A stretch of DNA of 64,000 nt from positions 137,806-201,805 of the forward strand of contig JAGWLA010000001.1 of assembly GCA_028865095.1 (NCBI GenBank), read 5' to 3'. Below are positions 1 to 64,000 of this stretch, piece after piece (positions within the stretch are counted from its first letter, which is position 1; each line of letters begins with the position of its first letter). Origin of the DNA: Patescibacteria group bacterium (GTDB taxonomy: Bacteria > Patescibacteriota > Minisyncoccia > Phycocordibacterales > PALSA-1337). Made by a program: the position numbers and the translations under genes. The notes under the pieces are model-generated. The model worked only from the letters and a program-made list of their open reading frames with translations, made no database searches and had not been told where the DNA came from.

Positions 1-447
1 GCGGCCGGCATCATCCCGCGCCTCATCGACATGGGCGTCGACCCGTACCTCATCGCCCCGACCCTCATCCTCGGGGTCGCCCAGCGCCTGGTGGGCATGC
101 TGGTGCCGGAAGCGTCGGAGCCCATCCCCGTCGACGGGAGCATCAAAGCCATGATCGACCGCCAGTTCACCGACCTTCCGCCCGAATTCAAGAAGGACGT
201 GCCGTTCTCCGACACCGTCTATCGCATCAAGCCGTCGTCCCAGTCGCCCCGCGGCACCCGCGGCCGCATGGCAGTCATGGAGATGTTCCTGATGGACAAG
301 GAGATCGAGCAGGCCATCCTCAAAGACCCGACCGAATCGGAGATCAACCGCATCGCCCGGTCGAAAGGCATGATCACCATGAAGGAAGATGCCATCATCA
401 AGGCGTTCCAGAAGAAGATCCCCATCGAGGAAGTGAATAAACTGTAG
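1..447 (+). CDS. pilB: Type IV pilus assembly ATPase PilB/GspE, C-terminal fragment (5' end outside window)
   Basis: The ORF runs in from the window start. The C-terminal region has GspE/PilB-like conserved blocks, and it sits immediately upstream of pilT/pilC. Confidence 0.7.
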   Translation, partial: AAGIIPRLIDMGVDPYLIAPTLILGVAQRLVGMLVPEASEPIPVDGSIKAMIDRQFTDLPPEFKKDVPFSDTVYRIKPSSQSPRGTRGRMAVMEMFLMDKEIEQAILKDPTESEINRIARSKGMITMKEDAIIKAFQKKIPIEEVNKL

Positions 448-459
448 TATACTATCAGC

Positions 460-852
460 ATGCCCAAGAAGATCCTCATCGTAGACGACGACAAGTTCCT
501 CCTCGACATGTATACCTTGAAATTCTCCAAGGCCGGCTATGACGTCAAGACGTCCGATTCCACCGAAGGCGGCCTGGCCCTTCTCCGGGGAGGGTATGTC
601 CCCGACATCATGCTCAGCGACATCGTCATGCCGGGCCTCGACGGCCTCGAGCTGGTCGCGGCCATCAGGAAAGAGAGCCTCATCCCGGGCGCGGTCATCA
701 TCATGCTCACCAACCAGGGCGGCTCGGACGACGTGGCTCGCGCCAAGAAGCTCTCCGTCGACGGCTATATCGTCAAAGCCACCACCATCCCGTCGGAGGT
801 CCTGACCGAGGTCGAGAAGATCTGCGCCTCGAAGGCCCATCCCGCATCATAA
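460..852 (+). CDS. Stand-alone response-regulator receiver domain (CheY-like, PilH/PilG-type)
   Basis: 130 aa. N-terminal acidic DDD pocket, phospho-acceptor Asp in SDIVMPGLDG, conserved Thr/Lys region, and no output domain. Confidence 0.8.
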   Translation: MPKKILIVDDDKFLLDMYTLKFSKAGYDVKTSDSTEGGLALLRGGYVPDIMLSDIVMPGLDGLELVAAIRKESLIPGAVIIMLTNQGGSDDVARAKKLSVDGYIVKATTIPSEVLTEVEKICASKAHPAS

Positions 853-856
853 CGCC

Positions 857-1915
857 ATGGACTACAAGAAAGAGATACAAGACCTGGTCGATCTGATCCT
901 CAAGGAAGGGGCGTCCGACCTGCACCTCTCGGTCGGCCGCACGCCTATCATCAGGGTCTCCGGCAACCTCATCCCGCTCGTCAAGAAGCCGATCCTCACC
1001 GACAAGGACCTCCAAGGCTTCTCGGACGTCTTCCTGTCGGAGGACAGCAAGGAGATCCTCAAGAGGGAGAAGGACGTCGATTTCTCATATAACCTCATCG
1101 CCTCGCGCTTCCGCGGCAACGCCTATTTCCGCCAAGGGTCGCTTTCCATCGCCCTGCGCCTCATCCCCAAGTCGATTAGGACCCTGGCCGAGCTCAATCT
1201 GCCGCCGATCCTCGAGTCCTTCACCCGCAAGCAGCAAGGGTTCTTCCTGGTGGTGGGCCCCATCGGACAGGGCAAGACCACCACCTTGGCCACGCTCATC
1301 GAGATGATCAACCAGACCCGCACCGAGCACATCCTGACCATCGAAGACCCCATCGAATACCAGTTCGAATCCAAGAAGTCGATCATCGACCAGCGGGAGG
1401 TGCGCATCGACACCCCTGATTTCCATAACGCCCTCATCGCCATGTTCCGCGAGGACATCGACGTCTGCATGGTCGGCGAGATGCGCGACAACATGACCAT
1501 ATCCACCGCCGTGACCGCCGCCGAGACGGGCCACCTCATCTTCTCGACCCTGCACACCAACGACGCGTCCCAGACCATCAACCGCATCATCGACTCCTTC
1601 CCGTCGAACCAGCAGGACCAGATACGCGTCCAGCTGGCGGGATCGCTCTCGGGCATATTCTCTCAGCGCCTCATCCCGCGCATCTCCGGCGGCCTCGTCC
1701 CGGCGTACGAGCTCCTCATCAACAACAACGCGGTCTCCAACCTCATCCGCGAGAAGCGCATCCATGAGATCGACACGGTCATCGAGACCAGCTCGCAGGA
1801 AGGGATGGTCGACTTGAACCGGTCTCTGGCCGAGCTCGTCAGGTCGGGGGAGATCACGGTGGAGAGCGCGTACACCAACTCGCTGAACCCCAAGACCCTG
1901 GAGAGGATGATATAG
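857..1915 (+). CDS. pilT: Twitching motility ATPase PilT
   Basis: 352 aa. Walker A GPIGQGKTTT, PilT-type His/Asp boxes, and conserved neighbourhood next to pilB/pilC. Confidence 0.9.
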   Translation: MDYKKEIQDLVDLILKEGASDLHLSVGRTPIIRVSGNLIPLVKKPILTDKDLQGFSDVFLSEDSKEILKREKDVDFSYNLIASRFRGNAYFRQGSLSIALRLIPKSIRTLAELNLPPILESFTRKQQGFFLVVGPIGQGKTTTLATLIEMINQTRTEHILTIEDPIEYQFESKKSIIDQREVRIDTPDFHNALIAMFREDIDVCMVGEMRDNMTISTAVTAAETGHLIFSTLHTNDASQTINRIIDSFPSNQQDQIRVQLAGSLSGIFSQRLIPRISGGLVPAYELLINNNAVSNLIREKRIHEIDTVIETSSQEGMVDLNRSLAELVRSGEITVESAYTNSLNPKTLERMI

Positions 1916-1924
1916 AACACCGCC

Positions 1925-3139
1925 ATGCTATTCACCTACCAAGCCCTCGACGGGGCAGGATCGAAGAAAGAAGGCTCCATCGACGCCATCAACGTCGACG
2001 TCGCCATCTCCTCGCTGCAGCGCCGCGGCTTGGTCATCACCACCATCAAGGAAGCCGGCCAAGGCGGCTCCATCCTCTCCAAGAACATATCGTTCTTCGA
2101 CCATGTGTCCACCAAGGACGTGGTCATCCTCTCCCGGCAGCTGGCCACTTTGTTCGAGGCCCAGATATCGGCCCTCCGCGTCTTCCGCCTGATCGGCGGC
2201 GAGACGGAGAACAAGGTCCTCGGCGCCAAGCTGGAGACCATCGCCGACGACCTCCAGGCGGGAAGCTCCATATCGGCCGCCTTGGCCAAGCACCCGAAAG
2301 TCTTCGACGATTTCTACGTGTCCATGGTCAAGGCCGGCGAAGAGTCGGGCAAGCTCAACGACACCTTCCTCTATCTGGCCGACTACCTCGACCGCACCTA
2401 CGAGCTCACTTCCAAGGTCCGTGGCGCCCTCATATATCCGGCGTTCGTGGTGGTCACTTTCTTCACGGTCATGGTCCTCATGTTCACCATGATCATACCG
2501 AAGATAAGCCCCATCCTGGTCCAGTCGGGCGCCACCATCCCCGTCTACACCCAAGTGATCATCGGCATGTCCAACTTCATGGTGTCGTACGGCTTCGTCC
2601 TGCTGGCGGTCGCCATCGTCGGCGGCTACTTCCTCTTCCGCTTCGTCAGGACGCCGGCCGGGCGCGCCGCGTACGACCGGTTCAAGCTGTCGGTCCCGTA
2701 TGTGAGCAGCCTCTACCGCAAGCTCTATCTGGCGCGCTTCGCCGACAACATGAACACCATGCTGGCGTCGGGCATCCCGATGGTGCGCGCCCTCGACCTG
2801 ACGTCGAACGTCATCAGCAATACCGTCTACAAGCAGATCCTGACCGACGCCACCGAGGCGGTCAAAGGCGGCCAGACCCTTTCCGACTCTCTCTCCAGCC
2901 ACCCGAAGGAGATGCCGGGCATCATGACCCAGATGATGAGAGTGGGCGAAGAGGCCGGAGAAGTCGGGTCCATCCTGAAGACGGTGGCCAATTTCTATAC
3001 CAGGGAAGTGGCTACGGCGGTCGATTCGCTGGTCTCGCTCATCGAGCCGGCCATGATCGTCCTCCTCGGCGCAGGCGTGGCTATATTGCTGGCCGCCGTG
3101 CTCGTGCCTATCTATTCCATCGCCTCGTCGACCTCGTAG
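1925..3139 (+). CDS. pilC: Type IV pilus inner-membrane platform protein PilC/GspF
   Basis: 404 aa. Two GspF-like repeats with TM helices, and position after pilT. Confidence 0.9.
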   Translation: MLFTYQALDGAGSKKEGSIDAINVDVAISSLQRRGLVITTIKEAGQGGSILSKNISFFDHVSTKDVVILSRQLATLFEAQISALRVFRLIGGETENKVLGAKLETIADDLQAGSSISAALAKHPKVFDDFYVSMVKAGEESGKLNDTFLYLADYLDRTYELTSKVRGALIYPAFVVVTFFTVMVLMFTMIIPKISPILVQSGATIPVYTQVIIGMSNFMVSYGFVLLAVAIVGGYFLFRFVRTPAGRAAYDRFKLSVPYVSSLYRKLYLARFADNMNTMLASGIPMVRALDLTSNVISNTVYKQILTDATEAVKGGQTLSDSLSSHPKEMPGIMTQMMRVGEEAGEVGSILKTVANFYTREVATAVDSLVSLIEPAMIVLLGAGVAILLAAVLVPIYSIASSTS

Positions 3140-3264
3140 CGGGGGCGGGTAGCAGATTATCCACAGGCTCATATGGACGGCGTGCGGCCATGATATAATG
3201 GTCACAACCATATAAATGGCCAAAGTCACTTATTAGTTGAGTCATTAATAGCACAAGAATACTT

Positions 3265-3750
3265 ATGAAATTGAAGAATATAAGGAGAGGTTTCACCCTC
3301 ATCGAATTGCTCGTCGTCATCGCCATCATCGGCATATTGGCGTCCATCGTCTTGGTGTCGCTGAACAGCGCGAGGACCAAGGGCACTGATGCTCGTGTTG
3401 TCTCCGATGTACAGGAGATGCGCACGTGGCTTGAGACTCAGTATAATGGTTCGGGTTATCCTCTTAACGGAACGACGGTGGCTTGCAATGGCATTGCAAA
3501 CAGCAACACGACGGCGACATTCGCGGCTTGCGTGAATTCGCCTGACGCCAACGCCAATGCTCTTAATGCCGATGCGAATACAGAGAGCGGCGGTCACCCG
3601 TTGTATATCTCCGTCGGCAATAATGGAAGCTCGTATGCTGTCCGTGGATATCTTCAAGCGACGAGTAAGTATTTCTGCATCGATTCTACCGGAGCGGCCA
3701 ACCAGAGTGATAGTGGCAGCAATGCATCGGCAGCAGCTAGGTGTCAATAG
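3265..3750 (+). CDS. Type IV major pilin (prepilin, class III signal)
   Basis: N-terminus RRGFTLIELLVVIAIIGILASIVL with G/F cleavage-methylation motif and Glu+5. A TATAAT box lies upstream. Confidence 0.85.
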   Translation: MKLKNIRRGFTLIELLVVIAIIGILASIVLVSLNSARTKGTDARVVSDVQEMRTWLETQYNGSGYPLNGTTVACNGIANSNTTATFAACVNSPDANANALNADANTESGGHPLYISVGNNGSSYAVRGYLQATSKYFCIDSTGAANQSDSGSNASAAARCQ

Positions 3751-3786
3751 CATCGTTCTGACGGTCTAAACTGTCGGCGATTCCAA

Positions 3787-3815
3787 CAAAACCCCTGCAA
3801 GGGGTTTTGTTTTTA
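3787..3815 (+). terminator. Rho-independent terminator after pilin gene
   Basis: Hairpin aaaaccccTGCAaggggtttt followed by a T-run. Confidence 0.75.
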
Positions 3816-3840
3816 GCGCCGAGATGCTAGATTTGTAGGC

Positions 3841-6249
3841 ATGTCCCATCAGATCAAGGCGGCGAAGCTCTCGGTCATCGTCCCCGTCTTCAACGAGAGA
3901 GGGACGATCAGGGAAGTGATAGCGAAAGTCATCTCTGCCCGACTGCCCGATGGGTGGACGAGAGAAGTGATCGTTGTCGATGATGCCTCTCACGACGGCA
4001 CCCAAAATGTCCTTAAAGGCCTCGTTGGATGCACCATATCCTATTCGCGATTCAATGGCGGGAAAGGGGCGGCGCTTAAAGAAGGATTAAGGATCGCGAC
4101 AGGGGATTATATCCTCATACAAGACGCCGATCTAGAATATGACCCGGATGATTATGAAAAGCTGCTCCAGCCTATCATCGATGGCAGGGCAGACGCGGTC
4201 TTCGGGTCGCGCACTCTCGGAAAGAACAACAAGGTTCCCTTGAAGAGGATATATTTCTATGGAGGCTTGCTCATCAATAAGATATTTAATGCCCTTTTTG
4301 GGACGAGGGTGAGCGACGTGGCGACGTGCTACAAAATCTTCTCTCGCGGGCATGCCGACGAGATCTTGAAACTGCCGGCAAACGACTTCGTGTTCGATGT
4401 CGTCGAGCTGTCTTATTATCTGACAAGTCATACGCATATCGTTGAGGTTCCGATCCGTTATGAGCCGCGCGGAGGGACAGAAGGGAAGAAGATGGGTTGG
4501 CGCCATGGTTGGCGTTGTTTTAGGAGGATGCTGTCTCTCTATATCGATCAGAGGAGCTGGATGCCGGCCTTCCTCTCTTTTGCCGTCTTCTTTGCCGTCT
4601 TCTTTGCAGTGTATTTCTCGGTGAGCACGCTCTCGAGCGGCGACGATCACTTCTTCCATTTCAGGTTCGCCCAAGAGATGCTGTCCCATGGCTTTTTCGG
4701 ATCTTTCCAAGATTTCAAATCGATCTATTTTTCCCAGATGGCGCATGGCAATTCATATTTCATGTATTACAATTTCATCTTTTATGTCGTCGCCATCCCG
4801 TTCACCTTTATCACCCCTCTGTATCTAGGGATAAAGCTTTATGCCGTCTTGATTGCGGCAGCTGCGTTCACCTTGCTCTACTGGTGCCTTAAGAGGTTCG
4901 ACATACGCTATCCGTTCGTATGGACTCTCGTCATCCTCTCGATCACTAGTACGGCATCGCTCTGGAGATTTTTTCTCTCAAGGCCGTATGCGCTCGCCCC
5001 ATCCATCCTTCTGCTCCTTCTTTATTTCCTGTATCGCAAAAACCATGTCGGCGTCGCGATCGTGAGCTTTGCGTATCTTTTCTGGCACAGCTCGACGTTC
5101 TTTATGCCGATATGCGTTGCCGTTGCATATTACATAATCGAAAAGTTCTATCGGAACAAGGGCGACTGGAAGAACCTGGCGTGTGCAATCGGGGGGACAA
5201 TGGCAGCGATCGGCGCCACTTACCTCGTTTCAGGCGGATTTCTCATCTTCATATGGCAGACGCTCGTGAAGATCTATTGGCAGACGATCTTGGGGCATGC
5301 CGTCAAAATATCAGAGGGGGGAGAGCTGTATCCGATCGATTTCTTCAATTTCATCCAGACAAACGCTCTTATCTTTGCCGCATTCGTGACAGCTTTGTCG
5401 GTAGATATATTCAGCTACGTGGCCTATAAGACGGGGCGGTCCCCTTCAGACGATTATTTTGCCGATGCGCCAGCGCCTCGGCGTCACCTTCAATCAACGG
5501 TGCTATTCCTGACGGCGGGGTTCTTCCTGGGGACGGTGGCGGTCAGCGGCAGATTCGGAGATTATTTCACGTTCTTTGCCGCGCTCTATATAGCATTATC
5601 GTTCGATTATGCTCGCAGGCTCGTCGTCATATCCGGCGGGTCGCTGATCCGGCAGAGCCTCGGCACCGGGCTTGCGATCGTTCTCGCCTATCTTTTTTTG
5701 AGCAATATGCTGTTTCTTCAACAAAGGATCGCCTACGGCCAATCGCCGCTCGAATTCTATCAAGTCGGATCGTGGCTGAAAGAGAATTCGAAGCCTGGCG
5801 ACATAGTGTTCGAGGCTAATTGGAGCTGGTTCCCGCAGCTGTACTATTGGAGCCCGGATGATTATTACAGCGCCGGTCTTGAGCCAAGGTTCATGTATGA
5901 TTACAACCCAGCGCTTTATTGGGAATCAGTTCACATCGCGCAAGATGGTTATGTGTGCGCCCAGCAGGAATGCCCTGACCTCGAAGCCGCCCGTTCCAAA
6001 GCTTTATCAGGAGCGACGACTACTTTGGAGTGGGCCAAGCGCCAAGGTGATGCCATAGCGTCCGCGCTACGGAATGACTTCCACGCCTCGTATATAGTTT
6101 CTTCGAAGGATTATCGCTTTTTCGATTACATTCTTTCCAATAACTCCCATTTCAAACTGGGCCTGTATAATGACCAATTCGGCAATGAGGTATTCACAGT
6201 GTCTACCAGTTCGGTCATAGCTATGCCTGATGCAAGGAACAGGAAATGA
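3841..6249 (+). CDS. Fused glycosyltransferase: N-terminal GT2 (polyprenol-phosphate sugar synthase, GtrB/Dpm1-like) plus C-terminal polytopic GT-C-like membrane transferase
   Basis: 802 aa. The N-terminal ~230 aa carry GT2 motifs ([22 protein letters not shown]). The remaining ~570 aa have more than 10 predicted TM helices, typical of GT-C/ArnT/PMT-like enzymes. Confidence 0.65.
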
Positions 6250-6671
6250 CCGAGGCTGCTAAAGACATGTTCGGACGGATACATGCCCGCTTCAGCCGGG
6301 TAGTCAGGTTCGTGTCATCGGGAGCAGTCGGTGCCGCTATCGATCTCGGTTTGTTGTTCTTGTTCGTGCGCGTGATGGATGCGTGGTATCTGCCTTCCGC
6401 TGTGGTCGCATTCGTTCTCTCATACGCTGTCAGCTTTATATTGCAGAAGTTCTGGACATTCAGAGAGCGCTCGATGGAGCGCGCTCACGTCCAGGCCTCC
6501 TCCTATCTTCTGTTGGCCCTAGCGAATCTGGTCCTTAACACCCTGCTAATGTACGCTCTCGTTACCGGAATCGGTTTGGAATACCTCGCAGCCCAAATAA
6601 TAGCCAGCGCCATCATAGCGGTCGAGAGTTACGCATTCTATAAGTTGATATTCAAAGTACCCGTTGCTTGA
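6246..6671 (+). CDS. GtrA-family membrane protein (polyprenol-sugar flippase-associated)
   Basis: 141 aa with 4 TM helices and GtrA-like conserved blocks. It overlaps the upstream stop by 4 nt (ATGA). Confidence 0.7.
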
Positions 6672-6692
6672 CGTATCTGCTATAATTTAGCA

Positions 6693-7208
6693 ATGAAAAA
6701 AGGCTTCACCCTCATCGAATTGCTCGTCGTCATCGCCATCATCGGCATATTGAGCTCGATCATATTGGTCAACCTCGCGTCGTCCCGCGCCAAAGCCAGG
6801 GATGCCCAGAGGGTGTCGGATATAGGGCAGATACAGCTGGCGCTCTCCCTTTATTACGACCGGTGCGGCCAGTATCCTCCTCCGCATTCGGGCAAGATCG
6901 ACAGCACCGTGCTCGCCGAGAGCACGGGCTGCCCGAGCGGGAGCGGGATCAGCCTCCAGTCGTTCATATCGCAGATACCGATGTCTCCTGCCGGAGGGAG
7001 CCTGTCCGCGGCTCCTTACGACTATGTCGCCAACAGCTCCGACTCCGACTATGTCCTCCATTCTTCTTTGGAATATAGCAGCTCCGCCCAGGCGAACAGC
7101 TTCTCCGAGACGAGCCGCGCGTCCGCTCCGTATTCGTCGTGGGCTACCGGCTTCTCGTGCTATGACGCCGCCAGCCATCAGACGGAGTACTGCGTCACTT
7201 CACGATAG
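6693..7208 (+). CDS. Type IV pilin (second prepilin gene)
   Basis: N-terminus KKGFTLIELLVVIAIIGIL, identical in its first ~20 mature residues to the pilin at 3265. Confidence 0.85.
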   Translation: MKKGFTLIELLVVIAIIGILSSIILVNLASSRAKARDAQRVSDIGQIQLALSLYYDRCGQYPPPHSGKIDSTVLAESTGCPSGSGISLQSFISQIPMSPAGGSLSAAPYDYVANSSDSDYVLHSSLEYSSSAQANSFSETSRASAPYSSWATGFSCYDAASHQTEYCVTSR

Positions 7209-8006
7209 ATGACCGATCTCGCCATCCCGCTCATCCTGGCGTTCTGCTTCGGGGCCGTCATCGGGAGCTTCCTGAATGTCGTATCGCTCCGCTTCAACAC
7301 CGGCGTCGGCCTCGGCGGCCGGTCGAAATGCATGTCCTGCGGGAACCAGCTCTCCTGGAAGGAGCTCATACCGATCGCCAGCTTCATGGCCCAGAAGGGC
7401 GCCTGCAAGAAGTGCCGCGCCCGGATCTCGTGGCAGTATCCGCTGGTAGAATTCGCCGCCGGCGCCATATTCGTGCTCGTCATATACCGCTTCCCGCCGG
7501 CATCGTATCTCGCCGCGCTGACGACCTTCATATATCTCACGGCCACCAGCCTGCTCCTGGTCATCGCCGCCTATGACGTGAAGCATAAGATCATCCCCGA
7601 CCGCTTCGTCTGGGCGTTCGACGCCCTCGCTCTGGCGAGCGTATTCGTGGGAGGCCAGTCATGGCTGCACGCGCCGCATTGGTGGACTCTGGCGGCCGGC
7701 CCGCTCCTGGCTCTGCCGTTCGCCCTGCTCTGGCTGGTCTCCAAAGGCTCGTGGATGGGATTAGGCGACGCCAAGCTCGTCCTCGGCCTCGGGTGGCTCC
7801 TCGGCATGGATGGGGGAGCGAACGCGCTGGTCTGGGCTTTCTGGATAGGGGCTGCGGCCAGCGTGGCGTGGATGCTCGTCGTCCGCAAGCGCTTCAAGGC
7901 CAAGGCGGAAGTGCCCCTCGGCCCGTATCTCATCATCGGCTTCTACCTCGTCCTCCTCTTCGGCTGGCAGGCCATCGACCTGCGCATGCTGGCGCAGCTC
8001 TTTTGA
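7209..8006 (+). CDS. pilD: Prepilin peptidase / N-methyltransferase PilD (A24 family)
   Basis: 265 aa. CxxC...CxxC zinc motif (CMSCGN...CKKCR) and a polytopic membrane protein. ATG directly abuts the pilin stop. Confidence 0.9.
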   Translation: MTDLAIPLILAFCFGAVIGSFLNVVSLRFNTGVGLGGRSKCMSCGNQLSWKELIPIASFMAQKGACKKCRARISWQYPLVEFAAGAIFVLVIYRFPPASYLAALTTFIYLTATSLLLVIAAYDVKHKIIPDRFVWAFDALALASVFVGGQSWLHAPHWWTLAAGPLLALPFALLWLVSKGSWMGLGDAKLVLGLGWLLGMDGGANALVWAFWIGAAASVAWMLVVRKRFKAKAEVPLGPYLIIGFYLVLLFGWQAIDLRMLAQLF

Positions 8007-8012
8007 GCTATA

Positions 8013-8624
8013 ATGGAGGGGATGAATCGCGGCTTCACCCTCATCGAGCTCCTCGTATCGCTGGCCATATTCGCCCTGATGACCGCCCTCGTCGTGGCGA
8101 AGTTCGGCAATTTCAATCAGAGCACCCTCCTCACCGACACGGCGTATGACGTGGCCTTGGCCCTCCGCACGGCCCAGTCGTACGGGCTGTCCGTCAAGAA
8201 TTCGACGGCGGGCAGCCCCGCATTCAGCTATCCGTACGGCATCGATTTCAACAGCACAGCGACCGGCGCAGCATGCGATTCGTACACGTCGACCGATCAG
8301 CTCTTCGTGCTCTTCGCCGATAAGGATTCGAATCACTTGTGCGGCTCGGGCGACCTGGGCATCAGCACGTATGCGCTCACCCGCGGGGCATACATCTCCT
8401 ATCTCTGCGCGGGGAGCGATCAGGCGACATGCCATTCCAACCCGGCCATAACCTCTCTCGACATCTCATTCCAGAGGCCCAATCCCGAGGCGTCCATCTG
8501 CAGCAGCGGCTTCAACCCGGCCTGCAGCTATGCCTATGCCGAGATCACGGTCACGAGCAATGACAAGTCGAATAGCCGCACCATATCCGTCCGGCAGAAC
8601 GGCCAGATAACCGTATTAAAATGA
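8013..8624 (+). CDS. Minor pilin / pseudopilin (GspH/FimT-like)
   Basis: N-terminal RGFTLIELLVSLAIFALM prepilin motif. Confidence 0.75.
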   Translation: MEGMNRGFTLIELLVSLAIFALMTALVVAKFGNFNQSTLLTDTAYDVALALRTAQSYGLSVKNSTAGSPAFSYPYGIDFNSTATGAACDSYTSTDQLFVLFADKDSNHLCGSGDLGISTYALTRGAYISYLCAGSDQATCHSNPAITSLDISFQRPNPEASICSSGFNPACSYAYAEITVTSNDKSNSRTISVRQNGQITVLK

Positions 8625-9337
8625 GCAGAGCGCACGCATACAAGGAGCGATCGAAGGGCTTTCGGACCAAGGGCGGCTTCACCCTCATCGAGATCGTCGT
8701 GTCGCTGGCCATATTCGCCATCGTGGCCATGGTCGCTTTGTCGGCATTGGTCAAGATCATGGACGCCAACAAGAAAGCTCAGACCATCCAGGACGCCGTG
8801 ACCAGCTTGTCGTACGCCCTCGATTCCATGTCCCGCGAGCTCCGGACCGGGTCCGTCTATTACTGCCAGCCTCTCACGACGGTGTCGCTCTCGAGCCTCG
8901 CGTCCGGCGCGAGCGGCAACATCTCGTCGAGCTGCCAGTCGGGGCTCGATCCGTCGTCGAACGGGGCAGTCATCGCCTTCCTGTCTCCCGCTACCGCGAC
9001 CAGAAGCGACGGCACGAAGTGCAGGCTCGTCTATGCCTATCTCCTGGCGCCGATCGTCTCGGGCGGGGCGACGACCTGGGAGCTCGAGAAGGCGGAGCAG
9101 CAGCCGAACCAGCAGTGCACCGACACGGTCTTCTATAACAGCCCGACCGACACCAATTTCGCCCCCATCGTCGACCCGTCTTCGGTCACGATCGACGGCT
9201 ATTACGTGAAAGTGGCCCTGCCGTCGGGCTCGAAGTATCCGCTGGCCACTGTCGGCCTGAAAGGCTACGCCGGCGGGAGCGAGCAGACCAAGACGTATTT
9301 CTCCGTCCAGACCGCGGCGTCGCCGCGCATCCCATAA
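8621..9337 (+). CDS. Minor pilin / pseudopilin
   Basis: N-terminal GGFTLIEIVVSLAIFAIV prepilin motif. 4-nt overlap with the upstream gene. Confidence 0.7.
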   Translation: MSRAHAYKERSKGFRTKGGFTLIEIVVSLAIFAIVAMVALSALVKIMDANKKAQTIQDAVTSLSYALDSMSRELRTGSVYYCQPLTTVSLSSLASGASGNISSSCQSGLDPSSNGAVIAFLSPATATRSDGTKCRLVYAYLLAPIVSGGATTWELEKAEQQPNQQCTDTVFYNSPTDTNFAPIVDPSSVTIDGYYVKVALPSGSKYPLATVGLKGYAGGSEQTKTYFSVQTAASPRIP

Positions 9338-9340
9338 GCC

Positions 9341-9886
9341 ATGAGAGCCATCCAACGACAGCGCGGATTCACCATCATCGAGACCCTCGTGGCCATCACG
9401 GTGCTCATGATCGCCATCGCCGGCCCCTTGGTGATCGCAAGCCAGGGCCTCTTCGGGGCGCAAGCCTCGAAGGACCAGATGATAGCGTCGTATCTCGCCG
9501 AAGACAGCATGGAGACGATCAAGAACATCAAGGACAACGATATCTTCCAGGAGATCGGGTGGGAATCCAACCCTTTGGGGTCCCCGGCCTCTTTCGGCGC
9601 CTGCATATCATCCAATCCTTGCGATATGGGCTCGCTCGACAGCCCTCAGATCATGAGCGGCGCCGATTCATATCCTCTCTATCTGACTGCCAACGGCTGG
9701 TACAGCCACAACGCCGCTTTGGGCGCTAAGACCCCTTTCAGTCGTTACTTCTACACTATCCAACAGCCGTTGAACGGGGGAGTGGATAATAACCAGCTGC
9801 AAGTCACGGTCGTCGTGTCATGGAATGAAGGCCCGACGCCGTACAGCGTGTCTCTATCAAGCCAGATAACCAATTCCACCCGCTGA
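9341..9886 (+). CDS. Minor pilin / pseudopilin (GspI/PilV-like)
   Basis: N-terminal RGFTIIETLVAITVLMIAI prepilin motif. Confidence 0.7.
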   Translation: MRAIQRQRGFTIIETLVAITVLMIAIAGPLVIASQGLFGAQASKDQMIASYLAEDSMETIKNIKDNDIFQEIGWESNPLGSPASFGACISSNPCDMGSLDSPQIMSGADSYPLYLTANGWYSHNAALGAKTPFSRYFYTIQQPLNGGVDNNQLQVTVVVSWNEGPTPYSVSLSSQITNSTR

Positions 9887-9890
9887 TACC

Positions 9891-10478
9891 ATGAGAACCG
9901 ATCTGCGCACAGCCCCGCTTCGCCCGAACCGCTCCGACGGGTATACGCTGCTCTTCGCGGTGCTTACGGCGGCTCTGGTCCTCGGGGTGGCGGTCTTCAT
10001 CCTGGACGTCAGCCGCAAGCAGTATGAGCTGTCGGTCTCCGCCCGCGATTCCATGTATTCGTTCTATGCCGCGGATTCCGGCATCGAATGCGTCGCTGAA
10101 TACGGCGGCACCAACAGCCCGAACGGCGATATCTACTCTTCGTCGACGCCGCCCGCGAGCGTGGCATGCGGGCTGTCCACCGTCACCTCTTTCCCGTGGA
10201 CGCACGTCTCCGACTCTTCCCATGCGAAATATGCGAATGACACCTATAACAACGGGTATGACGAGACCACGTTCAACATAGGCTTCTCTGGCGGCACCTG
10301 CGCGGCGGTGACCATCGACGAATATTACGATTCGAGCCTCAACTATTACGACAACATCCTTTCCAGCGGGTACAACAAGTGCGTGGCCAACGGCGGAGCG
10401 GTGGCCGACCAGCCTGACACGTCCGACCCCACGATCGTCGAGCGCGCCCTTCAGCTGTCGCATACGACCGCTCCTTGA
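9891..10478 (+). CDS. PilX-like minor pilin candidate (atypical prepilin signal lacking Glu+5)
   Basis: N-terminal GYTLLFAVLTAALVLGVAVFIL hydrophobic segment followed by a Cys-containing globular part. It is last in the pseudopilin operon. Confidence 0.45.
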   Translation: MRTDLRTAPLRPNRSDGYTLLFAVLTAALVLGVAVFILDVSRKQYELSVSARDSMYSFYAADSGIECVAEYGGTNSPNGDIYSSSTPPASVACGLSTVTSFPWTHVSDSSHAKYANDTYNNGYDETTFNIGFSGGTCAAVTIDEYYDSSLNYYDNILSSGYNKCVANGGAVADQPDTSDPTIVERALQLSHTTAP

Positions 10479-10526
10479 CGGCGGCGCCGGAGCGCGCCGG
10501 AGCATGCCGCGGCCGCCGCGGCATGA

Positions 10527-12611
<2,085 letters not shown>

Positions 12612-12658
12612 CCGCCGCCTGTGCCGTACGGCCGCCGTATGCTAGACTGGAACCGCCT

Positions 12659-12952
12659 ATGATCACTGCCGCAGAACTCGAGCATCTCGCCGCCCTCGCC
12701 CGCATATCCCTCACGGACGGCGACAAGGAGTCGCTGGCCAAGGAATTCGACGCCATCCTCGGCTATGTCGACCAGCTCAAGAAAGCCGACGCCGCGCTCG
12801 ATGCCGAAGGCCGCGTCGGGACGGTCAAGAACGTGGCGCGGCCCGACGAGGCCCGCCCCGTCTCAGCCGAGAGCCGCGAGCGCCTGCTCGCCGAAGCCCC
12901 CGACCGCGAGGGCGATTTCATCGCGGTCAAGAAGATCATCGCCCAGGATTGA
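12659..12952 (+). CDS. gatC: Glu/Asp-tRNA amidotransferase subunit C
   Basis: 97 aa. GatC-like sequence (LARISLTD...LGYVDQL), immediately upstream of gatA. Confidence 0.85.
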   Translation: MITAAELEHLAALARISLTDGDKESLAKEFDAILGYVDQLKKADAALDAEGRVGTVKNVARPDEARPVSAESRERLLAEAPDREGDFIAVKKIIAQD

Positions 12953-12956
12953 CGTC

Positions 12957-14441
12957 ATGATCCCCGACCCGACCAAGCTCACCATACGGGACGCGCATGC
13001 CCAGCTGAAGGAGGGGGCTTTGACGTCCGCCGAGCTCGTCAAAGCCTGCCTCGACCGGATCGCCGAGCGGAACCCGCAGGTCAACGCCTATCTCGAAGTC
13101 TTCTCCGACGCCATGGACCAGGCCGCGGCGGCCGACGCCGCGATCGCCGCTGCCCGGAAAGCGGGGGGCGATTTCAGCCCGCTCCTTGGCATCCCGTGCG
13201 CCATCAAGGACAATATCCTCATCGAAGGGCGCACGGCGAGCGCCGCTTCCAAGATGCTGGAAGGCTATCGGGCGGCGTATGACGCCGTCGCCATCGCCAA
13301 GCTCAAAGCGGCGGGAGCCGTCTTCCTCGGCCGTACCAATATGGACGAATTCGCCATGGGCGGCTCCACCGAGAATTCCGCGTTCGGCCCGACCCGCAAC
13401 CCGCACGACCTCGAGCGGGTCGCCGGCGGGTCGTCGGGCGGATCGGCCGCTGCGGTGGCCATGGACGGGGCGCTCTTCGCCCTCGGCTCGGACACCGGCG
13501 GCTCCATCCGCCAGCCGGCGAGCTTCTGCGGCGTGGTCGGCCTCAAGCCGACGTACGGAGCGGTCTCGCGCTACGGCGTCATCGCCATGGGATCGTCGCT
13601 CGACCAGATCGGCCCTATCGCCAGGACGGTCTCCGACGCGGAGACGGTCTTCGAGGCCATCCGCGGAGACGCCGGGGCCGCCGAAGGGATGCGCGGCGAC
13701 GGGACGGCCTTTCCCGACGGAGCGTATCGGCCGGCGCGCGTCGGCGGCGCCAAGCCGGTCATCGGCGTGCCGCGCCATTTCCTCGGCGGAGACGGGGTCG
13801 ACCCGGCGGTGCTCGCGGCGTTCGACGCCGCCCTGGATTCCTTCCGGGCCAAAGGGTACGAAGTCAAAGACGTCGCCCTCCCGAACGTCTCCTATGCCTT
13901 GCCGGTCTATTACGTCCTCATGCCGGCGGAAGTCTCTTCGAACATGGCCCGCTTCGACGGCATGCGCTTCGGCTTGCACAAGGACGGAGCCGACGGCATC
14001 GGCGACTATTTCGAGAGCCGCAGGGCCGGCCTGGGAAGGGAGGTCATCCGCAGGATCCTCCTCGGCACCTACGTCCTCTCGACAGGCTACCATGACGCCT
14101 ACTACAACCGCGCCGGCGCCGTCCGCCGCATGATCGCCGCCGACTTCGCCGCGGCGTTCGAGACGGTCGACCTCATCGCCACGCCGACCGCCCCGTCGCC
14201 CGCCTTCAAGGTCGGGGAGAAAGCTTCCGACCCGGTGGCCATGTATCTCGAGGACATCTTCACCGTCACCGCCAATCTGACCGGCATGCCAGCCCTTTCC
14301 GTGCCGTGTGGGGACGCTCCCGCCGACCCGTCCCGCGGCCGGCCCGTCCCTCTGCCCGTCGGCATCCAGCTCGCCGCGCGGCACGGCGACGAGCGCGCCT
14401 TGTTCGAGGCGGGCAAGGATCTTCGGGGTGAGGTACAATAG
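12957..14441 (+). CDS. gatA: Glu/Asp-tRNA amidotransferase subunit A (amidase signature)
   Basis: Amidase signature GGSSGGSAAAVA and conserved Ser-cisSer-Lys region. The start was re-assigned to the ATG at 12957, 5 nt after the gatC stop; the track ORF began upstream in a different frame from gatC. Confidence 0.9.
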   Translation: MIPDPTKLTIRDAHAQLKEGALTSAELVKACLDRIAERNPQVNAYLEVFSDAMDQAAAADAAIAAARKAGGDFSPLLGIPCAIKDNILIEGRTASAASKMLEGYRAAYDAVAIAKLKAAGAVFLGRTNMDEFAMGGSTENSAFGPTRNPHDLERVAGGSSGGSAAAVAMDGALFALGSDTGGSIRQPASFCGVVGLKPTYGAVSRYGVIAMGSSLDQIGPIARTVSDAETVFEAIRGDAGAAEGMRGDGTAFPDGAYRPARVGGAKPVIGVPRHFLGGDGVDPAVLAAFDAALDSFRAKGYEVKDVALPNVSYALPVYYVLMPAEVSSNMARFDGMRFGLHKDGADGIGDYFESRRAGLGREVIRRILLGTYVLSTGYHDAYYNRAGAVRRMIAADFAAAFETVDLIATPTAPSPAFKVGEKASDPVAMYLEDIFTVTANLTGMPALSVPCGDAPADPSRGRPVPLPVGIQLAARHGDERALFEAGKDLRGEVQ

Positions 14442-14473
14442 AGCCGTCGGGCCGCACCGGCCCTTCCCATACC

Positions 14474-15133
14474 GTGGACGACAAGAAGAAGAAAACCGCA
14501 GAAGCAGTAGGAGGGACCGCCGCCATCGCGGCTCTCGCCGTGGTGGTCGCCTCGTGGCATCAGATCGTCGCGTACCTCTCGTCCCTTTCCGCGCCCTTGC
14601 GCGCCCCTCTCGAGAAGCTCGACTGGGCCCATTTCCTGGCGAACGTCGACGCCACCATATACTTCATGATCGGCCTTTCCATCCCGATCTCGCTCTTCTT
14701 CCTCATCGGCATCATCTACTGCGTCGAGCGCCTCAAGGTCATCAGGAAGAAAGAGGCCGAGAAGCACGACGTGAAGGTCGAGCCGGCCTTCGAAGCGGCC
14801 AAAGGCGGGGGGGACCGCGACCTTGCGGCCCATTGGGAAAAAGTCCAGAGCATGCTGGGCTCCCAGAACCCGAATGACTGGAAGCAGGCCATCCTCGAAG
14901 CCGATACCATGCTCGACATGATCCTCGACGGCCTCGGCTATCGCGGCGAATCGATCGGCGAGAAGCTGAAGCGGGCCGAGCCGGGGGAGTTCAAGGCGGT
15001 CCAGGACGCGTGGGACGCCCATAAGGTCAGGAACCAGATCGCCCACGAGGCGGGCTTCCAGCTCACCCATCACGAAGCTAACGAGACCATCCAGCGCTAT
15101 CGGAGGGTCTTCGAGGAGTTCTACTATATCTGA
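14474..15133 (+). CDS. Hypothetical membrane protein (GTG start)
   Basis: 219 aa, two predicted TM helices, plausible amino-acid composition. Confidence 0.45.
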   Translation: MDDKKKKTAEAVGGTAAIAALAVVVASWHQIVAYLSSLSAPLRAPLEKLDWAHFLANVDATIYFMIGLSIPISLFFLIGIIYCVERLKVIRKKEAEKHDVKVEPAFEAAKGGGDRDLAAHWEKVQSMLGSQNPNDWKQAILEADTMLDMILDGLGYRGESIGEKLKRAEPGEFKAVQDAWDAHKVRNQIAHEAGFQLTHHEANETIQRYRRVFEEFYYI

Positions 15134-15166
15134 CGCGCCCGGCGCGCGCCGGTCCGGCCATGCATG

Positions 15167-15205
15167 AAAAAGCCGCGACAGCTCGTGTCGCGGCGGGTCC
15201 TTTCG
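15167..15205. terminator. Bidirectional intrinsic terminator between convergent genes
   Basis: A-tract, then hairpin gccgcgaca-gctcg-tgtcgcggc, then a T-rich tail. Confidence 0.5.
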
Positions 15206-15219
15206 TGAGGGCCGCAGGC

Positions 15220-15834
15220 CTATATCGATTCCCAGGCCATGATCTTGGCGCCGTCGTTGGATAGCCGGAGGCGGATGCCTTCGCACTCGCCGAACGCCAT
15301 ATCGACGAAGTTCGGCTGCCCGCAGAAGGCTGCGCCGAGCGCCGGCACCAGCGGCCCGTGGCCGACGATGAGGGCATCCGTCCATTCCCGGCTTTGTAGG
15401 GCTCCGGCGATCGCCGCGTGCGCCTCGCGGGCGATGCCCATGATGGCGTCTTCGCCTCCATGAGCGAAATACTCGCGAAGCGGGACGTAGCCCAGCTCAT
15501 CGAGCAAGCGCTCCATCATCTGCACCCGCGGATCTTCATCGGGAGGATAGAGAGACGATACGACGATCGTCTCGTCGGCGCTGTCGGGCTCCGCCACGAT
15601 GGCGGCGGTCTCTCGTCCCCGCGAAAGAGGGGAGTGGAAGATGAAGTCGTAGGACACGTCCCCGAGCTTCCGACGGCGCTCTTCCGCCTGTCGGCGCCCG
15701 GCGACCGTCAACGGGTGGATCCGATGATTCGGGAAATCGCTGGCCGCCTGGGCCGAGCGCACGATGACTACCGTCTTGATCCGGACGCTCGGGCGCCCAG
15801 GGCGCTGGTCTTTGATATCTGCATGAAGGCTCAT
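15220..15834 (-). CDS. Histidine-phosphatase-superfamily protein (SixA-like) with the nucleophilic His replaced (RSAQ instead of RHG)
   Basis: SixA-like blocks (LT.GRRQAEE, HSPLSRGRETA, VGHGP). The start was chosen at the ATG preceded by AGGAGG. Translation of nt 15780-15721 confirms VRSAQAASDF. Confidence 0.55.
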   Translation of the reverse strand: MSLHADIKDQRPGRPSVRIKTVVIVRSAQAASDFPNHRIHPLTVAGRRQAEERRRKLGDVSYDFIFHSPLSRGRETAAIVAEPDSADETIVVSSLYPPDEDPRVQMMERLLDELGYVPLREYFAHGGEDAIMGIAREAHAAIAGALQSREWTDALIVGHGPLVPALGAAFCGQPNFVDMAFGECEGIRLRLSNDGAKIMAWESI

Positions 15835-16027
15835 GGGCCCTCCTTTCATAGGGTTAAGGGTTTGATTTGAACAGACAAAGGCGATGCCAATGTGCCGCCT
15901 TCTATTTTTTAGCACGCTTACGGAATAAGTCAAGGAATGAGCGGCCCCGCCGGCGCATACCTCTCTGCGGCCGGAAGAGATATACTGTATCCGTGACATT
16001 ATCAGCATTCATCGAATATTCACGAAC

Positions 16028-16531
16028 ATGAAAAGCGCGGAGAAGATGCCCGGTGTCCGGCTCGAAGAAGAGAACGTCCTTGCGGCGGAAGCCGTCGCAG
16101 GGACGGAGGCGGAAAAAGCGCCGGAGGTCCCGGCCGTCCCCGAAGCGATGCCTTCCGAGCTCGAAGGGCCGCATGAGAAGCCCGAAGAAGCTGCCGAGGC
16201 GCCCAAGGAGGCCGTCGATCGGCAGGAGGGAGAGCGATCGCCGGAAGACGAGCAGCGCATAGCGCAGCTGCGGTCGGAATTAGCCGAAGGCGCCGAACGG
16301 TATGAGCAGGCGCAGAGAGCCAAGACGGTAGAATCGGTGTCGTCGCATTCGACGGAGAGGAAATATGTCAGGTGCGAAGCGTGCGGCGGCACGGGAAGGA
16401 AGTGGTTCTTCTTCCGCTGCGGCGTCTGCGGCGGAGGAGGGAGGGTCGTAGAGAGCGAGAAGACGACGCAGTCCGGCTCCGTCAAGCATGCGGTCTCCGG
16501 CGCCGAGGGATCGTCCGAGAAGAGCGGCTGA
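16028..16531 (+). CDS. Hypothetical acidic protein with C-terminal zinc ribbon
   Basis: 167 aa, Glu/Ala-rich, CEACGG...CGVCGG motif. Confidence 0.4.
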   Translation: MKSAEKMPGVRLEEENVLAAEAVAGTEAEKAPEVPAVPEAMPSELEGPHEKPEEAAEAPKEAVDRQEGERSPEDEQRIAQLRSELAEGAERYEQAQRAKTVESVSSHSTERKYVRCEACGGTGRKWFFFRCGVCGGGGRVVESEKTTQSGSVKHAVSGAEGSSEKSG

Positions 16532-16575
16532 TCCGCAAAAAAGCCGCCCGTTCCTGCGGCCGGCCTAGGAAAACC

Positions 16576-17037
16576 TCATGGGCGGTCATCATCGAGCGCG
16601 TCCCAGCACGCTTCGACGGTCCTGATGACGTCGAAACCGGTGAGCTCGGGCGGGAGATATATGATCATGACGCCCTGGTGCTTCTTCCTCGATCGCTTGC
16701 GCGACAGCTTCGACATCGTGATGCCGAAAGAATATGATCGCAGCCCCGAAGCGGTCTGCCGGGTCACTGTGAAGTCTTTTCCTTCATGATCCTCCTTCGA
16801 GAACGGGACGTGCCGGGTGAATCCTGCTATGAGGCCTCTCGAACGCATATATTCGAGTATCCTCTGGAAGTGGCGCTCAAGGCGCCTGCCTCCCCGCCCG
16901 TCATGATTGACTGTGCCACGCGCTGCAGATACTTCCCACCATTCTCTCGGCCCCCTGTCGTTCCGTCTGCTCTCGGAAGGGCTGGGGCCGGTGATGGAGA
17001 TCACGGTCTGATATAGAAAAGAATCGTCATCGCTCAT
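16576..17037 (-). CDS. Hypothetical protein
   Basis: About 153 aa starting at the MSDDDS ATG, which is preceded by GAGGTG. The coding look is plausible but no family was recognised. Confidence 0.35.
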   Translation of the reverse strand: MSDDDSFLYQTVISITGPSPSESRRNDRGPREWWEVSAARGTVNHDGRGGRRLERHFQRILEYMRSRGLIAGFTRHVPFSKEDHEGKDFTVTRQTASGLRSYSFGITMSKLSRKRSRKKHQGVMIIYLPPELTGFDVIRTVEACWDALDDDRP

Positions 17038-17104
17038 TATCCACCTCTTCCGGCAGTATATGGCGTCAGGCAGGGGAGGGCAAGACAGGTGGTATAATTC
17101 CTCC

Positions 17105-18076
17105 ATGATCAAATGGAATGAGGTGACGTGGTATTCGATGGTCCTGGCCGTCGTTCTTGCTGTTGCCACTCTTTGTCTCGGGACATATATCGGCATCTCT
17201 TACAAGGAAACATATCCAGGGTCGGCAGGCATCTCTTATCTGCCGGATTTCCCTGCTTTCCTGTCAAAGGTCCCGATATCAGGCTGGAAGACGTATACAA
17301 GCGCATCGGGGTATGAGATCCTGTATCCCGCTGATATGTGGACCTATATCGTCTGTGCCGGCGGCGCGCAGACCGAGTTCTATGATTCATCGGGCTATGT
17401 ACCGTCATGCGACGAGCCGCATACGATCGCCGAGCTGACCATTTCCGGTCCGAGCAATGTCACGGAGCCGTCCGGAGGAAGCAGGGCCAGGCTCGCCGAG
17501 GGCTTTACATTAGACGGCCTTCCGGCGGTCAGGTATAGCGATCTTCCGACTGGGCAGTCTGGGGATGATCTTGTCACGATGGTGGAGGTCTCCAAAGGGG
17601 GAAGACGCTTCGACATCAGTTTCGATACGATGACGGGCGAAAAAGCGATGACCACTTTCCACTTTATCTCCTCGACAGCCTCTGGGGCAGGCCAGCCGTC
17701 ATCTAGCTCGCCTGATATATCTGCGTGGCGGCTGTTTGAAGGCCCGCAACAAAACGGGTTCCGTATGCGCATGCCTCCCGGGTGGGTCCAAGCTGTCGCA
17801 GCCCCGGCCGGCGGCCCGTGGTATTTTATGAGCACGTCATCCCCGCTCGTCCATGGCATAGGCCTTCCTGCGACGGGGAGCTGGATAGAAATAGCAAGAG
17901 GAATATGCAATGATCACGCGACGAGCTTCGTCGAGAAACACAGCCCCGATGTTTTTGAGGAGACCCTATGCCGGAATGGCTTCCAGATCGCTCTCGGCGT
18001 ATGGGCCAACGATCCGCAACGGCTAGCCGACGAGCAGCTCTTGGAAGATATCGCAGCCACGTTTCAGCCTCTATGA
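17105..18076 (+). CDS. Hypothetical membrane-anchored exported protein
   Basis: N-terminal TM anchor (MVLAVVLAVATLCLG) followed by a ~300-aa globular region. Confidence 0.5.
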   Translation: MIKWNEVTWYSMVLAVVLAVATLCLGTYIGISYKETYPGSAGISYLPDFPAFLSKVPISGWKTYTSASGYEILYPADMWTYIVCAGGAQTEFYDSSGYVPSCDEPHTIAELTISGPSNVTEPSGGSRARLAEGFTLDGLPAVRYSDLPTGQSGDDLVTMVEVSKGGRRFDISFDTMTGEKAMTTFHFISSTASGAGQPSSSSPDISAWRLFEGPQQNGFRMRMPPGWVQAVAAPAGGPWYFMSTSSPLVHGIGLPATGSWIEIARGICNDHATSFVEKHSPDVFEETLCRNGFQIALGVWANDPQRLADEQLLEDIAATFQPL

Positions 18077-18188
18077 TGTGGCGGAGATTCATGTTGCACA
18101 GGTGAGACGGGATTGGCACCAGATAATTATGGAAATTCTGATTTTGTATGAACTAGCCAAGGATGTATAACGCGGTATAATTATCCGC

Positions 18189-20027
18189 ATGGAGATATTC
18201 TCTGTTCAGTCCACGCCCCCTTCGTTCCTGCCGGTCTCTGATATTCAACCAAATCCGACTACAAATAAGTCTGCAAGATTGATCAACATCTTTAGATTTT
18301 TGCTCATCCTATCCTTGATAGGCTGGGGGTTCTTCGTCTTTGAAAATATATTCGGATTGGCGATCTTAACCACACAAGGTACAACTGGTCTAGTGTATTG
18401 GGCAGCTACATGGAATCCATATCTTACTAAACTAGTCATCTCTTTCTCCGTTTTGACTCTGGTGATTCTTTTAATGAATCTCGTTTTTTGGAAAAAGATT
18501 GTTGCTCCAAAGCTCTCGCTTCTTGTCTGGTTAAACCCATTGTTAATAGTCATTGGCGCTTATATCATTGGCACACAATATCCTTCACTTGCTACAAATC
18601 CTTCCACATATCTTGTATTTGATATATTTCAAGCCTGTGTGGCTGTAGTCTCAATCTTATTTCAGTCTTTTATCTATTACAGATTTGAAAGAGCCCGTGC
18701 AGGTATATTTGGTGGCAGTACAACATTCTCTAAAGTGTTTATCTCAACACTCCTAATTTTAACCGCCTGTGTCAGCGCATGGTCATATATCTACGCCCAA
18801 TCATTGAAATCTACAAGCTCAAGCGGATTGACTGGTATATCTACAGCACTGATTGATATATCAACCTGGCAGTCATATTCAAATACAGAATTAGGTTATA
18901 GCATTAAATATCCTCCGCTCAATGATTCTTATACACAGAACCAACCGACAGAGGTCCTAATATACGGAGATCCTCAAGAGGTCGGTTTTCCATATACGCT
19001 TCCTAATGCTAGTGGAGATATTGCTCTGGATAAATACAATCCAAGTGACTGCAAGCAGATATATTCAAAAGTGAATCCTTCTATGAAAACGATCTCGATA
19101 GGGCCAACATCGTATTACTATAGCGATACAGGTCCCGAAGGTGCAATAACAGTTGGAGGATTCCTGTTCGAAGCTGGTTATTTGACTGCACAGAACAGCT
19201 TCTCTGATGGCAGTTGCCTGTTATTGAAATTGACAGCTGGAACCCAGGCTTCGTCGTCAACTCTAGGAGTCATGACAAAGCAACAGATGCAATCACAGAT
19301 CGATATTGCATATGCAATGCTCAGTAGCCTATCGCTGTCGCCGACAACGACAACAGCGATAATCAAGCCTCTCGGTGATTATGCTACCTCGGCCAATATC
19401 GTTCCCATAGGAGCCAATCGTATATACCGTGATACCCATTCATATGTAGGCGTATGTGCCAATTCGGCGGGTCTTTTCAAGACTGTCACCGATCAAACGC
19501 CAGTATGTCGTGACAGTACGAACGCATATATAGATTATGTCTTTATAAGCAATTCCTACGGCTATATCTGCGTGGATACATCCGGGACATCCGTGCTCAT
19601 AAAACAAGCTCCGACGGGGTTCTCGTGCAATCTCGTAAAGACTGCCGTACCGGAGGCTGCTAATTCGAGCGTTTCAGTCCCAAGTAATTCACCGGCTCTA
19701 AGTGTAGACCAAATATCGGCGTGGCAAGGTCAACTCGACTGCGGAAGTCAGACCTACCCTGATTCTCAGACAGCCTCAAATGCATTGGCCAATTCCGTTT
19801 GCTTTGATACAAGATTTAAGATGTGCAAACCGGCAACTATTACCGGTATCGTAGGAGACAAGATAAGCACCAATGCAGTGATTGGCCCGCAAGGGAATCA
19901 ATGCGAAGTCACTCTTGACTTCTCGGGTCCTTCAGGGAGCGCCGGTTGGACATGCCTCTTCGACCCGACGCAACCATTTTCCACTTCAAACGATTCGGTA
20001 GGAAAATACTGTAAACCAAGTAATTAG
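18189..20027 (+). CDS. Hypothetical polytopic membrane protein with large Cys-containing extracytoplasmic domain; AT-rich, likely horizontally acquired
   Basis: 612 aa. About 5 N-terminal TM helices followed by a ~400-aa Ser/Thr/Cys-rich domain. GC content is much lower than the flanks. Confidence 0.5.
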   Translation: MEIFSVQSTPPSFLPVSDIQPNPTTNKSARLINIFRFLLILSLIGWGFFVFENIFGLAILTTQGTTGLVYWAATWNPYLTKLVISFSVLTLVILLMNLVFWKKIVAPKLSLLVWLNPLLIVIGAYIIGTQYPSLATNPSTYLVFDIFQACVAVVSILFQSFIYYRFERARAGIFGGSTTFSKVFISTLLILTACVSAWSYIYAQSLKSTSSSGLTGISTALIDISTWQSYSNTELGYSIKYPPLNDSYTQNQPTEVLIYGDPQEVGFPYTLPNASGDIALDKYNPSDCKQIYSKVNPSMKTISIGPTSYYYSDTGPEGAITVGGFLFEAGYLTAQNSFSDGSCLLLKLTAGTQASSSTLGVMTKQQMQSQIDIAYAMLSSLSLSPTTTTAIIKPLGDYATSANIVPIGANRIYRDTHSYVGVCANSAGLFKTVTDQTPVCRDSTNAYIDYVFISNSYGYICVDTSGTSVLIKQAPTGFSCNLVKTAVPEAANSSVSVPSNSPALSVDQISAWQGQLDCGSQTYPDSQTASNALANSVCFDTRFKMCKPATITGIVGDKISTNAVIGPQGNQCEVTLDFSGPSGSAGWTCLFDPTQPFSTSNDSVGKYCKPSN

Positions 20028-20190
20028 TTATTTCTCATATGATGATTTGTGTTTCGAGCCTCCGCTCTTACATCGTACGGGATTCGTACCATGAAAATGA
20101 ACGGTGCCAGGTCTAACCTGCGGTCATGTGTTTTTCGCCTCTTACGCAGAAAACGGCGGCTCTAAAACTATGGTTCCAAAACGGTCAGGC

Positions 20191-20265
20191 TGGTTGCGGG
20201 GGCCGGAATCGAACCGGCAATTTTCAGGTTATGAGCCTGACGGGTTACCGTTACCCTACCCCGCG
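20191..20265 (-). tRNA. Initiator tRNA-fMet (CAT)
   Basis: CGCGGGG...CCCCGCA-A with a C1:A72 mismatch, anticodon loop CTCATAA, T-arm GCCGGTTCGATTCCGGC, and an encoded CCA. Confidence 0.8.
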
Positions 20266-20338
20266 ATGGTGTCTCCCCATTTTGCCATATTGGAACCCAT
20301 TGTGCAAGCTCTGCTTTTATGCGATATTACCTCGTGAC

Positions 20339-20412
20339 GCCGGTGTAGCTCAGGCAGTTAGAGCGAGGGACTCATAAGCCCTAGGTCGCAGGTGCAAGTC
20401 CTGCCGCCGGCA
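20339..20412 (+). tRNA. tRNA with CAT anticodon (elongator Met or Ile2-lysidine type)
   Basis: Acceptor GCCGGTG/CGCCGGC and anticodon loop CTCATAA. It resembles Ile2 (LAU) tRNAs. Confidence 0.75.
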
Positions 20413-20461
20413 CACTTTGTTTTTCGCCGGATTTCTGGTACATTGATGTCCGTGCCTGTTT

Positions 20462-20535
20462 GCGCCCGTAGTTCAGCTGGCTAGAACGCTCCCCTGTCAC
20501 GGGAGAGGTCGTGGGTTCGAGTCCCATCGGGCGCG
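20462..20535 (+). tRNA. tRNA-Asp (GTC)
   Basis: Cloverleaf with anticodon loop CTGTCAC and T-loop TTCGAGT. Confidence 0.85.
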
Positions 20536-20552
20536 CCGTTCGTTGCAATATG

Positions 20553-20624
20553 CCGATGTAGCTCAGCTGGTAGAGCATTCCCATGGTAAGGGAAAGGTCC
20601 CCGGTTCAATCCCGGGCATCGGCT
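20553..20624 (+). tRNA. tRNA-Thr (GGT)
   Basis: Acceptor GCCGATG/CATCGGC and anticodon loop ATGGTAA. Confidence 0.8.
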
Positions 20625-20655
20625 CCGTATCGTCGCAGCCGCGGGAGCGGCGCAT

Positions 20656-20728
20656 GCCACCTTAGCTCAGTTGGTAGAGCATCCCCTTCGTAAGGGGAGG
20701 GTCCCCGGTTCAAGCCCGGGAGGTGGCT
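20656..20728 (+). tRNA. tRNA-Thr (CGT)
   Basis: Acceptor GCCACCT/AGGTGGC and anticodon loop TTCGTAA. Confidence 0.8.
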
Positions 20729-20747
20729 CAAGGGAAGGGGGAAAGCA

Positions 20748-20824
20748 TGAAGTATTAAGTATTAAGTATGAAGTATAAAGTATGAAGTATAAAGTATGAA
20801 GTATGGAGTATGAGGTATAAAGCA
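20748..20824. repeat. Tandem heptanucleotide repeat (TRAAGTA)x11 encoding overlapping mini-ORFs
   Basis: The sequence is tgaagta ttaagta ttaagta tgaagta taaagta..., giving stop codons in all three frames and six ATG-initiated 3-5 codon mini-ORFs. Confidence 0.8.
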
Positions 20825-21735
20825 TGATGCCGACGGACAAAACTGACATACAGAAGAAGATCGCCGAGCTCGAAGCCGCCATGGGCGCCGCCGATTTTTG
20901 GTCGGACAAAGCCCGCGCCCAAGCGTCCATCAGGGAGCTCCAGGAGCTCAAAGCCGCCCTCGAAGGGGTCGGCAAATACGACAAGGGCGACGCCATCCTC
21001 TCTATCCTCTCGGGCGCCGGAGGCGACGATGCCGAGGACTTCTCGGCCATGCTGCTCAAGATGTACCGGAAATACTGCGAAGGGAAGGGGTGGGGATGGG
21101 ACGTCGTCCATTCCAACGAGAACGACCACGGCGGCTATCGCAACGTGACCGTCGAAGTGTCGGGGAAGGGCGGCGGGCCCGGCGGCCTCGGCCCGTACGG
21201 CACCCTCAAGAACGAGTCGGGCGTCCACCGCCTCGTCCGCATATCGCCGTTCAATTCCAACCAGAAGCGCCAGACCTCGTTCTCCATGGTCGAGGTCATC
21301 CCGAGGTTCGAGACCGCGTCCGAGAAGGACATCGTCATACCCGATTCCGACATCGAAGTCTCGATCGCCAAATCGGGCGGCCCCGGCGGCCAGAACGTCA
21401 ACAAGCGCATGACCGCCGTGCGCCTCCTCCATACGCCGACCGGCATATCCGTGCACGTGACCTCCGAGCGCTCGCTGGAGCAGAACCGCCAGAAAGCCTT
21501 CGACATCATCCGGGCCAAGCTCTGGAAGCACCAGGAAGACGAGCGCAAGGCCAAGGAGAAGGGCATGCAGATATCCTCCACCACCTCCATCGAATGGGGC
21601 AACCAGATCCGCTCGTATGTCCTCCATCCGTATAAGATGGTCAAAGACCACCGCACCGACGTCGAGAGTTCCCAGCCCGACAAGGTCCTCGAAGGCGAGC
21701 TGGACGAGTTCATCGAGGCCGAGAAAGCCCTCTAA
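20824..21735 (+). CDS. prfB: Peptide chain release factor 2 (N-terminally short, no programmed frameshift detected)
   Basis: GGQ motif ([11 protein letters not shown]) and the RF2-specific SPF tripeptide (RISPFNS). It aligns to E. coli RF2 from about residue 38. Confidence 0.85.
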
Positions 21736-21871
21736 GCGCAGCAGGGATATGGCCTGAGGGACACTTCGCAGGAATTTGCCAGCAGGAAAATTCCGAGACG
21801 TAGCGCGAGCCCAGCAGGGCTCGGCGCGCGTCCCTCAGGGCATATCACTGCTGTGCTATAATGGGATTCAC

Positions 21872-22552
21872 ATGATCTATTACGACAAGGTCAGCAAGGT
21901 CTATCCCGACTCCACCGTCGCTCTCGACGGCGTCAGCTTCAGCGTCGAGCCCAAGGAATTCGTCACCATCGTCGGCCAGAGCGGCGCCGGCAAGTCCACC
22001 CTCATGAAGCTGCTCATCGCCGAGGACCGGCCCACTTCCGGGTCCGTCTTCTTCGAGTCGTCGAACATCCATCGCATGAACAAGAAGGAGACCAGCCGCT
22101 TGCGCCGCCGCATCGGCACCGTCTTCCAGGACTATCGCCTCATCCCCGGCAAGACCGTCTACGAGAACATCGCCTTCGCCATGGAAGCGTCGGGCCGCAC
22201 CGACGGGGAAGTGGCGGCCGACGTGCCGCACGTCCTCGAGCTGGTCGACCTTGGCCATAAGATATGGAATTTCCCCGGCGAGCTCTCCGGCGGCGAGCGC
22301 CAGCGGGTGGCCATCGCCCGCGCCATCGTCACCCAACCCGACGTCATCCTGGCCGACGAGCCGACGGGCAACCTCGACCCGGCCAACACCTACGAGATCA
22401 TCCGCATCCTGCGCAAGATCAACGAGCTCGGCCGGACGGTCATCCTGACCACCCATAACAAAGGGGTCGTGGACGAAGTGGGCGGCAGGGTCATCACCAT
22501 GGAGAAGGGCAAGATCGTCAGGGATGCCAAAGACGGCAAATACATCTTATAA
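21872..22552 (+). CDS. ftsE: Cell-division ABC transporter ATP-binding protein FtsE
   Basis: Walker [13 protein letters not shown] signature LSGGERQR, Walker [12 protein letters not shown]. Confidence 0.9.
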
Positions 22553-22563
22553 TGTGACATCGC

Positions 22564-23520
22564 ATGATATTCACCACCTTTAAAAGAGTCGTGCGCACCG
22601 GTTTCGTCAATTTCTGGCGGAACGGCTTCCTGTCCTTCGCGGCCATCGTGGTCATCACCCTGTCCCTCATCTCCGTCGGCTGCCTCATATTCGCGGGAGC
22701 CATCGGCGGCTCGCTCATCGCCCAGGTGAAGGACCAGGTGGACATCAACGTATATTTCACCCTTTCCGCCCAGGAAGCGGACATCTTGGCTTTCCAGAAG
22801 GAGATCGACGCCCTGCCCGAAGTGGCTTCGACCACCTATGTCTCCCAGGACCAGGCCCTGGCTTCGTTCCAGCAGAGATGGCAGGATAACGCCCTCATCA
22901 TGCAAGGCCTCCAGGAGCTCGGCAGCAATCCTTTCCCGGCGGCGCTGACCATCAAAGCCAAGGAGCCGAGCCAGTACGGCGGCATCGCCGACTTCCTGAC
23001 GAGCAAAGCCCCGACCGATTCGACGGGCGCGCCCATCATCGACAAGGTGAACTACCAGGAGAACCAGCTCATCATCGACCGCTTGAGCCGCATCATCCCG
23101 ACGGTCGAGCAGGGCGGGGCGGCCATCGCCCTCCTTCTCGCCCTGGCGGCGGTCGTGGTGGTCTTCAACACCATCCGCCTCATCACGTATTCCGTCCGCG
23201 ACGAGATCGCCGTCATGAAGCTCGTCGGCGCGTCCAATGTCTATGTCCGCGGCCCGCTGGTGGTGTCGGGGATCATGTACGGCATCGTCTCCGCCGTCAT
23301 CGCCCTGGCCCTCATGGCGGCCCTGTCGTACTGGAGCGACACCCTCATACTGCGCCTGGCCGGCGTGGACGTGGCCTCCAATTTCTCCTTCGCCGTGAAC
23401 ATCTTCTCGGACTATTTCTCCCGCAACTTCGCCCAGCTCTTCGCGGCCATCATGGGCGCCGGCATCCTGCTCGGGGGCCTCTCCAGCTACATCGCCGCCC
23501 GCCGGTACCTGCGGGTATAG
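22564..23520 (+). CDS. ftsX: Cell-division permease FtsX
   Basis: 318 aa, N-terminal TM, large periplasmic loop and 3 C-terminal TM helices. It lies downstream of ftsE. Confidence 0.85.
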   Translation: MIFTTFKRVVRTGFVNFWRNGFLSFAAIVVITLSLISVGCLIFAGAIGGSLIAQVKDQVDINVYFTLSAQEADILAFQKEIDALPEVASTTYVSQDQALASFQQRWQDNALIMQGLQELGSNPFPAALTIKAKEPSQYGGIADFLTSKAPTDSTGAPIIDKVNYQENQLIIDRLSRIIPTVEQGGAAIALLLALAAVVVVFNTIRLITYSVRDEIAVMKLVGASNVYVRGPLVVSGIMYGIVSAVIALALMAALSYWSDTLILRLAGVDVASNFSFAVNIFSDYFSRNFAQLFAAIMGAGILLGGLSSYIAARRYLRV

Positions 23521-23534
23521 GGCATATGCGGATA

Positions 23535-23569
23535 TAAAAAAGCGCCACGTCCGCGAAGGGCGTGGCGCT
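23535..23569. terminator. Bidirectional intrinsic terminator (best on minus strand)
   Basis: aaaaaa-agcgccacg-tccgcgaagg-cgtggcgct. On the minus strand the hairpin is followed by a T-run. Confidence 0.6.
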
Positions 23570-23591
23570 GATGCGTGGCGATAGGGAGCGG

Positions 23592-24287
23592 CTAAGGGCT
23601 CCCGCGCAGATAGGCCCGGTAGGGAGCGGCGGCCTTGCTGTCCGGTTCGACCTTCTCCCATTCGAAGACGAGCGTGCATCCGTTATGCTCCGTGCGGTAG
23701 CTCTTCTTGCGAAGCGCTTTCGGGAGCTGGCAGATGAAGTGGTTCGTGATGCGAAAGGACGAGAGGTACGGGTACGCCTGCTTGCCTGCGAAGAGGCGGG
23801 AGTCTCCCGACTTCCTCTCCAAGAAGAAGAGGCTGAAGCCGCCTGCGATGCCGAGCTCTTCGCGCATCCCCCTCCGAGCGGTCTCTTCGGGAGACTCGTT
23901 CAAGCGCTTCTTCCGGCTCAAGCTTTCCGCCCGGTGGACGGGCTTGATGCCGCCTCCCGGCAGCTCGTGGCCCCGTTCGCGCAGATGGAGCAGGGAACGC
24001 CCCTGCGGCAGCCATATATCGACGACCGAGCGCTCCGTCACGCGGACGAGGCACCCCTTCACCATATGGAGAAAGGATTCGCCCATCTTTATCTCCTCCA
24101 TCAGATCTGAGACGCTTTTGGCGCCGGCAGACCCCCATCTATCGACGGGGATCCCTCCGAAGCGCGTGAGGACCCATCTCAAGTCGTCCTCATTGCTTAT
24201 TTCGAGGTACTTCGTTTCATTCATAGTTCGTATTTCTAGGATCGCATGACCCGGCGGAACCATACCATATATTCTTGATATTTTCAA
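23592..24287 (-). CDS. NUDIX-family hydrolase (divergent Nudix box)
   Basis: LPGGGIKP...ESPEETARRGMREELGI approximates GX5EX7REUXEEXGU. The start is uncertain (alternatives at 24263 and 24234). Confidence 0.5.
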   Translation of the reverse strand: MKISRIYGMVPPGHAILEIRTMNETKYLEISNEDDLRWVLTRFGGIPVDRWGSAGAKSVSDLMEEIKMGESFLHMVKGCLVRVTERSVVDIWLPQGRSLLHLRERGHELPGGGIKPVHRAESLSRKKRLNESPEETARRGMREELGIAGGFSLFFLERKSGDSRLFAGKQAYPYLSSFRITNHFICQLPKALRKKSYRTEHNGCTLVFEWEKVEPDSKAAAPYRAYLRGSP

Positions 24288-24356
24288 TACCTCGCGTCCG
24301 GCGCGCTATGCTAGGATGTCCCCATGGCACGGAAGCAGCCCCGAACGCCTGCTCGG

Positions 24357-26087
24357 ATGAAGACGGAAGCGAGACGGTCGCGGAAGGCTTCGGCTCCCCA
24401 CAAATACATATTCGTCATCGGCGGCGTCATGTCCGGCGTAGGGAAAGGCATCGCCACCTCCTCCATCGGCACCATCCTCTCCGCCAAAGGCCTGGCGGTC
24501 AACCTGGTCAAAGTCGACCCATATCTGAACGTCGACGCCGGCACCATGAACCCGACCGAGCACGGCGAGGTCTTCGTGCTCGACAGCGGCCTGGAGACGG
24601 ACCAGGACATGGGCAATTACGAGCGCTTCCTCAACCGGGACCTGACCGGCGCCGACTACATGACGAGCGGCATGGTCTATAAGGCGGTCATCGACAAAGA
24701 GCGCGCCCTCCAGTACGGCGGGCGCTTCGTCGACGCCGACCACGTGCGCGAGGAGATCGTGGAGCGGATCGAGCGGAGCGCCCGGCTCAACAAGTCCGAC
24801 ATCACGGTGGTGGAGATCGGCGGGACGATCGGCGACTACCAGAACGTCATGTTCATCGAGGCGGCCCGCGTCCTCAAGATCCGCCATCCGCGCGACGTCA
24901 CCTTCGTGCTCGTCTCGTACCTGCCGGTGCCCGGCTCGATCGGCGAGATGAAGTCTAAGCCGACCCAGAACGCCTCCAAGCAGCTCAACGCCCACGGCGT
25001 CCAGGCCGATTTCATCATCGCCCGCGGCCCGCACCCCATCGACCAGAAGCGCAAGGAGAAGATCGCCTTCACCTGCAACATCATCCCGTCGCACGTCATA
25101 TCGGCCCCGGACATCGAGAGCGTCTATGACGTGCCGGTCAACTTCGAGAAGGACCGCCTCGGCGACCTCCTGATCCAGGCCCTGGACATGCCGCCCCGGA
25201 AGACGTCGGCCTCCTTCGGCGTCTGGAAGAAGCTCGCCGCCGGCATCAAGGACGGCCGCCGCCGGGTGGTCAAGATCGGCGTGGTCGGGAAGTATTTCAA
25301 CACCGGCGACTTCATCCTGTCCGACTCGTACCTCTCCGTCCTCCAGGCGGTCAGATATTCCGCGTACGCCCTCGGCGTGAAAGCGGAGATCGAGACGGTC
25401 AACGCCCGCGACTTCGAGGCGGCCGCGCCCGATTTCAGCGCCCTCGACGCCTTCGACGGCATCATCGTGCCCGGCGGCTTCGGCAGCTCCGGCATCGACG
25501 GCAAGCTCGCCGTCATCAGGCACGCCCGCGAGCGGGGGATACCGTACTTCGGCCTCTGCTACGGCATGCAGCTCATGACCGTCGAATACGCCCGCGACGT
25601 CCTCGGCCTGGCCGGCGCCCACACCACGGAGATCGACCCGAACGCGCCCCATCCGGTGATCGACGTCATGCCCGACCAGAAGGAGAAGATCGCCCGGGGC
25701 GACATGGGCGGCACGATGCGTCTGGGGGCGTATCCGGCCCGCCTCATGAAGGGCACCATCGCCCAGGACGCCTATTCCTGCTTCGACGGCAAGAGGCTGC
25801 CGAAGCCCACCGTGTCCATCCGGGAGCGCCACCGCCATCGCTACGAGGTCAACCCCAAGTACGTCGAGCGCCTCGAGCGGGCCGGCCTGGTCTTCTCGGG
25901 CAGGTCGCCCGACGGCACCCTCATGGAGATCGCCGAATTGCCGCGCGACAAGCACCCCTTCTTCCTCGGCACCCAATTCCATCCCGAATTCCTGGCCCGC
26001 CCCCTCATGCCGCACCCGCTCTTCAACGCTTTCGTGGAGGCCGCGAAGGACCGCGAGCTGGCCCGGGCCAAACAAGCCTCCAAATAG
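24357..26087 (+). CDS. pyrG: CTP synthase PyrG
   Basis: N-terminus KYIFVIGGVMSGVGKGI, synthetase domain and C-terminal glutamine amidotransferase (GLCYGMQ, HPEF). The start was trimmed to the ATG preceding KYIFV. Confidence 0.9.
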   Translation: MKTEARRSRKASAPHKYIFVIGGVMSGVGKGIATSSIGTILSAKGLAVNLVKVDPYLNVDAGTMNPTEHGEVFVLDSGLETDQDMGNYERFLNRDLTGADYMTSGMVYKAVIDKERALQYGGRFVDADHVREEIVERIERSARLNKSDITVVEIGGTIGDYQNVMFIEAARVLKIRHPRDVTFVLVSYLPVPGSIGEMKSKPTQNASKQLNAHGVQADFIIARGPHPIDQKRKEKIAFTCNIIPSHVISAPDIESVYDVPVNFEKDRLGDLLIQALDMPPRKTSASFGVWKKLAAGIKDGRRRVVKIGVVGKYFNTGDFILSDSYLSVLQAVRYSAYALGVKAEIETVNARDFEAAAPDFSALDAFDGIIVPGGFGSSGIDGKLAVIRHARERGIPYFGLCYGMQLMTVEYARDVLGLAGAHTTEIDPNAPHPVIDVMPDQKEKIARGDMGGTMRLGAYPARLMKGTIAQDAYSCFDGKRLPKPTVSIRERHRHRYEVNPKYVERLERAGLVFSGRSPDGTLMEIAELPRDKHPFFLGTQFHPEFLARPLMPHPLFNAFVEAAKDRELARAKQASK

Positions 26088-26127
26088 GCGGCGGGGGAGC
26101 GCGCCCGCGCCCCGGCCGGGCGGCCGT

Positions 26128-26158
26128 CAAAAAAACCCGCTGCATGCGCATGCAGCGG
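26128..26158. terminator. Bidirectional intrinsic terminator
   Basis: aaaaaaa + perfect palindrome cccgctgcatgCGCatgcagcggg. It is positioned downstream of both pyrG (+) and the minus gene 26177-26821. Confidence 0.6.
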
Positions 26159-26176
26159 GCGTATCTCGTCTTCCGT

Positions 26177-26821
26177 TCACCGGCGATGGCGGTCCACGGC
26201 GGGGCGCCACAGGCACGTGACCGCATGCCCGTCGCGCCGGAGCGCCAGCGTCTCCCGGTATCGGTGCGGCTCCAGGAAGCAGAGCACCGGGTAGCGGTAA
26301 GTGACTTGGCCGAGGGCGCCGAACGCGGGGAACAGGCGATCGGCCGGGTCGGCAGGGCGCGCTTCCGCCGATGCCGGGCAGAGCTCCAGATGGTAGTCGG
26401 AGCCTATGGCGAACCCGAGCGCGTCGAGGCCGCGTATGGCCGCTTCCCGGACCGTCTCGTTCCGTTCCGGCACGGCTTCGAAGAGCCTGTCGCGGCTCCC
26501 GTCTGTCAGGCAGGGCTCATAGAGCTCGAGCCAGTCCTTGTGATGGCACTGGATGGAGATCGGGACGATCGCCACATGAAGGGTGAGCGCGCAGCCGTCG
26601 CGCCGCAGCTCCGCCATGTCGAAATGCAGGAGATGGGCGAGGCGGTAGAAGGCGCCGCTCGACGCTCCATCGCTGTCATCGACGGGGATGGAGAGCCCGC
26701 ACGCGCGGAAAGCACCGCTGATGTCGCTCTTCGACGAGCCTGGGCCGAGGACCTGCGCCGTGGCCGAGTCGCGGAATGCCGGACGGATATCTCCCGTCTC
26801 GTGAGGGATGTGTCGGAACAT
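26177..26821 (-). CDS. Hypothetical protein (weak resemblance to M15/VanY-type peptidase motif EPHRY)
   Basis: 214-aa minus ORF with a terminator correctly placed downstream. The overlapping + ORF is Arg-rich and shadow-like. Confidence 0.4.
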   Translation of the reverse strand: MFRHIPHETGDIRPAFRDSATAQVLGPGSSKSDISGAFRACGLSIPVDDSDGASSGAFYRLAHLLHFDMAELRRDGCALTLHVAIVPISIQCHHKDWLELYEPCLTDGSRDRLFEAVPERNETVREAAIRGLDALGFAIGSDYHLELCPASAEARPADPADRLFPAFGALGQVTYRYPVLCFLEPHRYRETLALRRDGHAVTCLWRPAVDRHRR

Positions 26822-26915
26822 TGGTTTTCCTTTCTCAAAGAGGTTTCGTTTCCCTATGCCCTGGGTTGAGTTATAGCTCTATTTGCGCTATCCTGCAATC
26901 CACAGTTTCCTACCT

Positions 26916-26989
26916 TGCGGGATCGTCTAATGGTAGGACAACGGACTCTGAATCCGTTTATCTTGGTTCGAATCCAAGTCCCGCAGCCA
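26916..26989 (+). tRNA. tRNA-Gln (CTG) with encoded CCA; integration target of the island
   Basis: Acceptor TGCGGGA/TCCCGCA, anticodon stem ACGGA/TCCGT, loop CTCTGAA, T-loop TTCGAAT. Confidence 0.85.
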
Positions 26990-27023
26990 ACACATGCACC
27001 CTGACCGGAGAGGGTCAATGAAC
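26985..27023. repeat. attL: 39-bp direct repeat overlapping the tRNA-Gln 3' end
   Basis: agccaacAcatgcaccctgaccggagaGggtcaatgaac; 37 of 39 positions match the copy at 51449-51487. Confidence 0.8.
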
Positions 27024-27069
27024 CGATTTTGGTTCTAGACCAAGACCTGTTGATGTGTAAACTATAATC

Positions 27070-27870
27070 ATGACTATCATATGGAAAGATTTTTCATCGT
27101 GGGATGGTATTGTCCGTACCACTATCACACCCGCTAGTGTTTTAGAAGTTATATCAAAAATGAAGCGAGCAGGGGAAGGTGGCTATGTCCAAGATGATCC
27201 CGGATGGCTTCATCCCCTAGAAAACCATCTCGGATATCCAATCAAAGATGCAATAAATAATCTGGCGAATGCGTTAGAAAGAGAAAATATCCGTGTATAT
27301 CATGGTTGCCGTCCGATAGACATTAGCTCATACCTGTCAAAAGGTTTGAAAGTTCATAGACGTAATGAATTGATCAGTGAGCTCAGGAAGATGGTCATGT
27401 CTGATACAAGATTGTCTCGATTTGATTTAGATGGACGAATCGGTGAGGTCAAAAAATCATACGATAATGGCAAACTTTTCCTCGTGTTTGATGATCGATA
27501 CATGATTGAATATGCAGGGCACTATCTGATATATGGTGGCGAATACATAGCAAATGTGCTCAGAGATCATTTGGAAGTTTTGCTCGAAAAAGGGACACCG
27601 ACGATAATCACTGTTGATTTGCCTGGCCGTATGATATCTAGACCAATCCTTGAAGGATTTGCTAAAGATCTTCTTACAGAGTGGACAAGACAAGTAATAA
27701 ATGAGCCAAAGTCAGTCCACATGAGAGACTGTGGTGTTGAGCTTGAATCTGATCTGGATCCGAAATATATAGTTGGTCATGAACATCCGCTGGTTATAAA
27801 AGACCCATGGAATTCTCGTCAGGAATATATTGTTGAGAATAATTGTTGTAGGACTACTCCTCAAGCATAA
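27070..27870 (+). CDS. Hypothetical protein (island-borne)
   Basis: 266 aa, no recognisable motifs. It overlaps the recombinase gene convergently by 17 nt. Confidence 0.4.
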   Translation: MTIIWKDFSSWDGIVRTTITPASVLEVISKMKRAGEGGYVQDDPGWLHPLENHLGYPIKDAINNLANALERENIRVYHGCRPIDISSYLSKGLKVHRRNELISELRKMVMSDTRLSRFDLDGRIGEVKKSYDNGKLFLVFDDRYMIEYAGHYLIYGGEYIANVLRDHLEVLLEKGTPTIITVDLPGRMISRPILEGFAKDLLTEWTRQVINEPKSVHMRDCGVELESDLDPKYIVGHEHPLVIKDPWNSRQEYIVENNCCRTTPQA

Positions 27871-29173
27871 TTTCCTTGTCTTTCATTACGATCTTGCTCC
27901 TGAGCGACTCAAGTATGTGTCGTTTCTCCTCAACCGTTCCTTCTCGTAGGATATACTTCACATACTCTTTCGGATCGGCATTCCTCGACCTCAGCTTCTG
28001 TCCTGCTCCTAGTACACTCTCTTGAAACTTCTGGAATCTATCTATCTCCGCCTTGAGCTTCTTCTTGATACCGATCTTGTCGAGATTGATGCCATCGATC
28101 ATGTTCTCTAGCTGTTTTACGAGTTCCTCCTCGCGCAGGGAAGCATTCTTGCATTCTTTGTCATTGAATCTGGTGCAGGTGTAGTAGACATACCTATTTG
28201 TACCGCCTTTGGCCAGCTTCTTGAACTTCTCGTCGGCGGTGATGCCGGAATTGCAGTAGCCACATCGCATGAGCTTGGTGAAGGCGAACTCTTTCTTTTC
28301 GCCAGTCCTATCTTTGTTGATATCGAGCTTTTGCTGAACCTTGTCGAAGAGCTCCTTGGATATGAGCGGTTCATGCCGGCCCTGATACCATGATTCGCTG
28401 CCTTTCGGGTATTCGAATCTGCCATAGTAGAAGTGATTGCGCAGGATGATGTATATATTGCTCAATGTGAGTAACTTGCCACGCTGCACCCTGAAGTCTA
28501 TCTCCTTGAGCCAGTAGAAGAGCTTTCGCCCGCTCCAGCCGTCATCTGCAACCTTCTCGAATATTTTCTTCACGATCGGTGCTCGCTTGGGATCGGTGTA
28601 TATGATCCCTTTTTCACCAACGAGCTTGCTGTTCAGGTATCCTGTCGGTGCCGGTGCAGGCCAGAGCCCCATCTCACAGCGGATCTTTAGCCCACGCTTC
28701 ACATTAACGCTCTTGTTGTCGTTCTCCAGCTTAGCTTGGCTTCCCAATATCATGAGGAGGAACTTCTCATTGGGGTTATTGGTAAATCGCTGACTGAATG
28801 TCCTGATCTCTTTCAGTTTCCCTTGATCCATGAGGTCGACGATGGATCCTAAGTCTCCGGCGTTGCGGCTTACTCTATCTGGATGCCAGACGAGGATTGC
28901 ATTAAATTTTCCATCCTTGATATCGGCGACCATCTCATTGAACTTCGGTCTTTGCCCGGTATCTTTGGCTGAATGCGCTTCACGCTTGGTATCGACTACG
29001 TTCAAGCCTTCTCGTGTCGCGAGAGCGAGCATCTCGTTTATCTGCGCATCTATCGACAATGCTTGGCGTTCATCTGATTCCGATGATTTTCTGGCATAGA
29101 GGCAATATGACAGGGTAGTTGCGATCTGAGGCTGCCTACCGCCTAGATCTACCCGTGAGGTTGCTTGTTGCAT
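27854..29173 (-). CDS. Large serine recombinase (resolvase/invertase catalytic domain + recombinase domain + zinc ribbon)
   Basis: N-terminus YCLYARKSSESDE with the catalytic Ser, block VWHPDRVSRN, and a C-terminal Cys cluster CGYC...CTRFNDKEC. Confidence 0.85.
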   Translation of the reverse strand: MQQATSRVDLGGRQPQIATTLSYCLYARKSSESDERQALSIDAQINEMLALATREGLNVVDTKREAHSAKDTGQRPKFNEMVADIKDGKFNAILVWHPDRVSRNAGDLGSIVDLMDQGKLKEIRTFSQRFTNNPNEKFLLMILGSQAKLENDNKSVNVKRGLKIRCEMGLWPAPAPTGYLNSKLVGEKGIIYTDPKRAPIVKKIFEKVADDGWSGRKLFYWLKEIDFRVQRGKLLTLSNIYIILRNHFYYGRFEYPKGSESWYQGRHEPLISKELFDKVQQKLDINKDRTGEKKEFAFTKLMRCGYCNSGITADEKFKKLAKGGTNRYVYYTCTRFNDKECKNASLREEELVKQLENMIDGINLDKIGIKKKLKAEIDRFQKFQESVLGAGQKLRSRNADPKEYVKYILREGTVEEKRHILESLRSKIVMKDKEIMLEE

Positions 29174-29287
29174 GATATGTGCCTGTTAGCTGGCATACAT
29201 CAATCAATGCCGCCACCGGTCCTAAGAGTCCAGGAGGGGTAAGTTGGTAACAATTTTTCCAAAACGGCTTTATTTCTAGCCATTTCT

Positions 29288-30838
29288 ATGGTAGAATTTT
29301 TCTTAACTATGGCCACCCTAAACTGGATCGGTAAAGAAGCTGTTGCAAACCACGACAAAGAGGTTCCTTTTAAGTTGTTAGAGAAAGTTCCAAGTGCATC
29401 AGTTGGAAAGGAATCAAAAAATCTCGTAATTCATGGCGATAACCTTGAAGCACTGAAGGCCCTTATGCCTTTTTATCAAGGAAAGATAAAGTGTATCTAT
29501 ATTGATCCGCCATACAATACCGGAAACGAGGGATGGGTATATAACGATAAGGTAAATTCTCCCAAGATACGTGAATGGTTGTCTCAGGTTGTAAAATCAG
29601 ATGACCTGACTAAGCACGATAAATGGTTGTGCATGATGCAACCAAGACTCAAATTGCTTAAGGAGCTACTTTCTGATGATGGTTTTATATTTGTAAGTAT
29701 TGACGATCATGAACAGCAGTATTTATCCCATTTAATGAACGAAATGTTTGGTGAGGGAAATTTCGTTGCTAATTTCATATGGAATCACAGGAAGTCAAGC
29801 CAGAATGATATTGATATATCACTGTCGCATAATTACACCTTTTGTTATGCACGTAACAGATCAAAGTTTAAATTGAATCCTCTTGAAATTGATGGCAGCA
29901 AATTTTCTAACCCAGACAATGATCCAAGAGGTGACTGGGTAGCAGACCCTATGGATGCACCTGCTATTCGAGAAAATTTAATGTATCCAATTACCAACCC
30001 CAAAACAAAAAAAGTCTATTTGCCGCCACCTGGTAGGCATTGGAGGTTTTCAAAGGAGAAGTTCGAGCAAGCTATAAAGGATAATCGTATTTTATTTGGA
30101 AAGACAGGTAATTCTAAACCTCAATATAAGCGGTTTAAAAGCGAAGCGGTACTAAAAGGTACTAATGTTTTTACGATATGGGATGACGTAGGAACTGCAA
30201 CTGAAGGGACACAAGAGCTCATGGATCTTTTTGATGGCAAAAAGGTTTTTGATACACCAAAACCCACTTCATTTATCAAGAAAATTCTCAAATTGGCCTC
30301 AGGAAAAGATTCGATTATCCTAGATTCCTTTGCAGGATCAGGAACTACAGCACATGCTATTTTAAGTCTAAATAGTGAAGAGAAGGGTTCAAATAGGAAG
30401 TTTATTCTTGTCGAAATGGAAGATAAAGTTGCCAGAGATATTACAGCAGCACGCGTTGAACGAGTTATAAAAAAGTATAATTTTGAAGATGGTTTTGAGT
30501 ATTGTGAACTCGCTAAGCCTCTATTCGATAAGGCGGGACAAATAAATGAATCGTGCTCATATGAAGAGCTTGCTTCTTATATCTACTTCACTGAAACACA
30601 AACGAATATCGATAAGAAGGCGATTAAAAACCCATTCATTGGTGAAAGTCACGGTATATCGTATTACCTTGTCTATACTGGCAAAGGAAAAAATGAGATA
30701 AACCGCTCCTCGCTTTCTAAGTTGAAAATAGTTGGTCAAGCAGTTATATACGCGGATCGGTGTCTTGTCGATGAAGATGAACTTAAGGAAAAGGGAATTA
30801 CATTCAAACAGATCCCGTACGAGATAAAAATATACTAA
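29288..30838 (+). CDS. Type III restriction-modification methyltransferase (Mod, N6-adenine)
   Basis: DPPYNTG catalytic motif; AdoMet motif FAGSGTT downstream (beta-class motif order). Confidence 0.8.
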   Translation: MVEFFLTMATLNWIGKEAVANHDKEVPFKLLEKVPSASVGKESKNLVIHGDNLEALKALMPFYQGKIKCIYIDPPYNTGNEGWVYNDKVNSPKIREWLSQVVKSDDLTKHDKWLCMMQPRLKLLKELLSDDGFIFVSIDDHEQQYLSHLMNEMFGEGNFVANFIWNHRKSSQNDIDISLSHNYTFCYARNRSKFKLNPLEIDGSKFSNPDNDPRGDWVADPMDAPAIRENLMYPITNPKTKKVYLPPPGRHWRFSKEKFEQAIKDNRILFGKTGNSKPQYKRFKSEAVLKGTNVFTIWDDVGTATEGTQELMDLFDGKKVFDTPKPTSFIKKILKLASGKDSIILDSFAGSGTTAHAILSLNSEEKGSNRKFILVEMEDKVARDITAARVERVIKKYNFEDGFEYCELAKPLFDKAGQINESCSYEELASYIYFTETQTNIDKKAIKNPFIGESHGISYYLVYTGKGKNEINRSSLSKLKIVGQAVIYADRCLVDEDELKEKGITFKQIPYEIKIY

Positions 30839-30843
30839 CTACC

Positions 30844-33120
30844 ATGAATCTTAAACGTTATCAAACAAACGCGATTGAAACGCTGGACAAATTCTTGGAA
30901 CTTTCCAAGAAGATGAAACCTCGCCATGCTTTTAATGAGATTACTGAACAAGTTTACAATCATGAGTGGTTCAATGATGTCCCATTTGTCTGTATCCGTA
31001 TTCCTACTGGTGGCGGTAAGACGCTCGTAGGATGTAAGTCTGTGGAGCGGATAATGAGCACTACGCTCCAGAATAAAATGGATACAGGTATAGTGATGTG
31101 GTTTGTACCATCCGATTCAATAAAAAAGCAAACGCTTGAGAAGTTTAGAGATCCGAAAGATTGGCATTATCAAATGCTTCATGAATCTTTTGGTGCAAAG
31201 ATTCAGATTCTTTCAAACGAGGAAGCTCTTACTATTTCACTGGAAAACGTAAGAGATAATTTGTGCATAATTGTAGCGAGCCTTGATGCGTTTCGTAAGG
31301 ACGCTTCCATACAGAAGAAATATAAGGTTTATAAGGAGAACGGTTCCTTGATGGGACACTTTGAGAATCTGAAGAATGATACCAATCTCGAAAAGGATTC
31401 AGATAATACGGTCATAAATTCTCTTGCAAACGTAATCCGCAAAAACAACCCACTCATCGTTATTGATGAAGGACATCATACTCAAACGGATCTCTCTGTA
31501 CGTTTTTTGTCTGATCTGAAGCCAGCTTTTATCATCGAATTTACCGCCACTCCGCGTGACGGTAGTAATGTTCTTGTTAAGACTAGTGCTTCTGAATTAA
31601 AAGTCGAGGAAATGGTGAAGATTCCTATTGTCTTAGAAAGTCGTTCGCAGTGGGAACAGGTTGTTTTAGACGGTATCACGAAGCGTAATGAGCTTGAGAA
31701 GAATGCTAAAAAACTAAAAGGAGAATATGTTCGCCCGATCGCATTATTGCAGGCTCAACCTGTTAGTAAGACGAGATTAACTGTTACTGTTGAAGCCTTG
31801 AAGGAAATGCTCCTTAAGCACAAAATTCCTGAAGAGCAAATAAAGATAAAAATATCAGGATTAGATGAACTTGAGGGGATAGATCTTTTCGATAAGAAAT
31901 GCGAGGTTCGTTATATTTTGACTGTAAATGCACTGGCAGAAGGTTGGGATTGTTCTTTTGCTTACGTGCTTATATCTGTCGCAAATCTAGGAGCGAAAAT
32001 AGCGGTTGAACAGATCATCGGTAGAGTTATTCGTATGCCGCATGCACGACGAAAATCTGACGAATCTCTCAATAGGAGTTATGTGTTTGCTTCTGCCGCC
32101 AAATTTGATGAAGCCGCTTCAAAAGTTATCAAAGGGCTCGAAGATAATGGATACAGCAGGTCCGATTTTGTGCAAGCGAGTGGAGAAAAAGATTATAACG
32201 ATCCACTAGAAGCTAAAAAAGCTGTTAAAAAAGATCTGAAGGTTCCAATAATGGCCATTGGTAAGGATAAACTCGCATTCGAGGATTTACTCAGTGAAAA
32301 TTTTGAGTTGGCGAAGGAGGATCCGGATTTCGATTTTAAAATTCACTATGATCTCGATGGGCAGGCGACTATAGATATCACTGAAGATGACGAATGGCTA
32401 CAGGGTAAACAGTTGTCATTGTCTTTTCAGTATTTGGAAGGTGAACATACAGTAGAAGAGTTGGCATCTTGGCTTGACAAAAAGTTACGTTTTCCAATGG
32501 TGAACCCTGCCGACAAACTTTCATTTATCGAAAAGGCTATACAAATACAGATCAAGAAGCATAAGCGCTCACTTCCTGAACTTTCAGTTAATCGCTACTT
32601 GTTAGCTGATCGTCTTGGTACAGTTATTACTGATCGTCTTGAGTCTCACGCCAGAAAAAACTTTGATAAGCTCATTTCATCCAAGAAAATATCGACCAGT
32701 GTTTTTGATGCTTATCCTGATACCATAGCTCTCAAGTCACCTCTAGCTAAAGTCTTCAATAAGAATCTATACGAGAGAATTGATGCTGTTAATGGTGAAG
32801 AGAGGGGGTTCGTCGAACGTATGGATCTTGGTACTCTAGACAATATCGAATTTTGGGTCCGCAATCGCGAAAAGGTCGATCCGTTTTACATACAAGGTTG
32901 GAGGAGGGGTAAATTCTATCCGGACTTTGTAGCAGTAACTAAAAAGGGAAATATTGTCGCACTTGAGTGGAAGGGGGAGGATCGTATAAGTAATGAGGAT
33001 ACTGCGTATAAGGTCGAAATCGCAAAAGAATGGGAAAAGTTAGGTAAAGGGAAACTCCACTTTTTCCTTGTACATAATGGAAACGCGGAAGAAGTTCTCA
33101 ATGCTATAAAAAATCTGTAG
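30844..33120 (+). CDS. Type III restriction endonuclease Res subunit (SF2 helicase + nuclease)
   Basis: Walker A TGGGKT, DEAH-like VIDEGHH, helicase motifs. It lies 6 nt after mod. Confidence 0.85.
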   Translation: MNLKRYQTNAIETLDKFLELSKKMKPRHAFNEITEQVYNHEWFNDVPFVCIRIPTGGGKTLVGCKSVERIMSTTLQNKMDTGIVMWFVPSDSIKKQTLEKFRDPKDWHYQMLHESFGAKIQILSNEEALTISLENVRDNLCIIVASLDAFRKDASIQKKYKVYKENGSLMGHFENLKNDTNLEKDSDNTVINSLANVIRKNNPLIVIDEGHHTQTDLSVRFLSDLKPAFIIEFTATPRDGSNVLVKTSASELKVEEMVKIPIVLESRSQWEQVVLDGITKRNELEKNAKKLKGEYVRPIALLQAQPVSKTRLTVTVEALKEMLLKHKIPEEQIKIKISGLDELEGIDLFDKKCEVRYILTVNALAEGWDCSFAYVLISVANLGAKIAVEQIIGRVIRMPHARRKSDESLNRSYVFASAAKFDEAASKVIKGLEDNGYSRSDFVQASGEKDYNDPLEAKKAVKKDLKVPIMAIGKDKLAFEDLLSENFELAKEDPDFDFKIHYDLDGQATIDITEDDEWLQGKQLSLSFQYLEGEHTVEELASWLDKKLRFPMVNPADKLSFIEKAIQIQIKKHKRSLPELSVNRYLLADRLGTVITDRLESHARKNFDKLISSKKISTSVFDAYPDTIALKSPLAKVFNKNLYERIDAVNGEERGFVERMDLGTLDNIEFWVRNREKVDPFYIQGWRRGKFYPDFVAVTKKGNIVALEWKGEDRISNEDTAYKVEIAKEWEKLGKGKLHFFLVHNGNAEEVLNAIKNL

Positions 33121-33122
33121 TT

Positions 33123-33917
33123 ATGAATCCAAGAGGGTGGACTAAAACAGAATTAGAAGAATGGCTCAAGAACCCTCTTACGCAGGAAAGAAAAGGTTTT
33201 GATCTTAAGGCAATAATTCCTCCACACGATGCGGGCAAGAATGATCTCAAAAAAGATTTTTGTGGTTTTGCAAACGGAACGGGCGGTTTTCTCTTTTTCG
33301 GTATCAAAGACGACAAGTCAATAATTGGAATAAATGAGGACAATAATTTTACGACTAGGATAAGTGAAATTGTCACGAAACACATTTTTCCTACAACAAT
33401 ATTATGGGATCTCTGTGCATGTATAAAAGTCGATAGTGGGAAATGTGTTTATGTTATTGAGATTATTGAGAGTCCTTATTGGCAAAAACCTCACGTGTTT
33501 TTCCGCGAAAGCGACGGTCTTTTCATACCCTTGAGGGAGAATGGAAATAAAAGAAACATTACGGATGGTTCTGAACTGAGAAGAATATGTTTAAAGACAG
33601 ACAATTATTATCCAGAATACAATACACACGTCCTTAATATTCTCAGAGAATTGAAAAACAAACCGAGACCATTTTTTAGTCTAACTGATGCTGTTATTAT
33701 TCAAGGGTATAAATCGTTCTTACGTTCCCAGTCTGAGACACAATACGGACAAATTCTTATCGAAATTGAGAACATAGAAATGGCTGTGGCCGAATTGAAC
33801 AAGAAGCATTTTTCAGGAGTTGCGGACGGCAATCCAATTGTTTCTGCAGATCAAGATGGTAAACTCGGCAAGTTGGTCGATGATTTTGTTTCAAACTTTG
33901 GCAGACAAATAATATGA
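33123..33917 (+). CDS. AlbA_2 / Schlafen-like divergent-AAA domain protein
   Basis: ERKGFDLK...DFCGFANGTGGFLFFGIKDD matches the AlbA_2 core (E..EFK...AFANt.GG.L..GV.D). Its start lies 3 nt after the res stop. Confidence 0.55.
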   Translation: MNPRGWTKTELEEWLKNPLTQERKGFDLKAIIPPHDAGKNDLKKDFCGFANGTGGFLFFGIKDDKSIIGINEDNNFTTRISEIVTKHIFPTTILWDLCACIKVDSGKCVYVIEIIESPYWQKPHVFFRESDGLFIPLRENGNKRNITDGSELRRICLKTDNYYPEYNTHVLNILRELKNKPRPFFSLTDAVIIQGYKSFLRSQSETQYGQILIEIENIEMAVAELNKKHFSGVADGNPIVSADQDGKLGKLVDDFVSNFGRQII

Positions 33918-36900
33918 AAAAGATGACAAGTGGACAAGCGAACATTGCAGGGATAAATGCACAGGTATGGGCAGCTATGTCCTTGTTCTTGCAATTTCTG
34001 CGTGACCCGAGATTTATACAAATTCATCTTGAAGCTCCAGGTTTTCAAGATTTTAATCTTCTATTTAATGATGGTAAGAAAATCATCTGTGAATCCAAAG
34101 ATAGAAAACAGCCCTTTAACTACGCTGATCTTAAAAAGATACTGAAAAATGTCGCTGGTAATCAATCCCTCTCAAAGGACGATGAAATTTTAATTGTTTG
34201 CCGATCTGCAAACAAGAATCTTGTGAGTGATGTAAGACATGGACGTTATTTCGAAGAGATCAAAAATAAATTTAAAAAGAAGGGCTATTCTGATGCACAG
34301 GTGAGCTTACTGCAAAATGTAAAATTCTGGGTAATTCCACCTTCGTTTAATGAGCAGATTATCTATTCTTTATTTACTGATCTCGTAAGCTTTTGGCTAC
34401 CGGCAAGTGATATCGAGAAAATTGTCGACAATATTTTGGTGCAAAAAATCTATAAAGGATCGGCAAAGGGAGCTACCTATAGCAGAGTTGATATTTTAAA
34501 AGAAATAAATCAGCTTGCTGATGATGCAAAAAACAATAGTGTTTATTATAACGATGGTTTGCAAAAAAGAGAGGATCAGTTTTCCAATCTTGAGAAAGCT
34601 CTCAGTAATCCTAAAGATGGAACCTGGAATATACCAAAGGAACTCTCTGCATTTTCCACAGATTATGAAAGGTTAAGATTTGCGACAAATCGGCTAACCA
34701 ACCAAAAAGACATTCTTAATCTTTCGGAGTGGGACCCTCTATGGCAGTTAAACAAGGTGTATTTTTTCACTTTTGGTATTTTTACTATTTTTGAAAATAA
34801 TCTACATACAAAGGAGAACAGGGATTATGTAATTGGGCATATAAAAAAATATGTTAAACAGATTAGAGGTTTTTATCAGGCAGATTTTTTCAATGTAAAT
34901 GTGGTGAAATTAGTCGGTAAGATCATCGATGGCCCAGATGGGGGTCAATATCTTATTCGAGCCTACGATATTATTAAAGACCTCATCACTTCAAACGAAA
35001 AGGAATTTTTCTACATGAAGGAGAATGGCTATGACCACGGACAATGGGAAAAAGGTGAAATATGCAAGCTCTTGCAAAAAATCTATCATCATAAAGATGC
35101 CGATGAAGCCTTAAAGCAAAAAATCTTTAATCTCTCAATTACCGCCTTTAATCTTATAGAAGACGAAGGAGAGTTTAGCCATCATACACCCCCTGAAATA
35201 TTTGCGATTTTGGCAAGTTGGCTTCAAGAAGATTTCATTAATCGTTTCAAAAAAATAGTAAAGATTCTTGCAGATCAATACGATAAATACTACAAACAAT
35301 TCGGTAAGAAGATGGCTTTCGCCGGATGGGAGCATATGGGTGGCGGCATATCATTCAGTGGCGGTTATCATGCTTCGGACCGACATTTTATGGGAATTCT
35401 TGCACCTGCGATAAGGAAATATTATGACCTCAATCCCACTGAGGGTTGGAAGCTCATCAAAGAAAAGTGTATCAGTAAGACAAATCAGGTAAGTAAAACA
35501 CGTCCGGATTTTCTTAATAGGGCAGTTTACGAGATTGTCTTAGAAAGATATGCCCAGGACAACAAGACCATTGCTGCTGAAGCATTCTCCATATTGAGTG
35601 AATTGATCCTTTCTCGGAAAGGTATTCCGCATAAGTCTGATCTCATTTACCAGACGGTACGCGGGATGGCAATTTCAGATGATAAAAAATGGAAACTCGT
35701 TGAGTTAACTGCAAAAAAATACGGAGTACCAGTTAATCCATTTGCCGAGCAAATTATTGCGGGTCTCGCTAAGAAAGGACATGTGGAAGCCAGAGCAGAA
35801 CTTAAACGATGGTTTGCTGAACCAAAGTATTATCATCGATTCATGTTCGGCGAAGACGCAGTTTCCACAATTAAAGCATTGCTTGATAGCGATCTCAATT
35901 TTGCTGTTGAGTTATTCCAAGCGTTGCTTGATAGTTATTATTTTAAGAATGGTAAAAGTGACAGTTTAAGTCCTTTTACGGTTGCCGCCTTACTCCAGGT
36001 TATCTTAAGCAAGGACTATGCTAAAGGTCTCGGTCTCTTGAGATTTCTAGAGTCACAAGAGGTATTGACCAAAGATCAGCAATCAATTTATTGTTTCAGT
36101 TTGTTTAACAATCACGGCAATGATGATTCAGACGACATCGAATTGCTGATGAAAGTATATAAAGATGTAATTGATCCTTTATTAATCAAGTTTGATGACA
36201 CTGAAAAAATTGTTAAGAGATTTCCCAATGATGGCGCGCGAGCTGCTCTCGTACAGTTTGCTGTTCGTCTGGCGGTAAAAAAGAAAATGACAGAGGCTCT
36301 TAGGATTATCAAATCATTTGTTAGTGATCCTGATCCATATTTAACCGATAAGGACCCAAATGATCCTAAGAATGAATATAACGAGCAAAAAAGGATTGAA
36401 GAAGGAAAAGAACCGAACAATATTACCTCTGTACGCGGTTGGTGTGGTTGGGCATTGATGAAATGCTCGGTCCTAGAAGGTCGTGAAAAAATCCCAGAAA
36501 TAATTTCTTTAGCTTCAAAACTTGCTGAGGACAGAAATTATTACGCGGTTCATATGGCTACATTTGCACTTGCCCAGTTGGCAAAAAATAGATTGACGGT
36601 CTTACCGGATAACAAAGAGGTACTTTTTTTCAACGACGATAAGACAAAGGCACTAAAAATGGCAAAACAAATTGAGGGCATTGCCTTTAAACTACTCGAG
36701 CAACTTCTTTCGTGGCCCGAAAAGGTTCAAATAGCCATGTCAAAAAGTGTTCTACACGTTTTCGATCCTATACGATCACTCAATGAACAAGATGCACTTC
36801 ATCTGATTGAAGACCTTGCCAAACTTCCAAAAGAAACAGTAGCTGAATCCGCACCGTTGTTCATATATTTTGCTGAATTTCGAAAGGATGCCTACCCAGA

Positions 36901-37546
36901 TTGGAAATTTAGTGCCCCTGGCCTTTATGATGATCTGGGTCCAGATAAATATAATGAGAAGAAATTCAAGAAAATTCTTATTGAGACTGTGCACCGGCTC
37001 CAAAAAAATGACCCGAATAGTTGCTTCAGATTTGCTGCTTCCGTAGAACATCTGACACGAGAGCCTGGAGATGGGGGTATTAAAAAATATACCGATCTTG
37101 CTTTGGAATATTTTGATTTTCTTACGGACGCTTATGGTCATAACATATACAATCTTATCTACATGACCATTGAGGCAAAACTTCAAAAACCTGATGATTA
37201 TTTAGACCAATGGTTCAACCTTTTGATAAAGTGCTTCAAAATTGAGGGGGAATTTTATCGAAAAGAAATAAAAGCAGGTAATGCGGCAAAGGTTTATTGG
37301 TACCCAACTTTGTATCACTCAAGGATAGTAGAGTTAGTTAACGAACGATTTGATAAAGAAAAGTTTATGGAGATTGCGAAGATATTCTTCAATTTTCCTA
37401 AAGAGCTCGATTTAAATGAGTCAGATGGACTAATATCTCTTCTTAGGGAATTTGCAAAGACTGATCCAGAGGCAAAGACCATTCTCCAAAACTTGCTTAA
37501 AAAGAGCCCAAGCAAGTATTGGTATCTTAGGGATGAGTTGAAATAA
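33914..37546 (+). CDS. Large (1210 aa) uncharacterised protein: N-terminal Cap4/HamA(DUF4297)-like nuclease motif plus about 1000 aa of alpha-helical (HEAT/ARM-like) repeats; candidate defence effector
   Basis: N-terminus SGQANIAGINAQVW...IHLEAPGFQDFNLL...IICESKDRK (G..A..G..AQ followed by an E/D...E-x-K triad). No Walker A. Low-complexity helical remainder. Start overlaps the upstream stop (ATGA). Confidence 0.45.
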   Translation: MKKMTSGQANIAGINAQVWAAMSLFLQFLRDPRFIQIHLEAPGFQDFNLLFNDGKKIICESKDRKQPFNYADLKKILKNVAGNQSLSKDDEILIVCRSANKNLVSDVRHGRYFEEIKNKFKKKGYSDAQVSLLQNVKFWVIPPSFNEQIIYSLFTDLVSFWLPASDIEKIVDNILVQKIYKGSAKGATYSRVDILKEINQLADDAKNNSVYYNDGLQKREDQFSNLEKALSNPKDGTWNIPKELSAFSTDYERLRFATNRLTNQKDILNLSEWDPLWQLNKVYFFTFGIFTIFENNLHTKENRDYVIGHIKKYVKQIRGFYQADFFNVNVVKLVGKIIDGPDGGQYLIRAYDIIKDLITSNEKEFFYMKENGYDHGQWEKGEICKLLQKIYHHKDADEALKQKIFNLSITAFNLIEDEGEFSHHTPPEIFAILASWLQEDFINRFKKIVKILADQYDKYYKQFGKKMAFAGWEHMGGGISFSGGYHASDRHFMGILAPAIRKYYDLNPTEGWKLIKEKCISKTNQVSKTRPDFLNRAVYEIVLERYAQDNKTIAAEAFSILSELILSRKGIPHKSDLIYQTVRGMAISDDKKWKLVELTAKKYGVPVNPFAEQIIAGLAKKGHVEARAELKRWFAEPKYYHRFMFGEDAVSTIKALLDSDLNFAVELFQALLDSYYFKNGKSDSLSPFTVAALLQVILSKDYAKGLGLLRFLESQEVLTKDQQSIYCFSLFNNHGNDDSDDIELLMKVYKDVIDPLLIKFDDTEKIVKRFPNDGARAALVQFAVRLAVKKKMTEALRIIKSFVSDPDPYLTDKDPNDPKNEYNEQKRIEEGKEPNNITSVRGWCGWALMKCSVLEGREKIPEIISLASKLAEDRNYYAVHMATFALAQLAKNRLTVLPDNKEVLFFNDDKTKALKMAKQIEGIAFKLLEQLLSWPEKVQIAMSKSVLHVFDPIRSLNEQDALHLIEDLAKLPKETVAESAPLFIYFAEFRKDAYPDWKFSAPGLYDDLGPDKYNEKKFKKILIETVHRLQKNDPNSCFRFAASVEHLTREPGDGGIKKYTDLALEYFDFLTDAYGHNIYNLIYMTIEAKLQKPDDYLDQWFNLLIKCFKIEGEFYRKEIKAGNAAKVYWYPTLYHSRIVELVNERFDKEKFMEIAKIFFNFPKELDLNESDGLISLLREFAKTDPEAKTILQNLLKKSPSKYWYLRDELK

Positions 37547-37560
37547 ATCTCAAATATAAT

Positions 37561-38214
37561 ATGGGAAAATTAAGTCAATCTGGTGTTGGGTTTTGGTACG
37601 GAAAATTAAAGTCCCAACTGGAGTTATTAAAGGAGAAAAAGGATAAGGAACCACTAGAGCGAGCATTTGCCCTCGACATAGCCTTGTCATATCTTTTCCT
37701 CTATTTGTTTATAGAATCGACGATTGATCAATTAGCTATGAATTTATTTCCGCAAGTACTTCGGCTCAATAGTTATGATAAGTATAAATCTCAGCGACGA
37801 AATATATATCAGAAGGTCGAATATCTTTTTGGGAGCTTTTGTTCGATACTACCATTTCAACGGTACTCTGATCTAAGAGACAAAATAAAGCCGATAACAA
37901 ATATGAGAAATAATGTAGTCCATCTTGAAGAGATGGTTTGGTATGTAAATGATCTTTTTGATAAAGAAGGGAAAATGAATAGTCATCATAAAGAGATTCC
38001 CAATAAATATACAAAGGATCTAACAATAACTGCTTTACGAAATCATTATGAATCAGCGTGGGAATTTCTGGAGGTATTTAGGGTAACTCTTAATGACGGA
38101 CTCGGAAATAGAAGTATTGAAGTCAATTATGATGGTGAGAAAAGGACTATAAATCTCGTTGATTATATGTATGAAATCTCGGTTGTTCCACCAAAGAATC
38201 GAGTTGAATTTTGA
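37561..38214 (+). CDS. HEPN-domain protein (Abi-like, Rx4H motif)
   Basis: 217 aa. The motif MRNNVVH fits the HEPN Rx4-6H signature. It lies 14 nt downstream of the large gene. Confidence 0.45.
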   Translation: MGKLSQSGVGFWYGKLKSQLELLKEKKDKEPLERAFALDIALSYLFLYLFIESTIDQLAMNLFPQVLRLNSYDKYKSQRRNIYQKVEYLFGSFCSILPFQRYSDLRDKIKPITNMRNNVVHLEEMVWYVNDLFDKEGKMNSHHKEIPNKYTKDLTITALRNHYESAWEFLEVFRVTLNDGLGNRSIEVNYDGEKRTINLVDYMYEISVVPPKNRVEF

Positions 38215-38339
38215 TTTGAAACCAGTATTCTAGATCATAAAAATTGATGCATTGTCATCTTAAACTCTTTTTGATACTCTAATATCACAACTGAATATGA
38301 GCAGCCTAAACCCTTTGACAAGGGCATGGCTCACAAGAC

Positions 38340-38386
38340 CCGATAAAGAATACTGAACCCCACGTTCAGCGACTCTTTATCGGGCC
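38340..38386. other. Long near-perfect hairpin in the 258-nt intergenic leader
   Basis: 11-bp arms cccgataaaga...tctttatcggg plus nested tgaac...gttca. Confidence 0.5.
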
Positions 38387-38472
38387 ATATCGGGAAACTG
38401 GTATGGGGCCGCAAGGCCTAAAGCTAGCGTGGGGCTTAGTGTATCTACACTTGTCCTCACGCCATGTAACCC

Positions 38473-39384
38473 ATGGCAATATTTCAAATACACAACGAAG
38501 CGGTCAAAAAGATACCGCCCATAAAGATAGGGAAGGAAAAGAACATCCAAGAACTTTTTGAGAAAAACCTCGAAGAGATTTTAAACATTAGATTTTTGGC
38601 TACTGAATATTCAACGAGCTTCGGCGGCAGGATAGACAGCCTCGGCGTTGATAATAATGGATCACCGGTCATCATCGAATACAAGAAGGGTCAGAACGAT
38701 AACGTCATCAACCAGGGACTTTCGTACCTTCGTTGGCTCCTTGATCACAAAGCCGACTTCGAGGCATTGGTAAAGAAGAAAAATATCACTACCGACATCG
38801 ATTGGGCATCACCACGAGTTATTTGTGTCGCTGAAAGTTACAACAAATTCGATCTCGATACTGTTGATCTCCTACCGATGGATATTGAGCTTCTTCGATA
38901 TCAGCTCTATGACAGCGGTATACTCCTTGTCGAGCCGGAGGTGCAACGGAAGATCAAGATATCGACTGGAGATATCTTCGACCGGAGTGAGAAGCATAAG
39001 AGGGAATTCAAAGACAAGATCCACTATACCGTCGATGAGCATATAAAAGCGGCTAGTCCGCATATCCAGCACATATTTTCTATGCTGAAAGAGCGCATCT
39101 CCGCTCTAGACGAGTCGATCATCGAGGAAGCAAAAGCAAAGTATATCGCTTACAAGCTCACGACCAATTTCTGTGATGTCGTCATCTTGCGTGATTCGCT
39201 CAAGATATTCATCAACGTACCGAGCGGAGAACTCGATGATCCTCATAGTCTCGCCAGAGATCTCACGAAGCCTAGGCTGGTCGGACATTGGGGAAATGGT
39301 GACTATGAAGTGAAGCTCGAGCGCGAAGAAGATCTGCCAAAGGTCATGTCACTCATAGAACAGGGTTATACATACAACAAATGA
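38473..39384 (+). CDS. PD-(D/E)xK nuclease-superfamily protein (NucS/DUF91/DUF4263-like core)
   Basis: GRIDSLGVDNNGSPVIIEYKKG is a D...(D/E)xK restriction-endonuclease-fold motif. An unrelated C-terminal half follows. Confidence 0.5.
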   Translation: MAIFQIHNEAVKKIPPIKIGKEKNIQELFEKNLEEILNIRFLATEYSTSFGGRIDSLGVDNNGSPVIIEYKKGQNDNVINQGLSYLRWLLDHKADFEALVKKKNITTDIDWASPRVICVAESYNKFDLDTVDLLPMDIELLRYQLYDSGILLVEPEVQRKIKISTGDIFDRSEKHKREFKDKIHYTVDEHIKAASPHIQHIFSMLKERISALDESIIEEAKAKYIAYKLTTNFCDVVILRDSLKIFINVPSGELDDPHSLARDLTKPRLVGHWGNGDYEVKLEREEDLPKVMSLIEQGYTYNK

Positions 39385-39470
39385 CTCTATTTCAAACTGT
39401 TGGTAACTTCGCTTCGCAAGGCCTTGAATCCAAGCTAAGGTAGCACACATTACCCATTAACCACATAACT

Positions 39471-39767
39471 ATGCGTACAAAACCACAGTGTCCCAATTGC
39501 AAGTTCTACGGCCGTCTCATGAACAATGGCGTCTTCATGATGGTGGCCGGCATCCTGGCTCTCGGTATCGGCAGTGTCCTTACCATCCTCATCATCACCA
39601 TACCGATCGCCATCATTTTCTTCATATTATCCCCAGTTCTATTTATCATCGGATTCTTTGTCTGGTTCTTTACCAGAGGCAAGGTGCGCTGTATGCGCTG
39701 CCACTGGTCGGGAATGAAGAAAGAAGCCATGTCCCATGCCGATCCTGTCGAGACACAGCGCTCTTGA
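39471..39767 (+). CDS. Small membrane protein with two CxxC pairs flanking TM helices
   Basis: CPNC...CMRC with two TM segments. Confidence 0.35.
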   Translation: MRTKPQCPNCKFYGRLMNNGVFMMVAGILALGIGSVLTILIITIPIAIIFFILSPVLFIIGFFVWFFTRGKVRCMRCHWSGMKKEAMSHADPVETQRS

Positions 39768-39947
39768 GTTACGAAGGATCATCAAAGATGCGACCGACAG
39801 GAACATATCGGAAGGGGAAGCGTATGCCATCTGGCACTACCTGCTAAAGCTTCTCAAGGTCTTGTGGCAGATCGAGAAGGGCAATAGGCCACAGAAGAAA
39901 GTACCGGGACAGCAGAGTTTATTTGCAAGAAAGAAGAAGCCGAAGCG

Positions 39948-41486
39948 CTAGAATTTCATTTTATCCCACCCTCTGGTGATAGGGAATCTCGATTCTCGCC
40001 ATTGTTCCCAGCCGTCGTCACCTTTCTCAGGAGGCCTCTTGGGTGGCAGGAGAGAGAACGGATGATATCCTTTATTTGACTTTGGCACTTCCGATGCGAC
40101 GAGGGAGAATGCATCACAGAGGTCGTCGTATCGTTCATTACCTAGATTAGTGATCTGTGAGATGAGTGTCTCATTACCTTTGTCAGCAAAGAGAACGGTG
40201 CCATTCTTTATATACGACGAAAGAACAGCGAGCCGCGATCGTTTGTCACCCTTGGATATGACTGAGTCGGCATTATATCCCTCAAGTTGCAATCTGTCTG
40301 CCGCGGAGACTTGATAGCCATTACCTTCGATATAGATCTTAGCCCTTCTATTTGCTTCCGTGGTGTCAGCGAGCACCTTGATCATGTCATAGCCCTGCAC
40401 TGAATTGAGGTGCTCATTCACGGGATTGGGCGCGATGTATATTCGAGTATGTTCTCTCCAGCCGAATACGTGAGCTACAACCATAGCGGTCTTGTCGGAC
40501 GTCTCGCTCTCCGACCAGGCAAGGTCGACGCCGATGAACGATCCGCGATATTGATTGTCGTGGGTCATTGGGGGCATGGCATGGTAATACTGGATCCATT
40601 CAGGATGGATAACTCTCTCGGTACTTGAAACGATGTGAAGCAGGAACTCTTGATGCCAGGCTCGATCATTGCCGATGCGCTTACGCTCAGCTTCGACTGC
40701 ATCCATGTCTGGATATTTGCTTTTCCAGAGTATATTGCCTGAGGCATCAATGAGCGGATACTCTCTGTACACACCGCTTCGTTTGCCGGCCTCGATCTCT
40801 TTCTTAAAGCGCATCATGATCGAATCCTCATGAAGGAGGGTGCCGAGAAGCACGATGCGCAGATTAGGCAGGTTTCCCGAAGGTATGGCATCCATGGTGA
40901 CCCAGTCATAGGTCTTGTTTCTGCCCTCGAGCGTCTTTACCGATTCGTCATCCTCGATATCGTCCAAGATGAGAAGGTCGGTGCGATACTGTTTGTATCG
41001 CATACCGCGTAAGCTCTGTTCGGTCGAAGCGAAGGTGATCTGCGCGTCATACTTGGTGAGGATGATTGATGAACCCCATTGTGATTCCTCCGTTCTGAAT
41101 GGCCCGAGGTCGTTTCGTAAGAGTTTGTTGCTTTCGAACTCGCGCTTAATGTTCTGGAAGTGCTGCTTGGCCTTGGCCTGTGTACGACTGACGATGATGA
41201 CCATCTTTTTCTCCGGCGCACCCAAGACCGACCAGATGGCAAGAGCGGTATTCAGTATCGCCGATTTGGCGCTGTTTCTGGCTGCCATGATGGTGATCGT
41301 CTGGTGTATCGGATCTTCCGCGAGATGGAACATCTCGGCATGGAAGGGTGCGATAGTGTAGTCGATATAGTGGCTTAGGTATGTACCAAAGAAATACCTG
41401 AAGCTTGTCCGAGTGATCTTGCGTCGCAGATTCTCATCATGCACCATGAGGTCGATGATATGTTTGATTTCCTTTTCAGTCTCCAT
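39948..41486 (-). CDS. Phage terminase large subunit (TerL)
   Basis: N-terminal ATPase (Walker A-like MAARNSAKS, Walker B LLILDDIED) and C-terminal RNaseH-like nuclease. Start at the ATG overlapping the terS stop. Confidence 0.75.
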   Translation of the reverse strand: METEKEIKHIIDLMVHDENLRRKITRTSFRYFFGTYLSHYIDYTIAPFHAEMFHLAEDPIHQTITIMAARNSAKSAILNTALAIWSVLGAPEKKMVIIVSRTQAKAKQHFQNIKREFESNKLLRNDLGPFRTEESQWGSSIILTKYDAQITFASTEQSLRGMRYKQYRTDLLILDDIEDDESVKTLEGRNKTYDWVTMDAIPSGNLPNLRIVLLGTLLHEDSIMMRFKKEIEAGKRSGVYREYPLIDASGNILWKSKYPDMDAVEAERKRIGNDRAWHQEFLLHIVSSTERVIHPEWIQYYHAMPPMTHDNQYRGSFIGVDLAWSESETSDKTAMVVAHVFGWREHTRIYIAPNPVNEHLNSVQGYDMIKVLADTTEANRRAKIYIEGNGYQVSAADRLQLEGYNADSVISKGDKRSRLAVLSSYIKNGTVLFADKGNETLISQITNLGNERYDDLCDAFSLVASEVPKSNKGYHPFSLLPPKRPPEKGDDGWEQWRESRFPITRGWDKMKF

Positions 41487-41907
41487 GGTGATTGAGATTA
41501 GATGTTGGTAAGGTGACGAGGGTAAGGGCTCGGCGAACAAGCGCTTCCTGTTCAGGGGAGAGGACATATTCCTGTTCGACTGTAGCGGTGACTTGGAGCT
41601 TATTCGAATAATCAGGATGATGCTTCTCCAGCCAGAACTTGATAGCGCCCAAGTTCTTGTCTTTGATGGCGGAGATGAGCTGGGATATGGCGATATCGGA
41701 TATGAGGCTCTTGCCTTCGCTCATGGCTTTGTCGACCGCCGTGGCAAAGTCTTTGTCCGCTTCACGCCAGCGATAGAAGGTGGCTTTGGAGACGCCGGAG
41801 CGCTCGCAGGCGATCTGGATGACAGGATTCTTTTCCAAGATCTGGATGAACTGCTCCTTGTCCTTCTTGATCCTCGCATTCACCGCCTTACGCTGCTTTT
41901 CGTTCAT
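41476..41907 (-). CDS. Phage terminase small subunit (HTH)
   Basis: 143 aa. HTH segment ACERSGVSKATFYRWRE. It lies immediately upstream of and overlapping terL. Confidence 0.55.
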   Translation of the reverse strand: MNEKQRKAVNARIKKDKEQFIQILEKNPVIQIACERSGVSKATFYRWREADKDFATAVDKAMSEGKSLISDIAISQLISAIKDKNLGAIKFWLEKHHPDYSNKLQVTATVEQEYVLSPEQEALVRRALTLVTLPTSNLNHHGD

Positions 41908-43234
41908 GGATTTTGACCGCTTTCTGGCCAGTTAGAAGCTGCCACCTTCGTCTGATAATCTCGGCGTAGACAGGGGACTTCTCCATGGTGTAGCAACGCC
42001 TGTGCATCTTGATGGCCGCCGCCCCTGTCGAACCGCTGCCGCCGAATGGCTCCACGATGAGATCATCGCGCTTAGTCATGACTTTGATGTAGGGAATGAG
42101 GATCTCTAAAGGCTTAGTGCCAAAGACGACACCTTGTCCTGATGACTTCTCATCAGCTGCCACATACTCGATGAAGTCGGTCGGCTGATACTTTTGACCC
42201 TTCTTGTATCCCTCCCAATGTGGTTTGCCTTGGATGGCATAAAGGGCAGTTTCATATTCGTTCTGGAAGATTTCAGCCTCGGGGCGCATATTAAGGCCGC
42301 GAGCTTTTTCGGACGATCCAACCATAGCGATATCGTGCTTGGAGAAGAGCTTGCAGGCGCCGGAGAAGCCTTGATTCCGGTTAGGGAGGTGCCAGACGAT
42401 CATGTTCCTGACTTTCCAATGCTTTTCCATCTCGCCCCAAATGGTGCGGATGTTCTTCCAGTTCTCATACACGATGATGTGGAAGTCATCCTTTGATATA
42501 TTCTTGACGCTCCGCATCCAGAGCTCCGTGAAGTTGTCAGGCAGGGAATCAGTCTCTAGATATCGTCTATCTCGCTTAGCTCCGAAGCCGGTCACGGCTG
42601 AGCCGTTCTTCTTTTTGCCGTGAAGATAATCTAAAATATAAGGAGGATCCGTCAGGCACATGTCGGCCTTCTCTCCATCAAGGAGCGTCTTCATGTCATC
42701 GGCTATAGTCGAGTCTCCGCACATGAGCTTGTTCGGTCCTATCTGCCAGACATCGCCCTTCTTGATCTCGATCGTCTTGATATCGAGCTTCTTTAGCTCC
42801 TTTTCAAGGTCGAATTGCTCGGGCGTATCGTCGTCCTCGAAGATGTGGTCAAGCTCTTCGCTCGAAAATCCGACCTCCGAGAGGAAGGCTTCGTCGAATT
42901 CAGCAAGCAAGTCGAAGTCCCATTCGCCGGTCGCTTTGTTGAGGCGGACGATCAAGTCCATCTCTTTTTTGCGGTCGGGGACGTTGATGTATACCACGGG
43001 CACTTCCTTGACCTTCATGCTTCGGAGCACGAAAGCGCGGAAGTTGCCGCCCAATATGACGCCCTTTCTGCTCGGGGCAGAGTTGACGATGAGTGGGTCG
43101 ATGATGCCGTGAAGCTCGAGACTCTCTTTGAGCTTCTCGGTCGCGACTTTCGACCAGTGACGCGGATTTTTCTCCGGGTGGCGGAGGGAGGCAAGGGGCA
43201 CGTACGCGATCTTGAGATCGTTCATTGTTCTCAT
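41888..43234 (-). CDS. ParB-like nuclease domain fused to DNA methyltransferase (phage-type)
   Basis: N-terminal ParB/Srx-like region (LRHPEKNPRHW), then methylase motif CLTDPPY and AdoMet motif EPFGGSGST. Confidence 0.75.
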   Translation of the reverse strand: MRTMNDLKIAYVPLASLRHPEKNPRHWSKVATEKLKESLELHGIIDPLIVNSAPSRKGVILGGNFRAFVLRSMKVKEVPVVYINVPDRKKEMDLIVRLNKATGEWDFDLLAEFDEAFLSEVGFSSEELDHIFEDDDTPEQFDLEKELKKLDIKTIEIKKGDVWQIGPNKLMCGDSTIADDMKTLLDGEKADMCLTDPPYILDYLHGKKKNGSAVTGFGAKRDRRYLETDSLPDNFTELWMRSVKNISKDDFHIIVYENWKNIRTIWGEMEKHWKVRNMIVWHLPNRNQGFSGACKLFSKHDIAMVGSSEKARGLNMRPEAEIFQNEYETALYAIQGKPHWEGYKKGQKYQPTDFIEYVAADEKSSGQGVVFGTKPLEILIPYIKVMTKRDDLIVEPFGGSGSTGAAAIKMHRRCYTMEKSPVYAEIIRRRWQLLTGQKAVKIHERKAA

Positions 43235-43745
43235 ATGAGTATGGCTCTGTATGCGCATAGGGAAAAACCCAAGGCAAACAAAGCAGATTAGACGCGAGAT
43301 TTGGTTTTCCAACCTTCTCGTAGTAAATAATGCTTCTGTTTGTTTTCTTGGGATTCCTGACCGTAAATAGTCTGAGAATCCGGCCAAATCATATCAGTGT
43401 ATCCAAAGTCGGTAGCTTACGCTGCTTTCCCGGGAGCCGGTATGGTTTGTCTAAGCAGAGAAGTCTCCTCGGTGTTATCTTCGGATGCTTCTTTATCTGC
43501 TCAGCGACTGTATGTTCCTTGCAGTCGATACGCCGGTGCTTTTTTCGGTGTGAACTTTAAAAAGCGACGTTGATATAATTATAACGGTTTTGTGGAAATT
43601 TGCTAGCACTATTCTATTGCAGATTGTCATGAGCTATGCCGTTTTCTAGTTGTTCTTTTTCCGCTTCCTGTTCCGAGTCTGCTCCCAATATCTTGAGAAT
43701 AAGACACCAAAAATAGCCACGAAGACTGTCTCATTAGTGGTTCAG

Positions 43746-44228
43746 TTACATTTCCGATTTCTTGATATATCTGTATTCATGCCAGGTGAGAAGTATTACG
43801 ATGGCATCCAGGATAGTTACACCAAGTACCCATAAAGAATGGCCAAGAGTGAATTGATATGTCTGATAGGCGATGAACGTGGCCAAGACGACCATCGTAA
43901 CTGGATAGGACCACAGCTTCTTCATCAAGAGTCCGACGACGAGGAATCCGATTATAAGCCCGTGGCTTATGAGATATAGCGCAGCCAAATGCTGAAATGA
44001 TACCGATAATTGTGAAGCGGAATGCATAACGTAGTTAGCGAAAAAATCATGCGGATCTTCGGCTAGCTCCTCGGCTGTGAGAGTCGTCGATAAACCGACG
44101 ATTGTAGTCTTGCTCACGAAAAGCACGATTATTCCGGAGACGACTTCCGAAAGCGCGTGCAAGCCTTTTGAGATGACGCTGATATCAAACAATCTTCGTA
44201 TAGTCTTTTCATTGAGAAGCTTGTCCAT
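43746..44228 (-). CDS. Hypothetical integral membrane protein
   Basis: 160 aa, 4 TM helices. Confidence 0.4.
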   Translation of the reverse strand: MDKLLNEKTIRRLFDISVISKGLHALSEVVSGIIVLFVSKTTIVGLSTTLTAEELAEDPHDFFANYVMHSASQLSVSFQHLAALYLISHGLIIGFLVVGLLMKKLWSYPVTMVVLATFIAYQTYQFTLGHSLWVLGVTILDAIVILLTWHEYRYIKKSEM

Positions 44229-44272
44229 AAGCGAATCATACCACCTTTCCTAGTCCATTCCAGTTGTTCACA

Positions 44273-44302
44273 TTGACACCATATACCCTCTACGGGTATC
44301 AT
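44273..44302 (+). promoter_or_regulatory. Promoter with CsoR-type operator (TTGACA-N18-TATCAT; palindrome ATACCCtctacGGGTAT) driving leaderless csoR
   Basis: -35 and -10 hexamers and an inverted repeat overlapping the spacer/-10. The ATG lies 6 nt after the -10. Confidence 0.55.
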
Positions 44303-44308
44303 GAGTGC

Positions 44309-44575
44309 ATGAAGCAGAACATAAAGAAGAGCGTGAAGAGGCGCCTGGCCATAGCATCAGGCCAGATCAAAGGAGTCCAGGAGATGGTCGAGCAGGAGAA
44401 ATACTGCGTGGACATAATCACGCAGATAGAGGCCGTGCGCGAGGCCCTGTCCGGCGTCGGCAACCTCATTCTCCAGAACCATCTGGAGACGCATGTCGCC
44501 GACGACATCAAACATGGCAGGGAAAAGAAGGCTAACGACGAGATCCTGAAGATCTACAAGCTGGCGCAAAAGTAG
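44309..44575 (+). CDS. csoR: CsoR/RcnR-family metal-sensing transcriptional repressor
   Basis: GQIKGVQEMVEQEKYCVDIITQIEAVREAL contains the conserved Cys/His metal-ligand helix of CsoR. Confidence 0.75.
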   Translation: MKQNIKKSVKRRLAIASGQIKGVQEMVEQEKYCVDIITQIEAVREALSGVGNLILQNHLETHVADDIKHGREKKANDEILKIYKLAQK

Positions 44576-44610
44576 TTTTATAAGCCATGTATCAAACTAA
44601 TCAAAATAAT

Positions 44611-45261
44611 ATGAAGAAGATCATTACCACTGCATTGTTCCTGTCTCTCGCGGCCGTCATCAGTCTAGTTTCGGTTCGTTCGACCAACGCCCAGATGATG
44701 GGTGGATACTACAGCCAAGCACCTGCCGCTTCAGCTACATCATCGTCCGGTTCCACGGCTATGGATTCTGAAGAAGCCGCGGGCCAAGCGCTGGCGCAAA
44801 AGTTGCAGGCTAAGACTGTTGACTGCTCGAACTTAACGCAAAACGACTACCAGTCTCTCGGCGAGTACTACATGAGCCTCATGATGGGTTCCGGCCACGA
44901 TGCCATGGATAACTACATCGTCAGCCGTTACGGACAGTCTTACGACGATCAAATGCATATAGCCATGGGCGAACGCTTCTCCGGCTGCAATGTCAATGTC
45001 TCATTTCCCGCAGGTATGATGGGCTTCGGGCCGATGATGGGAGGTTATGGCTGGAGCGGCAACGGCTATCAGAGCGGCCAGAATGGCAATTGGTCAGGCT
45101 ACGGTATGATGGGCTGGGGCTTTCCTGGAATGATGAGCGGTTATGGATTCGGCGGCGGTTACGGCTGGAGCGATTGGATATTCTCGATCGTCATATGGGC
45201 GTTCGCCATAGTCGGCCTTGTCGCGCTCATACGCTGGATCGCGCTTCGCAACAAGAAGTAA
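44611..45261 (+). CDS. Exported Met/Gly-rich protein with C-terminal TM anchor; putative Cu(I)-binding
   Basis: Signal peptide, repeated MMGG/GMMG motifs, C-terminal hydrophobic helix. Confidence 0.5.
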   Translation: MKKIITTALFLSLAAVISLVSVRSTNAQMMGGYYSQAPAASATSSSGSTAMDSEEAAGQALAQKLQAKTVDCSNLTQNDYQSLGEYYMSLMMGSGHDAMDNYIVSRYGQSYDDQMHIAMGERFSGCNVNVSFPAGMMGFGPMMGGYGWSGNGYQSGQNGNWSGYGMMGWGFPGMMSGYGFGGGYGWSDWIFSIVIWAFAIVGLVALIRWIALRNKK

Positions 45262-45276
45262 AGAGTAATATACTAC

Positions 45277-45681
45277 ATGGCGCAGGCTTACAAAAACATG
45301 AAAATCAAATCATCAACTATCATACGTATCGGTTTGGCATTCGCTTTTTTGGCCAATTCGCTCACAGCTTTCATCTCGCCTAACGACTTCAAGGAACTTT
45401 TGGATGCGACATTCATCTCAGGCCTGTTGCCATTCCTTGCCTCGCCGGCATTCATATATGTGATAGGTATCAATGACGCGTTGGTTTCAGTCCTGCTTTT
45501 TTCTGGAGGCAGACGAGCCAGAATCATAGAGTGGTGGGCGCTTCTGTGGCTCATCGGCGTGCTCATTATCAAGGCGACGGGAGGGAATTACTTCGATGCC
45601 CTCGAAGAGGTGGGCTTCGCAGCCATGGCTCTGGCCATCATAGTTCACGGCAGGCATACGCGCCAGGATATCCACAGTTGA
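45277..45681 (+). CDS. Hypothetical membrane protein
   Basis: 134 aa, about 4 TM helices. Confidence 0.4.
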   Translation: MAQAYKNMKIKSSTIIRIGLAFAFLANSLTAFISPNDFKELLDATFISGLLPFLASPAFIYVIGINDALVSVLLFSGGRRARIIEWWALLWLIGVLIIKATGGNYFDALEEVGFAAMALAIIVHGRHTRQDIHS

Positions 45682-45706
45682 CATATATACCCTATGGGGG
45701 TATCAT
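45678..45706 (+). promoter_or_regulatory. Second promoter with CsoR-type operator (TTGACA-N17-TATCAT; ATACCCtatGGGGGTAT) driving the ATPase gene
   Basis: Same architecture as the csoR promoter. The ATG lies 6 nt after the -10. Confidence 0.55.
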
Positions 45707-45712
45707 GGCCGC

Positions 45713-48073
45713 ATGAATGAGACAAAGCACATGTATACATGTCCCATGCATCCGGAAGTGAGACAAGACAAGCCGGGACGATGCTCGAAATGCAGCATGT
45801 TTCTGGTGCAAGAAGGCGATTCGTCTCATGGGTATGGTGATCACGGGGAACATCGGTCCGAGCAAGCTTCAAAGAACGAATCAGAGCACGATTGTTGCGC
45901 CAATCATGTTGAAAAGGCTATGAAGGACAATGGCCACGACTATCATCATGGTGCGAAATCGCCAGTAGCCGCTCCATCTGGATCCGGAATATTTTACACC
46001 TGCCCAATGGATCCGGACGTTATATCCGACAGGCCCGGGGAATGCCCGAAGTGCGGCATGGATCTGGTGCCCATGGATATGGGTGGTGCGAATGACAGTC
46101 ATGAAGGTCACACCGGTCACGGCCGCGGAGCAGAGCAGGATTTCAAACTACGATTTCTTATCACGTTGCCGCTCGTCCTTCTGGTCACGGCTCTGTCGCC
46201 GAACATAGAGAAATGGTTCCACTTCAACCTGGCTTTTCCCGGCATGGGATTCGTGACGTTCCTTCTCGGCGCATTCGTCTTCGCATACGGTGGCTGGCCA
46301 TTCTTCAAGGCGGCCAAAGGCGAGCTCTCGCACAAGCTTCCGGCCATGATGACTCTGGTTGCATTCGGCATCACGGTAGCCTTCGGATTTTCTGTAGCCA
46401 CCACGTTCCTGTTTCCTGGAGAATCGCTCTACTGGGAGATGTCAACATTGATCTCTGTCTTTTTGCTCGGCCATTGGCTCGAGATGCGGGCTGTTCGTGG
46501 TGCTACAGGTGCTTTGACGGAATTGGCCAAGCTCATTCCACCATCCGCCCATTTGATTGGAAGTGGCAATGTCAAAGAAGTCCAAACGAGCGAGCTTGCC
46601 ATAGGCAACCGCGTACTGGTGAAGCCTGGCGAAAAGATTCCAATTGACGGCAGAGTCATTGAAGGCGAGAGTTCCGTAAATGAGTCCATGATAACCGGCG
46701 AATCGAGGCCGATTTCAAAGAAGGCCGGCGACGCAGTTATTGGCGGCTCTCTCAATCAAGACGGATCGCTTACAATCGAAGTGTCGAAGACGGGTGCCGA
46801 TACGGCCATATCGCAGATAATGAAACTGGTTCGCGAAGCCCAAGGCTCCAAGCCGAATGTCCAGCACTTGGCTGATCGCGCCGCAGCCGTTCTGTTCTAT
46901 GTCGCTATGGTCGCCGGCATCGCCTCGTTCTCATTCTGGTACTTCGCCTCGCCACAAGGTGCTATATTCGCCGCGACAGTTGCCGTGGCGGCCATCGTTG
47001 TGGCTTGCCCGCATGCACTCGGCTTGGCGATTCCGACTGTTACGTCGATCACTTCGACGCTCGGCGCCAGGAATGGCATCCTTATAAAGGACATGAAAGG
47101 CCTTGAAGCGGCGCGCAAGCTCGATTATGTTATTTTCGACAAAACAGGAACTCTGACGAAAGGGGAATTCGGTGTTGCCGATGTTATTCTCGCTAAGGAC
47201 TCGAATATAAGCCGGAATGAGATGCTGAAGCTGGCTGCGGCCGTGGAAGTGTCGTCACAGCATTCTATCGGGAAGGGCATAGTCGACGACGCCAAGAGGA
47301 AGAACATAGCCATCCCGAGCGCCAAGGGTTTCAAATCATACCCCGGCAGAGGCGCTTCCGCTGAAGTAGATGGCAAGAATGTCATTGTCGGCAACAGGAA
47401 GCTCATGGAGGAATTGAATGTCTCGATCGATGAAAGTCCGGCCGCTGGATCGAAGATCGGCACGCCAGTCTATGTTGCGGTAAATAGCTCATTCGCAGGT
47501 GTGATCCTTCTGGAAGACATTATCAGAGACGAATCCAAAGCGACTATTCAAAAGCTGCACGACATGGGCATAAAGACGGCCATGCTCACCGGCGACACTG
47601 CGGACATAGCCGAAGCGGTCGGCAAGGAGCTCGGCATAGACACGGTATTCGCCCATGTCTTGCCCGAAGACAAGGTGAACAAGGTCAAAGAATTGCAAAA
47701 TGGCGGCAACATTGTGGCTATGGTCGGCGACGGTGTCAATGACGCGGCAGCGCTCACCCAGTCCCATGTAGGAATCGCTATAGGTGCCGGTACCGATGTA
47801 GCGGTTGCATCAGCTTCGATCGTGCTCATGAAAAGCAATCCATTGGATGTGGCCAAGGCAATCGCGCTTAGTCTAAAGACGAATTCTAAAATGGTTCAGA
47901 ATCTGGCTTGGGCTACCGGCTACAACGTTTTCGCCATTCCTGTAGCGGCCGGCGTCCTCTATCCGTCGCTTGGTATTCTCTTGAGACCGGAATGGGCAGC
48001 GCTCCTCATGAGCGCTTCGTCGGTAATAGTCGTCTTAAACGCTCTCCTCCTGCGAAGGGAAAAGTTGAGTTGA
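45713..48073 (+). CDS. copB: Copper-translocating P1B-type ATPase (CPH motif, P1B-3/CopB-like) with two N-terminal CPMHPE/CPKCGM metal-binding modules
   Basis: TGES, CPH in TM6, DKTGTLT, GDGVNDA; N-terminal TCPMHPEV...CSKCSM and TCPMDPDV...CPKCGM. Confidence 0.9.
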   Translation: MNETKHMYTCPMHPEVRQDKPGRCSKCSMFLVQEGDSSHGYGDHGEHRSEQASKNESEHDCCANHVEKAMKDNGHDYHHGAKSPVAAPSGSGIFYTCPMDPDVISDRPGECPKCGMDLVPMDMGGANDSHEGHTGHGRGAEQDFKLRFLITLPLVLLVTALSPNIEKWFHFNLAFPGMGFVTFLLGAFVFAYGGWPFFKAAKGELSHKLPAMMTLVAFGITVAFGFSVATTFLFPGESLYWEMSTLISVFLLGHWLEMRAVRGATGALTELAKLIPPSAHLIGSGNVKEVQTSELAIGNRVLVKPGEKIPIDGRVIEGESSVNESMITGESRPISKKAGDAVIGGSLNQDGSLTIEVSKTGADTAISQIMKLVREAQGSKPNVQHLADRAAAVLFYVAMVAGIASFSFWYFASPQGAIFAATVAVAAIVVACPHALGLAIPTVTSITSTLGARNGILIKDMKGLEAARKLDYVIFDKTGTLTKGEFGVADVILAKDSNISRNEMLKLAAAVEVSSQHSIGKGIVDDAKRKNIAIPSAKGFKSYPGRGASAEVDGKNVIVGNRKLMEELNVSIDESPAAGSKIGTPVYVAVNSSFAGVILLEDIIRDESKATIQKLHDMGIKTAMLTGDTADIAEAVGKELGIDTVFAHVLPEDKVNKVKELQNGGNIVAMVGDGVNDAAALTQSHVGIAIGAGTDVAVASASIVLMKSNPLDVAKAIALSLKTNSKMVQNLAWATGYNVFAIPVAAGVLYPSLGILLRPEWAALLMSASSVIVVLNALLLRREKLS

Positions 48074-48081
48074 TCAAAACC

Positions 48082-48462
48082 ATGAAGCGTCTTTCCATTA
48101 TCCTCATAATCTCTCTGATCATAACCGGCATATTCGGCTTCACGTCCATGAATCATTCCGGCGGCTGTGCCTTCGCGCCCGGCGGCAACAGCGATTGTCC
48201 GCCTACGGCCATAGGCATGATAATGCATCACGTTGATTCGTACCTACAGTTCTTTTCAGCCATGCCCATGGCGGCCTCTTTGTCTGTACTGGCCATGGCA
48301 TTGCTTGTTTTGTCCGTTTTCGACGTCTGGCCTCAAGGACTCAAGCCTCCGAAACTGTCTTTCACATTTGAACGTGTCCGTGACCGCGGGGCTGGATTCA
48401 TAAAAGATAGAGATTTTATACGTTGGCTCTCGTTATTTGAGAACAGTCCGTCCTTCGAATAG
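48082..48462 (+). CDS. Hypothetical small membrane protein with Cys/His/Met residues
   Basis: 126 aa from the internal ATG after the copB stop; two TM helices. Confidence 0.4.
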   Translation: MKRLSIILIISLIITGIFGFTSMNHSGGCAFAPGGNSDCPPTAIGMIMHHVDSYLQFFSAMPMAASLSVLAMALLVLSVFDVWPQGLKPPKLSFTFERVRDRGAGFIKDRDFIRWLSLFENSPSFE

Positions 48463-48494
48463 ATTTTTGCTTACAAGCTTAATCTATTCGAAAC

Positions 48495-49007
48495 ATGAAA
48501 CCAAAAACCATATTCATCATTCTTGCTGTCTGCCTTGTCTTGGCGGGACTGCTCACATGGAGCTATATAAAGAGCGGCGCTAGTGCCGAATCCGTCCAGG
48601 GTGTCTCTCAGACTGGAGCCAAAAGCGCTCTTACAGCCACGACCACATTCTATGACCTGGGAAATATGCCTATAAACGGCGGAGAAGTGACCAAGGAATT
48701 CACGGTCGCCAATCCGACCGACAAAGATATATTCGTGAGCACGCTTATCACTTCGTGCATGTGCACGAATGCTTATATCATCGAGCCCGACGGCAGCACC
48801 AAGGGGCCGTTCGGCATGCTCGGCATGGGTTACGTGCCGCCGGCCGACGAAACTATCAAAGCCGGTGAAAGTCGGATCATCCGCGTGGTCTTCAATCCTG
48901 CCGCTCATGGCCCGGCAGGTCTGGGCATGATCGACAGATTCATCACTCTCACCGACTCCGCGGGCGGCACGCTTGTGCTGGAGATAAAAGGAGTCGTGAC
49001 GCCTTAA
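48495..49007 (+). CDS. DUF1573-domain exported protein
   Basis: Signal peptide, and a TSCMCT motif corresponding to the SCGCT signature of DUF1573. Confidence 0.5.
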   Translation: MKPKTIFIILAVCLVLAGLLTWSYIKSGASAESVQGVSQTGAKSALTATTTFYDLGNMPINGGEVTKEFTVANPTDKDIFVSTLITSCMCTNAYIIEPDGSTKGPFGMLGMGYVPPADETIKAGESRIIRVVFNPAAHGPAGLGMIDRFITLTDSAGGTLVLEIKGVVTP

Positions 49008-49011
49008 CACC

Positions 49012-49791
49012 ATGAAGAAACTCATTATAGGTTTAAGCGTACTTGCGGCCGCCATAATAGGCGTCGTCGTTCTGCAATACAGCTCTGGCTTGTCCGGCTT
49101 CCTGTGGAGCATGTCGGGCGGCGGTGCTTGGCTCTTGCCACTGGTTGCATTCTCGGCGCTCCTTGACAGCGTCCACCCGTGTTCGTTCTCCATCCTCCTC
49201 ATAACGATCGCATTTCTATTCGCCATGCAACTGGGTCGAAAGAAAATATTGGCAGTCGGCGGTCTCTACATAGTCGGCATATTCGCGGCTTACTTCGCTA
49301 TAGGCGTGGGCGTCCTGCAGGTCATACACCTGTTCAATACGCCGCACTTCATGGGTAAACTGGGAGCGGCTTTGCTCATCGGCTTCGGCCTGCTCAATAT
49401 CATCGACGCCATATTCCCGAAGTTTCCGCTCAAGCTGAAGATACCCGATGCGGCACACGCCTCAATGGGGAGGTTGATAAATGCCATATCTCTTCCAGCC
49501 GCGTTCGGCCTCGGCCTTCTGGTCGGCCTGTGCCAATTCCCATGCATGGGTGGTCCTTACCTTATGGTCATCGGCCTTCTGCACGATCACATGACATACT
49601 TCCGCGGCGTCGGCTATCTGTTCCTGTACAACTTGATATTGATCGCTCCTCTGGTCGCCACGCTATGGATCGCCGCCAATCAGACGATGATAGACAAGGT
49701 CAAGGAATGGAAGACGCGGAGCATGAGGAATGTGCATCTGTGGGCCGGCATAGCCATGATCATTATCGGCATAGCGGTGCTATACATCTAA
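49012..49791 (+). CDS. CcdA/DsbD-family thiol:disulfide electron-transfer membrane protein
   Basis: About 6 TM helices, with conserved Cys in TM1 (VHPCSF) and TM4 (CQFPCM). Confidence 0.6.
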   Translation: MKKLIIGLSVLAAAIIGVVVLQYSSGLSGFLWSMSGGGAWLLPLVAFSALLDSVHPCSFSILLITIAFLFAMQLGRKKILAVGGLYIVGIFAAYFAIGVGVLQVIHLFNTPHFMGKLGAALLIGFGLLNIIDAIFPKFPLKLKIPDAAHASMGRLINAISLPAAFGLGLLVGLCQFPCMGGPYLMVIGLLHDHMTYFRGVGYLFLYNLILIAPLVATLWIAANQTMIDKVKEWKTRSMRNVHLWAGIAMIIIGIAVLYI

Positions 49792-49795
49792 GACC

Positions 49796-49963
49796 ATGAA
49801 TGCCAAAAAACGATTCAAGCTCGGCGATCTCATCGCCAAGATAACGAAAGCGCTCGGCATTCCTCATTGTCTCAAATGCGAGAAGCGCAGAGTCATCCTC
49901 AATGACCTTCAGGAAGCCGGATTGCAAGAGACTATCAAGAAATTAAAAGATTGTTGCAAATAA
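49796..49963 (+). CDS. Small Cys-containing protein (55 aa; below ORF-track cutoff)
   Basis: ATG...TAA with HCLKCEK and a C-terminal DCCK. The gap between ccdA and the next gene is otherwise unexplained. Confidence 0.3.
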   Translation: MNAKKRFKLGDLIAKITKALGIPHCLKCEKRRVILNDLQEAGLQETIKKLKDCCK

Positions 49964-49966
49964 ATT

Positions 49967-50803
49967 ATGGAAGAAAAACGAAATACATTAACCTTGCCGG
50001 GAGCGATCATAATCGCCGGCACGTTCATCGCTGTCACTATTCTCTTAAAGTGGGCTCCAGCCAAAGAACAGTCGAGTATCCAAGCTCCTATAAACCAAGT
50101 ATCGGCGACCATTATCGATGGAGGTCATATTCTGTCCCTTAAGACTGAACAGGCCATGCTTGCAGAACTCCAGAAAGACGGGGTGATCGATGGTTCAAAA
50201 TTGCCGCAGGTGACCGAGCTCAATCTGCTCTGGGCATTCGGACTGGCGAACGAGAACCCCATTCTCGAGAACGGGCCTATCGCCGACCTGCGCTACGGGG
50301 GTCCCATGAACATGGCGTCTGTGGGCGGCTGGACGGTTTCGGTCGGATCTCCGTCTAATCATATGGACAAGCATGTGCTTGCAACCCTTACTCCGGATCA
50401 GCAGTCCCTCGTCGAGAAAATATCGAAAGGAATATATAGACCGTGCTGCGACAACTCGACATATTTTCCGGACTGCAATCACGGCATGGCCATGCTAGGG
50501 CTTCTCGAATATCTCGCTTCACAAGGTGTGACTGAAGGAGAGATGTGGAACGCCGCTCTTACGGCAAATATGACGTGGTTTCCGGATGCGTATCAGACGA
50601 TTGCTGAATATACGAAGCAACAAGGCATGTCGGCAAAGGACATAAGCCCGCAGACGATTCTCGGCCAGGACTATTCAAGCGCCTCAGGTTTCGCCAAGAT
50701 CAGCTCGCAGGTGCCACAACAGCAGAAACAGAGCTCGCAGAGTTGCGGCGTGAATGCGAGCACGCCGGCGGACGTGCCGAAGCAGCCGAGCTGTGGAGTA
50801 TAG
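49967..50803 (+). CDS. Hypothetical membrane-anchored protein with Cys cluster
   Basis: N-terminal TM and a YRPCCDNSTYFPDCNHG motif. Confidence 0.45.
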   Translation: MEEKRNTLTLPGAIIIAGTFIAVTILLKWAPAKEQSSIQAPINQVSATIIDGGHILSLKTEQAMLAELQKDGVIDGSKLPQVTELNLLWAFGLANENPILENGPIADLRYGGPMNMASVGGWTVSVGSPSNHMDKHVLATLTPDQQSLVEKISKGIYRPCCDNSTYFPDCNHGMAMLGLLEYLASQGVTEGEMWNAALTANMTWFPDAYQTIAEYTKQQGMSAKDISPQTILGQDYSSASGFAKISSQVPQQQKQSSQSCGVNASTPADVPKQPSCGV

Positions 50804-50829
50804 ATTATCTTCATGATACTATTTTTCAA

Positions 50830-51291
50830 ATGGATGGTTTCTTCATATTCTGCGCTCAATATCTCTTCATAGTGCCGGTCTTGATCCTCGGCATCTACTT
50901 TCTACTGCAGCCGCGAGCAAACTGGAAGCACATGGCTATATTCGCCATATCGGCTGCGTTGCTTGCATATCTCATAGCCGTGATCGGCGGGTTGCTCTAC
51001 TATGATCCTCGCCCGTTCGTCGTAGGTAACTTTACGTCACTCATCCCGCACGCGCCGGACAATGGTTTTCCATCTGATCATGCGCTCCTCGTATCGGCGA
51101 TCGCAATGATCGGAACGATTTGGAACAAGAGATTGGGTCTCGCTCTCTGGTTCATCGCCTTGTTTGTCATGGCGGGAAGGGTATACGTCGGGGTGCACCA
51201 TCCTATCGACGTCATCGGAAGCGCGGTTATAGCCATTGGAGCAGTTGTGGCGATGAAGCAAGTCTTATCTAGAGCAACAAAGATCACATAA
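50830..51291 (+). CDS. PAP2-family phosphatase (membrane)
   Basis: PAP2 motifs PSDH and GRVYVGVHHPIDV. Confidence 0.7.
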   Translation: MDGFFIFCAQYLFIVPVLILGIYFLLQPRANWKHMAIFAISAALLAYLIAVIGGLLYYDPRPFVVGNFTSLIPHAPDNGFPSDHALLVSAIAMIGTIWNKRLGLALWFIALFVMAGRVYVGVHHPIDVIGSAVIAIGAVVAMKQVLSRATKIT

Positions 51292-51448
51292 AATGAGAAT
51301 GAGACACGCTAAATAGCCCTGGAAACTGTCTCATTAGTCTCATTTGGTATAATGAAGCCCTGACCAAGACCCGTCGTCTACTACTGTATGTGGTCGCCAA
51401 GAAACCCTTGTGGTGTCTTGAGCCACGTGGTTCTAGACCGGAGAGTCC

Positions 51449-51487
51449 AGCCAACGCATGCACCCTGACCGGAGAAGGTCAATGAAC
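51449..51487. repeat. attR: second copy of the 39-bp direct repeat, preceded by a degenerate tRNA 3'-end fragment
   Basis: agtccagccaacGcatgcaccctgaccggagaAggtcaatgaac. Confidence 0.8.
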
Positions 51488-51496
51488 TGAAGCACA

Positions 51497-51958
51497 ATGA
51501 GCGAAACACAAAACAAAACCCCATATTTTATAGTCAACGTCGAAGCAGCTATCTGTAAAGGGGGAAAGTGGCTTATGTGCGTCCGTTCCGAAAAAGAGAG
51601 CCATGCCGGTGGCATGTTATCTTTGGTCGGAGGAAAAGTCGAGCATTCGGATCCCGCTAAAGAGACACTGGAGGAAGCTGTAAAAAGGGAGGTCTTAGAA
51701 GAAACGGGATTGTCCGTACGTCCTGTCGACTATGTTCAGTCAACCAGCTTCGTATCAAAGCTCGGTAACCATATCGTTGATGTCGTATTCCTTTGTGAGG
51801 CAGATGAAGGAAAAGAGACGCTTCATGCTCCGGATGAACTGACTGAGTTGCGTTGGATGACCCTGGATGAGATCAAGAAGCATCCGAAAGCGGCAGATTG
51901 GCTGATAGCGAGTATGGGCATGTCCGCGCAGTTGCACAGCACCAAAGCACATAAATGA
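51497..51958 (+). CDS. NUDIX hydrolase
   Basis: Nudix box GGKVEHSDPAKETLEEAVKREVLEETGL. Confidence 0.75.
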   Translation: MSETQNKTPYFIVNVEAAICKGGKWLMCVRSEKESHAGGMLSLVGGKVEHSDPAKETLEEAVKREVLEETGLSVRPVDYVQSTSFVSKLGNHIVDVVFLCEADEGKETLHAPDELTELRWMTLDEIKKHPKAADWLIASMGMSAQLHSTKAHK

Positions 51959-52092
51959 TTCATGAAGATTTCCTTTAGTGAACTTCTGCACCCTGTTGAG
52001 TTGTATAAGCGCGGCTCTGACTTATCTGTTGTTTTATTGACATTACCGCGTCCCATCCAGTCAGCTCGTAAGTTTGGCATGATCTATTTATC

Positions 52093-52602
52093 GTGAAGCA
52101 AATCGTTATCATCAACCCTGAGGGTGTTTCAGATAAAGAGACCCTCAACTATAAGACAAGGGAAGCATCGCGCGCCGTCGTTTTTGACGATGAAAAAAAT
52201 GTAGCGCTGCTTCACGCGACTAAGTATGACTATTATAAGCTTCCGGGAGGCGGCATCGAGAAAAATGAAGATCCCGAGAAGGCTTTACGGCGCGAGTGTC
52301 TGGAGGAGATCGGCTGCGACGTCGAGATAGTAAAAGCCCTAGGGACCATTCTGGAATATCGTAAAAAATTCGATCTCAAACAGACGTCGCATTGTTATAT
52401 CGCAAAAGTCGTCGGTGAAAAGGGGATTCCCCATCTTATGGAAGACGAGATCGAAGAGGGCTTCCAAACAGTCTGGCTTCCGATCCGAGAAGCATTAGAT
52501 AAGGTAAGCAGCGGCGAGCGGAAAATCTATGAGGCGCAATATATGATCGCAAGAGACACGATGATTCTGAAGAAAGCTGTAGAGGCTAAAGTGTTATACT
52601 AG
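52093..52602 (+). CDS. NUDIX hydrolase
   Basis: Nudix box GGGIEKNEDPEKALRRECLEEIGC. Confidence 0.75.
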   Translation: MKQIVIINPEGVSDKETLNYKTREASRAVVFDDEKNVALLHATKYDYYKLPGGGIEKNEDPEKALRRECLEEIGCDVEIVKALGTILEYRKKFDLKQTSHCYIAKVVGEKGIPHLMEDEIEEGFQTVWLPIREALDKVSSGERKIYEAQYMIARDTMILKKAVEAKVLY

Positions 52603-52607
52603 TCCGT

Positions 52608-53342
52608 ATGTTGAAGCTGCCCCATGTGACCCTTCTCGGGATAGATTGCGTGAATGTAGAACGGCTTCAGGCAGCTATGGATGTATGCCAGAAAGACGTC
52701 GATTTTGGCGCAGCAAAGCTGTTGACGTCTCTGCCTACTGACGATAGCCGGCTGGTTGATATAAGCCCGATAAAAAATATCCAAGAATATTCGAGATTTT
52801 GCGCTGAGGATCTTGTAAAATACGTTGATACCGATTATGTATTACTTGTTCAATATGACGGTTTTATTTTGAATCCCGAAAGCTGGATGGACGAGTTTCT
52901 AAAATACGATTACATAGGTGCCCCTTGGCTTGTCGCAAACTGGTCCGTACGAGACTTCAATTTTCCTGCAAGTTTGCTTGGAACGAAAGTGGTTGGAAAC
53001 GGCGGATTCTCCTTGCGGAGCAAAAGATTCCTAGAGGTCTCGGCTAAGCTCATGCGTGAAGGAAAAATTCCTCAGATTCATCCAGAAGACGTGTCCCTTT
53101 GCATATGGCACAGAGACCTTCTCGATGCCGAGGGCATAAAGATCGCTCCGGCAGAGTTGGCCGAGGCTTTCTCTATAGAAGGCGATGATAATGTTTTCGA
53201 CAGGCAATTCGGCTTCCACGGATTCTCCTGGACCGATATAGATAAATGGATCGATAAGCACCCCGAATATCCCCTGATCGTCGGCAGATATAGACAGGCG
53301 AGAAAGGAGCATTTCGAGAGGATGAATAAAAACCTCGCATAA
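52608..53342 (+). CDS. Hypothetical protein
   Basis: 244 aa, no confident family assignment. Confidence 0.4.
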   Translation: MLKLPHVTLLGIDCVNVERLQAAMDVCQKDVDFGAAKLLTSLPTDDSRLVDISPIKNIQEYSRFCAEDLVKYVDTDYVLLVQYDGFILNPESWMDEFLKYDYIGAPWLVANWSVRDFNFPASLLGTKVVGNGGFSLRSKRFLEVSAKLMREGKIPQIHPEDVSLCIWHRDLLDAEGIKIAPAELAEAFSIEGDDNVFDRQFGFHGFSWTDIDKWIDKHPEYPLIVGRYRQARKEHFERMNKNLA

Positions 53343-53346
53343 GGAT

Positions 53347-53940
53347 ATGGCCATCAAAACGATAATGTTCGACCTTGGCAAGGTGGTGGTCTACACGGAT
53401 TTCAAGAGCCTGTATGCGAATTTCGCCGAGCGCATAGGATTGACGCCTGAATCCGTGATCAAGTATCACGACGATAACAGGGTAGGGCTGTTCACGAACG
53501 CGATCACCATGGAAGACGCATGGGACGATCTGGCGAAAATCGGCGGCGCGCCGCGCGATTCATTCACGGAGATATGGGAGGAGGAGGGGCTGAAAGCCAG
53601 GAGGATCGACGAAGGCATGACGGCTTTCATAAAGGAGCTGCGCAAGAGATACAAGGTCGGGGCTGTCAGCAACCTGTATGAGAGCCGCATGAAGATAGAC
53701 GAGAGGACGGGCGTGTACGATAATTTCGATTATGCGGTCCTGTCGTGCGTGGACCATGTGAAGAAGCCGGACGAGAGATTCTACAGGCTGGCCCTGTCAA
53801 AAGCGTCGGCACGGCCGGAGGAGGCCCTGTTCATAGACGACAATGAGGCGTACGTCGAAGCGGCGAGCGGCATCGGGATCAAGGGCATCGTATATAGGGG
53901 TCTAGAGAGCTTGAAGGCTGCACTGATTGCATATATGTGA
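53347..53940 (+). CDS. HAD-superfamily hydrolase
   Basis: N-terminal IMFDLGKVV (motif I), conserved S/T and K, and DD in FIDDN (motif IV). Confidence 0.65.
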   Translation: MAIKTIMFDLGKVVVYTDFKSLYANFAERIGLTPESVIKYHDDNRVGLFTNAITMEDAWDDLAKIGGAPRDSFTEIWEEEGLKARRIDEGMTAFIKELRKRYKVGAVSNLYESRMKIDERTGVYDNFDYAVLSCVDHVKKPDERFYRLALSKASARPEEALFIDDNEAYVEAASGIGIKGIVYRGLESLKAALIAYM

Positions 53941-54027
53941 TTATCGTGATATAATATGGGTAAATCCGGGGAACCGGAAGATACGCAGCAGAAACAAAAA
54001 AACGATAGAAACGGAGGTTGAGTCGAG

Positions 54028-54741
54028 ATGAAAACTTATGATCTTAGCTGGGGCAGGACATCGTTCCTGTCCAAGCTGGAGCTCTTTTACAGAGCGCGAC
54101 AAGAGATGAGGAAGAAGTCCATGTCCGGCGATCGGATAGTGCAGGCCGAAGCGCATTCCGCGCTCTCCAGCGCCTATTATTCGATCACGGGCACGGCGGC
54201 GGCCCAGCTTAGGGCGTCGTTCCGGCCGAGCTGGCTCGGGCCGTTGCGGGCCGCGCTGTGGTGCTTCACGTGGCTGCCGCTCGCGGCATGGTGCTATTGG
54301 CGGATGCTCCCGCTGTCGGAGCGGGCAGTCAAGCTGATCGGCTATGGCGGGATGTCTGCAGAGCAGTGCGACGTGCGCCAAAGCATATTGCGGCGGCGCG
54401 GGAGATCCGCGGAAGCGAGACGCTGCATCGATGCGGCATTGGCCAAGCATCCGATGGAGCCCCATATCAGGGGCTTGCTCTATGCCGGGCTTGCCGAGGC
54501 CTTCTGGCGAGAAGGCGACAAAACCGGGGCCAGGCTCCGCGCGCTGGTCGCACAGGATGAGGCGAAGGATGCGGAAGCGAAGGAGCCGCAGCAGGCGGCG
54601 CGCATCTATCGGCTCTGCGCGCGCATCGCCGACCTCACCGAGGACGGCGATCCGGTCCCTGGATATGTCCTCCGCTCCCGGGCGCGGGCGCTCGCCGAAT
54701 CAGCTGGGGCGCATGACCAGGTCCTCAAGCTGGAAAGGTAG
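54028..54741 (+). CDS. Hypothetical protein
   Basis: 237 aa, Ala/Arg-rich helical protein. Confidence 0.35.
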   Translation: MKTYDLSWGRTSFLSKLELFYRARQEMRKKSMSGDRIVQAEAHSALSSAYYSITGTAAAQLRASFRPSWLGPLRAALWCFTWLPLAAWCYWRMLPLSERAVKLIGYGGMSAEQCDVRQSILRRRGRSAEARRCIDAALAKHPMEPHIRGLLYAGLAEAFWREGDKTGARLRALVAQDEAKDAEAKEPQQAARIYRLCARIADLTEDGDPVPGYVLRSRARALAESAGAHDQVLKLER

Positions 54742-54923
54742 AGAAGACCGTTCGACCGCTTCGTGGCATGTCCACGGAGCGGTCGTTTTGCGCATGAGCC
54801 ATCCATGCCGATGGTTGACAATACGATATTCCATATGGTTCACTTCTTCCCAACAGAGGGTTCTTTGACATTCAATGGACCCTAAAACTCTAACCAATAA
54901 ACAACCGAGAAAGCGAGGTCGTT

Positions 54924-56672
54924 ATGCAAACGAAGCCAGAAATCCCCGGAAGGATCGGGAATCGGCAGGATCATAAGGAAAACACCGATATAGCGGCGCC
55001 GATAACGTATTATGTCGCTGTCGTAAGCCGGGTCAGCATGGGCCAGGGCGATGGTTTCAATTCCGAATTGAGCGGGATGCTCCAAGAGCTGGGCTTCACG
55101 TCGCTCAAGGCCGAGAGCTCGAATCAGAAGTTCCTCTCCGCGGTTCCCCCCATCGGGGTATCAAGGGTCGTGATCGAGCATCGCAAGCCGGCGAACGGCC
55201 TCGGGAGCGGAACGTACAAGATGGAGCTGGAACGCGGGTGGGCTAGAAAGCCTATCGATGAAGGGAATGTGGTATTCGAGTCCCCGACGCACATCCTTGG
55301 GCTCAAGGGGGCGAAAGAATTCTCCCTCGTGAGCAAAGGCGGAGGAGGCATGTCGTGGGAGATCATATGCTCCCGTGAGATCGTCAAAGCTCCTCCTATA
55401 GCCGTACACCATCAATCTGCCGCGTCGCCCGTAGCTCCCCAACCTGATGCGGCTACCCAGAACGATGCTCATGCTGTCGAGGATGCCCCTACGGAAAAGC
55501 CGCAGGATGCCTCCGTCGGCAATGCAACTATCGAACCGCGGAATGACGGCGCGAGACGAGAGCATGTCGTCGTCAGCCTTAGCGGCCGCAGCCAATCGGG
55601 CAGAGATCCGGATACTATCGCGACCAGGATCATGCAGCAGTGGAAGGGCCTCGTACCGGCGGACGGACAGTCTGCTCTCTCCGCGAGGGCGGTTCCCGCT
55701 GCGGGGCTTGAAGGCAAATTCAAGCTTGTGACATGGGAAGAAGGCGGCAAAAGAGGCAAGCTCGTATTCGCCGATGGAGACGACCAGACCAACCTCGAGA
55801 GGGGCATGATCATCCGCGATGAATCGTTCGGCACGGATGGCGATCGGCTGATAACGATGAGCGGCAACTTGTTGCTCGAAGTCAGCGTCGTGTGCCGACC
55901 ATCGGAAAGCGGAGGACGGCCCCGTACAACCGTCGCCAACCCCGCTGTCCAGTCGCCTCCTCCGCTCAATGGATCATCAGTGAAAAATGAAACCGCTGTC
56001 ATCTTGCCGGTTCCGGCGACAGATGCAGCCAAACCTGCAGTCAAACCACATGAATCTGGCGAATCACGACCAGAAAAGAAAGGAAAGCATACAATGAAAA
56101 ACAGGATGACACCGCCAAACAACCCCGCAGCTATCAAGTTTGTCCTCGCGGCGATCCGCTCGAGGATGGGCCTCACAGGAGACGTTCTCACTACGGAGGC
56201 TCGGAAGGCCGTGGCCATCATCTTGACTGAGACCGTTGGTGAGAGCAAAACGGTCGCAGGAAGGGAGATCTCTCCGAAGTGCCAAAATTCAGGCTTCGTC
56301 TATGGCCTCATCGAAGGAGCGAAGAAACAGATGGAAGAGGATAAGGGATTCAAGACGATGGTCGCGGAGATCTCCAGGGAAGCCAAAAGGCTCCTGGCAG
56401 GCGATAACAGCTCTGCTTCCGTCGCAGAAGATCCAGGCGAACCGACTACTGTCAAAAGGGTAGTGTCCGTAGGTAGCCGTCCTCTCTCGGGGGTGAGCCG
56501 CCGCGACATGGGCATATACTTGATGACGAAGTTCGGGATAGCGCCCGAACCCGCCGCGAAAGCCTTAGGCACGGATATCAACGAGGTCTATCAGGCTGTC
56601 GGTAAAGTCGCTTTGAAGCTCGGCGACAAGGCGACGGAGCTGGAGCGCTCGATCGAGCAGGCTATCAGCTAA
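54924..56672 (+). CDS. Hypothetical 582-aa protein with C-terminal sigma-70 region-4-like HTH
   Basis: C-terminal LSGVSRRDMGIYLMTKFGIAPEPAAKALGTDINEVYQAVGKVALKL resembles the sigma r4/LuxR-type HTH. Confidence 0.4.
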   Translation: MQTKPEIPGRIGNRQDHKENTDIAAPITYYVAVVSRVSMGQGDGFNSELSGMLQELGFTSLKAESSNQKFLSAVPPIGVSRVVIEHRKPANGLGSGTYKMELERGWARKPIDEGNVVFESPTHILGLKGAKEFSLVSKGGGGMSWEIICSREIVKAPPIAVHHQSAASPVAPQPDAATQNDAHAVEDAPTEKPQDASVGNATIEPRNDGARREHVVVSLSGRSQSGRDPDTIATRIMQQWKGLVPADGQSALSARAVPAAGLEGKFKLVTWEEGGKRGKLVFADGDDQTNLERGMIIRDESFGTDGDRLITMSGNLLLEVSVVCRPSESGGRPRTTVANPAVQSPPPLNGSSVKNETAVILPVPATDAAKPAVKPHESGESRPEKKGKHTMKNRMTPPNNPAAIKFVLAAIRSRMGLTGDVLTTEARKAVAIILTETVGESKTVAGREISPKCQNSGFVYGLIEGAKKQMEEDKGFKTMVAEISREAKRLLAGDNSSASVAEDPGEPTTVKRVVSVGSRPLSGVSRRDMGIYLMTKFGIAPEPAAKALGTDINEVYQAVGKVALKLGDKATELERSIEQAIS

Positions 56673-56695
56673 GCCGACTTCTGTTCCGATGATAC

Positions 56696-56728
56696 CCCGC
56701 AACACGCTCGTTGCGGGTTTTTGTTTGC
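56696..56728 (+). terminator. Rho-independent terminator
   Basis: cccgcaac-acgctc-gttgcggg followed by tttttgtttg. Confidence 0.7.
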
Positions 56729-56809
56729 AGGCGCTTGACATCGTGATGCCATTGGAAGAGAGTTATGACAGGAACATCGACAACCCGATAACCATGAAAG
56801 GACTATGAT

Positions 56810-57886
56810 ATGGAACAGATACAGATGCTCGGGCTCGAAGAGGTGCTGACGCCCTACGAGCTCATAAGCGAATGCCGCGATGCGGGCATGAAGAAAGTCG
56901 TGAAAAGAGTCGATATGTGCACGGATTCGAATCCGCGCTCGGTCCTCATCACCGGCGAGAATGGCACGGGGAAAGAATTGGTCGCCAGATCGCTCCATGA
57001 AAGAGGGGGAAGGAAGGAAAAGACCCTCGTCACCCTCGATTGCGCGAATCTCGACGAGGCGAATCTCCGGAGCGAGCTCTTCGGGCATGAGAAAGGCTCG
57101 TTCACCGGGGCGTTCGATCGCAAGATCGGGCTCTTGGAAAAAGCCGACGGAGGCACTGCCTTCCTTGACGAGATCGGCGAGATCCCACCCGATCTTCAGC
57201 CGCGGCTCCTTCGGGTCCTGCAGGACGGCACGTTCCGGAGATATGGCGGCAATATGGAGCTCAGGACCGATTTCCATCTCATCGCCGCCACGAATCGGGA
57301 TCTTCCAGAGATGGTTAGGACAGGGCGATTCCGCGAGGACCTCTTCTATCGCATCCGGCTCATCGACATCCGAGTCCCTCCGCTCCGCGAGCGGGCCGAG
57401 GACATACTCCGGCTGGCCAATCATTTCCTCGATCGCTTCTCGAAGAACAGGAAGAGCTTTTCGGCGGGCGCCGAAACGGCGCTCAAAGCGCATAGCTGGC
57501 CAGGCAATGTCCGCGAGCTTAGGAGCACGATCGAGCGAGCGGTCTTGCTCTCGAATGGCAATGACGCAGTATCTGCTGACGATCTCGAGATCGGCTTTCT
57601 GGGGAGCCCCTCTCCATCGTCGGACAAGGCCGCAGTTCCTGCTCCGCCGAGTCTGACAGGCCCGAGCGATCCCGAGCTTCTCGATCTCATGAGGCGCGCC
57701 ATCGTACGGATCAAATCGATCCATAAAGATGGTCAGCCTTCAGATCTTGCCGAATATGCCGAGAAGGCATTGATAGAAGCCGCCCTCGATTATTATGGCG
57801 GCAACAAGCTCAAAGTCGCGGGTATCCTCGGCATAGGCCGCCAGACGCTCTATAACAAGATGGCTCGTTATAGCATTTCTGGTTGA
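56810..57886 (+). CDS. Sigma-54-dependent transcriptional activator (AAA+ plus Fis-type HTH, no receiver; PspF/HrpS-like)
   Basis: Walker A GENGTGKE, GAFTGA-type loop (GSFTGA), R-finger region, C-terminal HTH. Confidence 0.85.
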   Translation: MEQIQMLGLEEVLTPYELISECRDAGMKKVVKRVDMCTDSNPRSVLITGENGTGKELVARSLHERGGRKEKTLVTLDCANLDEANLRSELFGHEKGSFTGAFDRKIGLLEKADGGTAFLDEIGEIPPDLQPRLLRVLQDGTFRRYGGNMELRTDFHLIAATNRDLPEMVRTGRFREDLFYRIRLIDIRVPPLRERAEDILRLANHFLDRFSKNRKSFSAGAETALKAHSWPGNVRELRSTIERAVLLSNGNDAVSADDLEIGFLGSPSPSSDKAAVPAPPSLTGPSDPELLDLMRRAIVRIKSIHKDGQPSDLAEYAEKALIEAALDYYGGNKLKVAGILGIGRQTLYNKMARYSISG

Positions 57887-57972
57887 GGTGGAATGATGCG
57901 TTCTTGCTGCGTCCTGATGGGCGCGGCTTTTTTATCGCTGGAAGATAGGCCCGGAAATGCTATCATTGCCCC

Positions 57973-58428
57973 ATGCGATCGGATTTCTTCCCCGAGTGCT
58001 TCTATCGAGTCACCGTCAAAGGCCTGTGCGTCAGGGACGGCAAGGTGCTGCTCGTCCGGGAATCGGCCGCGACCTTGAGCGGCAAATGGGAATTGCCGGG
58101 AGGCGGCCTCGATCTCGGTGAGGATATCCATGAAGGGTTCAAGAGGGAGATCAAGGAGGAGATGGGGCTGGACGTGAAGGCCATGTCGAAAGAGCCCGTC
58201 TATGTGTGGACGCACCGGTATGAGGCAAACCACCGGGACATCGGCTGGTATTATTCGCTCGTGCTAGCGTATGAGTTCGAGCTCGAGAGCCTCGATTTCA
58301 CGCCGACCGAGGAATGCGAAGCCATCGGCTTCTTCTCGAAAGAGGAGCTGGCGGGCATCCCGCTCGCCGGCCAGACCAACGAGCTGTCCGGTATATTCGA
58401 CCCGGAAGATTTTATCAAGCGGCGATAG
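57973..58428 (+). CDS. NUDIX hydrolase
   Basis: Nudix box GGGLDLGEDIHEGFKREIKEEMGL. Confidence 0.75.
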   Translation: MRSDFFPECFYRVTVKGLCVRDGKVLLVRESAATLSGKWELPGGGLDLGEDIHEGFKREIKEEMGLDVKAMSKEPVYVWTHRYEANHRDIGWYYSLVLAYEFELESLDFTPTEECEAIGFFSKEELAGIPLAGQTNELSGIFDPEDFIKRR

Positions 58429-58448
58429 AGCGCGATTAAAAAACGGAT

Positions 58449-58472
58449 GACGCGCGTCATCCGTTCAGATCA
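58449..58472. terminator. Bidirectional terminator (perfect palindrome)
   Basis: aaaaa-aacggatgacgcgcgtcatccgtt, with a T-run on the minus strand. Confidence 0.55.
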
Positions 58473-58480
58473 AAGATTAG

Positions 58481-58930
58481 TCAATCCGGATCCTCGCAGA
58501 ACATCTCGAGGCGCGGAGTCTTGCTTCCCCAAAAATCCTCTATCTGCCTGACGACCGTGAAGCCATGCCTCTCATAGAGGCGTCTGGCTGGATTTTCTGG
58601 GTGGGTCATCAAGCTGAATACATTGAGGCCTTGGCTGCGCAGGCTGTCGAGCAGCATGCTTAAGGCTTGGCCGCCGATGCCTCGTCCCTGATAGTCAGGG
58701 TCTACAGCAAGTTCCGAGATATAGGCATATCGGGCTTCTCTGTGTTCATAGGATATGTAGCCGACACTGATGCCGTCGCAGACGATCATGAAGACGTTTA
58801 TCTGGTCGAATTCCTCGCGGACCTCATTGGGGTCCGTGGTAGCCAGATTGATAGGCGATTCCACTCTTTTTGCGATCCTGGCGTATGTCTCCACGTCTTC
58901 TTCCGTGGCTGGTCTAAGCGTCACATTCAT
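58481..58930 (-). CDS. GNAT-family N-acetyltransferase
   Basis: GNAT motif A: AVDPDYQGRGIGGQAL. Confidence 0.8.
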   Translation of the reverse strand: MNVTLRPATEEDVETYARIAKRVESPINLATTDPNEVREEFDQINVFMIVCDGISVGYISYEHREARYAYISELAVDPDYQGRGIGGQALSMLLDSLRSQGLNVFSLMTHPENPARRLYERHGFTVVRQIEDFWGSKTPRLEMFCEDPD

Positions 58931-59055
58931 AGTTTTTTCAAGTTGCTGTCGGTAAAATACACCGATTCTCTAGTTTTGTCAAATTTACACAATCCTTTTG
59001 CGTGCTGTCCGATCCGATTATGCCTGCGTCTTTTTCTCATGCTATACTCCGCTCC

Positions 59056-59802
59056 ATGATCATCCTCATCGCCCTGTGCACATTCGTGTCCACCTTGGTG
59101 GGCGGCTTGTTCGCCCTCCGCTTCAAGGACAAGCTGCACCTCATCCTCGGCTTCAGCGCCGGCGCGGTCATCGCCGTGGCGTTCTTCGATTTGATGCCCG
59201 AAGCGCTCGATATCGGCGGGCCGCGCTTCGGCGTCTCGACCATGACGGCCATCGTGGCCCTCGGCTTCCTCGTCTACCTGGTCCTCGACCGGCTGATCTT
59301 CCTGCACTCGCACGCCCATGACGACGGCCACGAGCACGAGCTCTCCGGCCAGGAATCGCGGGGCATCGAGCGCGGCCTCCTCGGGGCGGGCAGCCTGTCG
59401 CTCCACAGCTTCCTCGACGGCGTGGCCATCGGCCTGGCGTTCCAGGCGTCGGCGGCCATCGGCGCCGTGGTGACGGTGGCGGTCCTGACCCACGATTTCT
59501 CCGACGGCATCAATACGGTCAACCTCATCCTCAAGAACCAAGGCGACCGCCGGAGGGCGTTCCGCTGGCTCCTCGTCGACGCGGCCGCGCCGGTCGTCGG
59601 GGCGGCGTCGACCCTCTTCTTCGCGCTGTCCGAGCAATGGCTGGCGGTCATCCTGGCGGCCTTCTCCGGCTTCTTCCTGTATATCGGGGCGAGCGACCTG
59701 GTGCCCGAGAGCCATCATGCCCACCCGAAATTCATGACCACGGCCATGACCCTCCTCGGGGCAGGGGTCCTCTTCGTCGCCATCCGCGCCGCCAATCTGT
59801 GA
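59056..59802 (+). CDS. ZIP-family metal (zinc) transporter ZupT-like
   Basis: 8 TM helices, HSFLDGVAIG signature. The start was set at the ATG 10 nt downstream of the GCTATACT -10 box. Confidence 0.7.
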   Translation: MIILIALCTFVSTLVGGLFALRFKDKLHLILGFSAGAVIAVAFFDLMPEALDIGGPRFGVSTMTAIVALGFLVYLVLDRLIFLHSHAHDDGHEHELSGQESRGIERGLLGAGSLSLHSFLDGVAIGLAFQASAAIGAVVTVAVLTHDFSDGINTVNLILKNQGDRRRAFRWLLVDAAAPVVGAASTLFFALSEQWLAVILAAFSGFFLYIGASDLVPESHHAHPKFMTTAMTLLGAGVLFVAIRAANL

Positions 59803-59832
59803 GCGCCATAGCCGATGTGATATCATGGGCCC

Positions 59833-61143
59833 ATGCTGCGCCCCCATATCGTCATCGTCGGCGCCGGCTTCGGAGGCACCTATACCGCCAAGAAGCTGGT
59901 CCGCCTGGTCAAGAAAGGAGCGATCGACCTGACCATCGTCAATAAGACGAACTATTTCCTTTTCACGCCGCTCCTTCATGAAGTGGCCACCGGCGCGCTC
60001 GGCCCCCGGAGCGTGGCCGAGCCGCTCCGCGAAGTCTTCGCAGGGACCGGCGCGCGCATCGTCCAGGGAGAGACGGTCTCCATCGACCGGGCGGCGCGCT
60101 CTATCGTCGTGGACAGCGGCGGCGAGCGGCATTCCCTCGAGTACGACTATCTGGTCATCGCCACCGGCGCGGAGGCGAACTATTATGGCATCCGCGGCGC
60201 CAAGGAGAACGCGCTGCCGCTCAAGAGCCTGGCCGACGCGGTGCTGATACGCGACCGGGTCATCGGCGCTTTCGAGAAAGCGGTCGTGGAGAGCGACCCG
60301 GAGAAGCGCACGCCATTCCTGTCGTTCGCGGTGGTGGGCGGCGGCCCGACGGGAGTCGAAGCGGCCGCCGAGCTGGCGGAGCTCGTCGACGGCATCGTCC
60401 GGCGCTATTACGGGAGAGCCCATTGCCGGCCGGACGACCCGCGCCATTGCGAGCTCGGCGAGCCGTCCATCACCCTTGTCCATGCCGGCGCCGAGCTGCT
60501 GGAGATGTTCGACCCGCGCCTGCGCCTCGCGGCGGCGGGCAAGCTGCGCAGGGAAGGGGTGGTCATCGAGACCAAAGCCTCGGTGACCGAGGTGTCTCGC
60601 GAAGGGCTCTCGCTGGCTGACGGCCGGGCCATCGCGGCCCGCACGGTCATCTGGACGGCGGGCGTCAAAGCGGTCATCCCGCCGTTCGCCGGCGGCGAGC
60701 CGCCGATGGCCGGAGGGAGGCTGGCGGTCGACGAACATTTCAATCTCGAAGGGGACCAGCGCGTCTTCGTACTCGGCGATGCGGCGGCATATGTCGGTCC
60801 GGCCGAGAGGGCCGCCGGCGCCGGCGGCGCCAAGCCGCTGCCTCAGCTGGCTCAAGCCGCCCAAGGAGAGGCGGCCGTCGTGGCGGCCAACGTCGTCGCG
60901 GCGATCAAAGGCCGCCCTCTCAAGGCGTTCTCATACCGCTCGAAAGGGAGCATGGTCTCGGTGGGGCAGTGGTTCGCCATCGGCGAGATCTATTCGCTCG
61001 ACATCGCCGGCCGCCTGACGTGGTGGCTGTGGAGGACCGTCTATCTCTTCAAATTCCTCTCCTGGCGCAAGCGCGTCCGCATCGCTCTCGAATGGGCTTT
61101 CGAGCTCATCTCGCCCAGGGACATCACCACGATAGAGGGATAA
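59833..61143 (+). CDS. ndh: Type II NADH:quinone oxidoreductase (NDH-2) / FAD-dependent pyridine-nucleotide-disulfide oxidoreductase
   Basis: Two Rossmann GxGxxG motifs (IVGAGFGG, VVGGGPTG). Confidence 0.85.
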   Translation: MLRPHIVIVGAGFGGTYTAKKLVRLVKKGAIDLTIVNKTNYFLFTPLLHEVATGALGPRSVAEPLREVFAGTGARIVQGETVSIDRAARSIVVDSGGERHSLEYDYLVIATGAEANYYGIRGAKENALPLKSLADAVLIRDRVIGAFEKAVVESDPEKRTPFLSFAVVGGGPTGVEAAAELAELVDGIVRRYYGRAHCRPDDPRHCELGEPSITLVHAGAELLEMFDPRLRLAAAGKLRREGVVIETKASVTEVSREGLSLADGRAIAARTVIWTAGVKAVIPPFAGGEPPMAGGRLAVDEHFNLEGDQRVFVLGDAAAYVGPAERAAGAGGAKPLPQLAQAAQGEAAVVAANVVAAIKGRPLKAFSYRSKGSMVSVGQWFAIGEIYSLDIAGRLTWWLWRTVYLFKFLSWRKRVRIALEWAFELISPRDITTIEG

Positions 61144-61169
61144 AAAAAGCGGCCCTTCGGGAGGGCCGC
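61144..61169. terminator. Bidirectional intrinsic terminator
   Basis: aaaaaa-gcggccc-ttcggga-gggccgc, with a T-run on the minus strand. Confidence 0.6.
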
Positions 61170-61170
61170 A

Positions 61171-62067
61171 TCACCAGTGGAACGAGAGCCCTGCCGAATA
61201 GAGGGTCTCACCCGGGCCGCTCTGGCCGCCGCCATACCAGAACACTTTGCTGATGCCGGTGGCGTGCTCGATGCGGACGGATATCGAAGGGCTCATGTCT
61301 TTCGAAGAGACTTCGGTCGGGTGGACCGACGATCCGATCACCAGGCGGCAGTCGTCGTAGATCGGCACCGATACGGCGGTCTCTACCGACGGCGTGCCGA
61401 GCCGGCTCAACCCGGTGTCCGCTTTCAGGCGGACCAGAAGGGTCGCCGGCTTGCCCTGGATATGCCCGAAGACCGTGCGGGCGTATGCGTACGCGTCCCA
61501 GAAGCGGATGCCGTAGCTGAATCTCCCGTCGCTCTCGGCTTGGGCGATGGTCGAGCGCCGCTCTTCTTCCGCCGCGAACGTGGCGTCCGCCGACACGGTC
61601 GGGGTCCGCTGCTCGACGGTATTGCCGAGAGACCCGCCGAGGAGCTTCCCGAAGAAGCCCTGGGCGGTGTCCTCGCCATAGCTCTCCCATCGGTCGATCG
61701 GCAGCCGCGCGACCGCCGTCTCGCGGAGGGCGTCCTCGAACGACGATTCGAAGCCGCCTCTTCCGAGAGAGACGACGCTCTCGTTGAAGCTGTAGCCGCG
61801 CCGGGCGGACCGCGCGATGTCCATGGCGGCGCCGGGGGAAAGGAGGCGGTCGGCGAATATCTGCGCCCCTCTCGTCTCTAGCTGGCCTCCGTAAGCGGCC
61901 GTCAAGCTCGTTCCCAGGCCGTCGTCTTTCTTGTCTATGAACATGTCGGCCCATGCCGTGGCTGCGCTCAAGCCGTTAGTGGCGCTGCCGGACGGGTCTG
62001 CGGCGCGCGCCGCCCCTGTGGCGGCCAGCGATGCGGCCGCAGCCGCGCATATAAGGATATTTCTCAT
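61171..62067 (-). CDS. Exported hypothetical protein (signal peptide; C-terminal aromatic residue)
   Basis: Start at MRNILICAAAAASLAATGAARA, preceded by AAGGAG. The protein ends ...GLSFHW. Confidence 0.45.
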   Translation of the reverse strand: MRNILICAAAAASLAATGAARAADPSGSATNGLSAATAWADMFIDKKDDGLGTSLTAAYGGQLETRGAQIFADRLLSPGAAMDIARSARRGYSFNESVVSLGRGGFESSFEDALRETAVARLPIDRWESYGEDTAQGFFGKLLGGSLGNTVEQRTPTVSADATFAAEEERRSTIAQAESDGRFSYGIRFWDAYAYARTVFGHIQGKPATLLVRLKADTGLSRLGTPSVETAVSVPIYDDCRLVIGSSVHPTEVSSKDMSPSISVRIEHATGISKVFWYGGGQSGPGETLYSAGLSFHW

Positions 62068-62176
62068 TGTCAGGCTCCTTGGTTGGGTTCGTGGCAATCA
62101 TACCTCCGGGGCGGCCGGCCGCAACCACAGCCTATGCACAGCGGGGCTTGACTTCAAGGCTTGCTATAATGTGCCC

Positions 62177-64000
62177 ATGATCCCCCCTTCCTCCTCTGAT
62201 CCCGCCGCCCGGGCCGCAGACGCGCAGGGCACGGCGGCGCTGGCTTTTGACATAGGCCTTGTCTGCCTCACGGCTCTGGCCCTCGTGGCCTCGTTCTTCT
62301 TCAAGGCGCCCGGCGCCGAAGCGGTCTTGGCCGCCCTCTCATTCCTGGGCCTCATCCCGGTCCTCGTCAGCGCGGCCCGGTCGCTGTGGAGCAGGCGCAT
62401 ATCGGTCGACCTCCTCGCGTCCATCGCTCTGGCGTTCTCGCTCATCGCCCGGGAATGGCAGTCGGCCGCCTTCATCACCCTGATGCTGGCGTTCGCGCGC
62501 ATCTTCGACCGCATCACCCAGGGCAGGACCAAGAAGATCATCCAGAGCCTCATGAAGTACCGCGTCGAGAGCGTCAGGATCCAGACGGGAGAGACGGTGC
62601 GGACCGTGCATATCGGCCAGGTCAGGGCCGGCGACCGCGTCATCGTCGAGTCGGGGGACCGGATGCCGGTCGACGGCACGGTGGCCAGCGGCGAAGCCGA
62701 AGTGGACGAATCCTCGCTGACCGGCGAGAGCGAGCTCGTGCCTAAGAAGGCGGGCGACAAGGTCTTCACGGCCACGGTCAACGAGAGCGGCTCGCTGGTG
62801 GTCGTCGCCGAGCGGATCGGCAAAGATTCGACCTTGGCGCGCATCATGGCGCTCGTCGAAGAGGCGAGCCGGAAGAAGAGCAGAGCCGAGCGGGCGGCCG
62901 ACACGTTCACCCAATGGTATATCGGCGCCACCTTGGCCGCTTCCGCCGTCATGTGGGCGTACGGCCTCTCCCCGAACGAGATCCTGGCCATCCTCCTGGT
63001 GGTCTGCGCGGACGACATCGCCGTGGCCGTGCCGCTCGCTTTCACGGCCTCGATCGCCCGCGCCGCCAAGCGCGGCATCATCGTCAAAGGCTCGGCCGCC
63101 ATGGAGCAGCTCGCCCGCATGAAGTACGTCCTCACCGACAAGACGGGCACCTTGACCAGGGGGAAGCCGAAGATCGCCGAGGTCCGGACGTACGGCGGCT
63201 TCTCGGCCGCCACGGTCCTGAACCGGGCCGGCATGGGCGCGTCGGAATCCGCGCATGCCGTGTCCAAGGCCATCCTCCGATATCTTGCCGAGAAGGGCAT
63301 CGCGACGCATGCCGCCCATGATTATACGGAAGCTCCCGGCCAAGGGGTGGAATTCTCCCATGGGACGGAGAAGATGCTGCTCGGCAGGCTCTCATTCATC
63401 GAGAGCAAGGGCGTGAAGGCTCCCGAGCAGGCCTTGGCCGACATCCGGGCCGAGAAGGACGCCGGCAGGGGCGTGGCGGTCCTGACGATCGGCGGGGCGG
63501 TCGCGGGCGTCCTTTCGTACGAGGACGAGCTGCGCCCCCGCGCCCGGGAGATCGTCGCCGAGACCGAGCGGCTCGGCGTCCGCGAATGGCACATGCTGAC
63601 GGGCGACAATGCCCGCGCCGCGGCCGCGACGGCGGCTCAAGCCGGCATCCGGCATTATCATGCCGACATGACCCCGGAATCGAAAGTGGCCTTCGTCCAT
63701 GCGTTCGAGCGCGAGAAGGAGCCGGCGGTCGTGGCGTACATCGGCGACGGAGTGAACGACGCCGCGTCGCTCGCCAGGGCCGACGTCTCCATCGCCATGG
63801 GCGGCATCGGCTCCGATGCCGCCATAGAGGCGGCCGACGTCACTCTCATGAAGGATCGGCTGGACCGCTTGCCGACGGCCATGCGGGCCGCCCAGCAGAT
63901 GCGCGCCATCATGTGGCAATGCTTCGGCATCTGGTTCGTGACCAACGCGTTCGGCCTGGCCTGGGTGGTCGTGGGCATCCCCGGCCTCGGCGTCCTCGGC
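62177..64000 (+). CDS. P-type (P1B-like) ATPase lacking N-terminal metal-binding domain and with atypical TM6 motif CADD; 3' end outside window
   Basis: TGES, DKTGTLT, GDGVNDA present. TM6 reads LLVVCADDIAVAVP instead of CPx. Not in the ORF track because it has no stop within the window. Confidence 0.75.
   Translation, partial: MIPPSSSDPAARAADAQGTAALAFDIGLVCLTALALVASFFFKAPGAEAVLAALSFLGLIPVLVSAARSLWSRRISVDLLASIALAFSLIAREWQSAAFITLMLAFARIFDRITQGRTKKIIQSLMKYRVESVRIQTGETVRTVHIGQVRAGDRVIVESGDRMPVDGTVASGEAEVDESSLTGESELVPKKAGDKVFTATVNESGSLVVVAERIGKDSTLARIMALVEEASRKKSRAERAADTFTQWYIGATLAASAVMWAYGLSPNEILAILLVVCADDIAVAVPLAFTASIARAAKRGIIVKGSAAMEQLARMKYVLTDKTGTLTRGKPKIAEVRTYGGFSAATVLNRAGMGASESAHAVSKAILRYLAEKGIATHAAHDYTEAPGQGVEFSHGTEKMLLGRLSFIESKGVKAPEQALADIRAEKDAGRGVAVLTIGGAVAGVLSYEDELRPRAREIVAETERLGVREWHMLTGDNARAAAATAAQAGIRHYHADMTPESKVAFVHAFEREKEPAVVAYIGDGVNDAASLARADVSIAMGGIGSDAAIEAADVTLMKDRLDRLPTAMRAAQQMRAIMWQCFGIWFVTNAFGLAWVVVGIPGLGVLG

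Follow-up and report, generated by a model that had tools for sequence, protein, structure and literature searches.

In the Gtr systems of Shigella and Salmonella phages, periplasmic glycosylation is carried out by three components, namely GtrB, GtrA, and a GT-C transferase referred to as Gtr* (PMC11127046). Pilin arabinosylation in Pseudomonas aeruginosa is performed by TfpW, which uses a lipid-monophosphate-linked donor and needs a GtrA-like protein (bioRxiv 10.1101/2020.04.19.049825). In Archaea, AglB N-glycosylates type IV pilins and archaellins, with AglJ responsible for the Dol-P hexose step (PMC5131992, PMC2952790). The locus described here lies in a stretch of 64,000 nucleotides from a Patescibacteria group bacterium, which is referred to as the window. 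It encodes a glycosyltransferase family 2 (GT2) domain, a GT-C-fold membrane domain, and a GtrA-family protein between two prepilin genes, and this cassette probably glycosylates pilins.

The gene order in the window was pilC, prepilin 1, the 802-aa ORF, GtrA, prepilin 2, and pilD (Table 1). ORF positions and order were as described in an earlier note made from the sequence, including the 4-nt overlap (ATGA) between the 802-aa ORF and the GtrA ORF, which was read directly in the sequence. All three parts of the Gtr-type system proposed there (GT2 synthase, GtrA, and GT-C transferase) were found, and synthase and transferase were indeed fused in one ORF. The genes pilC and pilD form the upstream and downstream borders of a variable pilin region, with the stop codon of prepilin 2 directly preceding the pilD start at 7209. 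GC3 was 0.89 in pilC and 0.59 in prepilin 1, and prepilin 1 together with the cassette forms an island with values of 0.59–0.63 compared to 0.87–0.91 in the flanks. Between prepilin 1 and the glycosyltransferase gene, an intrinsic-terminator-like hairpin was found, the 48-nt fold of which reached -26.4 kcal/mol (z -5.5), with 0 of 200 shuffles being as stable. A scan for consensus promoters and terminators returned about as many hits as in shuffled sequence and overlooked this hairpin.

Table 1. Features of the pilin locus in the window, with positions counted from the first nucleotide of the window.
Feature	Position	Strand	Evidence
pilC, T2SSF platform protein	1925..3139	+	Pfam T2SSF, E 5.5e-59
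Prepilin 1, 161 aa	3265..3750	+	N_methyl motif, E 1e-9
Intrinsic-terminator-like hairpin, 12-bp stem followed by U-run	3785..3815	+	Sequence and folding
Fusion ORF, 802 aa	3841..6249	+	ORF call
GT2 domain of the fusion, residues 1-240	3841..4560	+	PF00535, E 8e-32
GT-C-fold membrane transferase domain, residues 241-802	4561..6249	+	Fold of AlphaFold model
GtrA-family protein, 141 aa	6246..6671	+	PF04138, E 3.5e-23
Prepilin 2, 171 aa	6693..7208	+	N_methyl, E 2.7e-8; TIGR01710, 1e-12
pilD, prepilin peptidase	7209..8006	+	A24_N_bact, E 8e-27; Peptidase_A24, 3e-10
Four minor-pilin genes	8013..10478	+	N_methyl motif in 3 of 4

The Pfam GT2 match covered residues 11–175 of the 802-aa ORF, and the domain carries the DXD motif Q-D95-A-D97. 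Its best sequence matches in the PDB were DPMS 5mlz (E 3e-13), ArnC, and GtrB, and the same three proteins were ranked on top by Foldseek (E 4e-10), in agreement with the GtrB-like identity assigned in the earlier note. Among the NCBIfam models, AglJ was the top match with E 2e-31, scoring 109 bits against a family cutoff of 325, and further matches to PpgS, ArnC, and Dol-P hexose transferase were likewise under their equivalog cutoffs. Judged by sequence and fold, the domain most closely resembles polyprenyl-phosphate sugar synthases and not polysaccharide synthases, and it is predicted to be cytoplasmic.

The GtrA protein is a four-helix membrane protein covering positions 1–115 of the 117 in the PF04138 profile, and is proposed to be a flippase or lipid-binding partner. 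Across related loci, the membrane domain was found fused to GT2 or stand-alone, and other fusions joined GT2 with GtrA or GT2 with a methyltransferase. The GT2-GtrA fusion matched DPMS 5mlz over its full length, TM domain included (E 1e-28). These varied fusions across genomes support a functional coupling of the GT2, GT-C, and GtrA parts. The SAM methyltransferase associated with related loci is reminiscent of AglP. At present, the window protein is annotated as “family 2 glycosyltransferase”, and the named stand-alone homologues as “hypothetical protein”.

For the C-terminal 562 aa (residues 241–802), no Pfam match was found even at E ≤ 10, with PMT, PMT_2, and ArnT included, and no NCBIfam family covered them. 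The profile of the membrane-domain family had no match among PDB sequences, the hhalign comparison of the family with a verified PglB sequence gave a probability of 0.3%, and when 40 distant members of the family were scanned against Pfam, weak EpsG matches in five of them were the only result. As sequence searches on the membrane domain were all negative, a comparison of folds was needed. The AlphaFold model of the C-terminal domain (pLDDT 94) has a GT-C fold, with around 13 TM helices and an AglB-type C-terminal domain that is predicted to be extracytoplasmic. Its nearest solved structures were the oligosaccharyltransferases (OSTs) AglB, STT3, and PglB, along with DPY19. AglB was the best structural match of both the membrane domain and its C-terminal domain, and Foldseek placed STT3, PglB, and DPY19 at E ~1e-6 compared to 1e-2 for Pmt4. 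The GT-C membrane transferase claimed in the earlier note, which a lack of GT-C family similarity would have refuted, is borne out by fold, though not by a match to any sequence family. Neither Pfam PMT/PMT_2 or MIR domains, which would indicate PMT membership, nor the Pfam STT3 or profile similarity that would place the domain in GT66 by sequence were found. With its homologues, the membrane domain makes up a large family of this lineage that has not been described before and comprises 2550 representative clusters.

Residues D268, D269, H273, K332, R376, R381, E495, R571, D574, W661, F664, and C706/C711 are conserved in the membrane domain, and this catalytic-looking set is kept down to ~22% identity. 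D269 was invariant in 100 of 100 sequences and D268 in the 60 closer ones, both directly following TM1, and D269 represents the conserved acidic residue that GT-C enzymes feature in the first extracytoplasmic loop. E495 occurred in 99 of 100 sequences within I-S-E-G-G-E495, located between model helices 467–484 and 509–530, and by this position is a candidate for the acidic TM9-TM10 residue of OSTs (TIXE/SVSE type). The OST motif WWDYG is not intact in the window, where N-W661-S-W-F-P is found without the Asp, and this counts against an OST reading. Position 662, which was tentatively equated with the motif by its place after the last TM helix, is S or N in the subfamily of the window, and 23 of 40 distant members carry D there, preceded by W.

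Prepilin 1 begins with the leader MKLKNIRRG/FTLIE and contains four Cys and six N-x-S/T sequons, at N61, N68, N81, N120, N146, and N153. Located proximal to pilC, it is a candidate for the major pilin and is proposed to act as the acceptor. Prepilin 2 (leader MKKG/FTLIE) is GspG-like and Ser-rich, with one sequon. The two had been called near-identical in the earlier note, which was wrong: in BLASTP, the N-terminal 62 residues alone aligned, with 56% identity, and the two prepilins represent separate orthologue classes, both recurrent across related loci.

Pilins of loci with and without the module were compared with a correction for phylogeny in part. Asn made up 9.3% of pilins adjoining the module and 5.9% of those without it, and sequons occurred at 2.48 and 1.09 per 100 aa, respectively, a 2.3-fold enrichment of N-x-S/T, while Ser+Thr did not differ between these loci (p 0.74). 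In 25 nearest module-plus/module-minus pairs, the member with the module had the higher sequon density in 21 cases (p 0.0009), more Asn in 24, and more Ser+Thr in 11. The Asn and sequon differences also appeared with pilins picked by position instead of class. GC content was rejected as the cause of the Asn enrichment, as the difference was found in all three GC bins and Lys was equal. Sequons in pilins exceeded the expectation from composition (z 3.6), and the mirror motif was depleted. A single recurrent positional sequon, Y-N-G-S, was found in the aligned pilins, with the Asn kept and the Ser/Thr at +2 variable; removal of this site lowered the excess to z 1.8, which counts against Asn as the acceptor. 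Sequon enrichment was not found in the minor-pilin class.

N-linked attachment is favoured over O-linked attachment, which was the model of the earlier note by analogy with TfpW. In that O-linked model, the same three-part pathway would end with the GT-C domain O-glycosylating pilin Ser/Thr with a lipid-phosphate-linked monosaccharide, maybe polymerised, as in TfpW with its GtrA-like partner or in Ppm1/Pmt protein O-mannosylation. Bacterial lipid-monophosphate monosaccharide donors typically serve O-linked or glycan modification, which counts against attachment to Asn, and PMT, TfpW, and Gtr enzymes use the type of donor that the fused GT2 points to. Both window pilins are Ser/Thr-rich, with 19% and 24%, the subfamily of the window lacks the Asp of the OST motif, and TfpW is itself a GT-C encoded beside pilA that requires a GtrA-like protein (bioRxiv 10.1101/2020.04.19.049825). 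However, module presence tracks Asn and sequons of the pilins and not their Ser+Thr, the C-terminal domain is AglB-type without PMT-type MIR domains, and the membrane domain has no Pfam PMT, PMT_2, or ArnT match, its fold being nearest to N-oligosaccharyltransferases and DPY19 instead of PMT. O-linkage is thus considered rather unlikely.

Of 54 related loci, 47 have the module immediately next to a prepilin gene, inverted loci included. Homologues at ~25% identity were again located inside type IV pilus (T4P) clusters, and two other distant homologues adjoin arrays of T4SS-type pilin genes. When T4P loci were sampled by pilC alone, the module occurred in 1 of 48, and it is therefore a patchy accessory cassette. 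On a pilC tree with 84 tips, its presence was found to switch at least 15 times. Conserved synteny was rejected as the full cause of the pilin adjacency, as 47 of the 48 pilC-sampled loci lack the module. The link to pilins drawn in the earlier note was upheld by these counts, and the fusion, instead of being confined to non-pilus contexts, occurs in pilus contexts. One branch of the family at 31–33% identity (L047–L049, L054) lies outside pilus loci and is neighboured by GH130 enzymes, a DedA/VTT protein, and a solute-binding protein, so other acceptors exist within the family.

This branch would fit a module that modifies an envelope glycopolymer, a lipid, or other surface proteins, with the pilin region being an insertion hotspot for accessory genes. 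Some further distant members have no pilus genes nearby, genomic contexts were sampled for a minority of the family clusters, and the low-GC3 island indicates that the region accepts foreign DNA. The adjacency to prepilins nevertheless persists through fusions, gene-order changes, and inversions, and recurs in the distant homologues located in T4P clusters and beside T4SS-type arrays. The composition of neighbouring pilins shifts with module presence, which a passive hotspot does not predict, and the nearest folds, OST and DPY19, are protein-modifying GT-Cs. A target other than pilin is hence regarded as improbable. An inactive membrane domain, either a degenerate scaffold resembling GT-C or a factor for the assembly or anchoring of pili, would agree with the missing sequence match to any characterised GT-C and the disrupted WWDYG. 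This is very improbable, however, as the charged residues D269, E495, R381, and R571, located where GT-C enzymes are expected to have residues for catalysis and phosphate binding, do not vary among 100 divergent sequences (E495 with the one exception), and as the domain stays linked to a lipid-phosphate sugar synthase, with which it is fused time and again.

Glycosylation of pilins on Asn, via a lipid-phosphate-linked sugar, is a reading we hold at slightly less than even confidence, and it would proceed in three steps. At the cytoplasmic face, the GT2 domain would move a sugar from a nucleotide sugar to polyprenyl phosphate, a loading step that we infer because of the homology to DPMS, ArnC, GtrB, and AglJ. 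GtrA may then help to hold the lipid-linked sugar or flip it to the outer face, where the GT-C domain would pass the sugar to the membrane-anchored prepilin or pilin before pilus assembly. In this layout, Asp269 would be positioned in the first outer loop and Glu495 in the TM9-TM10 loop, and the C-terminal domain would lie outside, provided that the GT2 domain is cytoplasmic. The likeliest acceptor would be the Asn of the N-x-S/T sites in the pilC-proximal major pilin (3265–3750), and the chemistry would correspond to OST-like N-glycosylation with a monophosphate-linked donor of the kind used by euryarchaeal AglB and DPY19. Tentatively, the cassette may represent a mobile archaeal-style minimal N-glycosylation pathway in Patescibacteria that is dedicated to type IV pili, comprising an AglJ/DPMS-like synthase, a GtrA partner, and a hitherto unrecognised AglB/STT3-like OST family without WWDYG, and both travelling and co-evolving with sequon-rich major pilins.

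As far as is known, these ultrasmall, host-dependent bacteria attach to and interact with other cells mainly by means of type IV pili, and glycans on pilins often govern adhesion, susceptibility to phages, and antigenic variation. To our knowledge, no glycosylation machinery has been described in the host lineage. A patchy and compositionally foreign cassette would change the chemistry of the major pilin in this lineage. The enzyme family is invisible to Pfam and NCBIfam, and its fold adjoins that of N-oligosaccharyltransferases. If the proposal is true, these type IV pili would be the first in bacteria to be N-glycosylated, and the OSTs would gain a new family with more than 2500 sequence clusters. 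If the Asn link is confirmed, N-linked glycosylation of pilins, known from Archaea, would occur in Bacteria as well, and the compact fused synthase-transferase could be of use in glycoengineering. Some family members adjoin T4SS-type pilin arrays, which hints at a role in the decoration of surface filaments in general. Since putative catalytic residues and six possible acceptor sites have been specified, the hypothesis is directly testable.

Gtr systems and the window have three components in common, a polyprenyl-phosphate sugar synthase of the GT2 family, a GtrA-family protein, and a GT-C-fold transferase, as well as the logic of cytoplasmic loading, flipping, and extracytoplasmic transfer. 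In contrast to them, synthase and GT-C form one polypeptide in the window, the GT-C has an OST-like fold and is part of a sequence family not described before, the genes are located in a Patescibacteria pilin locus instead of an O-antigen-modifying prophage, and the acceptor is probably a protein. Compared by description, TfpW is likewise an accessory GT-C gene beside a major pilin gene, with a GtrA-like partner, in a strain-variable pilin-plus-accessory cassette. While TfpW attaches oligomers of D-Araf to Ser/Thr by O-linkage and requires genes of the DprE1/DprE2 type, the comparative signal in this analysis falls on Asn, and DprE1/DprE2-type D-Araf donor genes were not found among the scanned window ORFs, which were part of all ORFs.

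In the archaeal system, AglB is what the membrane domain matches best by structure and AglJ is the best NCBIfam match of the GT2 domain, and the substrates are type IV pilins with N-x-S/T sites, as proposed for the window. AglB of Euryarchaeota uses a monophosphate lipid donor. Unlike that system, the window domain has neither sequence homology to AglB/STT3/PglB nor WWDYG, the AglJ score stays far below the family cutoff, the donor is apparently a monosaccharide, and the host is bacterial. DPY19 (PDB 7zlg) combines an OST-like GT-C fold with the modification of proteins from a Dol-P-linked monosaccharide, in line with the proposal; it is a eukaryotic family to which the window protein has no Pfam match, and it C-links mannose to the Trp of W-x-x-W, a motif that does not occur in the window pilins. 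Among PDB sequences, the GT2 domain best matches the Pyrococcus furiosus-type DPMS (5mlz); in contrast to this DPMS, the GtrA-like TM module of the window is a separate gene and the catalytic domain is fused to the downstream transferase.

The T4P cluster at the start of the window carries a cassette that is likely to glycosylate the pilins encoded beside it, as its position next to pilin genes, its fold and its component parts suggest. The ORFs and domains of the window confirmed the coordinates and gene order of the earlier note (table below). The two flanking prepilins had been called near-identical, which was wrong: BLASTP aligned only their first 62 residues, at 56% identity, and they form separate orthologue classes that both recur in related genomes. 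The pilC-proximal one is termed pilin 1 and the pilD-proximal one pilin 2. The strong hairpin behind pilin 1 has a folding energy of -26.4 kcal/mol (z -5.5) and was not picked up by a consensus terminator scan; it fits abundant expression of pilin 1 as the major pilin and reduced read-through into the enzyme genes. An extended -10 element (TGcTATAAT, 6678-6686) stops 6 nt short of the pilin 2 ATG, with no -35 element at normal spacing, and judged from this sequence pilin 2 may be transcribed from its own promoter as a leaderless mRNA. The pilB-pilT position of the response-regulator gene was kept in almost all related T4P loci examined.

Features of the window and of related loci (positions in the window unless a locus is named)
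Feature	Position	Strand	Remark
T4P cluster	1-12600	+	gene order as in the following rows
pilB 3' end		+	start of T4P cluster
Response regulator, stand-alone receiver gene	460-852	+	between pilB and pilT
pilT	857-1915	+	
pilC	1925-3139	+	
Prepilin 1, 161 aa	3265-3750	+	
Terminator-like hairpin	3785-3815		12-bp stem and U-run, directly 3' of pilin 1
802-aa ORF	3841-6249	+	
GtrA-family gene, 141 aa	6246-6671	+	start overlaps 802-aa ORF stop by 4 nt (ATGA)
Prepilin 2, 171 aa	6693-7208	+	
pilD	7209-8006	+	
Four minor-pilin genes	8013-10478	+	then ligA and gatCA
tRNA-Gln	26916-26989		
Large serine recombinase	27854-29173	-	in putative element 26916-43400
Terminase-large-subunit-like ATPase	39948-41567	-	in putative element 26916-43400
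ParB-N plus methylase fusion	41888-43387	-	in putative element 26916-43400
SAM methyltransferase examples	L001 10457-11182; L048 8302-9834; L021 8718-9953		related loci; after GT-C gene or fused to GT2
PF18895 arrays	L057 8702-10868; L059 2633-5823		4 to 6 T4SS-type (VirB2/TrbC-like) pilin genes beside P0159, P0237

The 802-aa protein is identical to an NCBI entry named 'MAG: glycosyltransferase family 2 protein [Patescibacteria group bacterium]', and a Pfam GT2 match covers its residues 11-175 (E 8e-32). The GT2 domain (residues 1-240) was closest to Pyrococcus DPMS 5mlz, ArnC and GtrB among PDB sequences, its model was closest to ArnC, DPMS and GtrB in Foldseek, and its NCBIfam matches were AglJ, PpgS, ArnC and Dol-P hexose transferase, all scoring below the equivalog cutoffs. 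All of its nearest characterised relatives synthesise polyprenyl-phosphate sugars.

The membrane domain (residues 241-802) had no Pfam match even at E<=10, no NCBIfam family spanning it and no match when a 60-sequence family profile was searched against PDB sequences. Its hhalign comparison with PglB, whose sequence was checked against 5ogl and 3aag, gave a probability of 0.3% and no detectable OST homology, and sequence-membership tests placed it in neither OST nor PMT. By these searches it forms an undescribed sequence family. AlphaFold2 models built with family alignments reached a pLDDT of 94.0 and a pTM of 0.90 for the full-length protein and 94.0 and 0.91 for the C-domain, with about 13 transmembrane helices. 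TM1 is followed by a long first loop, another loop joins helices 467-484 and 509-530, and an alpha/beta domain of 170 residues makes up the C-terminus. Fold comparison (both reported values in brackets) returned AglB 3waj (20.2, 445), Pmt4 (19.4, 336), STT3B (19.0, 471), AftA (18.4, 431), ALG12 (18.4, 366), DPY19 (17.5, 455), ArnT (17.1, 425) and PglB (17.0, 436). Foldseek ranked the C-domain's neighbours more sharply, with STT3, PglB and DPY19 at ranks 1-16 (E 6e-7 to 6e-5), followed by ALG9, ArnT, ALG12 and AftA (E 1e-4 to 6e-4) and, lower still, Pmt4 (E 9.5e-3). Since both comparisons rank GT-C enzymes nearest, the earlier assignment of the domain to GT-C is borne out at fold level; the nearest structural neighbours of the model are OST and DPY19, which modify proteins, rather than PMT, ArnT or Emb.

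An alignment of 100 family members, down to about 22% identity, contained D269 in all 100 and D268 in the closer 60. Invariant or nearly so were D269, H273 and K/R275 in a 10-residue motif of the first loop, K332, R376, R381, R571 and D/E574, G493 and E495 in the TM9-TM10 loop, and W661, F664, Y676, G679, D/E681, P682 and the pair C706/C711 in the C-terminal domain. With the N-terminal GT2 domain taken as cytoplasmic and the helix number odd, both the first loop and the domain at the C-terminus are predicted to face outward, with which the cysteine pair is consistent. The stretch V-F-x-x-N-W661-S-W-F-P-x-L-Y-Y-x-S comes after the last helix, as V-V-T-W-W-D-Y-G-Y-P-V-R-Y-Y-S does in PglB; residue 662 in the subfamily of the window is S or N, but 23 of 40 distant members have D. 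Its seeming resemblance to WWDYG is a lead only.

A word-indexed search yielded 97 homologues of the 802-aa protein, and an exhaustive profile search 2550 representative clusters (E<=1e-3). Named homologues mostly carried the label Patescibacteria or Paceibacterota and measured about 800 aa with GT2 or about 570 aa without it. Neighbourhoods were annotated by phmmer and a regex script at 54 loci, 52 from species-representative genomes and two further. The module, meaning the GT-C gene with its GT2 and GtrA parts, fused or separate, adjoins a prepilin gene directly in 47 of the 54: the cassette lands among pilin genes. The pilin lies directly upstream in 45, usually within about 150 bp, and directly downstream in two more, both of which end short on the upstream side. 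Wherever the flanks were long enough, the module lay between pilC and pilD, including at L017 and L043, whose membrane gene runs on the strand opposite to the pilus genes. The GT2-GT-C fusion of the window recurs in some related loci, while others of the 54 carry separate GT2 genes upstream or downstream, a GT2-SAM methyltransferase fusion, or a GT2-GtrA fusion, which in L018 matches DPMS 5mlz over residues 1-345 (E 1e-28; PF00535 and PF04138). These alternative fusions are Rosetta-stone evidence for a joint action of the GT2, GtrA and GT-C parts. In eight distinct related loci the gene after GT-C encodes a separate SAM-dependent methyltransferase (PF13489/PF08242); the window cassette has none. 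The methyltransferase may methylate either the sugar or the intermediate linked to lipid, and would then bring to mind AglP of archaeal N-glycosylation.

T4P loci were also sampled independently of the module by aligning pilC to metagenome contigs, giving 80 loci with pilC 50-74% identical to that of the window. Among the 48 with enough downstream sequence, 47 ran from pilC through pilin genes to pilD without the module, so that inherited gene order alone was rejected as the cause of module-pilin adjacency; only L069 carried it. Mapped on a neighbour-joining tree of pilC with 84 tips, the module switches between present and absent at least 15 times. In the window, GC3 is 0.59-0.63 in pilin 1, the fusion gene and gtrA (3265-6671) versus 0.87-0.91 in pilT, pilC and pilD, with pilin 2 intermediate (0.78), and the GC profile dips at 3000-7000. 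The low-GC3 trend of pilin and enzyme genes recurs in many related loci and suggests repeated lateral exchange of a pilin-plus-enzyme cassette. On the presence in 1 of 48 loci, the changes on the tree and the GC3 island, the module is an accessory cassette of patchy distribution that has probably passed between genomes.

Acceptor residues were compared in the pilC-proximal pilin class, in 60 distinct proteins with the module and 82 without it. Asn content was 9.3% with and 5.9% without the module, and N-x-S/T sequons per 100 aa were 2.48 and 1.09 (2.72 and 1.08 when the first pilin after pilC was picked), while Ser and Thr made up 11.0 and 11.3% versus 11.0 and 10.8%. Mann-Whitney tests, which carry no phylogenetic correction, gave p ~1e-9 for sequon density and Asn and 0.74 for S+T. 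Locus GC was rejected as the cause, as the difference holds in each of three GC bins and Lys is equal. When the 25 plus/minus pairs closest in pilC distance were compared, the partner with the module was higher in sequon density in 21 (p 0.0009) and in Asn in 24 (p 1.5e-6), but in S+T in only 11 (p 0.69). Module-positive pilins held 172 sequons against 135.6 expected from within-protein shuffles (z 3.6), with the mirror motif S/T-x-N depleted (108); leaving out the conserved Y-N-G-S site, the excess had a z of 1.8, with 135 sequons versus 90 mirror motifs. No sequon enrichment was found in the pilD-proximal class or the minor pilins; the window has six sequons in pilin 1 and one in pilin 2. 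Sequon and Asn enrichment together with the OST-like fold favour Asn-linked over Ser/Thr-linked glycosylation of pilin 1, with incomplete phylogenetic control and with the missing WWDYG Asp and the lack of sequence homology to OSTs as caveats. N-linkage to pilin by the cassette is accordingly held tentatively, at somewhat under even chances. The O-linked, TfpW-like transfer proposed in the earlier note is not favoured and appears rather unlikely, as S+T does not differ with the module whereas Asn and sequons do, and the fold is OST-like.

Among eight distant homologues sampled, two again lay in T4P clusters with a pilin adjacent, one near a GtrA gene and a VirB4/TraG-like ATPase, one 3 kb from pilM-pilB, and two had no pilus genes in their neighbourhood. 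The other two, P0159 and P0237, adjoin arrays of PF18895 T4SS-type pilin genes, which ties the family to two unrelated kinds of filament subunit. A branch of loci at 31-33% identity (L047-L049, L054) lies beside a divergent GT2-methyltransferase fusion with no pilus genes nearby. L048, the one locus of this branch scanned (4389-14452), has two GH130 mannoside-phosphorylase-like genes flanking the membrane enzyme, a DedA/VTT protein, another methyltransferase and a solute-binding protein. This branch speaks for a non-pilin acceptor, which for the cassette is nonetheless improbable. That the membrane domain is an inactive scaffold is very improbable. The contigs of L015, L036, L040, L047, L049, P0037 and P0066 bear the source labels Bathyarchaeia, Nitrosopumilus, Bdellovibrionales or Fimivivens; those with a Patescibacteria-type pilus and glycosylation cluster under such labels are probably mis-binned.

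For pilin glycosylation, the cytoplasmic GT2 domain would place a sugar on polyprenyl phosphate, GtrA would help to hold or flip the lipid-linked sugar, and the GT-C domain fused to the GT2 domain, its D269 and E495 on the outer face, would transfer it to the membrane-anchored pilin before assembly.

Elsewhere in the window, the region 26916-43400 beside tRNA-Gln is probably an integrated mobile element or the remnant of a prophage. It also encodes a DNA methylase, a ResIII helicase, a Schlafen/AlbA_2 protein, a DUF5655 protein and a 1210-aa protein with no Pfam match. Five tRNA genes (Met, Met, Asp, Thr, Thr) cluster at 20191-20729, the first tRNA-Met on the opposite strand.

Full-text literature searches returned no description of a pilin glycosyltransferase or OST-like enzyme in Patescibacteria; in the one experimental T4P study there, O-glycosylation sites were only predicted computationally and confirmation was called for (PMC11623550). 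The system logic is already known; what is new is the GT-C family, the fusion of synthase and transferase, the lineage of the host and what may plausibly be a change to N-linkage on a bacterial pilus. The cassette would work like the Gtr-type three-component system (PMC11127046). The closest pilin system is Pseudomonas TfpW with its GtrA-like partner (bioRxiv 10.1101/2020.04.19.049825), likened by description, and the Pseudomonas pilin accessory genes are much like the patchy cassette placed among pilin genes here. DPY19 is similar in its combination of fold and donor, and archaeal AglB, which N-glycosylates archaeal pilins and archaellins (PMC5131992), in fold and likely acceptor.

Follow-up and report, generated by a model that had tools for sequence, protein, structure and literature searches.

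In the intergenic DNA of many bacteria, simple sequence repeats (SSRs) with a unit of seven nucleotides are over-represented, an excess for which slippage of DNA polymerase has been suggested as the cause (Mrazek 2007, as cited in PMC4692102). The intergenic G-rich heptamers of Xanthomonas (GGGAATC) and Nostoc vary in length and sequence even among close relatives (PMC4692102), and no function is known for the 7-bp units of the cyanobacterial STRR repeats (PMC2670836). The sole heptamer array with an understood mechanism is (ATCTTTC)n in the 5′-UTR of hmw1A from Haemophilus influenzae, where copy-number variation is combined with a long hairpin that has a G-rich arm and is cleaved by RNase III (PMC12721329). 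Outside this case, heptanucleotide SSRs are tandem repeats of period 7 that lie in intergenic regions, often between co-directional genes, differ in unit and copy number even among close relatives and have no established function.

UGA is read only by RF2, and a +1 frameshift within the RF2 gene prfB, at the motif CUU UGA C with an upstream SD sequence, serves as homeostatic autoregulation. The frameshift motif of prfB has often been lost, a loss associated with high TGA usage (PMC12421855). A repeat in front of prfB can further be compared with translational coupling via ATGA overlaps and with the stalling of upstream ORFs (uORFs) at RF2-read stops, e.g. in tnaC.

The window analysed here, a stretch of 64 kb of DNA, contains a heptamer array of more than ten copies in the putative 5′ leader directly upstream of prfB, a position similar to that of the arrays of hmw1A and hmw2A (PMC12721329). 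All features named in the following are located on the + strand. Four tRNA genes, identified with ARAGORN and the Rfam tRNA model, form a co-directional cluster (20339-20729) of tRNA-Met(cat) (20339-20413), tRNA-Asp(gtc) (20462-20537), tRNA-Thr(ggt) (20552-20626) and tRNA-Thr(cgt) (20656-20729). The next gene is prfB (20824-21735), which encodes a short RF2 of 303 aa with the Pfam domains PCRF and RF-1 and with the SPF and GGQ motifs. It is followed by ftsE (ATG at 21872, end at 22552) and ftsX (22564-23520), both assigned with Pfam, and the order prfB-ftsE-ftsX is kept in relatives. A candidate extended -10 promoter of the tRNA cluster, TGCGATATT (20320-20328), lies about 10 nt before tRNA-Met and fits the TGnTAnnnT type found upstream of many genes of the window. 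A putative promoter of ftsE itself, TGCTATAAT (21854-21862), is located 9 nt before the ATG of this gene. No terminator-like site was detected in 20000-21000, a region that includes the interval between the tRNA cluster and prfB.

The RF2 of the window has the same sequence as P0001, a protein of a Patescibacteria MAG, and all of its best homologues belong to Patescibacteria (Paceibacteria/Parcubacteria-type); its protein cluster has a single member from a single contig. The best 120 or so RF2 homologues have lengths of 284-338 aa and a common start point (M..DKEKIQ.KI.ELE), hence the short, frameshift-free RF2 is clade-wide. In an alignment with a solved canonical RF2, residue 10 of the protein pairs with residue 30, and the protein lacks part of domain 1. 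As the original prediction had stated, prfB has no canonical in-frame UGA frameshift site: neither the motif CTTTGA (searched in 20500-21200) nor an ORF0 was present. The same script found an in-frame CTTTGAC in four distant loci (L150, L154, L161 and L162; 41-45% identity), and thus the method detects the motif where it is present. In these four loci CTTTGAC is located just before the position at which the short RF2 starts, which indicates that the start of the short protein corresponds to the start of the +1 frame segment in canonical prfB. A hidden ORF0 with frameshift was rejected, since CTTTGA is lacking and the homologues all share one start position. The locus thus resembles the programmed frameshift of prfB in the gene concerned, in the involvement of UGA codons and in the point at which the short RF2 begins, which is equivalent to the frameshift site; it differs from it by the lack of an ORF0, of CTTTGA and of a slippery P-site codon.

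A wholly non-coding spacer of 94 nt separates the end of tRNA-Thr(CGU) at 20729 from the prfB ATG at 20824. Apart from a G-rich head of 17 nt, AAGGGAAGGGGGAAAGC (20730-20746), it is filled by 11 degenerate copies of a heptamer (20747-20823) with the consensus ATGAAGT or AAGTATG, depending on the register, and a degenerate twelfth copy, ATGATGC (20824-20830), forms the start of prfB. In the ATG register, their sequences are ATGAAGT, ATTAAGT, ATTAAGT, ATGAAGT, ATAAAGT and ATGAAGT (copies 1-6), then ATAAAGT, ATGAAGT, ATGGAGT, ATGAGGT and ATAAAGC (copies 7-11), before the ATGATGC of the prfB start. The TRAAGTA register from 20748 yields 11 copies as well, six of them exact to the consensus and five with a single mismatch. 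Copies within 20768-20802 form a perfect higher-order repeat of 14 nt, ATGAAGTATAAAGT. The base composition of the array is A 0.45, G 0.25, T 0.29 and C 0.01. Tandem Repeats Finder (TRF) placed the array at 20743-20827 with period 7, 12.1 copies, 82% matches, 0% indels and a score of 107; among the 28 rows returned for the 64-kb window it was the sole one of period 7, and the runner-up scored 58. A 20-nt repeat pattern had ten overlapping matches in the array and none elsewhere in the window or in 100 shuffles. The array is therefore far beyond chance, and the listing, the TRF score and the shuffles bear out what had been noticed first, namely an 11-copy heptamer repeat upstream of prfB that qualifies as a microsatellite by its period, its tandem arrangement and its freedom from indels.

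With indel-free tandem copies, a non-coding location, rapid turnover and an excess of period 7 in related loci, the prfB array belongs to the heptanucleotide SSRs. It differs from the described examples in that the units here are AT- and purine-rich and not G-rich, in that neither G-quadruplex nor hairpin is possible, and in its host among the Patescibacteria. An origin from a mobile element or phage, or by att duplication, was rejected, as the repeat had no exact match in IMG/VR and the tRNA 3′ end had no duplicate within the window.

Enumeration by script recovered six mini-ORFs in the array: MKY-TAA (20747-20758), MKYKV-TGA (20768-20785), MKYKV-TGA (20782-20799), MKYGV-TGA (20796-20813), MEYEV-TAA (20803-20820) and MRYKA-TGA (20810-20827). 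The TGA of the sixth (20825-20827) overlaps the ATG of prfB (20824-20826), and the second, third, fourth and sixth are joined with prfB in a chain of ATGA overlaps (20768, 20782, 20796, 20810 and 20824). In number, stop codons and final overlap with prfB, the mini-ORFs are thereby exactly as originally described. Since a unit of 7 nt that contains ATGA puts each ATG in frame with a TGA 15 nt downstream, ORFs of five codons and the chain of overlaps follow automatically; the pattern is an arithmetic by-product of unit sequence and period and does not constitute independent evidence. Four successive ATGA overlaps before the gene for the UGA-reading factor are a striking coincidence, and stand as a counterpoint to the reading as a spacer with no dedicated role.

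The putative leader of about 94 nt is nearly free of C and has no predicted structure. Its predicted fold has an MFE of -18.5 kcal/mol, compared with -15.9 ± 2.7 kcal/mol for shuffles (z = -0.96), and the centroid is almost unpaired. A structured RNA or riboswitch was rejected on the grounds that the leader had no Rfam match at E ≤ 1 and folded no better than shuffles. A long 5′-UTR hairpin of the hmw type was likewise not found in the leader (z = -0.96, 1% C in the array). Whereas hmw1A and hmw2A combine a hairpin with a G-rich arm and phase variation, the leader in the window is predicted to lack structure and precedes a housekeeping gene. Two SD-like tetramers, GGAG (20805-20808) and GAGG (20812-20815, 8 nt before the prfB ATG), arise from the only A-to-G variants of the array, in copies 9 and 10. 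At this distance, GAGG could plausibly serve as an SD-like site for a start codon that has lost its 5′-terminal position. The variants that create GGAG and GAGG could also be due to chance.

For comparison, 167 related prfB loci were assembled from 80 GTDB species representatives, 80 metagenome contigs and 7 loci of the closest homologues. The repeat of the window and its array of mini-ORFs upstream of prfB were absent from all 167. The closest relative (L081, 84% RF2 identity) carries in the same spacer a different heptamer, (AAAAATC)x3.4, which contains neither an ATG nor a mini-ORF; this spacer opens with AAGGAAG, related to the AAGGGGG in the spacer head of the window. Presence, unit and copy number of the repeat are not conserved among relatives. 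Synteny of tRNA-Thr(CGU) and prfB is widespread: a tRNA-Thr lies on the same strand within 200 nt upstream in 49 of 149 usable loci, and the distance from its end to the start codon of prfB is 0-11 nt in 32 of these 49. Close relatives with an upstream tRNA-Thr (78-83% RF2 identity) have gaps of 1-10 nt, and an alignment of the six closest relatives reveals insertions in the window and in L081 where the others have 1-10 nt. The junction of tRNA-Thr and prfB was thus ancestrally tight. That heptamer arrays are present at the junction in both of the closest genomes could point to selection for a spacer and not to neutral slippage. The array before prfB may also have a function specific to this lineage.

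Among the intergenic tandem repeats of these genomes, arrays of period 7 predominate. TRF assigned period 7 to 31 of the 44 arrays with at least four copies in 747 kb of related loci. A period-neutral detector (fixed 21-nt frame, at least 17 self-matches at lag p, shorter periods excluded), applied to 110 kb of non-coding DNA from the 167 loci, found 26 arrays at period 7 and 0-5 at any other period between 4 and 15, with none in shuffled sequence; a stricter version of the detector returned 3 arrays only. Global autocorrelation of intergenic DNA has weak bumps at lags 7, 14 and 21. The units of the 39 arrays are unrelated and mostly AT-rich, e.g. AATTTTA, TTAAAGA, AAGCTAA and TAGGGTC; an array in L004, (AAGTATT)x4.7, has the unit of copies 2-3 in the window and is located at a different junction. 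The arrays occupy the spacers of co-directional genes, among them prfB|ftsE, ftsE|ftsX and other junctions. Among spacers longer than 40 nt, arrays are present in 10/40 for ftsE|ftsX and in 10/76 for prfB|ftsE; shorter spacers have none (0/128). In the literature searched, whose coverage is limited and leaves absence unproven, no description of period-7 arrays in Patescibacteria was found. The repeat before prfB is the largest instance seen of a general tendency and not a device specific to prfB. It is the longest of the 39 arrays (80 nt vs 28-43 nt) and, with six, has by far the most sense-strand ATGs, which are present in 10 of 30 arrays; its length and ATG content form a further counterpoint to the reading as a spacer with no dedicated role.

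Taken as a whole, the explanation that we consider probable, though well short of assured, is that the array represents a lineage-specific heptanucleotide SSR which serves as a spacer or leader and has no dedicated regulatory role. The heptamer would have expanded, most likely by replication slippage, inside the ancestrally tight junction between tRNA-Thr(CGU) and the start of prfB. The seed of the expansion appears to be the start-codon region itself, because the twelfth copy is the prfB ATG. Most likely, prfB is co-transcribed with the tRNA cluster from the TGCGATATT element, as suggested by the lack of a terminator and of a promoter call on the + strand and by the tight junctions of relatives, which leave no room for a promoter. 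Processing of the tRNA 3′ end would then free the 5′ end of the prfB mRNA and result in an unstructured, almost C-free leader of about 94 nt, in which the two G-variant copies may supply the SD-like site 8 nt before the ATG.

A promoter of prfB within the array would separate the gene from the tRNA operon by means of the -10-like hexamers TATAAA and TAAAGT, and a near-leaderless mRNA starting with the ATG at 20827 would be possible. Leaderless-type TAnnnT hexamers 6-7 nt before the start codon were present in at least 11 of the 56 ORFs of the window, compared with about one in the control, and five relatives with longer tRNA-prfB spacers (L047, L026, L079, L052 and L126) have TATACT or TATAAT 6-9 nt before the ATG. 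TATAAA itself is present at 20816-20821. However, this weak candidate lies just 2 nt before the ATG at 20824 and 5 nt before that at 20827, not at the 6-7 nt of other genes in the window, and it lacks the conserved final T, a TG extension and a -35 element. A consensus scan yielded no promoter call on the + strand of the array, and TAnnnT hexamers had no sense/antisense bias across 30 arrays. A promoter array was consequently rejected as the main reading and is retained as a minor, unlikely one.

With a similarly low probability, the period-7 arrays would be pads between cistrons, kept by selection as unstructured stretches with stop codons in every frame, which would reset ribosomes and make the following start codon accessible in SD-poor genomes. 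In most cases an array starts at the stop codon of the preceding gene, or has its end no more than 14 nt from the start codon that follows, but such closeness to genes is to be expected where spacers are short. On the sense strand 19/30 arrays have stops in all three frames, vs 11/30 on the antisense strand, a bias that is modest. For STRR repeats, a role in translational coupling has been proposed (PMC2670836). Against selected pads, the arrays are sporadic, occurring at about 8-9% of the examined junctions, and are absent from tight junctions, which are the majority. Periods of 4, 5 or 8 would be equally suitable, yet were not seen, which indicates a mutational bias.

A contingency or tuning locus, in which the number of heptamers grades prfB expression in the manner of hmw1A, appears doubtful. 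Period and location in a 5′ leader are as in hmw1A (PMC12721329), the perfect stretch of 35 nt with its 14-nt periodicity (20768-20802) is still prone to slippage, and array structure differs between related genomes at equivalent junctions (L134 vs L136). RF2, however, is an essential housekeeping factor and not a surface antigen, and the array is degenerate (82% matches). Moreover, the hmw system needs the long hairpin with its G-rich arm and RNase III, whereas the leader of the window is predicted to be unstructured.

The original prediction had proposed that termination and reinitiation at RF2-dependent stops autoregulate prfB, and comparison with relatives tells against it. According to this proposal, ribosomes that initiate at the first mini-ORF with its SD-like sequence would reach prfB by way of four UGA/AUG overlaps, with the availability of RF2 at UGA setting the rate of prfB translation. 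In its favour are the chain of ATGA overlaps from 20768 to 20824, a good SD-like AAGGGGG (20735-20741) 5 nt upstream of the first mini-ORF ATG at 20747, the lack of the canonical frameshift, the rank of TGA as commonest stop codon of the window (23/56, 41%), and the exceptional length and ATG content of the array. The upstream regions of prfB in relatives, which had been named beforehand as the place to look, contain the repeat in none of 167 loci and conserve no mini-ORF; the array in the same spacer of the nearest relative has no ATG, heptamer arrays of unrelated units occur at many other junctions with a sense-strand ATG in a third of those examined, and the overlaps are a by-product of the unit. 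The direction of control would also be wrong. The behaviour of translational coupling is established, and it implies that slow termination at UGA would stall ribosomes over the SD-like site and ATG of prfB and reduce reinitiation. UGA coupling would thus lower RF2 synthesis when RF2 is scarce, i.e. exert positive feedback and not homeostasis, the opposite of the frameshift logic. The P-site codons before UGA, GUA and GCA, allow no +1 re-pairing. As in translational coupling, ATGA overlaps join the mini-ORFs to one another and to prfB, and UGA is a stop read only by RF2, as in uORF stalling of the tnaC kind, but the locus has no conserved peptide and no Rho or attenuator architecture, and coupling here would act as positive feedback. 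The putative mini-ORFs, if translated, would be ordinary weak uORFs or coupling relays and not a sensor of RF2; we regard RF2 sensing as very unlikely. Slightly less probable still is a co-option of the expanded repeat, in this frameshift-less lineage, as a new RF2-responsive leader, although an RF2-gated leader would, if true, be a categorically different solution to RF2 autoregulation.

A -1 slippage from the sixth mini-ORF into prfB was discarded, as U AUA AAG does not fit the X XXY YYZ pattern. Ring proteins bind RNA at GAG/UAG repeats of period 5-6 (TRAP) or at UAG of period 7 (HutP); such a site is unlikely in the array, which lacks UAG and whose unit is not common to relatives.

For the spacer/leader SSR that we favour, the locus alone matters little, apart from showing that microsatellite arithmetic by itself can produce a chain of UGA mini-ORFs before the RF2 gene. 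Of greater interest than the locus are the observations around it, i.e. the dominance of period 7, the position of prfB next to a tRNA and the short RF2. The wider yield is twofold: period 7 dominates the intergenic repeats of Paceibacteria-type Patescibacteria, and the short, frameshift-free prfB ancestrally adjoins a tRNA, so that tRNA processing probably generates the 5′ end of its mRNA. These two results are relevant to translation initiation in reduced, SD-poor and leaderless-prone genomes, and to the old question of why bacterial microsatellites favour period 7.

Tandem repeats of period 7 are the main intergenic tandem repeat of the Patescibacteria loci. A period-neutral detector (periods 4-15), applied to the 110 kb of non-coding DNA of the 167 related prfB loci, recovered 26 arrays of period 7 versus 0-5 for every other period, and none in shuffled sequences. 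In total, 39 period-7 arrays occur among these loci (L001-L167), for example L098 2348-2390 and 2410-2444, L004 4755-4795, L123 3306-3361 and L158 3131-3161. Their units are AT-rich and unrelated to one another, and the arrays are located solely in expanded spacers between co-directional genes. In many cases the array begins at the stop codon of the upstream gene or finishes a few nucleotides short of the next start codon. The ftsE-ftsX spacer of locus L004 holds two arrays, (AAGTATT)x4.7 at 4755-4795 and, 23 nt downstream, (TATACTG)x4.9 at 4819-4855. The second unit is approximately the reverse complement of the first, and the two arrays could base-pair into a long hairpin. The AAGTATT unit is also that of copies 2-3 in the window's array between tRNA-Thr(CGU) and prfB.

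In the window, the first gene of the tRNA-prfB cluster, a tRNA-Met(CAT) at 20339-20413 (+), is divergent from a second tRNA-Met(CAT) at 20191-20265 (-), the two being separated by 73 nt. In L081, the closest relative locus, a 191-nt insertion (1649-1839) splits the tRNA-Thr(GGU) gene (1612-1877) following ...ATGGTA in the anticodon loop. The insertion had no Rfam match at E <= 0.01, and partial duplicate copies of the 5' half of this tRNA lie just upstream (~1500-1610). The 191-nt element is possibly a tRNA intron of an uncharacterised type, or else an insertion. In the window, a low-GC block (~27000-39400; GC 35-41% vs 60-67% upstream) starts immediately past tRNA-Gln (26916-26989). The block carries genes for a large serine recombinase (27854-29173, minus strand), an N6/N4 DNA methylase, a type III restriction Res helicase, a Schlafen/AlbA_2 protein, a DUF5655 protein and a 1210-aa protein without annotation, and has the appearance of an integrated defence island. 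At 38303-38419 lies a LOOT RNA (Rfam RF03000, 80.5 bits).

The RF2 proteins of the clade are short (~293-305 aa; prfB of the window, 20824-21735). Compared with canonical RF2, they are missing about 20 residues at the N-terminus as well as part of domain 1, and their start corresponds to the frameshift site, where the distant relatives L150, L154, L161 and L162 (41-45% identity) retain an in-frame CTTTGAC. The clade appears to have lost ORF0 entirely, not to have fused it in frame.

The prfB start codon of many Paceibacteria is directly adjacent to, or overlapped by, the 3' end of tRNA-Thr(CGU) (the tRNA at 20656-20729 in the window), e.g. GGGAGGTGGCTC|ATG. The gap is zero in eight loci (L011, L025, L027, L076, L093, L095, L104 and L116) and 1-11 nt in 24 more. 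The acceptor 3' strand of this tRNA, GGAGGTG, can also be read as a perfect Shine-Dalgarno sequence 5-6 nt upstream of the prfB ATG. Because of the abutment, tRNA 3' processing would yield an essentially leaderless prfB mRNA at these loci, a proposed definition of the mRNA end that resembles mitochondrial tRNA punctuation.

Directly 5' of the tRNA cluster lies a low-GC (43%) ORF of 612 aa (18189-20027) without a Pfam match; judged by eye, its N-terminal part appears hydrophobic and the remainder Ser/Thr-rich. It is preceded by the leaderless-type GGTATAAT. In many window genes, likewise, a -10 element of the TGnTAnnnT type ends 6-7 nt upstream of the start codon and there is no Shine-Dalgarno sequence (e.g. 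those at 6693, 18189, 21872, 43746 (-), 45713, 52608 and 57973). This spacing forms a peak, with 11 of the 56 window ORFs vs ~1 in the control. Such closely placed -10 elements and the lack of a Shine-Dalgarno sequence suggest that leaderless mRNAs are widespread in this genome.

Follow-up and report, generated by a model that had tools for sequence, protein, structure and literature searches.

Large serine recombinases (LSRs) normally leave a shared core of only 2 bp to about 16 bp, and SCCmec, whose insertion site is the 3' end of a conserved gene, leaves repeats of 15-18 bp. A survey published in 2020 called tRNA targets unreported and rare for serine integrases (14 of 297) (PMC7192596). 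In the tycheposons of Prochlorococcus, some of which carry terS, an LSR takes the place of the tyrosine recombinase in 27 of 937 cases (bioRxiv 10.1101/2020.12.28.424599). Here we report an apparently undescribed family of elements that would insert beside tRNA genes by means of an LSR, where a tyrosine integrase is the usual enzyme. The stretch analysed (64,000 nucleotides, hereafter the window) comes from a contig of a metagenome-assembled genome (MAG); its host is a tiny-genome Patescibacteria (CPR) bacterium, as indicated by the genes around pyrG and by the source given for 100%-identical LSR and PyrG proteins. A 24.5-kb foreign block at the 3' end of the tRNA-Gln gene is a member of this large family of mobile elements.

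Anatomy of the locus

The island adjoins the 3' end of an intact tRNA-Gln gene that encodes its own CCA end; it has a direct repeat at its far end, its composition is foreign, and a gene for a site-specific recombinase lies close to one of its ends (Table 1). All of the anatomy described in the original prediction is present: the foreign island, the flanking repeat, and the LSR gene near the tRNA-proximal end, which lies 0.86 kb inside the left end (0.8 kb had been claimed). The GC content is 0.61-0.67 at 21-27 kb, about 0.65 before the left repeat copy vs 0.35-0.55 between the copies (0.35-0.41 at 29-38 kb; 0.46-0.55 at 39-51 kb). The predicted drop is therefore real, but there is no recovery at the right repeat: the GC content stays at 0.42-0.57 up to about 54.05 kb and only then reaches 0.65-0.67.

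Table 1. Features of the island and its borders (positions in the window).
Feature	Position	Strand	Evidence and remarks
tRNA-Gln(CTG), target gene	26916..26989	+	ARAGORN; Rfam tRNA, 66.1 bits
attL, left copy of the 43-nt repeat	26984..27026	+	last 6 nt of the tRNA and 37-nt trailer with CCCTGACC-GGAGAG-GGTCA
GGTTCTAGACC, T-arm-like motif just inside the left end	27031..27041	+	motif search
266-aa ORF, orphan cargo, between LSR 3' end and attL	27070..27870	+	no profile match (see text)
LSR, intact, 439 aa, presumed integrase	27854..29173	-	Pfam Resolvase/Recombinase/Zn_ribbon_recom
Type III R-M (Mod 29288-30838, Res 30844-33120)	29288..33120	+	PADLOC MTase_III 7e-174, REase_III 2e-88; Pfam
Schlafen/AlbA_2 (264 aa), 1210-aa ORF, 217-aa ORF	33123..38214	+	first ORF: Pfam PF04326 1e-12
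LOOT RNA (RF03000), structured RNA of the backbone	38303..38421	+	Rfam 80.5 bits, threshold 46.4
PDC-S18 candidate defence protein (NucS-like N-terminus and DUF5655)	38473..39384	+	PADLOC PDC-S18 7.5e-95; Pfam
TerL	39948..41567	-	PHROGs phrog_38, 5e-66
TerS-like	41476..41907	-	PHROGs TerS families
ParB_N-DNA methyltransferase	41888..43387	-	PHROGs phrog_498; backbone operon 39948..43387
Second direct repeat, left copy (45 nt, 82%)	43694..43738	+	repeat search
Copper/thiol module	43746..51291	.	Pfam
Second direct repeat, right copy, ending in GTCTCATTAGTCTCATTT	51294..51345	+	repeat search
T-arm-like segment of the distal arm, GGTTCTAGACC-N9-AGCCA, colinear with the tRNA 3' end	51429..51453	+	gap-free alignment; analogous in L121
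attR, right copy of the 43-nt repeat	51448..51490	+	repeat search
Low-GC extension past attR: NUDIX, NUDIX, DUF5672, HAD hydrolase	51497..54050	+	GC; Pfam

A repeat search of the window places the 39-bp repeat first proposed (37/39 identical) inside a longer block, of which the two copies agree at 40 of 43 nt. Within the window this is no common dispersed element: its 31-nt core, with up to 3 mismatches allowed, occurs at 2 sites only, and 100 shuffles gave 0. The motif expected just inside both ends, GGTTCTAGACC, was found exactly twice in the window, at 27031 and 51429. Upstream of the right copy, GGTTCTAGACC-N9-AGCCAAC is colinear with the tRNA's own GGTTCGAATCC-N9-AGCCAAC in a gap-free alignment, so the degenerate tRNA 3' end proposed there is real but weakly significant by itself: left of AGCCAAC about 9 of 20 positions match. 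Taken alone, the T-arm resemblance of the distal arm is statistically weak, and we count it against our main reading.

Beside LSRs at different tRNA species the trailer motif is conserved and keeps its register relative to the tRNA end; it is missing from most pyrG-linked tRNA-Gln genes without an LSR. A relative (L081), with an 80%-identical LSR 96 nt from tRNA-Gln, keeps GCACCCTGACCG and TTTGGTTCTAGACCAAGA; the 18 nt of the latter are identical though the sequence around has diverged. The closest hosts (PyrG 75-78% identical, same synteny) part from the window right after ...CCCGCAGC, and directly past this point low-GC DNA begins in each, with a different LSR in one of them (L171). That other foreign DNA begins at the same nucleotide past the same tRNA-Gln also backs the island independently. 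Since the motif is conserved beside LSR-linked tRNAs and mostly absent elsewhere, and the closest hosts diverge there, the repeated block is, on these sequence comparisons, of element type and not host sequence.

The recombinase and its tRNA targets

By its domains the enzyme is a true, intact LSR, with resolvase-type catalytic (PF00239, 1e-21), Recombinase (PF07508, 5e-17) and zinc-ribbon (PF13408, 7e-9) matches. In the family alignment the catalytic residues R28, S30, D99, R100, and R103 (Y-A-R28-K-S30; D99-R100..R103) are invariant among 25 homologues. Its PDB profile match is the SPbeta integrase (E=8e-18), and the best Foldseek matches are the SPbeta, Bxb1, PhiC31, and LI integrases, with structure and HMM matches that span the full length. 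In the AF2 model (pLDDT 71) beta strands span 302-333 and precede long helices at 348-424; this medium-confidence model suggests a coiled coil inserted in the zinc-ribbon domain. No LSR in GenBank phages exceeds 30% identity to the enzyme. With its own family it shares a length of about 440 aa, at least 45% identity to members, and a 3' end that faces the tRNA 3' end.

We collected 153 distinct LSR copies from Patescibacteria metagenomes and IMG/VR. A downstream tRNA is present in the available sequence of 68 of them and converges on the LSR 3' end in 67 of these 68 informative loci, as in the window, which again supports the island independently. The targets are tRNA-Gln (28), Ser (14), Arg (9), Trp (5), Glu (4), and others, and the shortest LSR-to-tRNA distances amount to 72-100 nt. 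Where at least 6 kb of downstream sequence is available, a tRNA converges on the LSR from within 6 kb in 27 of 47 copies; the 20 copies with no tRNA in that range count against the main reading. Within 6 kb upstream of the LSR a tRNA was found in none of 76 copies. On IMG/VR 'viral' contigs we found 67 LSR relatives, and six IMG/VR contigs carry two LSR copies each.

Backbone and cargo

The family has a fixed backbone in the order ParB-methyltransferase, TerS, TerL, LOOT RNA (on the opposite strand), and LSR, whose 3' end points toward the target tRNA. The window keeps this order, with the three backbone genes and the LSR all on the minus strand and LOOT on the plus strand. ParB-methyltransferase, TerS, and TerL accompany the LSR in 16-26 of 88 metagenome loci and in most IMG/VR loci, vs 0 of 80 control loci. 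A purpose-built covariance model found 37 distinct LOOT RNA copies in LSR loci and 0 in LSR-less control loci; in their alignment base pairing holds in 93% of cells, and 21 of 24 pairs have compensatory double changes. A phage packaging remnant had been proposed for this part of the island: the TerL, TerS, and ParB-methyltransferase genes are indeed there, but because the set is common to the family it is a conserved backbone and not debris. TerS and TerL are the only phage-like genes of the island (27.0-51.4 kb), and among its ORFs of at least 80 aa no virion structural or lysis genes were found (Pfam; PHROGs for unknowns).

Cargo varies across the family. It occupies two places, one past the LOOT RNA and one from the LSR to the tRNA, and about 9 kb of it separates LOOT from the LSR in the window. 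The mosaic cargo of the original prediction was recovered, with Mod/Res, CsoR, and an HMBD P-type ATPase all found. Mod (an N6_N4 MTase) adjoins Res (a ResIII helicase-nuclease) as in Type III systems, and another locus (L169) has the same LSR/Mod/Res arrangement. The three co-directional ORFs that follow are possible defence genes; the 1210-aa and 217-aa ORFs have no match in Pfam, PADLOC, PHROGs, and further profile searches. The first ORF past the LOOT RNA encodes PDC-S18. The 266-aa ORF has no match in Pfam, PADLOC, PHROGs, NCBIfam, or PDB, and no homologue in related loci. The copper/thiol module comprises DUF2127, CsoR, two membrane proteins, a CopA-type P-type ATPase with HMBD domains, uncharacterised membrane ORFs, a 278-aa ORF, and PAP2, with candidate CsoR-operator-like sites (ATACCC-N4-GGGTAT) at 44281 and 45685. 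It is bracketed by the second direct repeat, whose terminal motif GTCTCATTAGTCTCATTT recurs close to the distal end in 10 related elements. A copper module that includes a homologue (64% identity) of the 278-aa ORF stands beside a related LSR elsewhere (L084).

Proposed insertion and tandem accretion

We put at roughly 80% the probability that the island is an integrative Patescibacteria element of the LSR/terminase/LOOT family, inserted past tRNA-Gln(CTG) by its own LSR, with tandem accretion at a hot spot. The LSR would catalyse insertion immediately downstream of the tRNA by pairing a site on the element with the 3' end of the tRNA. This site would consist of a T-arm-like GGTTCnAnnCC, N9, AGCCAAC, and the trailer with its CCCTGACC-GGAGAG-GGTCA motif; one half of the target would be supplied by the tRNA's own T-arm and acceptor end. 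The tRNA would remain intact, with the element-borne trailer placed directly after it. What the sequences show is the anatomy, the family, and its tRNA association; catalysis by this LSR, tandem accretion, and any present-day mobility are putative. Serine integrases work on short attP and attB sites (about 40-60 bp) of imperfect symmetry that cross over at 2 bp. In the attP reconstructed here no significant gapless dyad symmetry was found: the best match, 10/14 centred on CC|GG, is marginal (p about 0.04) and counts against the reading.

The 43-nt repeat is atypical for an LSR, exceeds every LSR core known to us, and needs the added assumption of a tandem scar. As it is longer than LSR chemistry needs, insertion beside the scar of an earlier related element is the best explanation: the far-end copy would most likely be the trailer of that element, the low-GC stretch at 51.5-54.05 kb its remnant, and the locus a tRNA hot spot with elements accreted in tandem. 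The right-hand repeat is probably such a scar, because the block is of element type, the low GC continues to about 54.05 kb, and in L121 the distal repeat holds an LSR fragment (this repeat, 174 nt at 87% identity, covers the final 23 LSR codons and comes after a degenerate T-arm, as in the window). Trailer-type scars found without an LSR (L026 and others) and the six contigs with two LSRs also point to accretion.

The NUDIX gene at 51497, presented earlier as native flank, is probably not native, since low-GC DNA runs on for 2.5 kb and the repeated block is of element type; the extension as a whole is probably the remnant of an older insertion. The empty site that had been proposed, with the tRNA directly followed by NUDIX, may never have existed. 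Neither an empty site nor an excised circle or attP junction was found, and the repeat core is absent from the JGI metagenome contigs. The databases hold no same-species genome, which explains why no empty site was found: the protein collection has none closer than 78% PyrG identity, and in the closest relatives the same tRNA-Gln is adjoined by other foreign DNA.

It is also conceivable, if doubtful, that integration took a single step, with a native attB that already had the 43-nt block after tRNA-Gln, an attP with the same block, a crossover within it that gave rise to the repeats, and native NUDIX-HAD genes whose GC content happens to be low. The sharp boundaries of the repeat on both sides and its 93% identity are what textbooks describe for a shared att core, and several observations count against accretion: no LSR fragment lies in the right-hand repeat or right of attR, homologues of the genes at 51.5-54 kb are absent from other elements, and a DUF5672 homologue (56%) sits in an ordinary host neighbourhood in L171. 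However, the block carries a family-wide element motif found after many different tRNAs, the two closest hosts differ widely right past the same tRNA-Gln, the GC content of the putative native stretch contrasts with 0.60-0.70 in host DNA, and L121 provides scars of the same layout that arise by serial insertion.

Rather unlikely is a decayed prophage, i.e., that LSR, ParB-methyltransferase, TerS, and TerL were left by a temperate phage of Patescibacteria after cargo had displaced its structural genes, and that the element is a functional unit no more. TerL and TerS are clearly phage-type proteins, the 'viral' contigs with LSR relatives fit such an origin, and in the window TerL and LSR stand about 9 kb apart with very low-GC cargo between them. 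Yet dozens of loci have the four-gene core in one and the same order, with no adjoining portal or capsid genes. In a partial check of the elements delimited on both sides, structural genes are absent from the Pfam calls of L087 (about 11 kb long and flanked by host genes; a distal repeat was not found), and terminase homologues from the repeat-delimited 5.2 kb of L121.

An island of tyrosine-integrase type that lost its integrase, with the LSR as unrelated cargo or as an inversion/resolution enzyme, is very improbable. It would account for the use of a tRNA 3' end as target together with the displaced tRNA-like fragment, a hallmark of tyrosine integrases (PMC4383910), for which serine integrases are said not to be known (PMC7192596), but the ORFs scanned with Pfam tile the entire island and gave 0 Phage_integrase matches, and the convergent LSR-tRNA geometry of 67/68 loci, with LSRs so close to the tRNA, speaks against it. 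Least credible of all is an artefact (a chimeric contig, or a chance or dispersed repeat): the MAG origin, which we count against the main reading, and the extreme GC contrast would favour it, but a single contig has host-composition DNA on both sides, the repeat is unique within the window and not expected by chance, and the architecture agrees with many independent contigs.

Comparison with known systems

The island shares much with Islander-type tRNA islands and prophages of tyrosine integrases: insertion at the tRNA 3' end, an intact tRNA, foreign composition, a far-end tRNA-like fragment with a direct repeat, an integrase at the tRNA-proximal end, and tandem accretion (PMC4383910). It differs in having an LSR and no tyrosine recombinase, and in a repeat that lies almost entirely downstream of the tRNA (6 nt overlap) and not inside it. 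With SPbeta (SprA/YokA), Bxb1, PhiC31, A118/LI, and SCCmec Ccr it has in common the three-domain enzyme, the catalytic Ser/Arg, and a gene at the element edge; unlike these known LSR elements, the family in the window targets tRNA genes. No recombination directionality factor (RDF) was identified in the window's element. The phiRSM-type small serine recombinase at tRNA-Ser (cited in PMC7192596) is also a serine-family enzyme that uses a tRNA 3' end, but it belongs to a filamentous phage and is only as large as a resolvase ('S-Core'), whereas our LSR has Recombinase and zinc-ribbon domains.

Phage satellites of the PICI/cfPICI type likewise are integrated elements of 5-25 kb with an integrase at one end, their own TerS, defence cargo, and no tail or lysis genes (PMC10085698). 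The island has TerL besides TerS; capsid, portal, and replication genes were not recognised in it, and it has no known helper phage of the kind on which satellites depend for excision, replication, and packaging. An integrase, packaging genes of its own, and no full virion module make it PICI-like, a resemblance that concerns gene content only. The tycheposons are also cargo-carrying or satellite-like elements that gather at tRNA genes of streamlined genomes (bioRxiv 10.1101/2020.12.28.424599). They belong to another phylum, and the Patescibacteria backbone consists of ParB-methyltransferase, TerS, TerL, and LOOT, with no replication module found; the LSR, an exception in the tycheposons, is the rule in the Patescibacteria family.

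Anatomy of the island

The genomic island that the original prediction had placed at the 3' end of tRNA-Gln is real, and its interpretation was supported overall. The 39-nt direct repeat (37/39 identity) said to bound it proved, when the two copies were aligned, to lie inside a 43-nt repeat at 26984-27026 and 51448-51490 that is identical at 40 of 43 positions. A check for a dispersed element located its 31-nt core at only these two sites in the window with up to 3 mismatches, none being expected by chance. Upstream of the right copy the stretch GGTTCTAGACC-N9-AGCCAAC is colinear, in a gap-free alignment, with the T-arm and acceptor end of the tRNA (GGTTCGAATCC-N9-AGCCAAC), and GGTTCTAGACC, the motif described from just inside both ends, occurs exactly twice in the window (27031 and 51429). 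The GC content does drop, from 0.61-0.67 left of the tRNA to 0.35-0.41 (29-38 kb) and 0.46-0.55 (39-51 kb), but this drop is not confined to the interval between the repeats: it does not recover at the right copy, beyond which values stay at 0.42-0.57 as far as ~54.05 kb. The left flank consists of the housekeeping genes prfB, ftsE, ftsX and pyrG; on the right side two NUDIX genes, DUF5672 and a HAD hydrolase precede the GC recovery.

ORFs cover the entire interval between the repeats, end to end, and none of them matches a tyrosine recombinase family. The ORFs of 266, 1210 and 217 aa, together with several of the copper module, had no match in Pfam, PADLOC, PHROGs, NCBIfam or PDB, and exact-sequence look-up of the NUDIX gene, a 241-aa ORF and the large serine recombinase (LSR) in the contig index returned no record. 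At the right end no sigma-70-like site was found for an outward-facing promoter reading across attP.

Features of the island and its target tRNA gene (window positions)
Feature	Position	Strand	Source or remark
tRNA-Gln(CTG)	26916-26989		target gene at the island's left end
Orphan ORF, 266 aa	27070-27870	+	no matches (Pfam, PADLOC, PHROGs, NCBIfam, PDB)
Large serine recombinase (LSR), 439 aa	27854-29173	-	Pfam
Type III Mod and Res	29288-33120	+	Pfam, PADLOC
Schlafen/AlbA_2 protein	33123-33917	+	Pfam
Two proteins without matches, 1210 and 217 aa	33914-38214	+	Pfam, PADLOC, PHROGs scanned
LOOT RNA	38303-38421	+	Rfam
PDC-S18 candidate defence protein	38473-39384	+	PADLOC
TerL, TerS, ParB_N-methyltransferase	39948-43387	-	Pfam, PHROGs
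Copper module: DUF2127, CsoR, CopA-type ATPase, PAP2, ORFs without assignment	43746-51291	both	Pfam

The 7.6-kb copper module, which may be a nested or separately acquired unit, is flanked by another direct repeat, 45 nt long and 82% identical, at 43694-43738 and 51294-51338. The right copy of this repeat continues into GTCTCATTAGTCTCATTT, a motif that 10 related elements have close to their distal end, in every case on the strand that does not carry the LSR. Within the module ATATACCC-N4-GGGTATCATG occurs twice (44281-44318 and 45685-45722), immediately upstream of the csoR and copA start codons; the two sites look like CsoR operators, and the true start of csoR is probably the ATG near 44303 rather than the TTG at 44264. 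Two more low-GC patches (0.41-0.53) lie at 17000-20190 and 3000-7000 of the window. The former adjoins the 3' end of a minus-strand tRNA-Met (20191-20265), contains a 612-aa ORF without Pfam match, and may be another old insertion scar; the trailer of this tRNA (the sequence directly 3' of it) holds CCTGACCG and, ~100 nt further, the T-arm-like GGTACGAATCCCGTACG.

The recombinase and its tRNA targets

All three Pfam domains of the LSR are present in the window protein, and the catalytic Arg-x-Ser and Asp-Arg..Arg residues are invariant across 25 homologues. A profile match to the SPbeta integrase extends over nearly the full length, and the best Foldseek matches of an AlphaFold model (medium confidence) are the SPbeta, Bxb1, PhiC31 and LI integrase complexes. 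The best 120 LSR clusters are all 58-80% identical and ~440 aa long, and those that are named all belong to Patescibacteria or Paceibacterota; GenBank phages gave LSR and TerL matches of at most 30% identity. The window LSR is a member of a very large, tight protein family.

LSR loci (L-numbers, which also cover those fetched around pyrG) were drawn from assemblies, JGI metagenomes and IMG/VR, and after removal of duplicates there were 153 distinct LSR copies. Within the sequence obtained per locus a tRNA lies downstream of the LSR stop in 68 of the 153; in 67 of these 68 it is on the opposite strand with its 3' end facing the 3' end of the LSR, as in the window (median distance 1.3 kb; 17 copies at 300 nt or less). 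Downstream sequence extends for 6 kb or more in 47 copies, and 27 of these have a convergent tRNA within 6 kb; none of the 76 with at least 6 kb of upstream sequence has a tRNA within that distance on this other side. The targets are tRNA-Gln (28), Ser (14), Arg (9), Trp (5) and Glu (4), then Lys, Asp, Leu, Met and Asn. In the closest relative (L081/L082) the LSR is 80% identical and lies 96 nt from tRNA-Gln, the trailer retains GCACCCTGACCG, and the 18-mer TTTGGTTCTAGACCAAGA is identical at the same distance, the sequence around it having diverged; in IMG/VR TTTGGTTCTAGACCAAGA had two matches, both chance ones in unrelated contexts. The recurring geometry supports the predicted island at the tRNA-Gln 3' end, and the comparative evidence that this clade integrates at tRNA 3' ends is strong.

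Two loci show unusual arrangements. L182 has at 15926-16013 an ARAGORN tRNA-Ser with the unusual anticodon ACT, which adjoins an LSR-type trailer 200 nt away from a normal tRNA-Ser(GCT) and could be a rearranged tRNA copy or one carried by the element. In L132 a 5.3-kb LSR element lies between same-strand tRNA-Met(CAT) genes (729-801 and 6079-6153) that have a 24-nt T-arm/acceptor stretch in common (23/24), and the distal-end motif occurs twice at 982-1056.

Backbone, LOOT RNA and cargo

What had been taken for a phage packaging remnant is instead a conserved backbone, the same genes recurring in the same order in LSR loci. We base this on the co-occurrence of ParB-methyltransferase, TerS and TerL homologues with the LSR (within 10 kb of it in 24, 26 and 16 of 88 metagenome loci, respectively), on their absence from all 80 pyrG control loci, and on the nearly universal order ParB-MTase, TerS, TerL, LSR, cargo, tRNA (minus strand) in the IMG/VR loci. 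Two relatives are delimited on both sides: L121, with 5.2 kb between its repeats, and L087, which spans ~11 kb from tRNA-Gln to host chaperone genes and in which no distal repeat was found. No recognised virion genes occur in these two or in the window element, the structural-gene check in relatives being partial, and by gene content the elements appear closer to satellites or cargo carriers than to prophages. Among the cargo that relatives carry are Shedu and a Bil-type ubiquitin-like system, restriction systems (BglII as well as R-M of Type I and Type III) and copper modules; L169, beside tRNA-Gln and a prfB-ftsEX flank, has the LSR/Mod/Res layout of the window.

Rfam detects the structured LOOT RNA (RF03000) in the window and also in 6 of the 9 related loci examined. 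With these copies as input, a covariance model found 37 distinct copies in LSR loci (L083, L087, L089, L140, L163, L165, L170 and about 30 others); in the 80 control loci its three matches coincide with the three loci where this LSR is present as well, and there were none in the LSR-less controls. LOOT is a hallmark of these LSR elements. Support for its structure is good, 93% of cells being paired, with compensatory changes in 21 of 24 pairs. As a rule it is on the opposite strand from the LSR and in many cases 130-210 nt upstream. In all 28 loci checked an ORF begins 14-89 nt after LOOT, and this ORF differs between loci (SNase, nuclease-like proteins recognised by eye, membrane proteins, a subtilase-like protein; PDC-S18 in the window); LOOT behaves as a conserved leader would ahead of a cargo slot with changing content. 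The idea that LOOT guides target choice was dropped: on inspection its complementarity to the att core was unconvincing, and its conserved parts are the same in elements at different tRNAs.

We give a probability of roughly 35% to the full reading that these are a new Patescibacteria-specific element class, possibly satellites with their own complete terminase, in which an LSR clade specialised on the tRNA T-arm and acceptor end as half attachment site has diversified to at least 10 tRNA species, and LOOT is the conserved leader of an exchangeable defence or cargo slot.

Junction and attachment site

Trailers were aligned from the discriminator base. Those adjacent to an LSR show, in register and whichever tRNA is the target, the motif C(C)A-N2-3-C[AT][TA]G..., then a ...GACC-(G/T)AGAGG-... 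element; most pyrG-linked tRNA-Gln genes without LSR are without this motif. The two closest hosts (L171/L172 and L173) have the synteny of the window (tRNA cluster, prfB, ftsEX, pyrG, tRNA-Gln) and a nearly identical tRNA-Gln 3' half, and part from the window directly after ...CCCGCAGC, where low-GC DNA begins in each. From the LSR-linked trailer motif and this divergence after the tRNA it follows that the 43-nt block is element-type and not conserved host sequence; and since the closest hosts carry other low-GC DNA after the same tRNA-Gln, its 3' end is an insertion hot spot. L171 has at 13956-15475 a 502-aa LSR, 36% identical to that of the window and convergent on the same tRNA-Gln, and L173 has from 13963 on foreign low-GC DNA with unassigned genes and a small resolvase.

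Similarity falls sharply left of AGCCA, the trailer being conserved in register, and the alignments point, if tentatively, to a crossover at, or a few nt past, the tRNA 3' end. The host half-site would in that case be the T-arm plus acceptor end, and the matching element half-site the T-arm-like GGTTCnAnnCC; the T-arm resemblance of the element's distal arm is weak taken alone. The attP circle junction would read ...GTGGTTCTAGACCGGAGAGTCCAGCCAACRCATGCACCCTGACCGGAGARGGTCAATGAACCGATTTTGGTTCTAGACCAAGACC..., and the restored attB would be tRNA-Gln ...AGCCAACRCATGC...GAACTGAAGCACAATG. In a gapless dyad-symmetry test the reconstructed attP scored only 10/14 around CC|GG (p ~0.04). A 60-bp dyad attP centred on CATG, with outer GGTTC..GACC / GGTC..GAACC, found no support against shuffles in the gapless test, and five GACC junctions (CCCTGACC or TCTAGACC + GGAGAG or AAGACC), read by eye only as successive recombination products, are not reproduced by L121; both proposals were discarded.

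No RDF was identified for the element, the att core had no match in JGI metagenome contigs, and no attP or attB sequence occurred in any collection searched. An empty site was sought via pyrG neighbours in GTDB genomes, where the relatives are distant (nearest PyrG from Paceibacterota or Parcubacteria, at most 71%) and none has the trailer; in the whole protein collection the nearest PyrG are 75-78% identical, a 100%-identical record aside. Downstream of tRNA-Gln in several Patescibacteria (L033, L067, L078, L166 at about 2980-3150, L004, L056, L070, L073) the 3' end of the tRNA recurs in inverted orientation (GGATTCGAAC...), followed by GGAAGGGGTCGGGGAAC-like sequence; this may be a convergent tRNA gene with an intron, or a further family of repeats.

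Proposed serial insertion at the tRNA-Gln locus

The L121 element, at tRNA-Lys, is bounded by a 174-nt repeat (87% identical) made up of the trailer and a terminator together with the final 6 nt of the tRNA and the final 23 codons of the LSR, and a degenerate T-arm precedes its distal copy. This distal copy can be nothing other than the left end of an earlier element, most of which has been deleted. L121 is the precedent for reading the window as a serial insertion, and trailer-type scars without LSR (L026 and others), the two LSR copies on each of six IMG/VR contigs, and the low GC up to ~54.05 kb fit this reading. From tRNA-Gln onwards, 27.0-51.45 kb would be the newest element and 51.45-54.05 kb the scar and remnant of an older one, and we infer signs of tandem accretion at the window tRNA-Gln. 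A native attB already containing the 43-nt block, rather than an older element's scar, would also account for the recurrence of the repeat; given the element-type character of the block we hold this to be improbable. A third, oldest tRNA-Gln fragment proposed at 53.96-54.00 kb, ending the low-GC extension, was dropped, its alignment score being no better than that of 44% of random windows.

The six contigs with two LSR copies are single 'viral' contigs (3300000970_000154, 3300014205_009253, 3300014208_000734, 3300042286_000458, 3300032737_000190, 3300009873_002614). Their paired copies are 10-35 kb apart (L176/L196, L182/L191 and others), some in the same orientation, others at different tRNAs; the same-orientation pairs are candidate tandem arrays. 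Copper modules also recur at the pyrG-linked tRNA-Gln hot spot in four genomes without LSR in the locus (L020, L059, L075, L077), where homologues of CsoR and the CopA-type ATPase (35-50%) lie 0.2-6 kb downstream of tRNA-Gln.

Significance and comparison with known systems

An island at a tRNA is ordinary by itself; the interest here comes from the tRNA-specialised LSR clade, the LOOT-bearing backbone and the signs of accretion. The window element is a clear member of a large LSR clade that, in CPR bacteria, is apparently specialised for tRNA genes. The ultra-small genomes of these bacteria measure about 1 Mb, and the locus illustrates how defence and metal-resistance genes are taken up and stacked in them at a tRNA hot spot. 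LSRs that have been retargeted in nature (to Gln, Ser, Arg, Trp, Glu and other tRNAs; 45-80% identical) would bear on the evolution of specificity and on integrase engineering, and LOOT, a structured RNA with no assigned function, gains a genomic home and a testable role. The TerS/TerL/ParB-MTase core without virion genes suggests a satellite-like parasitism of CPR phages, of which the searched literature holds no description. That literature, a limited library, also holds no description of the LSR/terminase/LOOT family or of tRNA-targeting LSR elements in Patescibacteria, which is absence of evidence only.

Genomic islands of Patescibacteria are known from predictions based on composition, in work that analysed neither integrases nor tRNAs (PMC12455944). 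The targeting of tRNA genes is commonly held to be a tyrosine-integrase trait, and the LSR clade, with its 67/68 convergent copies, would be a concrete and testable system for this question. According to Mageeney et al. 2020 (PMC7192596), tRNA targeting by serine integrases is not known: tRNA targets were counted for 14 of 297 serine integrases versus 44.5% of tyrosine integrases, and experimental proof of tRNA use by serine integrases is called for; one precedent, cited in that paper, is phiRSM, whose small serine recombinase integrates at tRNA-Ser. Another is provided by the Prochlorococcus tycheposons, of which a minority, 27 of 937, have an LSR (bioRxiv 10.1101/2020.12.28.424599). Compared with the classical tRNA island (PMC4383910) the outcome in the window is the same, whereas the enzyme is an LSR instead.

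Follow-up and report, generated by a model that had tools for sequence, protein, structure and literature searches.

The window analysed here, a stretch of 64,000 nucleotides from a Patescibacteria group bacterium, carries five tightly packed genes: two of a Type III restriction-modification (R-M) system, followed by genes for an AlbA_2/Schlafen-like protein, a 1210-aa protein and a 217-aa HEPN-like protein. A first-pass annotation treated the last three as one candidate defence unit tied to the Type III genes. This raises the question of which of these genes belong together and what they do. With slightly more confidence than doubt, we read the region as a mobile, unnamed anti-phage module whose core is two translationally coupled genes that would form an NTPase-free sensor-effector.

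Layout of the locus

The features of the region are as follows.

26916-26989, plus strand: tRNA-Gln(CTG) (ARAGORN), left edge of the low-GC island; context, outside the module
27854-29173, minus strand: large serine recombinase, the island mobility gene, divergent from the operon (Pfam Resolvase 1e-21, Recombinase 4.7e-17, Zn_ribbon_recom 6.6e-09)
29288-30838, plus strand: Type III Mod methyltransferase (PADLOC MTase_III 7.2e-174; Pfam N6_N4_Mtase 2e-34; DPPY and FAGSGTT in the translation)
30844-33120, plus strand: Type III Res restriction subunit (PADLOC REase_III 1.6e-88; Pfam ResIII 8.4e-17)
33123-33917, plus strand: predicted AlbA_2 Schlafen nuclease, 264 aa, the upstream partner (Pfam SLFN_AlbA_2 1.4e-12)
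33914-37546, plus strand: 1210-aa large protein (coordinates of the open reading frame)
33914-34534, plus strand: residues 1-207 of the large protein, Cap4/HamA/LmuA-like PD-(D/E)xK nuclease domain
34568-37504, plus strand: residues 219-1197 of the large protein, HEAT/ARM-like alpha-solenoid, putative sensor/scaffold, NTPase-free
37561-38214, plus strand: 217-aa HEPN-like protein, putative RNase, locus-specific (R116-N-N-V-V-H121)
38473-39384, plus strand: PDC-S18 candidate defence gene with a NucS-like N-terminus and DUF5655 (PADLOC PDC-S18 7.5e-95; Pfam DUF5655 3.1e-11)

Read directly from the sequence, the five open reading frames, their coordinates and their junctions are exactly as first annotated, and the peptides quoted at that time (GQANIAGINAQVW, HLEAPGFQDF, ICESK and MRNNVVH) are all found in the translations. 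The mod and res genes are 5 nt apart. The res gene ends with TAG at 33118-33120, followed by TT and the AlbA_2 ATG at 33123; the AlbA_2 stop and the large-gene start overlap as ATGA (33914-33917); and the large gene ends with TAA (37544-37546), 14 nt before the ATG at 37561. It is this spacing and overlap that points to co-transcription of the five genes; promoter and terminator scans of the operon gave counts equal to those of shuffled sequences. The frames are real genes and not chance occurrences: the large protein belongs to a family with 162 homologues of almost the same length, 12 homologues were found for the 217-aa protein, and the AlbA_2 protein passes the Pfam gathering score. The Type III assignment is also borne out (PADLOC 7e-174 and 1.6e-88), as Mod is a beta-class N6/N4 methyltransferase adjacent to a Res protein with SF2 helicase motifs (TGGGKT and DEGHH) and a C-terminal PD...EWK nuclease motif.

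GC content falls from 0.65 to 0.41 immediately past the tRNA gene and is 0.34-0.40 across the five genes, with flanks of 0.60-0.69; the region stands out as a low-GC island within a GC-rich host. The tRNA-Gln(CTG) gene is likely the integration site; no direct repeat of its 3' end was found that would mark the island boundary. Homologues of the serine recombinase (22-56% identity) lie less than 7 kb from the large gene in 10 other related loci, with at least 36% identity in seven of these; L050 also has such a homologue near its large gene. The PDC-S18 gene, separated from the 217-aa gene by 258 nt and differing in GC content (0.445), is a separate unit within the defence-island context.

The encoded proteins

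The large protein begins with a domain of Cap4-type PD-(D/E)xK fold that has the catalytic D...(D/E)xK arrangement. Its conserved residues are G7, G13, Q17, E40, D46, E60, K62 and D90; among 112 family members, E40, D46 and E60 are invariant, and K62 and D90 are conserved in at least 90%. By hhalign the domain is related to the Cap4 and Cap4-like proteins encoded upstream of the large gene at other loci, and its close structural relatives are all immune effectors. Profile searches return little. The Cap4 family model PF14130 has no match in the window protein (Pfam), and none in a set of 29 N-domain sequences with the E-value limit relaxed to 10; a PDB profile search with the N-domain gave nothing relevant; Pfam shows no SIR2 match in the large protein; and the large protein and its N-domain, compared with Pfam, NCBIfam, PADLOC, PHROGs and PDB profiles, gave weak HEAT matches at most. 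Thus, of the original claim of a DUF4297/Cap4/HamA-like N-terminus, the fold and the catalytic residues stand, and the family HMM match does not. The large protein is a predicted Cap4/HamA/LmuA-like DNA endonuclease domain with intact catalytic residues, fused to a solenoid.

The model of the solenoid (pLDDT 89.3) is wholly helical from residue 219 on, and both structure comparison and Pfam yield generic HEAT matches only. Walker A is absent in 111 of the 112 members, with a Walker A-like string in the remaining one; no NTPase or helicase Pfam match is found in the window protein, and no NTPase match in 30 members. This agrees with the annotated description of about 1000 residues of helical repeats without an NTPase. 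Conservation of the solenoid is strong and evenly spread, and includes the invariant residues P531, D532, R536, P572, K574, P606, R776, D805, P808, R841 and R990. The HEAT-like solenoid may be both sensor and scaffold. It should be pointed out that such even conservation is unlike that of sensors which chase fast-evolving phage proteins, and this counts against the reading that we prefer.

The AlbA_2 protein scores 48.7 bits against a Pfam cut-off of 25.3 (PF04326, E 1.4e-12). Its catalytic motif is E22-RKGF-D27-L-K29, i.e. E22-x4-D27-x-K29, and its C-terminal half is unannotated. The Ex4(E/D)xK pattern, which is the catalytic motif of prokaryotic Schlafens (PMC13056530, PMC13462974), is kept in all seven orthologous AlbA_2 partners. 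Prokaryotic Schlafens protect against phage (PMC13056530, PMC13462974, PMC13552941). The Pfam match and the motif together uphold the initial AlbA_2/Schlafen assignment, and the 264-aa protein is predicted to be a Schlafen-type, RNA-cutting nuclease with an intact site. Two further homologues of the AlbA_2 subfamily appear to share a contig with a large-protein homologue.

In the 217-aa protein, R116, H121, E124 and W127 are invariant among 13 relatives. The HEPN motif Rx4-6H occurs as Rx4H in 13 of 13 members, the residue after R being mostly N. Matches of the family to six HEPN models altogether are sub-threshold: HEPN_Apea (four members, best E 0.0058), RiboL-PSP (two members), Cthe2314, HepT, Cas13a (0.0027) and CARF_HEPN (0.00067). 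A PDB profile search with the family returned no HEPN, only noise, with the McrB N-domain at E 0.13. The HEPN call of the first-pass annotation is only partly borne out: the Rx4H motif is invariant, and the profile matches stay below threshold. The family HMM has no match among all open reading frames that neighbour other large-protein genes, and the four other loci of the 217-aa family contain no large-protein fragment, although three of the four begin at contig ends. The downstream slot is hypervariable, with a different family in each locus, and the 217-aa gene is likely a locus-specific add-on encoding a putative RNase.

A two-gene core and its genomic context

The comparison set comprises about 40 related loci, with subsets of 29 for the partner slot and 35 for R-M genes, and 112 sequences for the alignment. 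The large-protein family has at least 160 members, spread sporadically over CPR, Legionella, Deltaproteobacteria, Margulisbacteria, Elusimicrobia and Armatimonadota. In about 24 of the 29 evaluable loci an upstream partner gene ends between -32 and +5 nt from the large-gene start, typically with a 4-nt overlap. The partner genes come from five unrelated families: AlbA_2 (seven loci), Cap4_nuclease PF14130, above the gathering score (six loci), a Cap4-like family (hhalign E 4e-5; four loci), a weakly Mrr-like family (four loci) and a family with a D...ExK-like pattern (four loci). Of these, at least five families in all, two are supported as nucleases and three are putative ones. An all-against-all hhalign comparison revealed no docking motif common to the partner families; the only relation found joins the large-protein N-domain with the Cap4 and Cap4-like partner families. 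Partner types are scattered over the large-protein tree, which indicates frequent swapping.

Is the pair, then, a unit at all? The Schlafen, the large Cap4-solenoid protein and the HEPN protein could instead be three autonomous, uncoupled defence genes packed into one island, which we consider unlikely. Five loci (L001, L012, L032, L035 and L044, a Legionella locus among them) have the large gene without a coupled partner, so that the protein may be able to act by itself. The partner may likewise be autonomous: a Schlafen whose C-terminal half lacks annotation acts as a single-gene defence in Enterococcus (PMC13552941), and 97% of prokaryotic Schlafens (pSlfns) come with a fused sensor domain of their own (PMC13056530). 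The ever-changing downstream slot, and a HEPN family that is not beside a large-protein homologue wherever the upstream context is readable, would also fit independent genes. Against this stands the repeated filling of one coupled position by unrelated families. In addition, the AlbA_2 protein of the window has few close relatives; in the two that were checked directly a large-protein homologue lies immediately downstream, and two more such cases are implied. Finally, in the Deltaproteobacterial locus L003 the AlbA_2 and large genes persist with no other component, away from mobility genes and any island, which suggests that two genes make a minimal unit.

The original unit of AlbA_2, large and HEPN genes tied to Type III R-M thus has to be redrawn: the core across some 40 loci is the large gene plus a swappable partner, and the adjacent R-M genes vary in type or are absent. 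Same-strand genes directly upstream of the pair, at gaps of -4 to 57 nt, include those of Type III, Type IIG and Type I R-M systems and HEC-05; in L012 and L045 the large gene is separated from HsdR by a gene for a YgjP-like peptidase. R-M-like homologues occur less than 7 kb from the large gene in at least 14 of 35 loci, a raw count within these loci and a lower bound. Other neighbours are Shedu, PDC-S18, PDC-S20, Vsr and integrases. A check of the neighbourhoods of large-protein homologues thus gives mostly defence genes, as the initial proposal would have it, but members of the 217-aa HEPN-like family are absent from the other loci examined. The module appears independent of Type III R-M, with the HEPN gene and the Type III genes as optional context.

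The pair might nevertheless act as a guard or second line for restriction, sensing inhibition of R-M or its products, such as DNA ends, and triggering abortive infection. There are models for this: PrrC guards EcoprrI, and PARIS responds to Ocr. In favour of such a role, the pair sits directly behind same-strand genes of four different R-M classes, often overlapping them, and the window and L043 have inherited Mod, Res, large protein and recombinase together as one whole block (49-61% identity). The even conservation of the solenoid would fit a conserved ligand, e.g. a DNA structure, and over half of the prokaryotic Schlafens linked to defence reportedly lie beside R-M or other nucleases (PMC13462974). 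However, the type of R-M is not constant, and several loci have no adjoining R-M gene (L003, L050 and L005, the last with a KAP NTPase gene upstream). R-M genes are also abundant in CPR genomes, so that adjacency may be passive. A guard role is rather improbable in our estimate.

Recurrent mobility genes invite a different thought, that the pair is not immunity at all but serves the serine-recombinase element, either as an addiction or stabilisation module, with a toxin nuclease restrained by the solenoid protein, or as a DNA-processing nuclease for transfer or for exclusion of competing elements. A serine recombinase or integrase recurs next to the pair, L007 lies among conjugation genes (TraG, TrbL and relaxase), and the window module is in a low-GC island of a high-GC host. 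Yet the family was not found in PLSDB plasmids, INPHARED phages or IMG/VR contigs, its neighbours are mainly defence genes, and the pair is also found away from mobility genes in L003. With the kinship of the nuclease head to immune effectors, these points make a non-immune role very unlikely.

Proposed mechanism and comparison with known systems

If the region is an anti-phage module, its action can be pictured as follows. At rest, the solenoid would hold the Cap4-like domain, and probably also the partner nuclease, inactive through physical interaction of the two proteins. A conserved infection cue would bind the solenoid and cause a conformational change or oligomerisation, through which the nuclease domains would meet, as they do in Cap4, Avs3 and LmuA, and the partner would be released. 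DNA would be cut and, at the window locus, the Schlafen partner would also cleave tRNA or other RNA, the outcome being abortive infection or direct phage destruction. The module travels on serine-recombinase islands and very often lies immediately downstream of R-M genes, where it would form a second defensive line.

A bolder proposal, to which we give little credence, makes the large family the hub of an unrecognised class of NTPase-free sensors with plug-in partners (Schlafen, Cap4, Cap4-like, Mrr-like and other predicted nucleases). Coupled to R-M and able to attach to any R-M type, the strongly conserved solenoid would read a universal sign of restriction failure or products (anti-restriction proteins, DNA ends) and switch on DNA and RNA nucleases at once, as a generic second line.

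Few defence systems have so far been identified in CPR/Patescibacteria (PMC12366544). Should the pair defend against phage, it would add a widespread unnamed system of at least 160 members that is concentrated in these bacteria. It would also place a Cap4-type nuclease under the control of an NTPase-free HEAT-like solenoid, an arrangement for which DSR2 with its SIR2 effector was the earlier example, and would mean that a system can exchange a separate upstream gene, for a supported or putative nuclease, over short evolutionary distances. Prokaryotic Schlafen nucleases would gain a natural two-gene context. Its recurrence just downstream of restriction genes (Types I, IIG and III) would make the pair a convenient model for studying a possible link between restriction and second-line defences.

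The view of the first-pass annotation that no named defence system is represented here agrees with PADLOC v2, which gives no match, and with a literature search, which found none. The hallmark of Avs proteins is a STAND ATPase in the middle of the chain. The large protein has no STAND NTPase with Walker A/B, and Avs was rejected; Avs3 (SeAvs3, PDB 8dgc) combines TPR repeats with the STAND ATPase, whereas the large protein is HEAT/ARM-like and NTPase-free and has a swappable partner gene. In Hachiman the restraining and sensing partner is an SF2 helicase (HamB, or AbpB in AbpAB), separate from the nuclease (HamA or AbpA), whereas the window nuclease is fused to a solenoid. Hachiman and AbpAB were rejected, as the module has no helicase, the sole helicase nearby is the Type III Res, and the other loci have none. 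Lamassu requires the SMC-like LmuB, and Cap4 requires a SAVED domain and a CD-NTase signal; no SMC, SAVED domain or CD-NTase is present, and Lamassu and CBASS were set aside. Upx of Gao is reportedly a single-gene, REase-containing defence of about 1,200 aa, and it was dismissed for want of a sequence or fold match. PrrC/EcoprrI and PARIS resemble the locus in that an effector directed at RNA or DNA is encoded within or next to a set of R-M genes, but they have no sequence or fold kinship with the window module. Dallas and LdgA, which come from libraries with average inserts of about 2 kb and are reported without homologues outside Patescibacteria (PMC12366544), are set apart by their descriptions.

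The closest likeness of the partner is to pSlfns, including Cash and the R-M-associated 'Cluster 4', which share the AlbA_2 domain, Ex4(E/D)xK, an unannotated C-terminal half and an R-M neighbour; many pSlfns have the latter two features (PMC13056530, PMC13462974). Those published are single proteins with fused sensors, however, and obligatory pairing with a 1,200-aa Cap4-solenoid protein was not found described in the literature consulted.

For the large protein the precedent is DSR2, a protein of about 1,000 aa with an N-terminal effector, a HEAT-like alpha-solenoid sensor and no NTPase, which is activated by phage components (PMC11850899, PMC11263360). The solenoid of the large protein shares this NTPase-free effector-plus-solenoid plan (PMC11850899), as a generic resemblance. 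Neither DSR2 nor the Avs TPR domains are among its best structural matches (for DSR2, the best 50-60 listed), and the likeness to DSR2 is therefore one of analogy and not homology. DSR2 also differs in having a SIR2 NADase effector and no coupled partner gene, whereas the large protein has a PD-(D/E)xK nuclease head. Judged from its sequences, the module would be a previously undescribed combination of components that are each of a known kind.

The five-gene block and its large protein

The block under study consists of five closely spaced genes.

29288-30838, mod
30844-33120, res
33123-33917, 264-aa AlbA_2/Schlafen protein
33914-37546, 1210-aa protein (the large protein)
37561-38214, 217-aa HEPN-like protein

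The first-pass annotation had these five positions exactly right, and direct reading of the sequence upholds its junctions. The mod and res genes are separated by 5 nt, the TAG stop codon of res is followed by TT and then by the start codon (ATG, 33123) of the 264-aa gene, whose end overlaps the 1210-aa gene as ATGA at 33914, and a spacer of 14 nt precedes the 217-aa gene. GC content is common to the five genes (0.34–0.40) and differs from that of the PDC-S18 gene next downstream (0.445) and of the surrounding genome (0.60–0.69). A promoter and terminator scan of the block performed no better than scans of shuffled sequences; from the spacing only, we infer that the five genes are probably co-transcribed.

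Mod and Res form a genuine Type III pair (PADLOC 7e-174 and 1.6e-88), and their translations show DPPY, FAGSGTT, TGGGKT, DEGHH and C-terminal PD...EWK motifs. The 264-aa protein scores above the Pfam SLFN_AlbA_2 threshold and has E22-x4-D27-x-K29, i.e. the Ex4(E/D)xK motif that is catalytic in human and prokaryotic Schlafen tRNases (PMC13056530, PMC13462974) and is retained in all seven orthologous partners recovered. This AlbA_2 protein of the window has few close relatives, and the two checked directly sit immediately 5′ of a large-protein homologue; a further two are on contigs that agree in length with contigs bearing such homologues.

Searches of Pfam, NCBIfam, PADLOC and PHROGs gave no match to the 1210-aa protein. 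Residues 1–215, modelled with AlphaFold (pLDDT 81), show an alpha-beta-beta-beta-alpha-beta PD-(D/E)xK core; across 112 homologues E40, D46 and E60 never vary, and K62 and D90 are almost invariant. In the full-length model (residues 1–1200, pLDDT 89.3), helical repeats run from residue 219 to the end, except for one short beta-hairpin. A Walker A motif was sought in the protein and is absent. By these models, residues and the missing Walker A, the anatomy proposed earlier, a nuclease N-domain followed by helical repeats and no NTPase, is correct. The accompanying Cap4 assignment is based on the fold and the catalytic residues; the HMM match looked for was not found.

Members of the large-protein family number at least 162 and differ remarkably little in length (~1,185–1,225 aa); they come mostly from CPR/Patescibacteria, with other hosts in Legionella, Deltaproteobacteria, Margulisbacteria, Saccharibacteria, Elusimicrobia and Armatimonadota. 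PADLOC v2, Pfam and NCBIfam contain no model for the family, no solved relative was found by sequence, and the literature searched gave no mention of it. Conservation of the solenoid is very even along its extent, which may point to a ligand that is itself conserved, possibly a nucleic-acid structure or a signal related to R-M.

A swappable upstream partner and a variable downstream slot

In about 24 of the 29 loci with a readable upstream side, a gene stops only a few bases from the start of the large gene, typically with a 4-nt overlap. These upstream partner genes belong to five families that are unrelated to one another.

Partner families directly upstream of the large gene, with loci and basis of assignment
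AlbA_2/Schlafen: 7 loci; Pfam above threshold, Ex4(E/D)xK motif
Stand-alone Cap4_nuclease: 6 loci; PF14130 above gathering score
Cap4-like family: 4 loci; hhalign E 4e-5
Weakly Mrr-like family of ~200 aa: 4 loci; Mrr_cat E 0.016
Family of ~360 aa with a D...ExK-like pattern: 4 loci; motif read by eye

Partner types are scattered across the large-protein tree, and sister proteins may differ in partner; no docking motif common to the five families was found. The downstream slot is often tightly coupled too, with 4-nt overlaps (L008-L045 of the loci compared), and holds a different family at nearly every locus, among them PDDEXK_1/Cas4-like, DUF2726, DUF2779, a possible PIN, a TspO/MBR membrane protein and several unknowns. 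The rival explanation, that the genes are independent and share one operon only by stacking, appears unlikely.

A Deltaproteobacterial locus has AlbA_2 and the large protein only, amid ordinary genes, and therefore the conserved unit is the partner plus the large protein, and not the trio of AlbA_2, large and HEPN proteins first put forward. The 217-aa family adjoins no other large-protein gene among the loci examined, and no large-protein gene lies next to members of the 217-aa family where context is readable.

A search of 1.84 billion representatives gave no more than 12 relatives of the 217-aa protein. R116, H121, E124 and W127 are invariant in the family, giving R-N-x-x-x-H, so the Rx4H part of the original HEPN call stands; six different HEPN models match across the family, but all are below threshold. 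No other fold family recurs among its matches, and on sequence grounds the protein is likely a HEPN. Three of the four other loci of this family start 90–420 nt from a contig end (L047:88-768, L048:411-1061, L049:127-831), which indicates that assemblies tend to break just upstream of the gene and leave its usual neighbour on that side out of view.

Restriction-modification neighbours and island setting

The pair is frequently embedded behind R-M, yet is tied to no single R-M type.

Genes directly upstream of the unit on the same strand
Type III R-M: window, L018
Type IIG: L007, L020
Type I, HsdS or HsdR directly upstream: L009, L014
Type I, with a YgjP-like peptidase between HsdR and the large gene: L012, L045
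Type I, Methylase_S/HsdS gene (Pfam): L051
HEC-05/GmrSD-like gene: L043

At least 14 of the 35 loci have R-M-like homologues no more than 7 kb away, and no R-M adjoins the pair in L003, L050 and L005. With the R-M type varying or absent, the Type III link proposed at first is not a constant one; it and the HEPN link are incidental. A guard module wired to R-M seems distinctly unlikely.

The Doudnabacteria island L043:915-13534 is syntenic with the window (identity 53% for Mod, 61% for Res, 49% for the large protein and 54% for the serine recombinase). There Res is followed by an inserted HEC-05 (GmrSD-like) gene, and the position of AlbA_2 is taken by a Mrr-like partner of ~200 aa, a clean natural example of partner swapping.

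Serine recombinases/integrases, Shedu, PDC-S18, PDC-S20 and Vsr recur near the unit, and the large-protein family is absent from the phage, viral-contig and plasmid collections searched. Judged from gene context, the pair shows the apparent signature of chromosomal defence-island cargo; a maintenance function for a mobile element, to which the recombinases might point, is quite improbable. In L005 (= L024), a pair made up of a Cap4 partner and the large protein is closely preceded by a KAP-family P-loop NTPase at 5668-7131 (PADLOC PDC-S20, E 2e-11). A recent paper describes KAP NTPases as defence proteins found near serine recombinases (PMC13552941).

In the window, the block sits on a low-GC island starting right after a tRNA gene.

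26916-26989, tRNA-Gln(CTG), immediately left of the island
27854-29173, minus strand, large serine recombinase, divergent from mod
38473-39384, plus strand, PDC-S18 candidate defence gene, 303 aa (PADLOC E 7.5e-95)
39948-41567, minus strand, terminase large subunit (phrog_38 5e-66)
41888-43387, minus strand, ParB-DNA methyltransferase fusion, in the prophage-like stretch
45713-48073, plus strand, phage ATPase (phrog_12316 2e-109)

No direct repeat of the tRNA-Gln 3′ end occurs elsewhere in the window, and the right-hand island boundary is therefore undefined. The PDC-S18 gene, with a NucS/PD-(D/E)xK-like N-terminus and DUF5655, is a candidate defence gene in its own right, located on the same island, since a 258-nt gap and a differing GC set it apart from the block. 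A prophage-like stretch follows (39948-~53000, GC ~0.5); its end, or that of a neighbouring element, may carry the defence block as cargo.

A 266-aa ORF (27070-27870, plus strand) matches nothing in Pfam, PADLOC, NCBIfam or PHROGs; it and the convergent recombinase gene overlap at their 3′ ends, by 17 nt. The flanks (1-27000 and 54000-64000) have a GC of 0.60–0.69 despite the NCBI MAG label 'Patescibacteria group bacterium', while the island (27000-39400) is typical of CPR both in its GC (~0.37) and in the taxonomy of its homologues. Either a high-GC host took up CPR-type DNA, or binning or labelling went wrong. Two more lower-GC patches, at 3000-7000 and 18000-20800, may be additional islands; the 18–20 kb patch (GC 0.41–0.47) adjoins five tRNA genes (Met, Met, Asp, Thr, Thr; 20191-20729).

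Proposed mechanism and known systems

The Cap4-type nuclease domains of Cap4, Avs3, LmuA and HamA are held inactive and are activated by oligomerisation or release (PMC12278908, PMC12663957). In DSR2, an effector fused to a HEAT-like solenoid senses a phage component without any NTPase (PMC11850899), an arrangement that the large protein appears to share. On these precedents a solenoid-sensor mechanism is proposed: the solenoid would sense an infection cue and then drive assembly or opening, switching on the N-terminal DNase. It might also license the partner nuclease, in the window a putative Schlafen tRNase, and the HEPN protein would be an optional extra effector at this locus.

The family-wide architecture of large protein and partner is robust and worth cloning. 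Its parts are all of known kinds, namely a Cap4-type nuclease, a HEAT-like sensor, pSlfn, HEPN and R-M. What is new, with a predicted function, is the pairing of an effector-solenoid sensor that lacks an NTPase with a partner gene that is swapped between loci.
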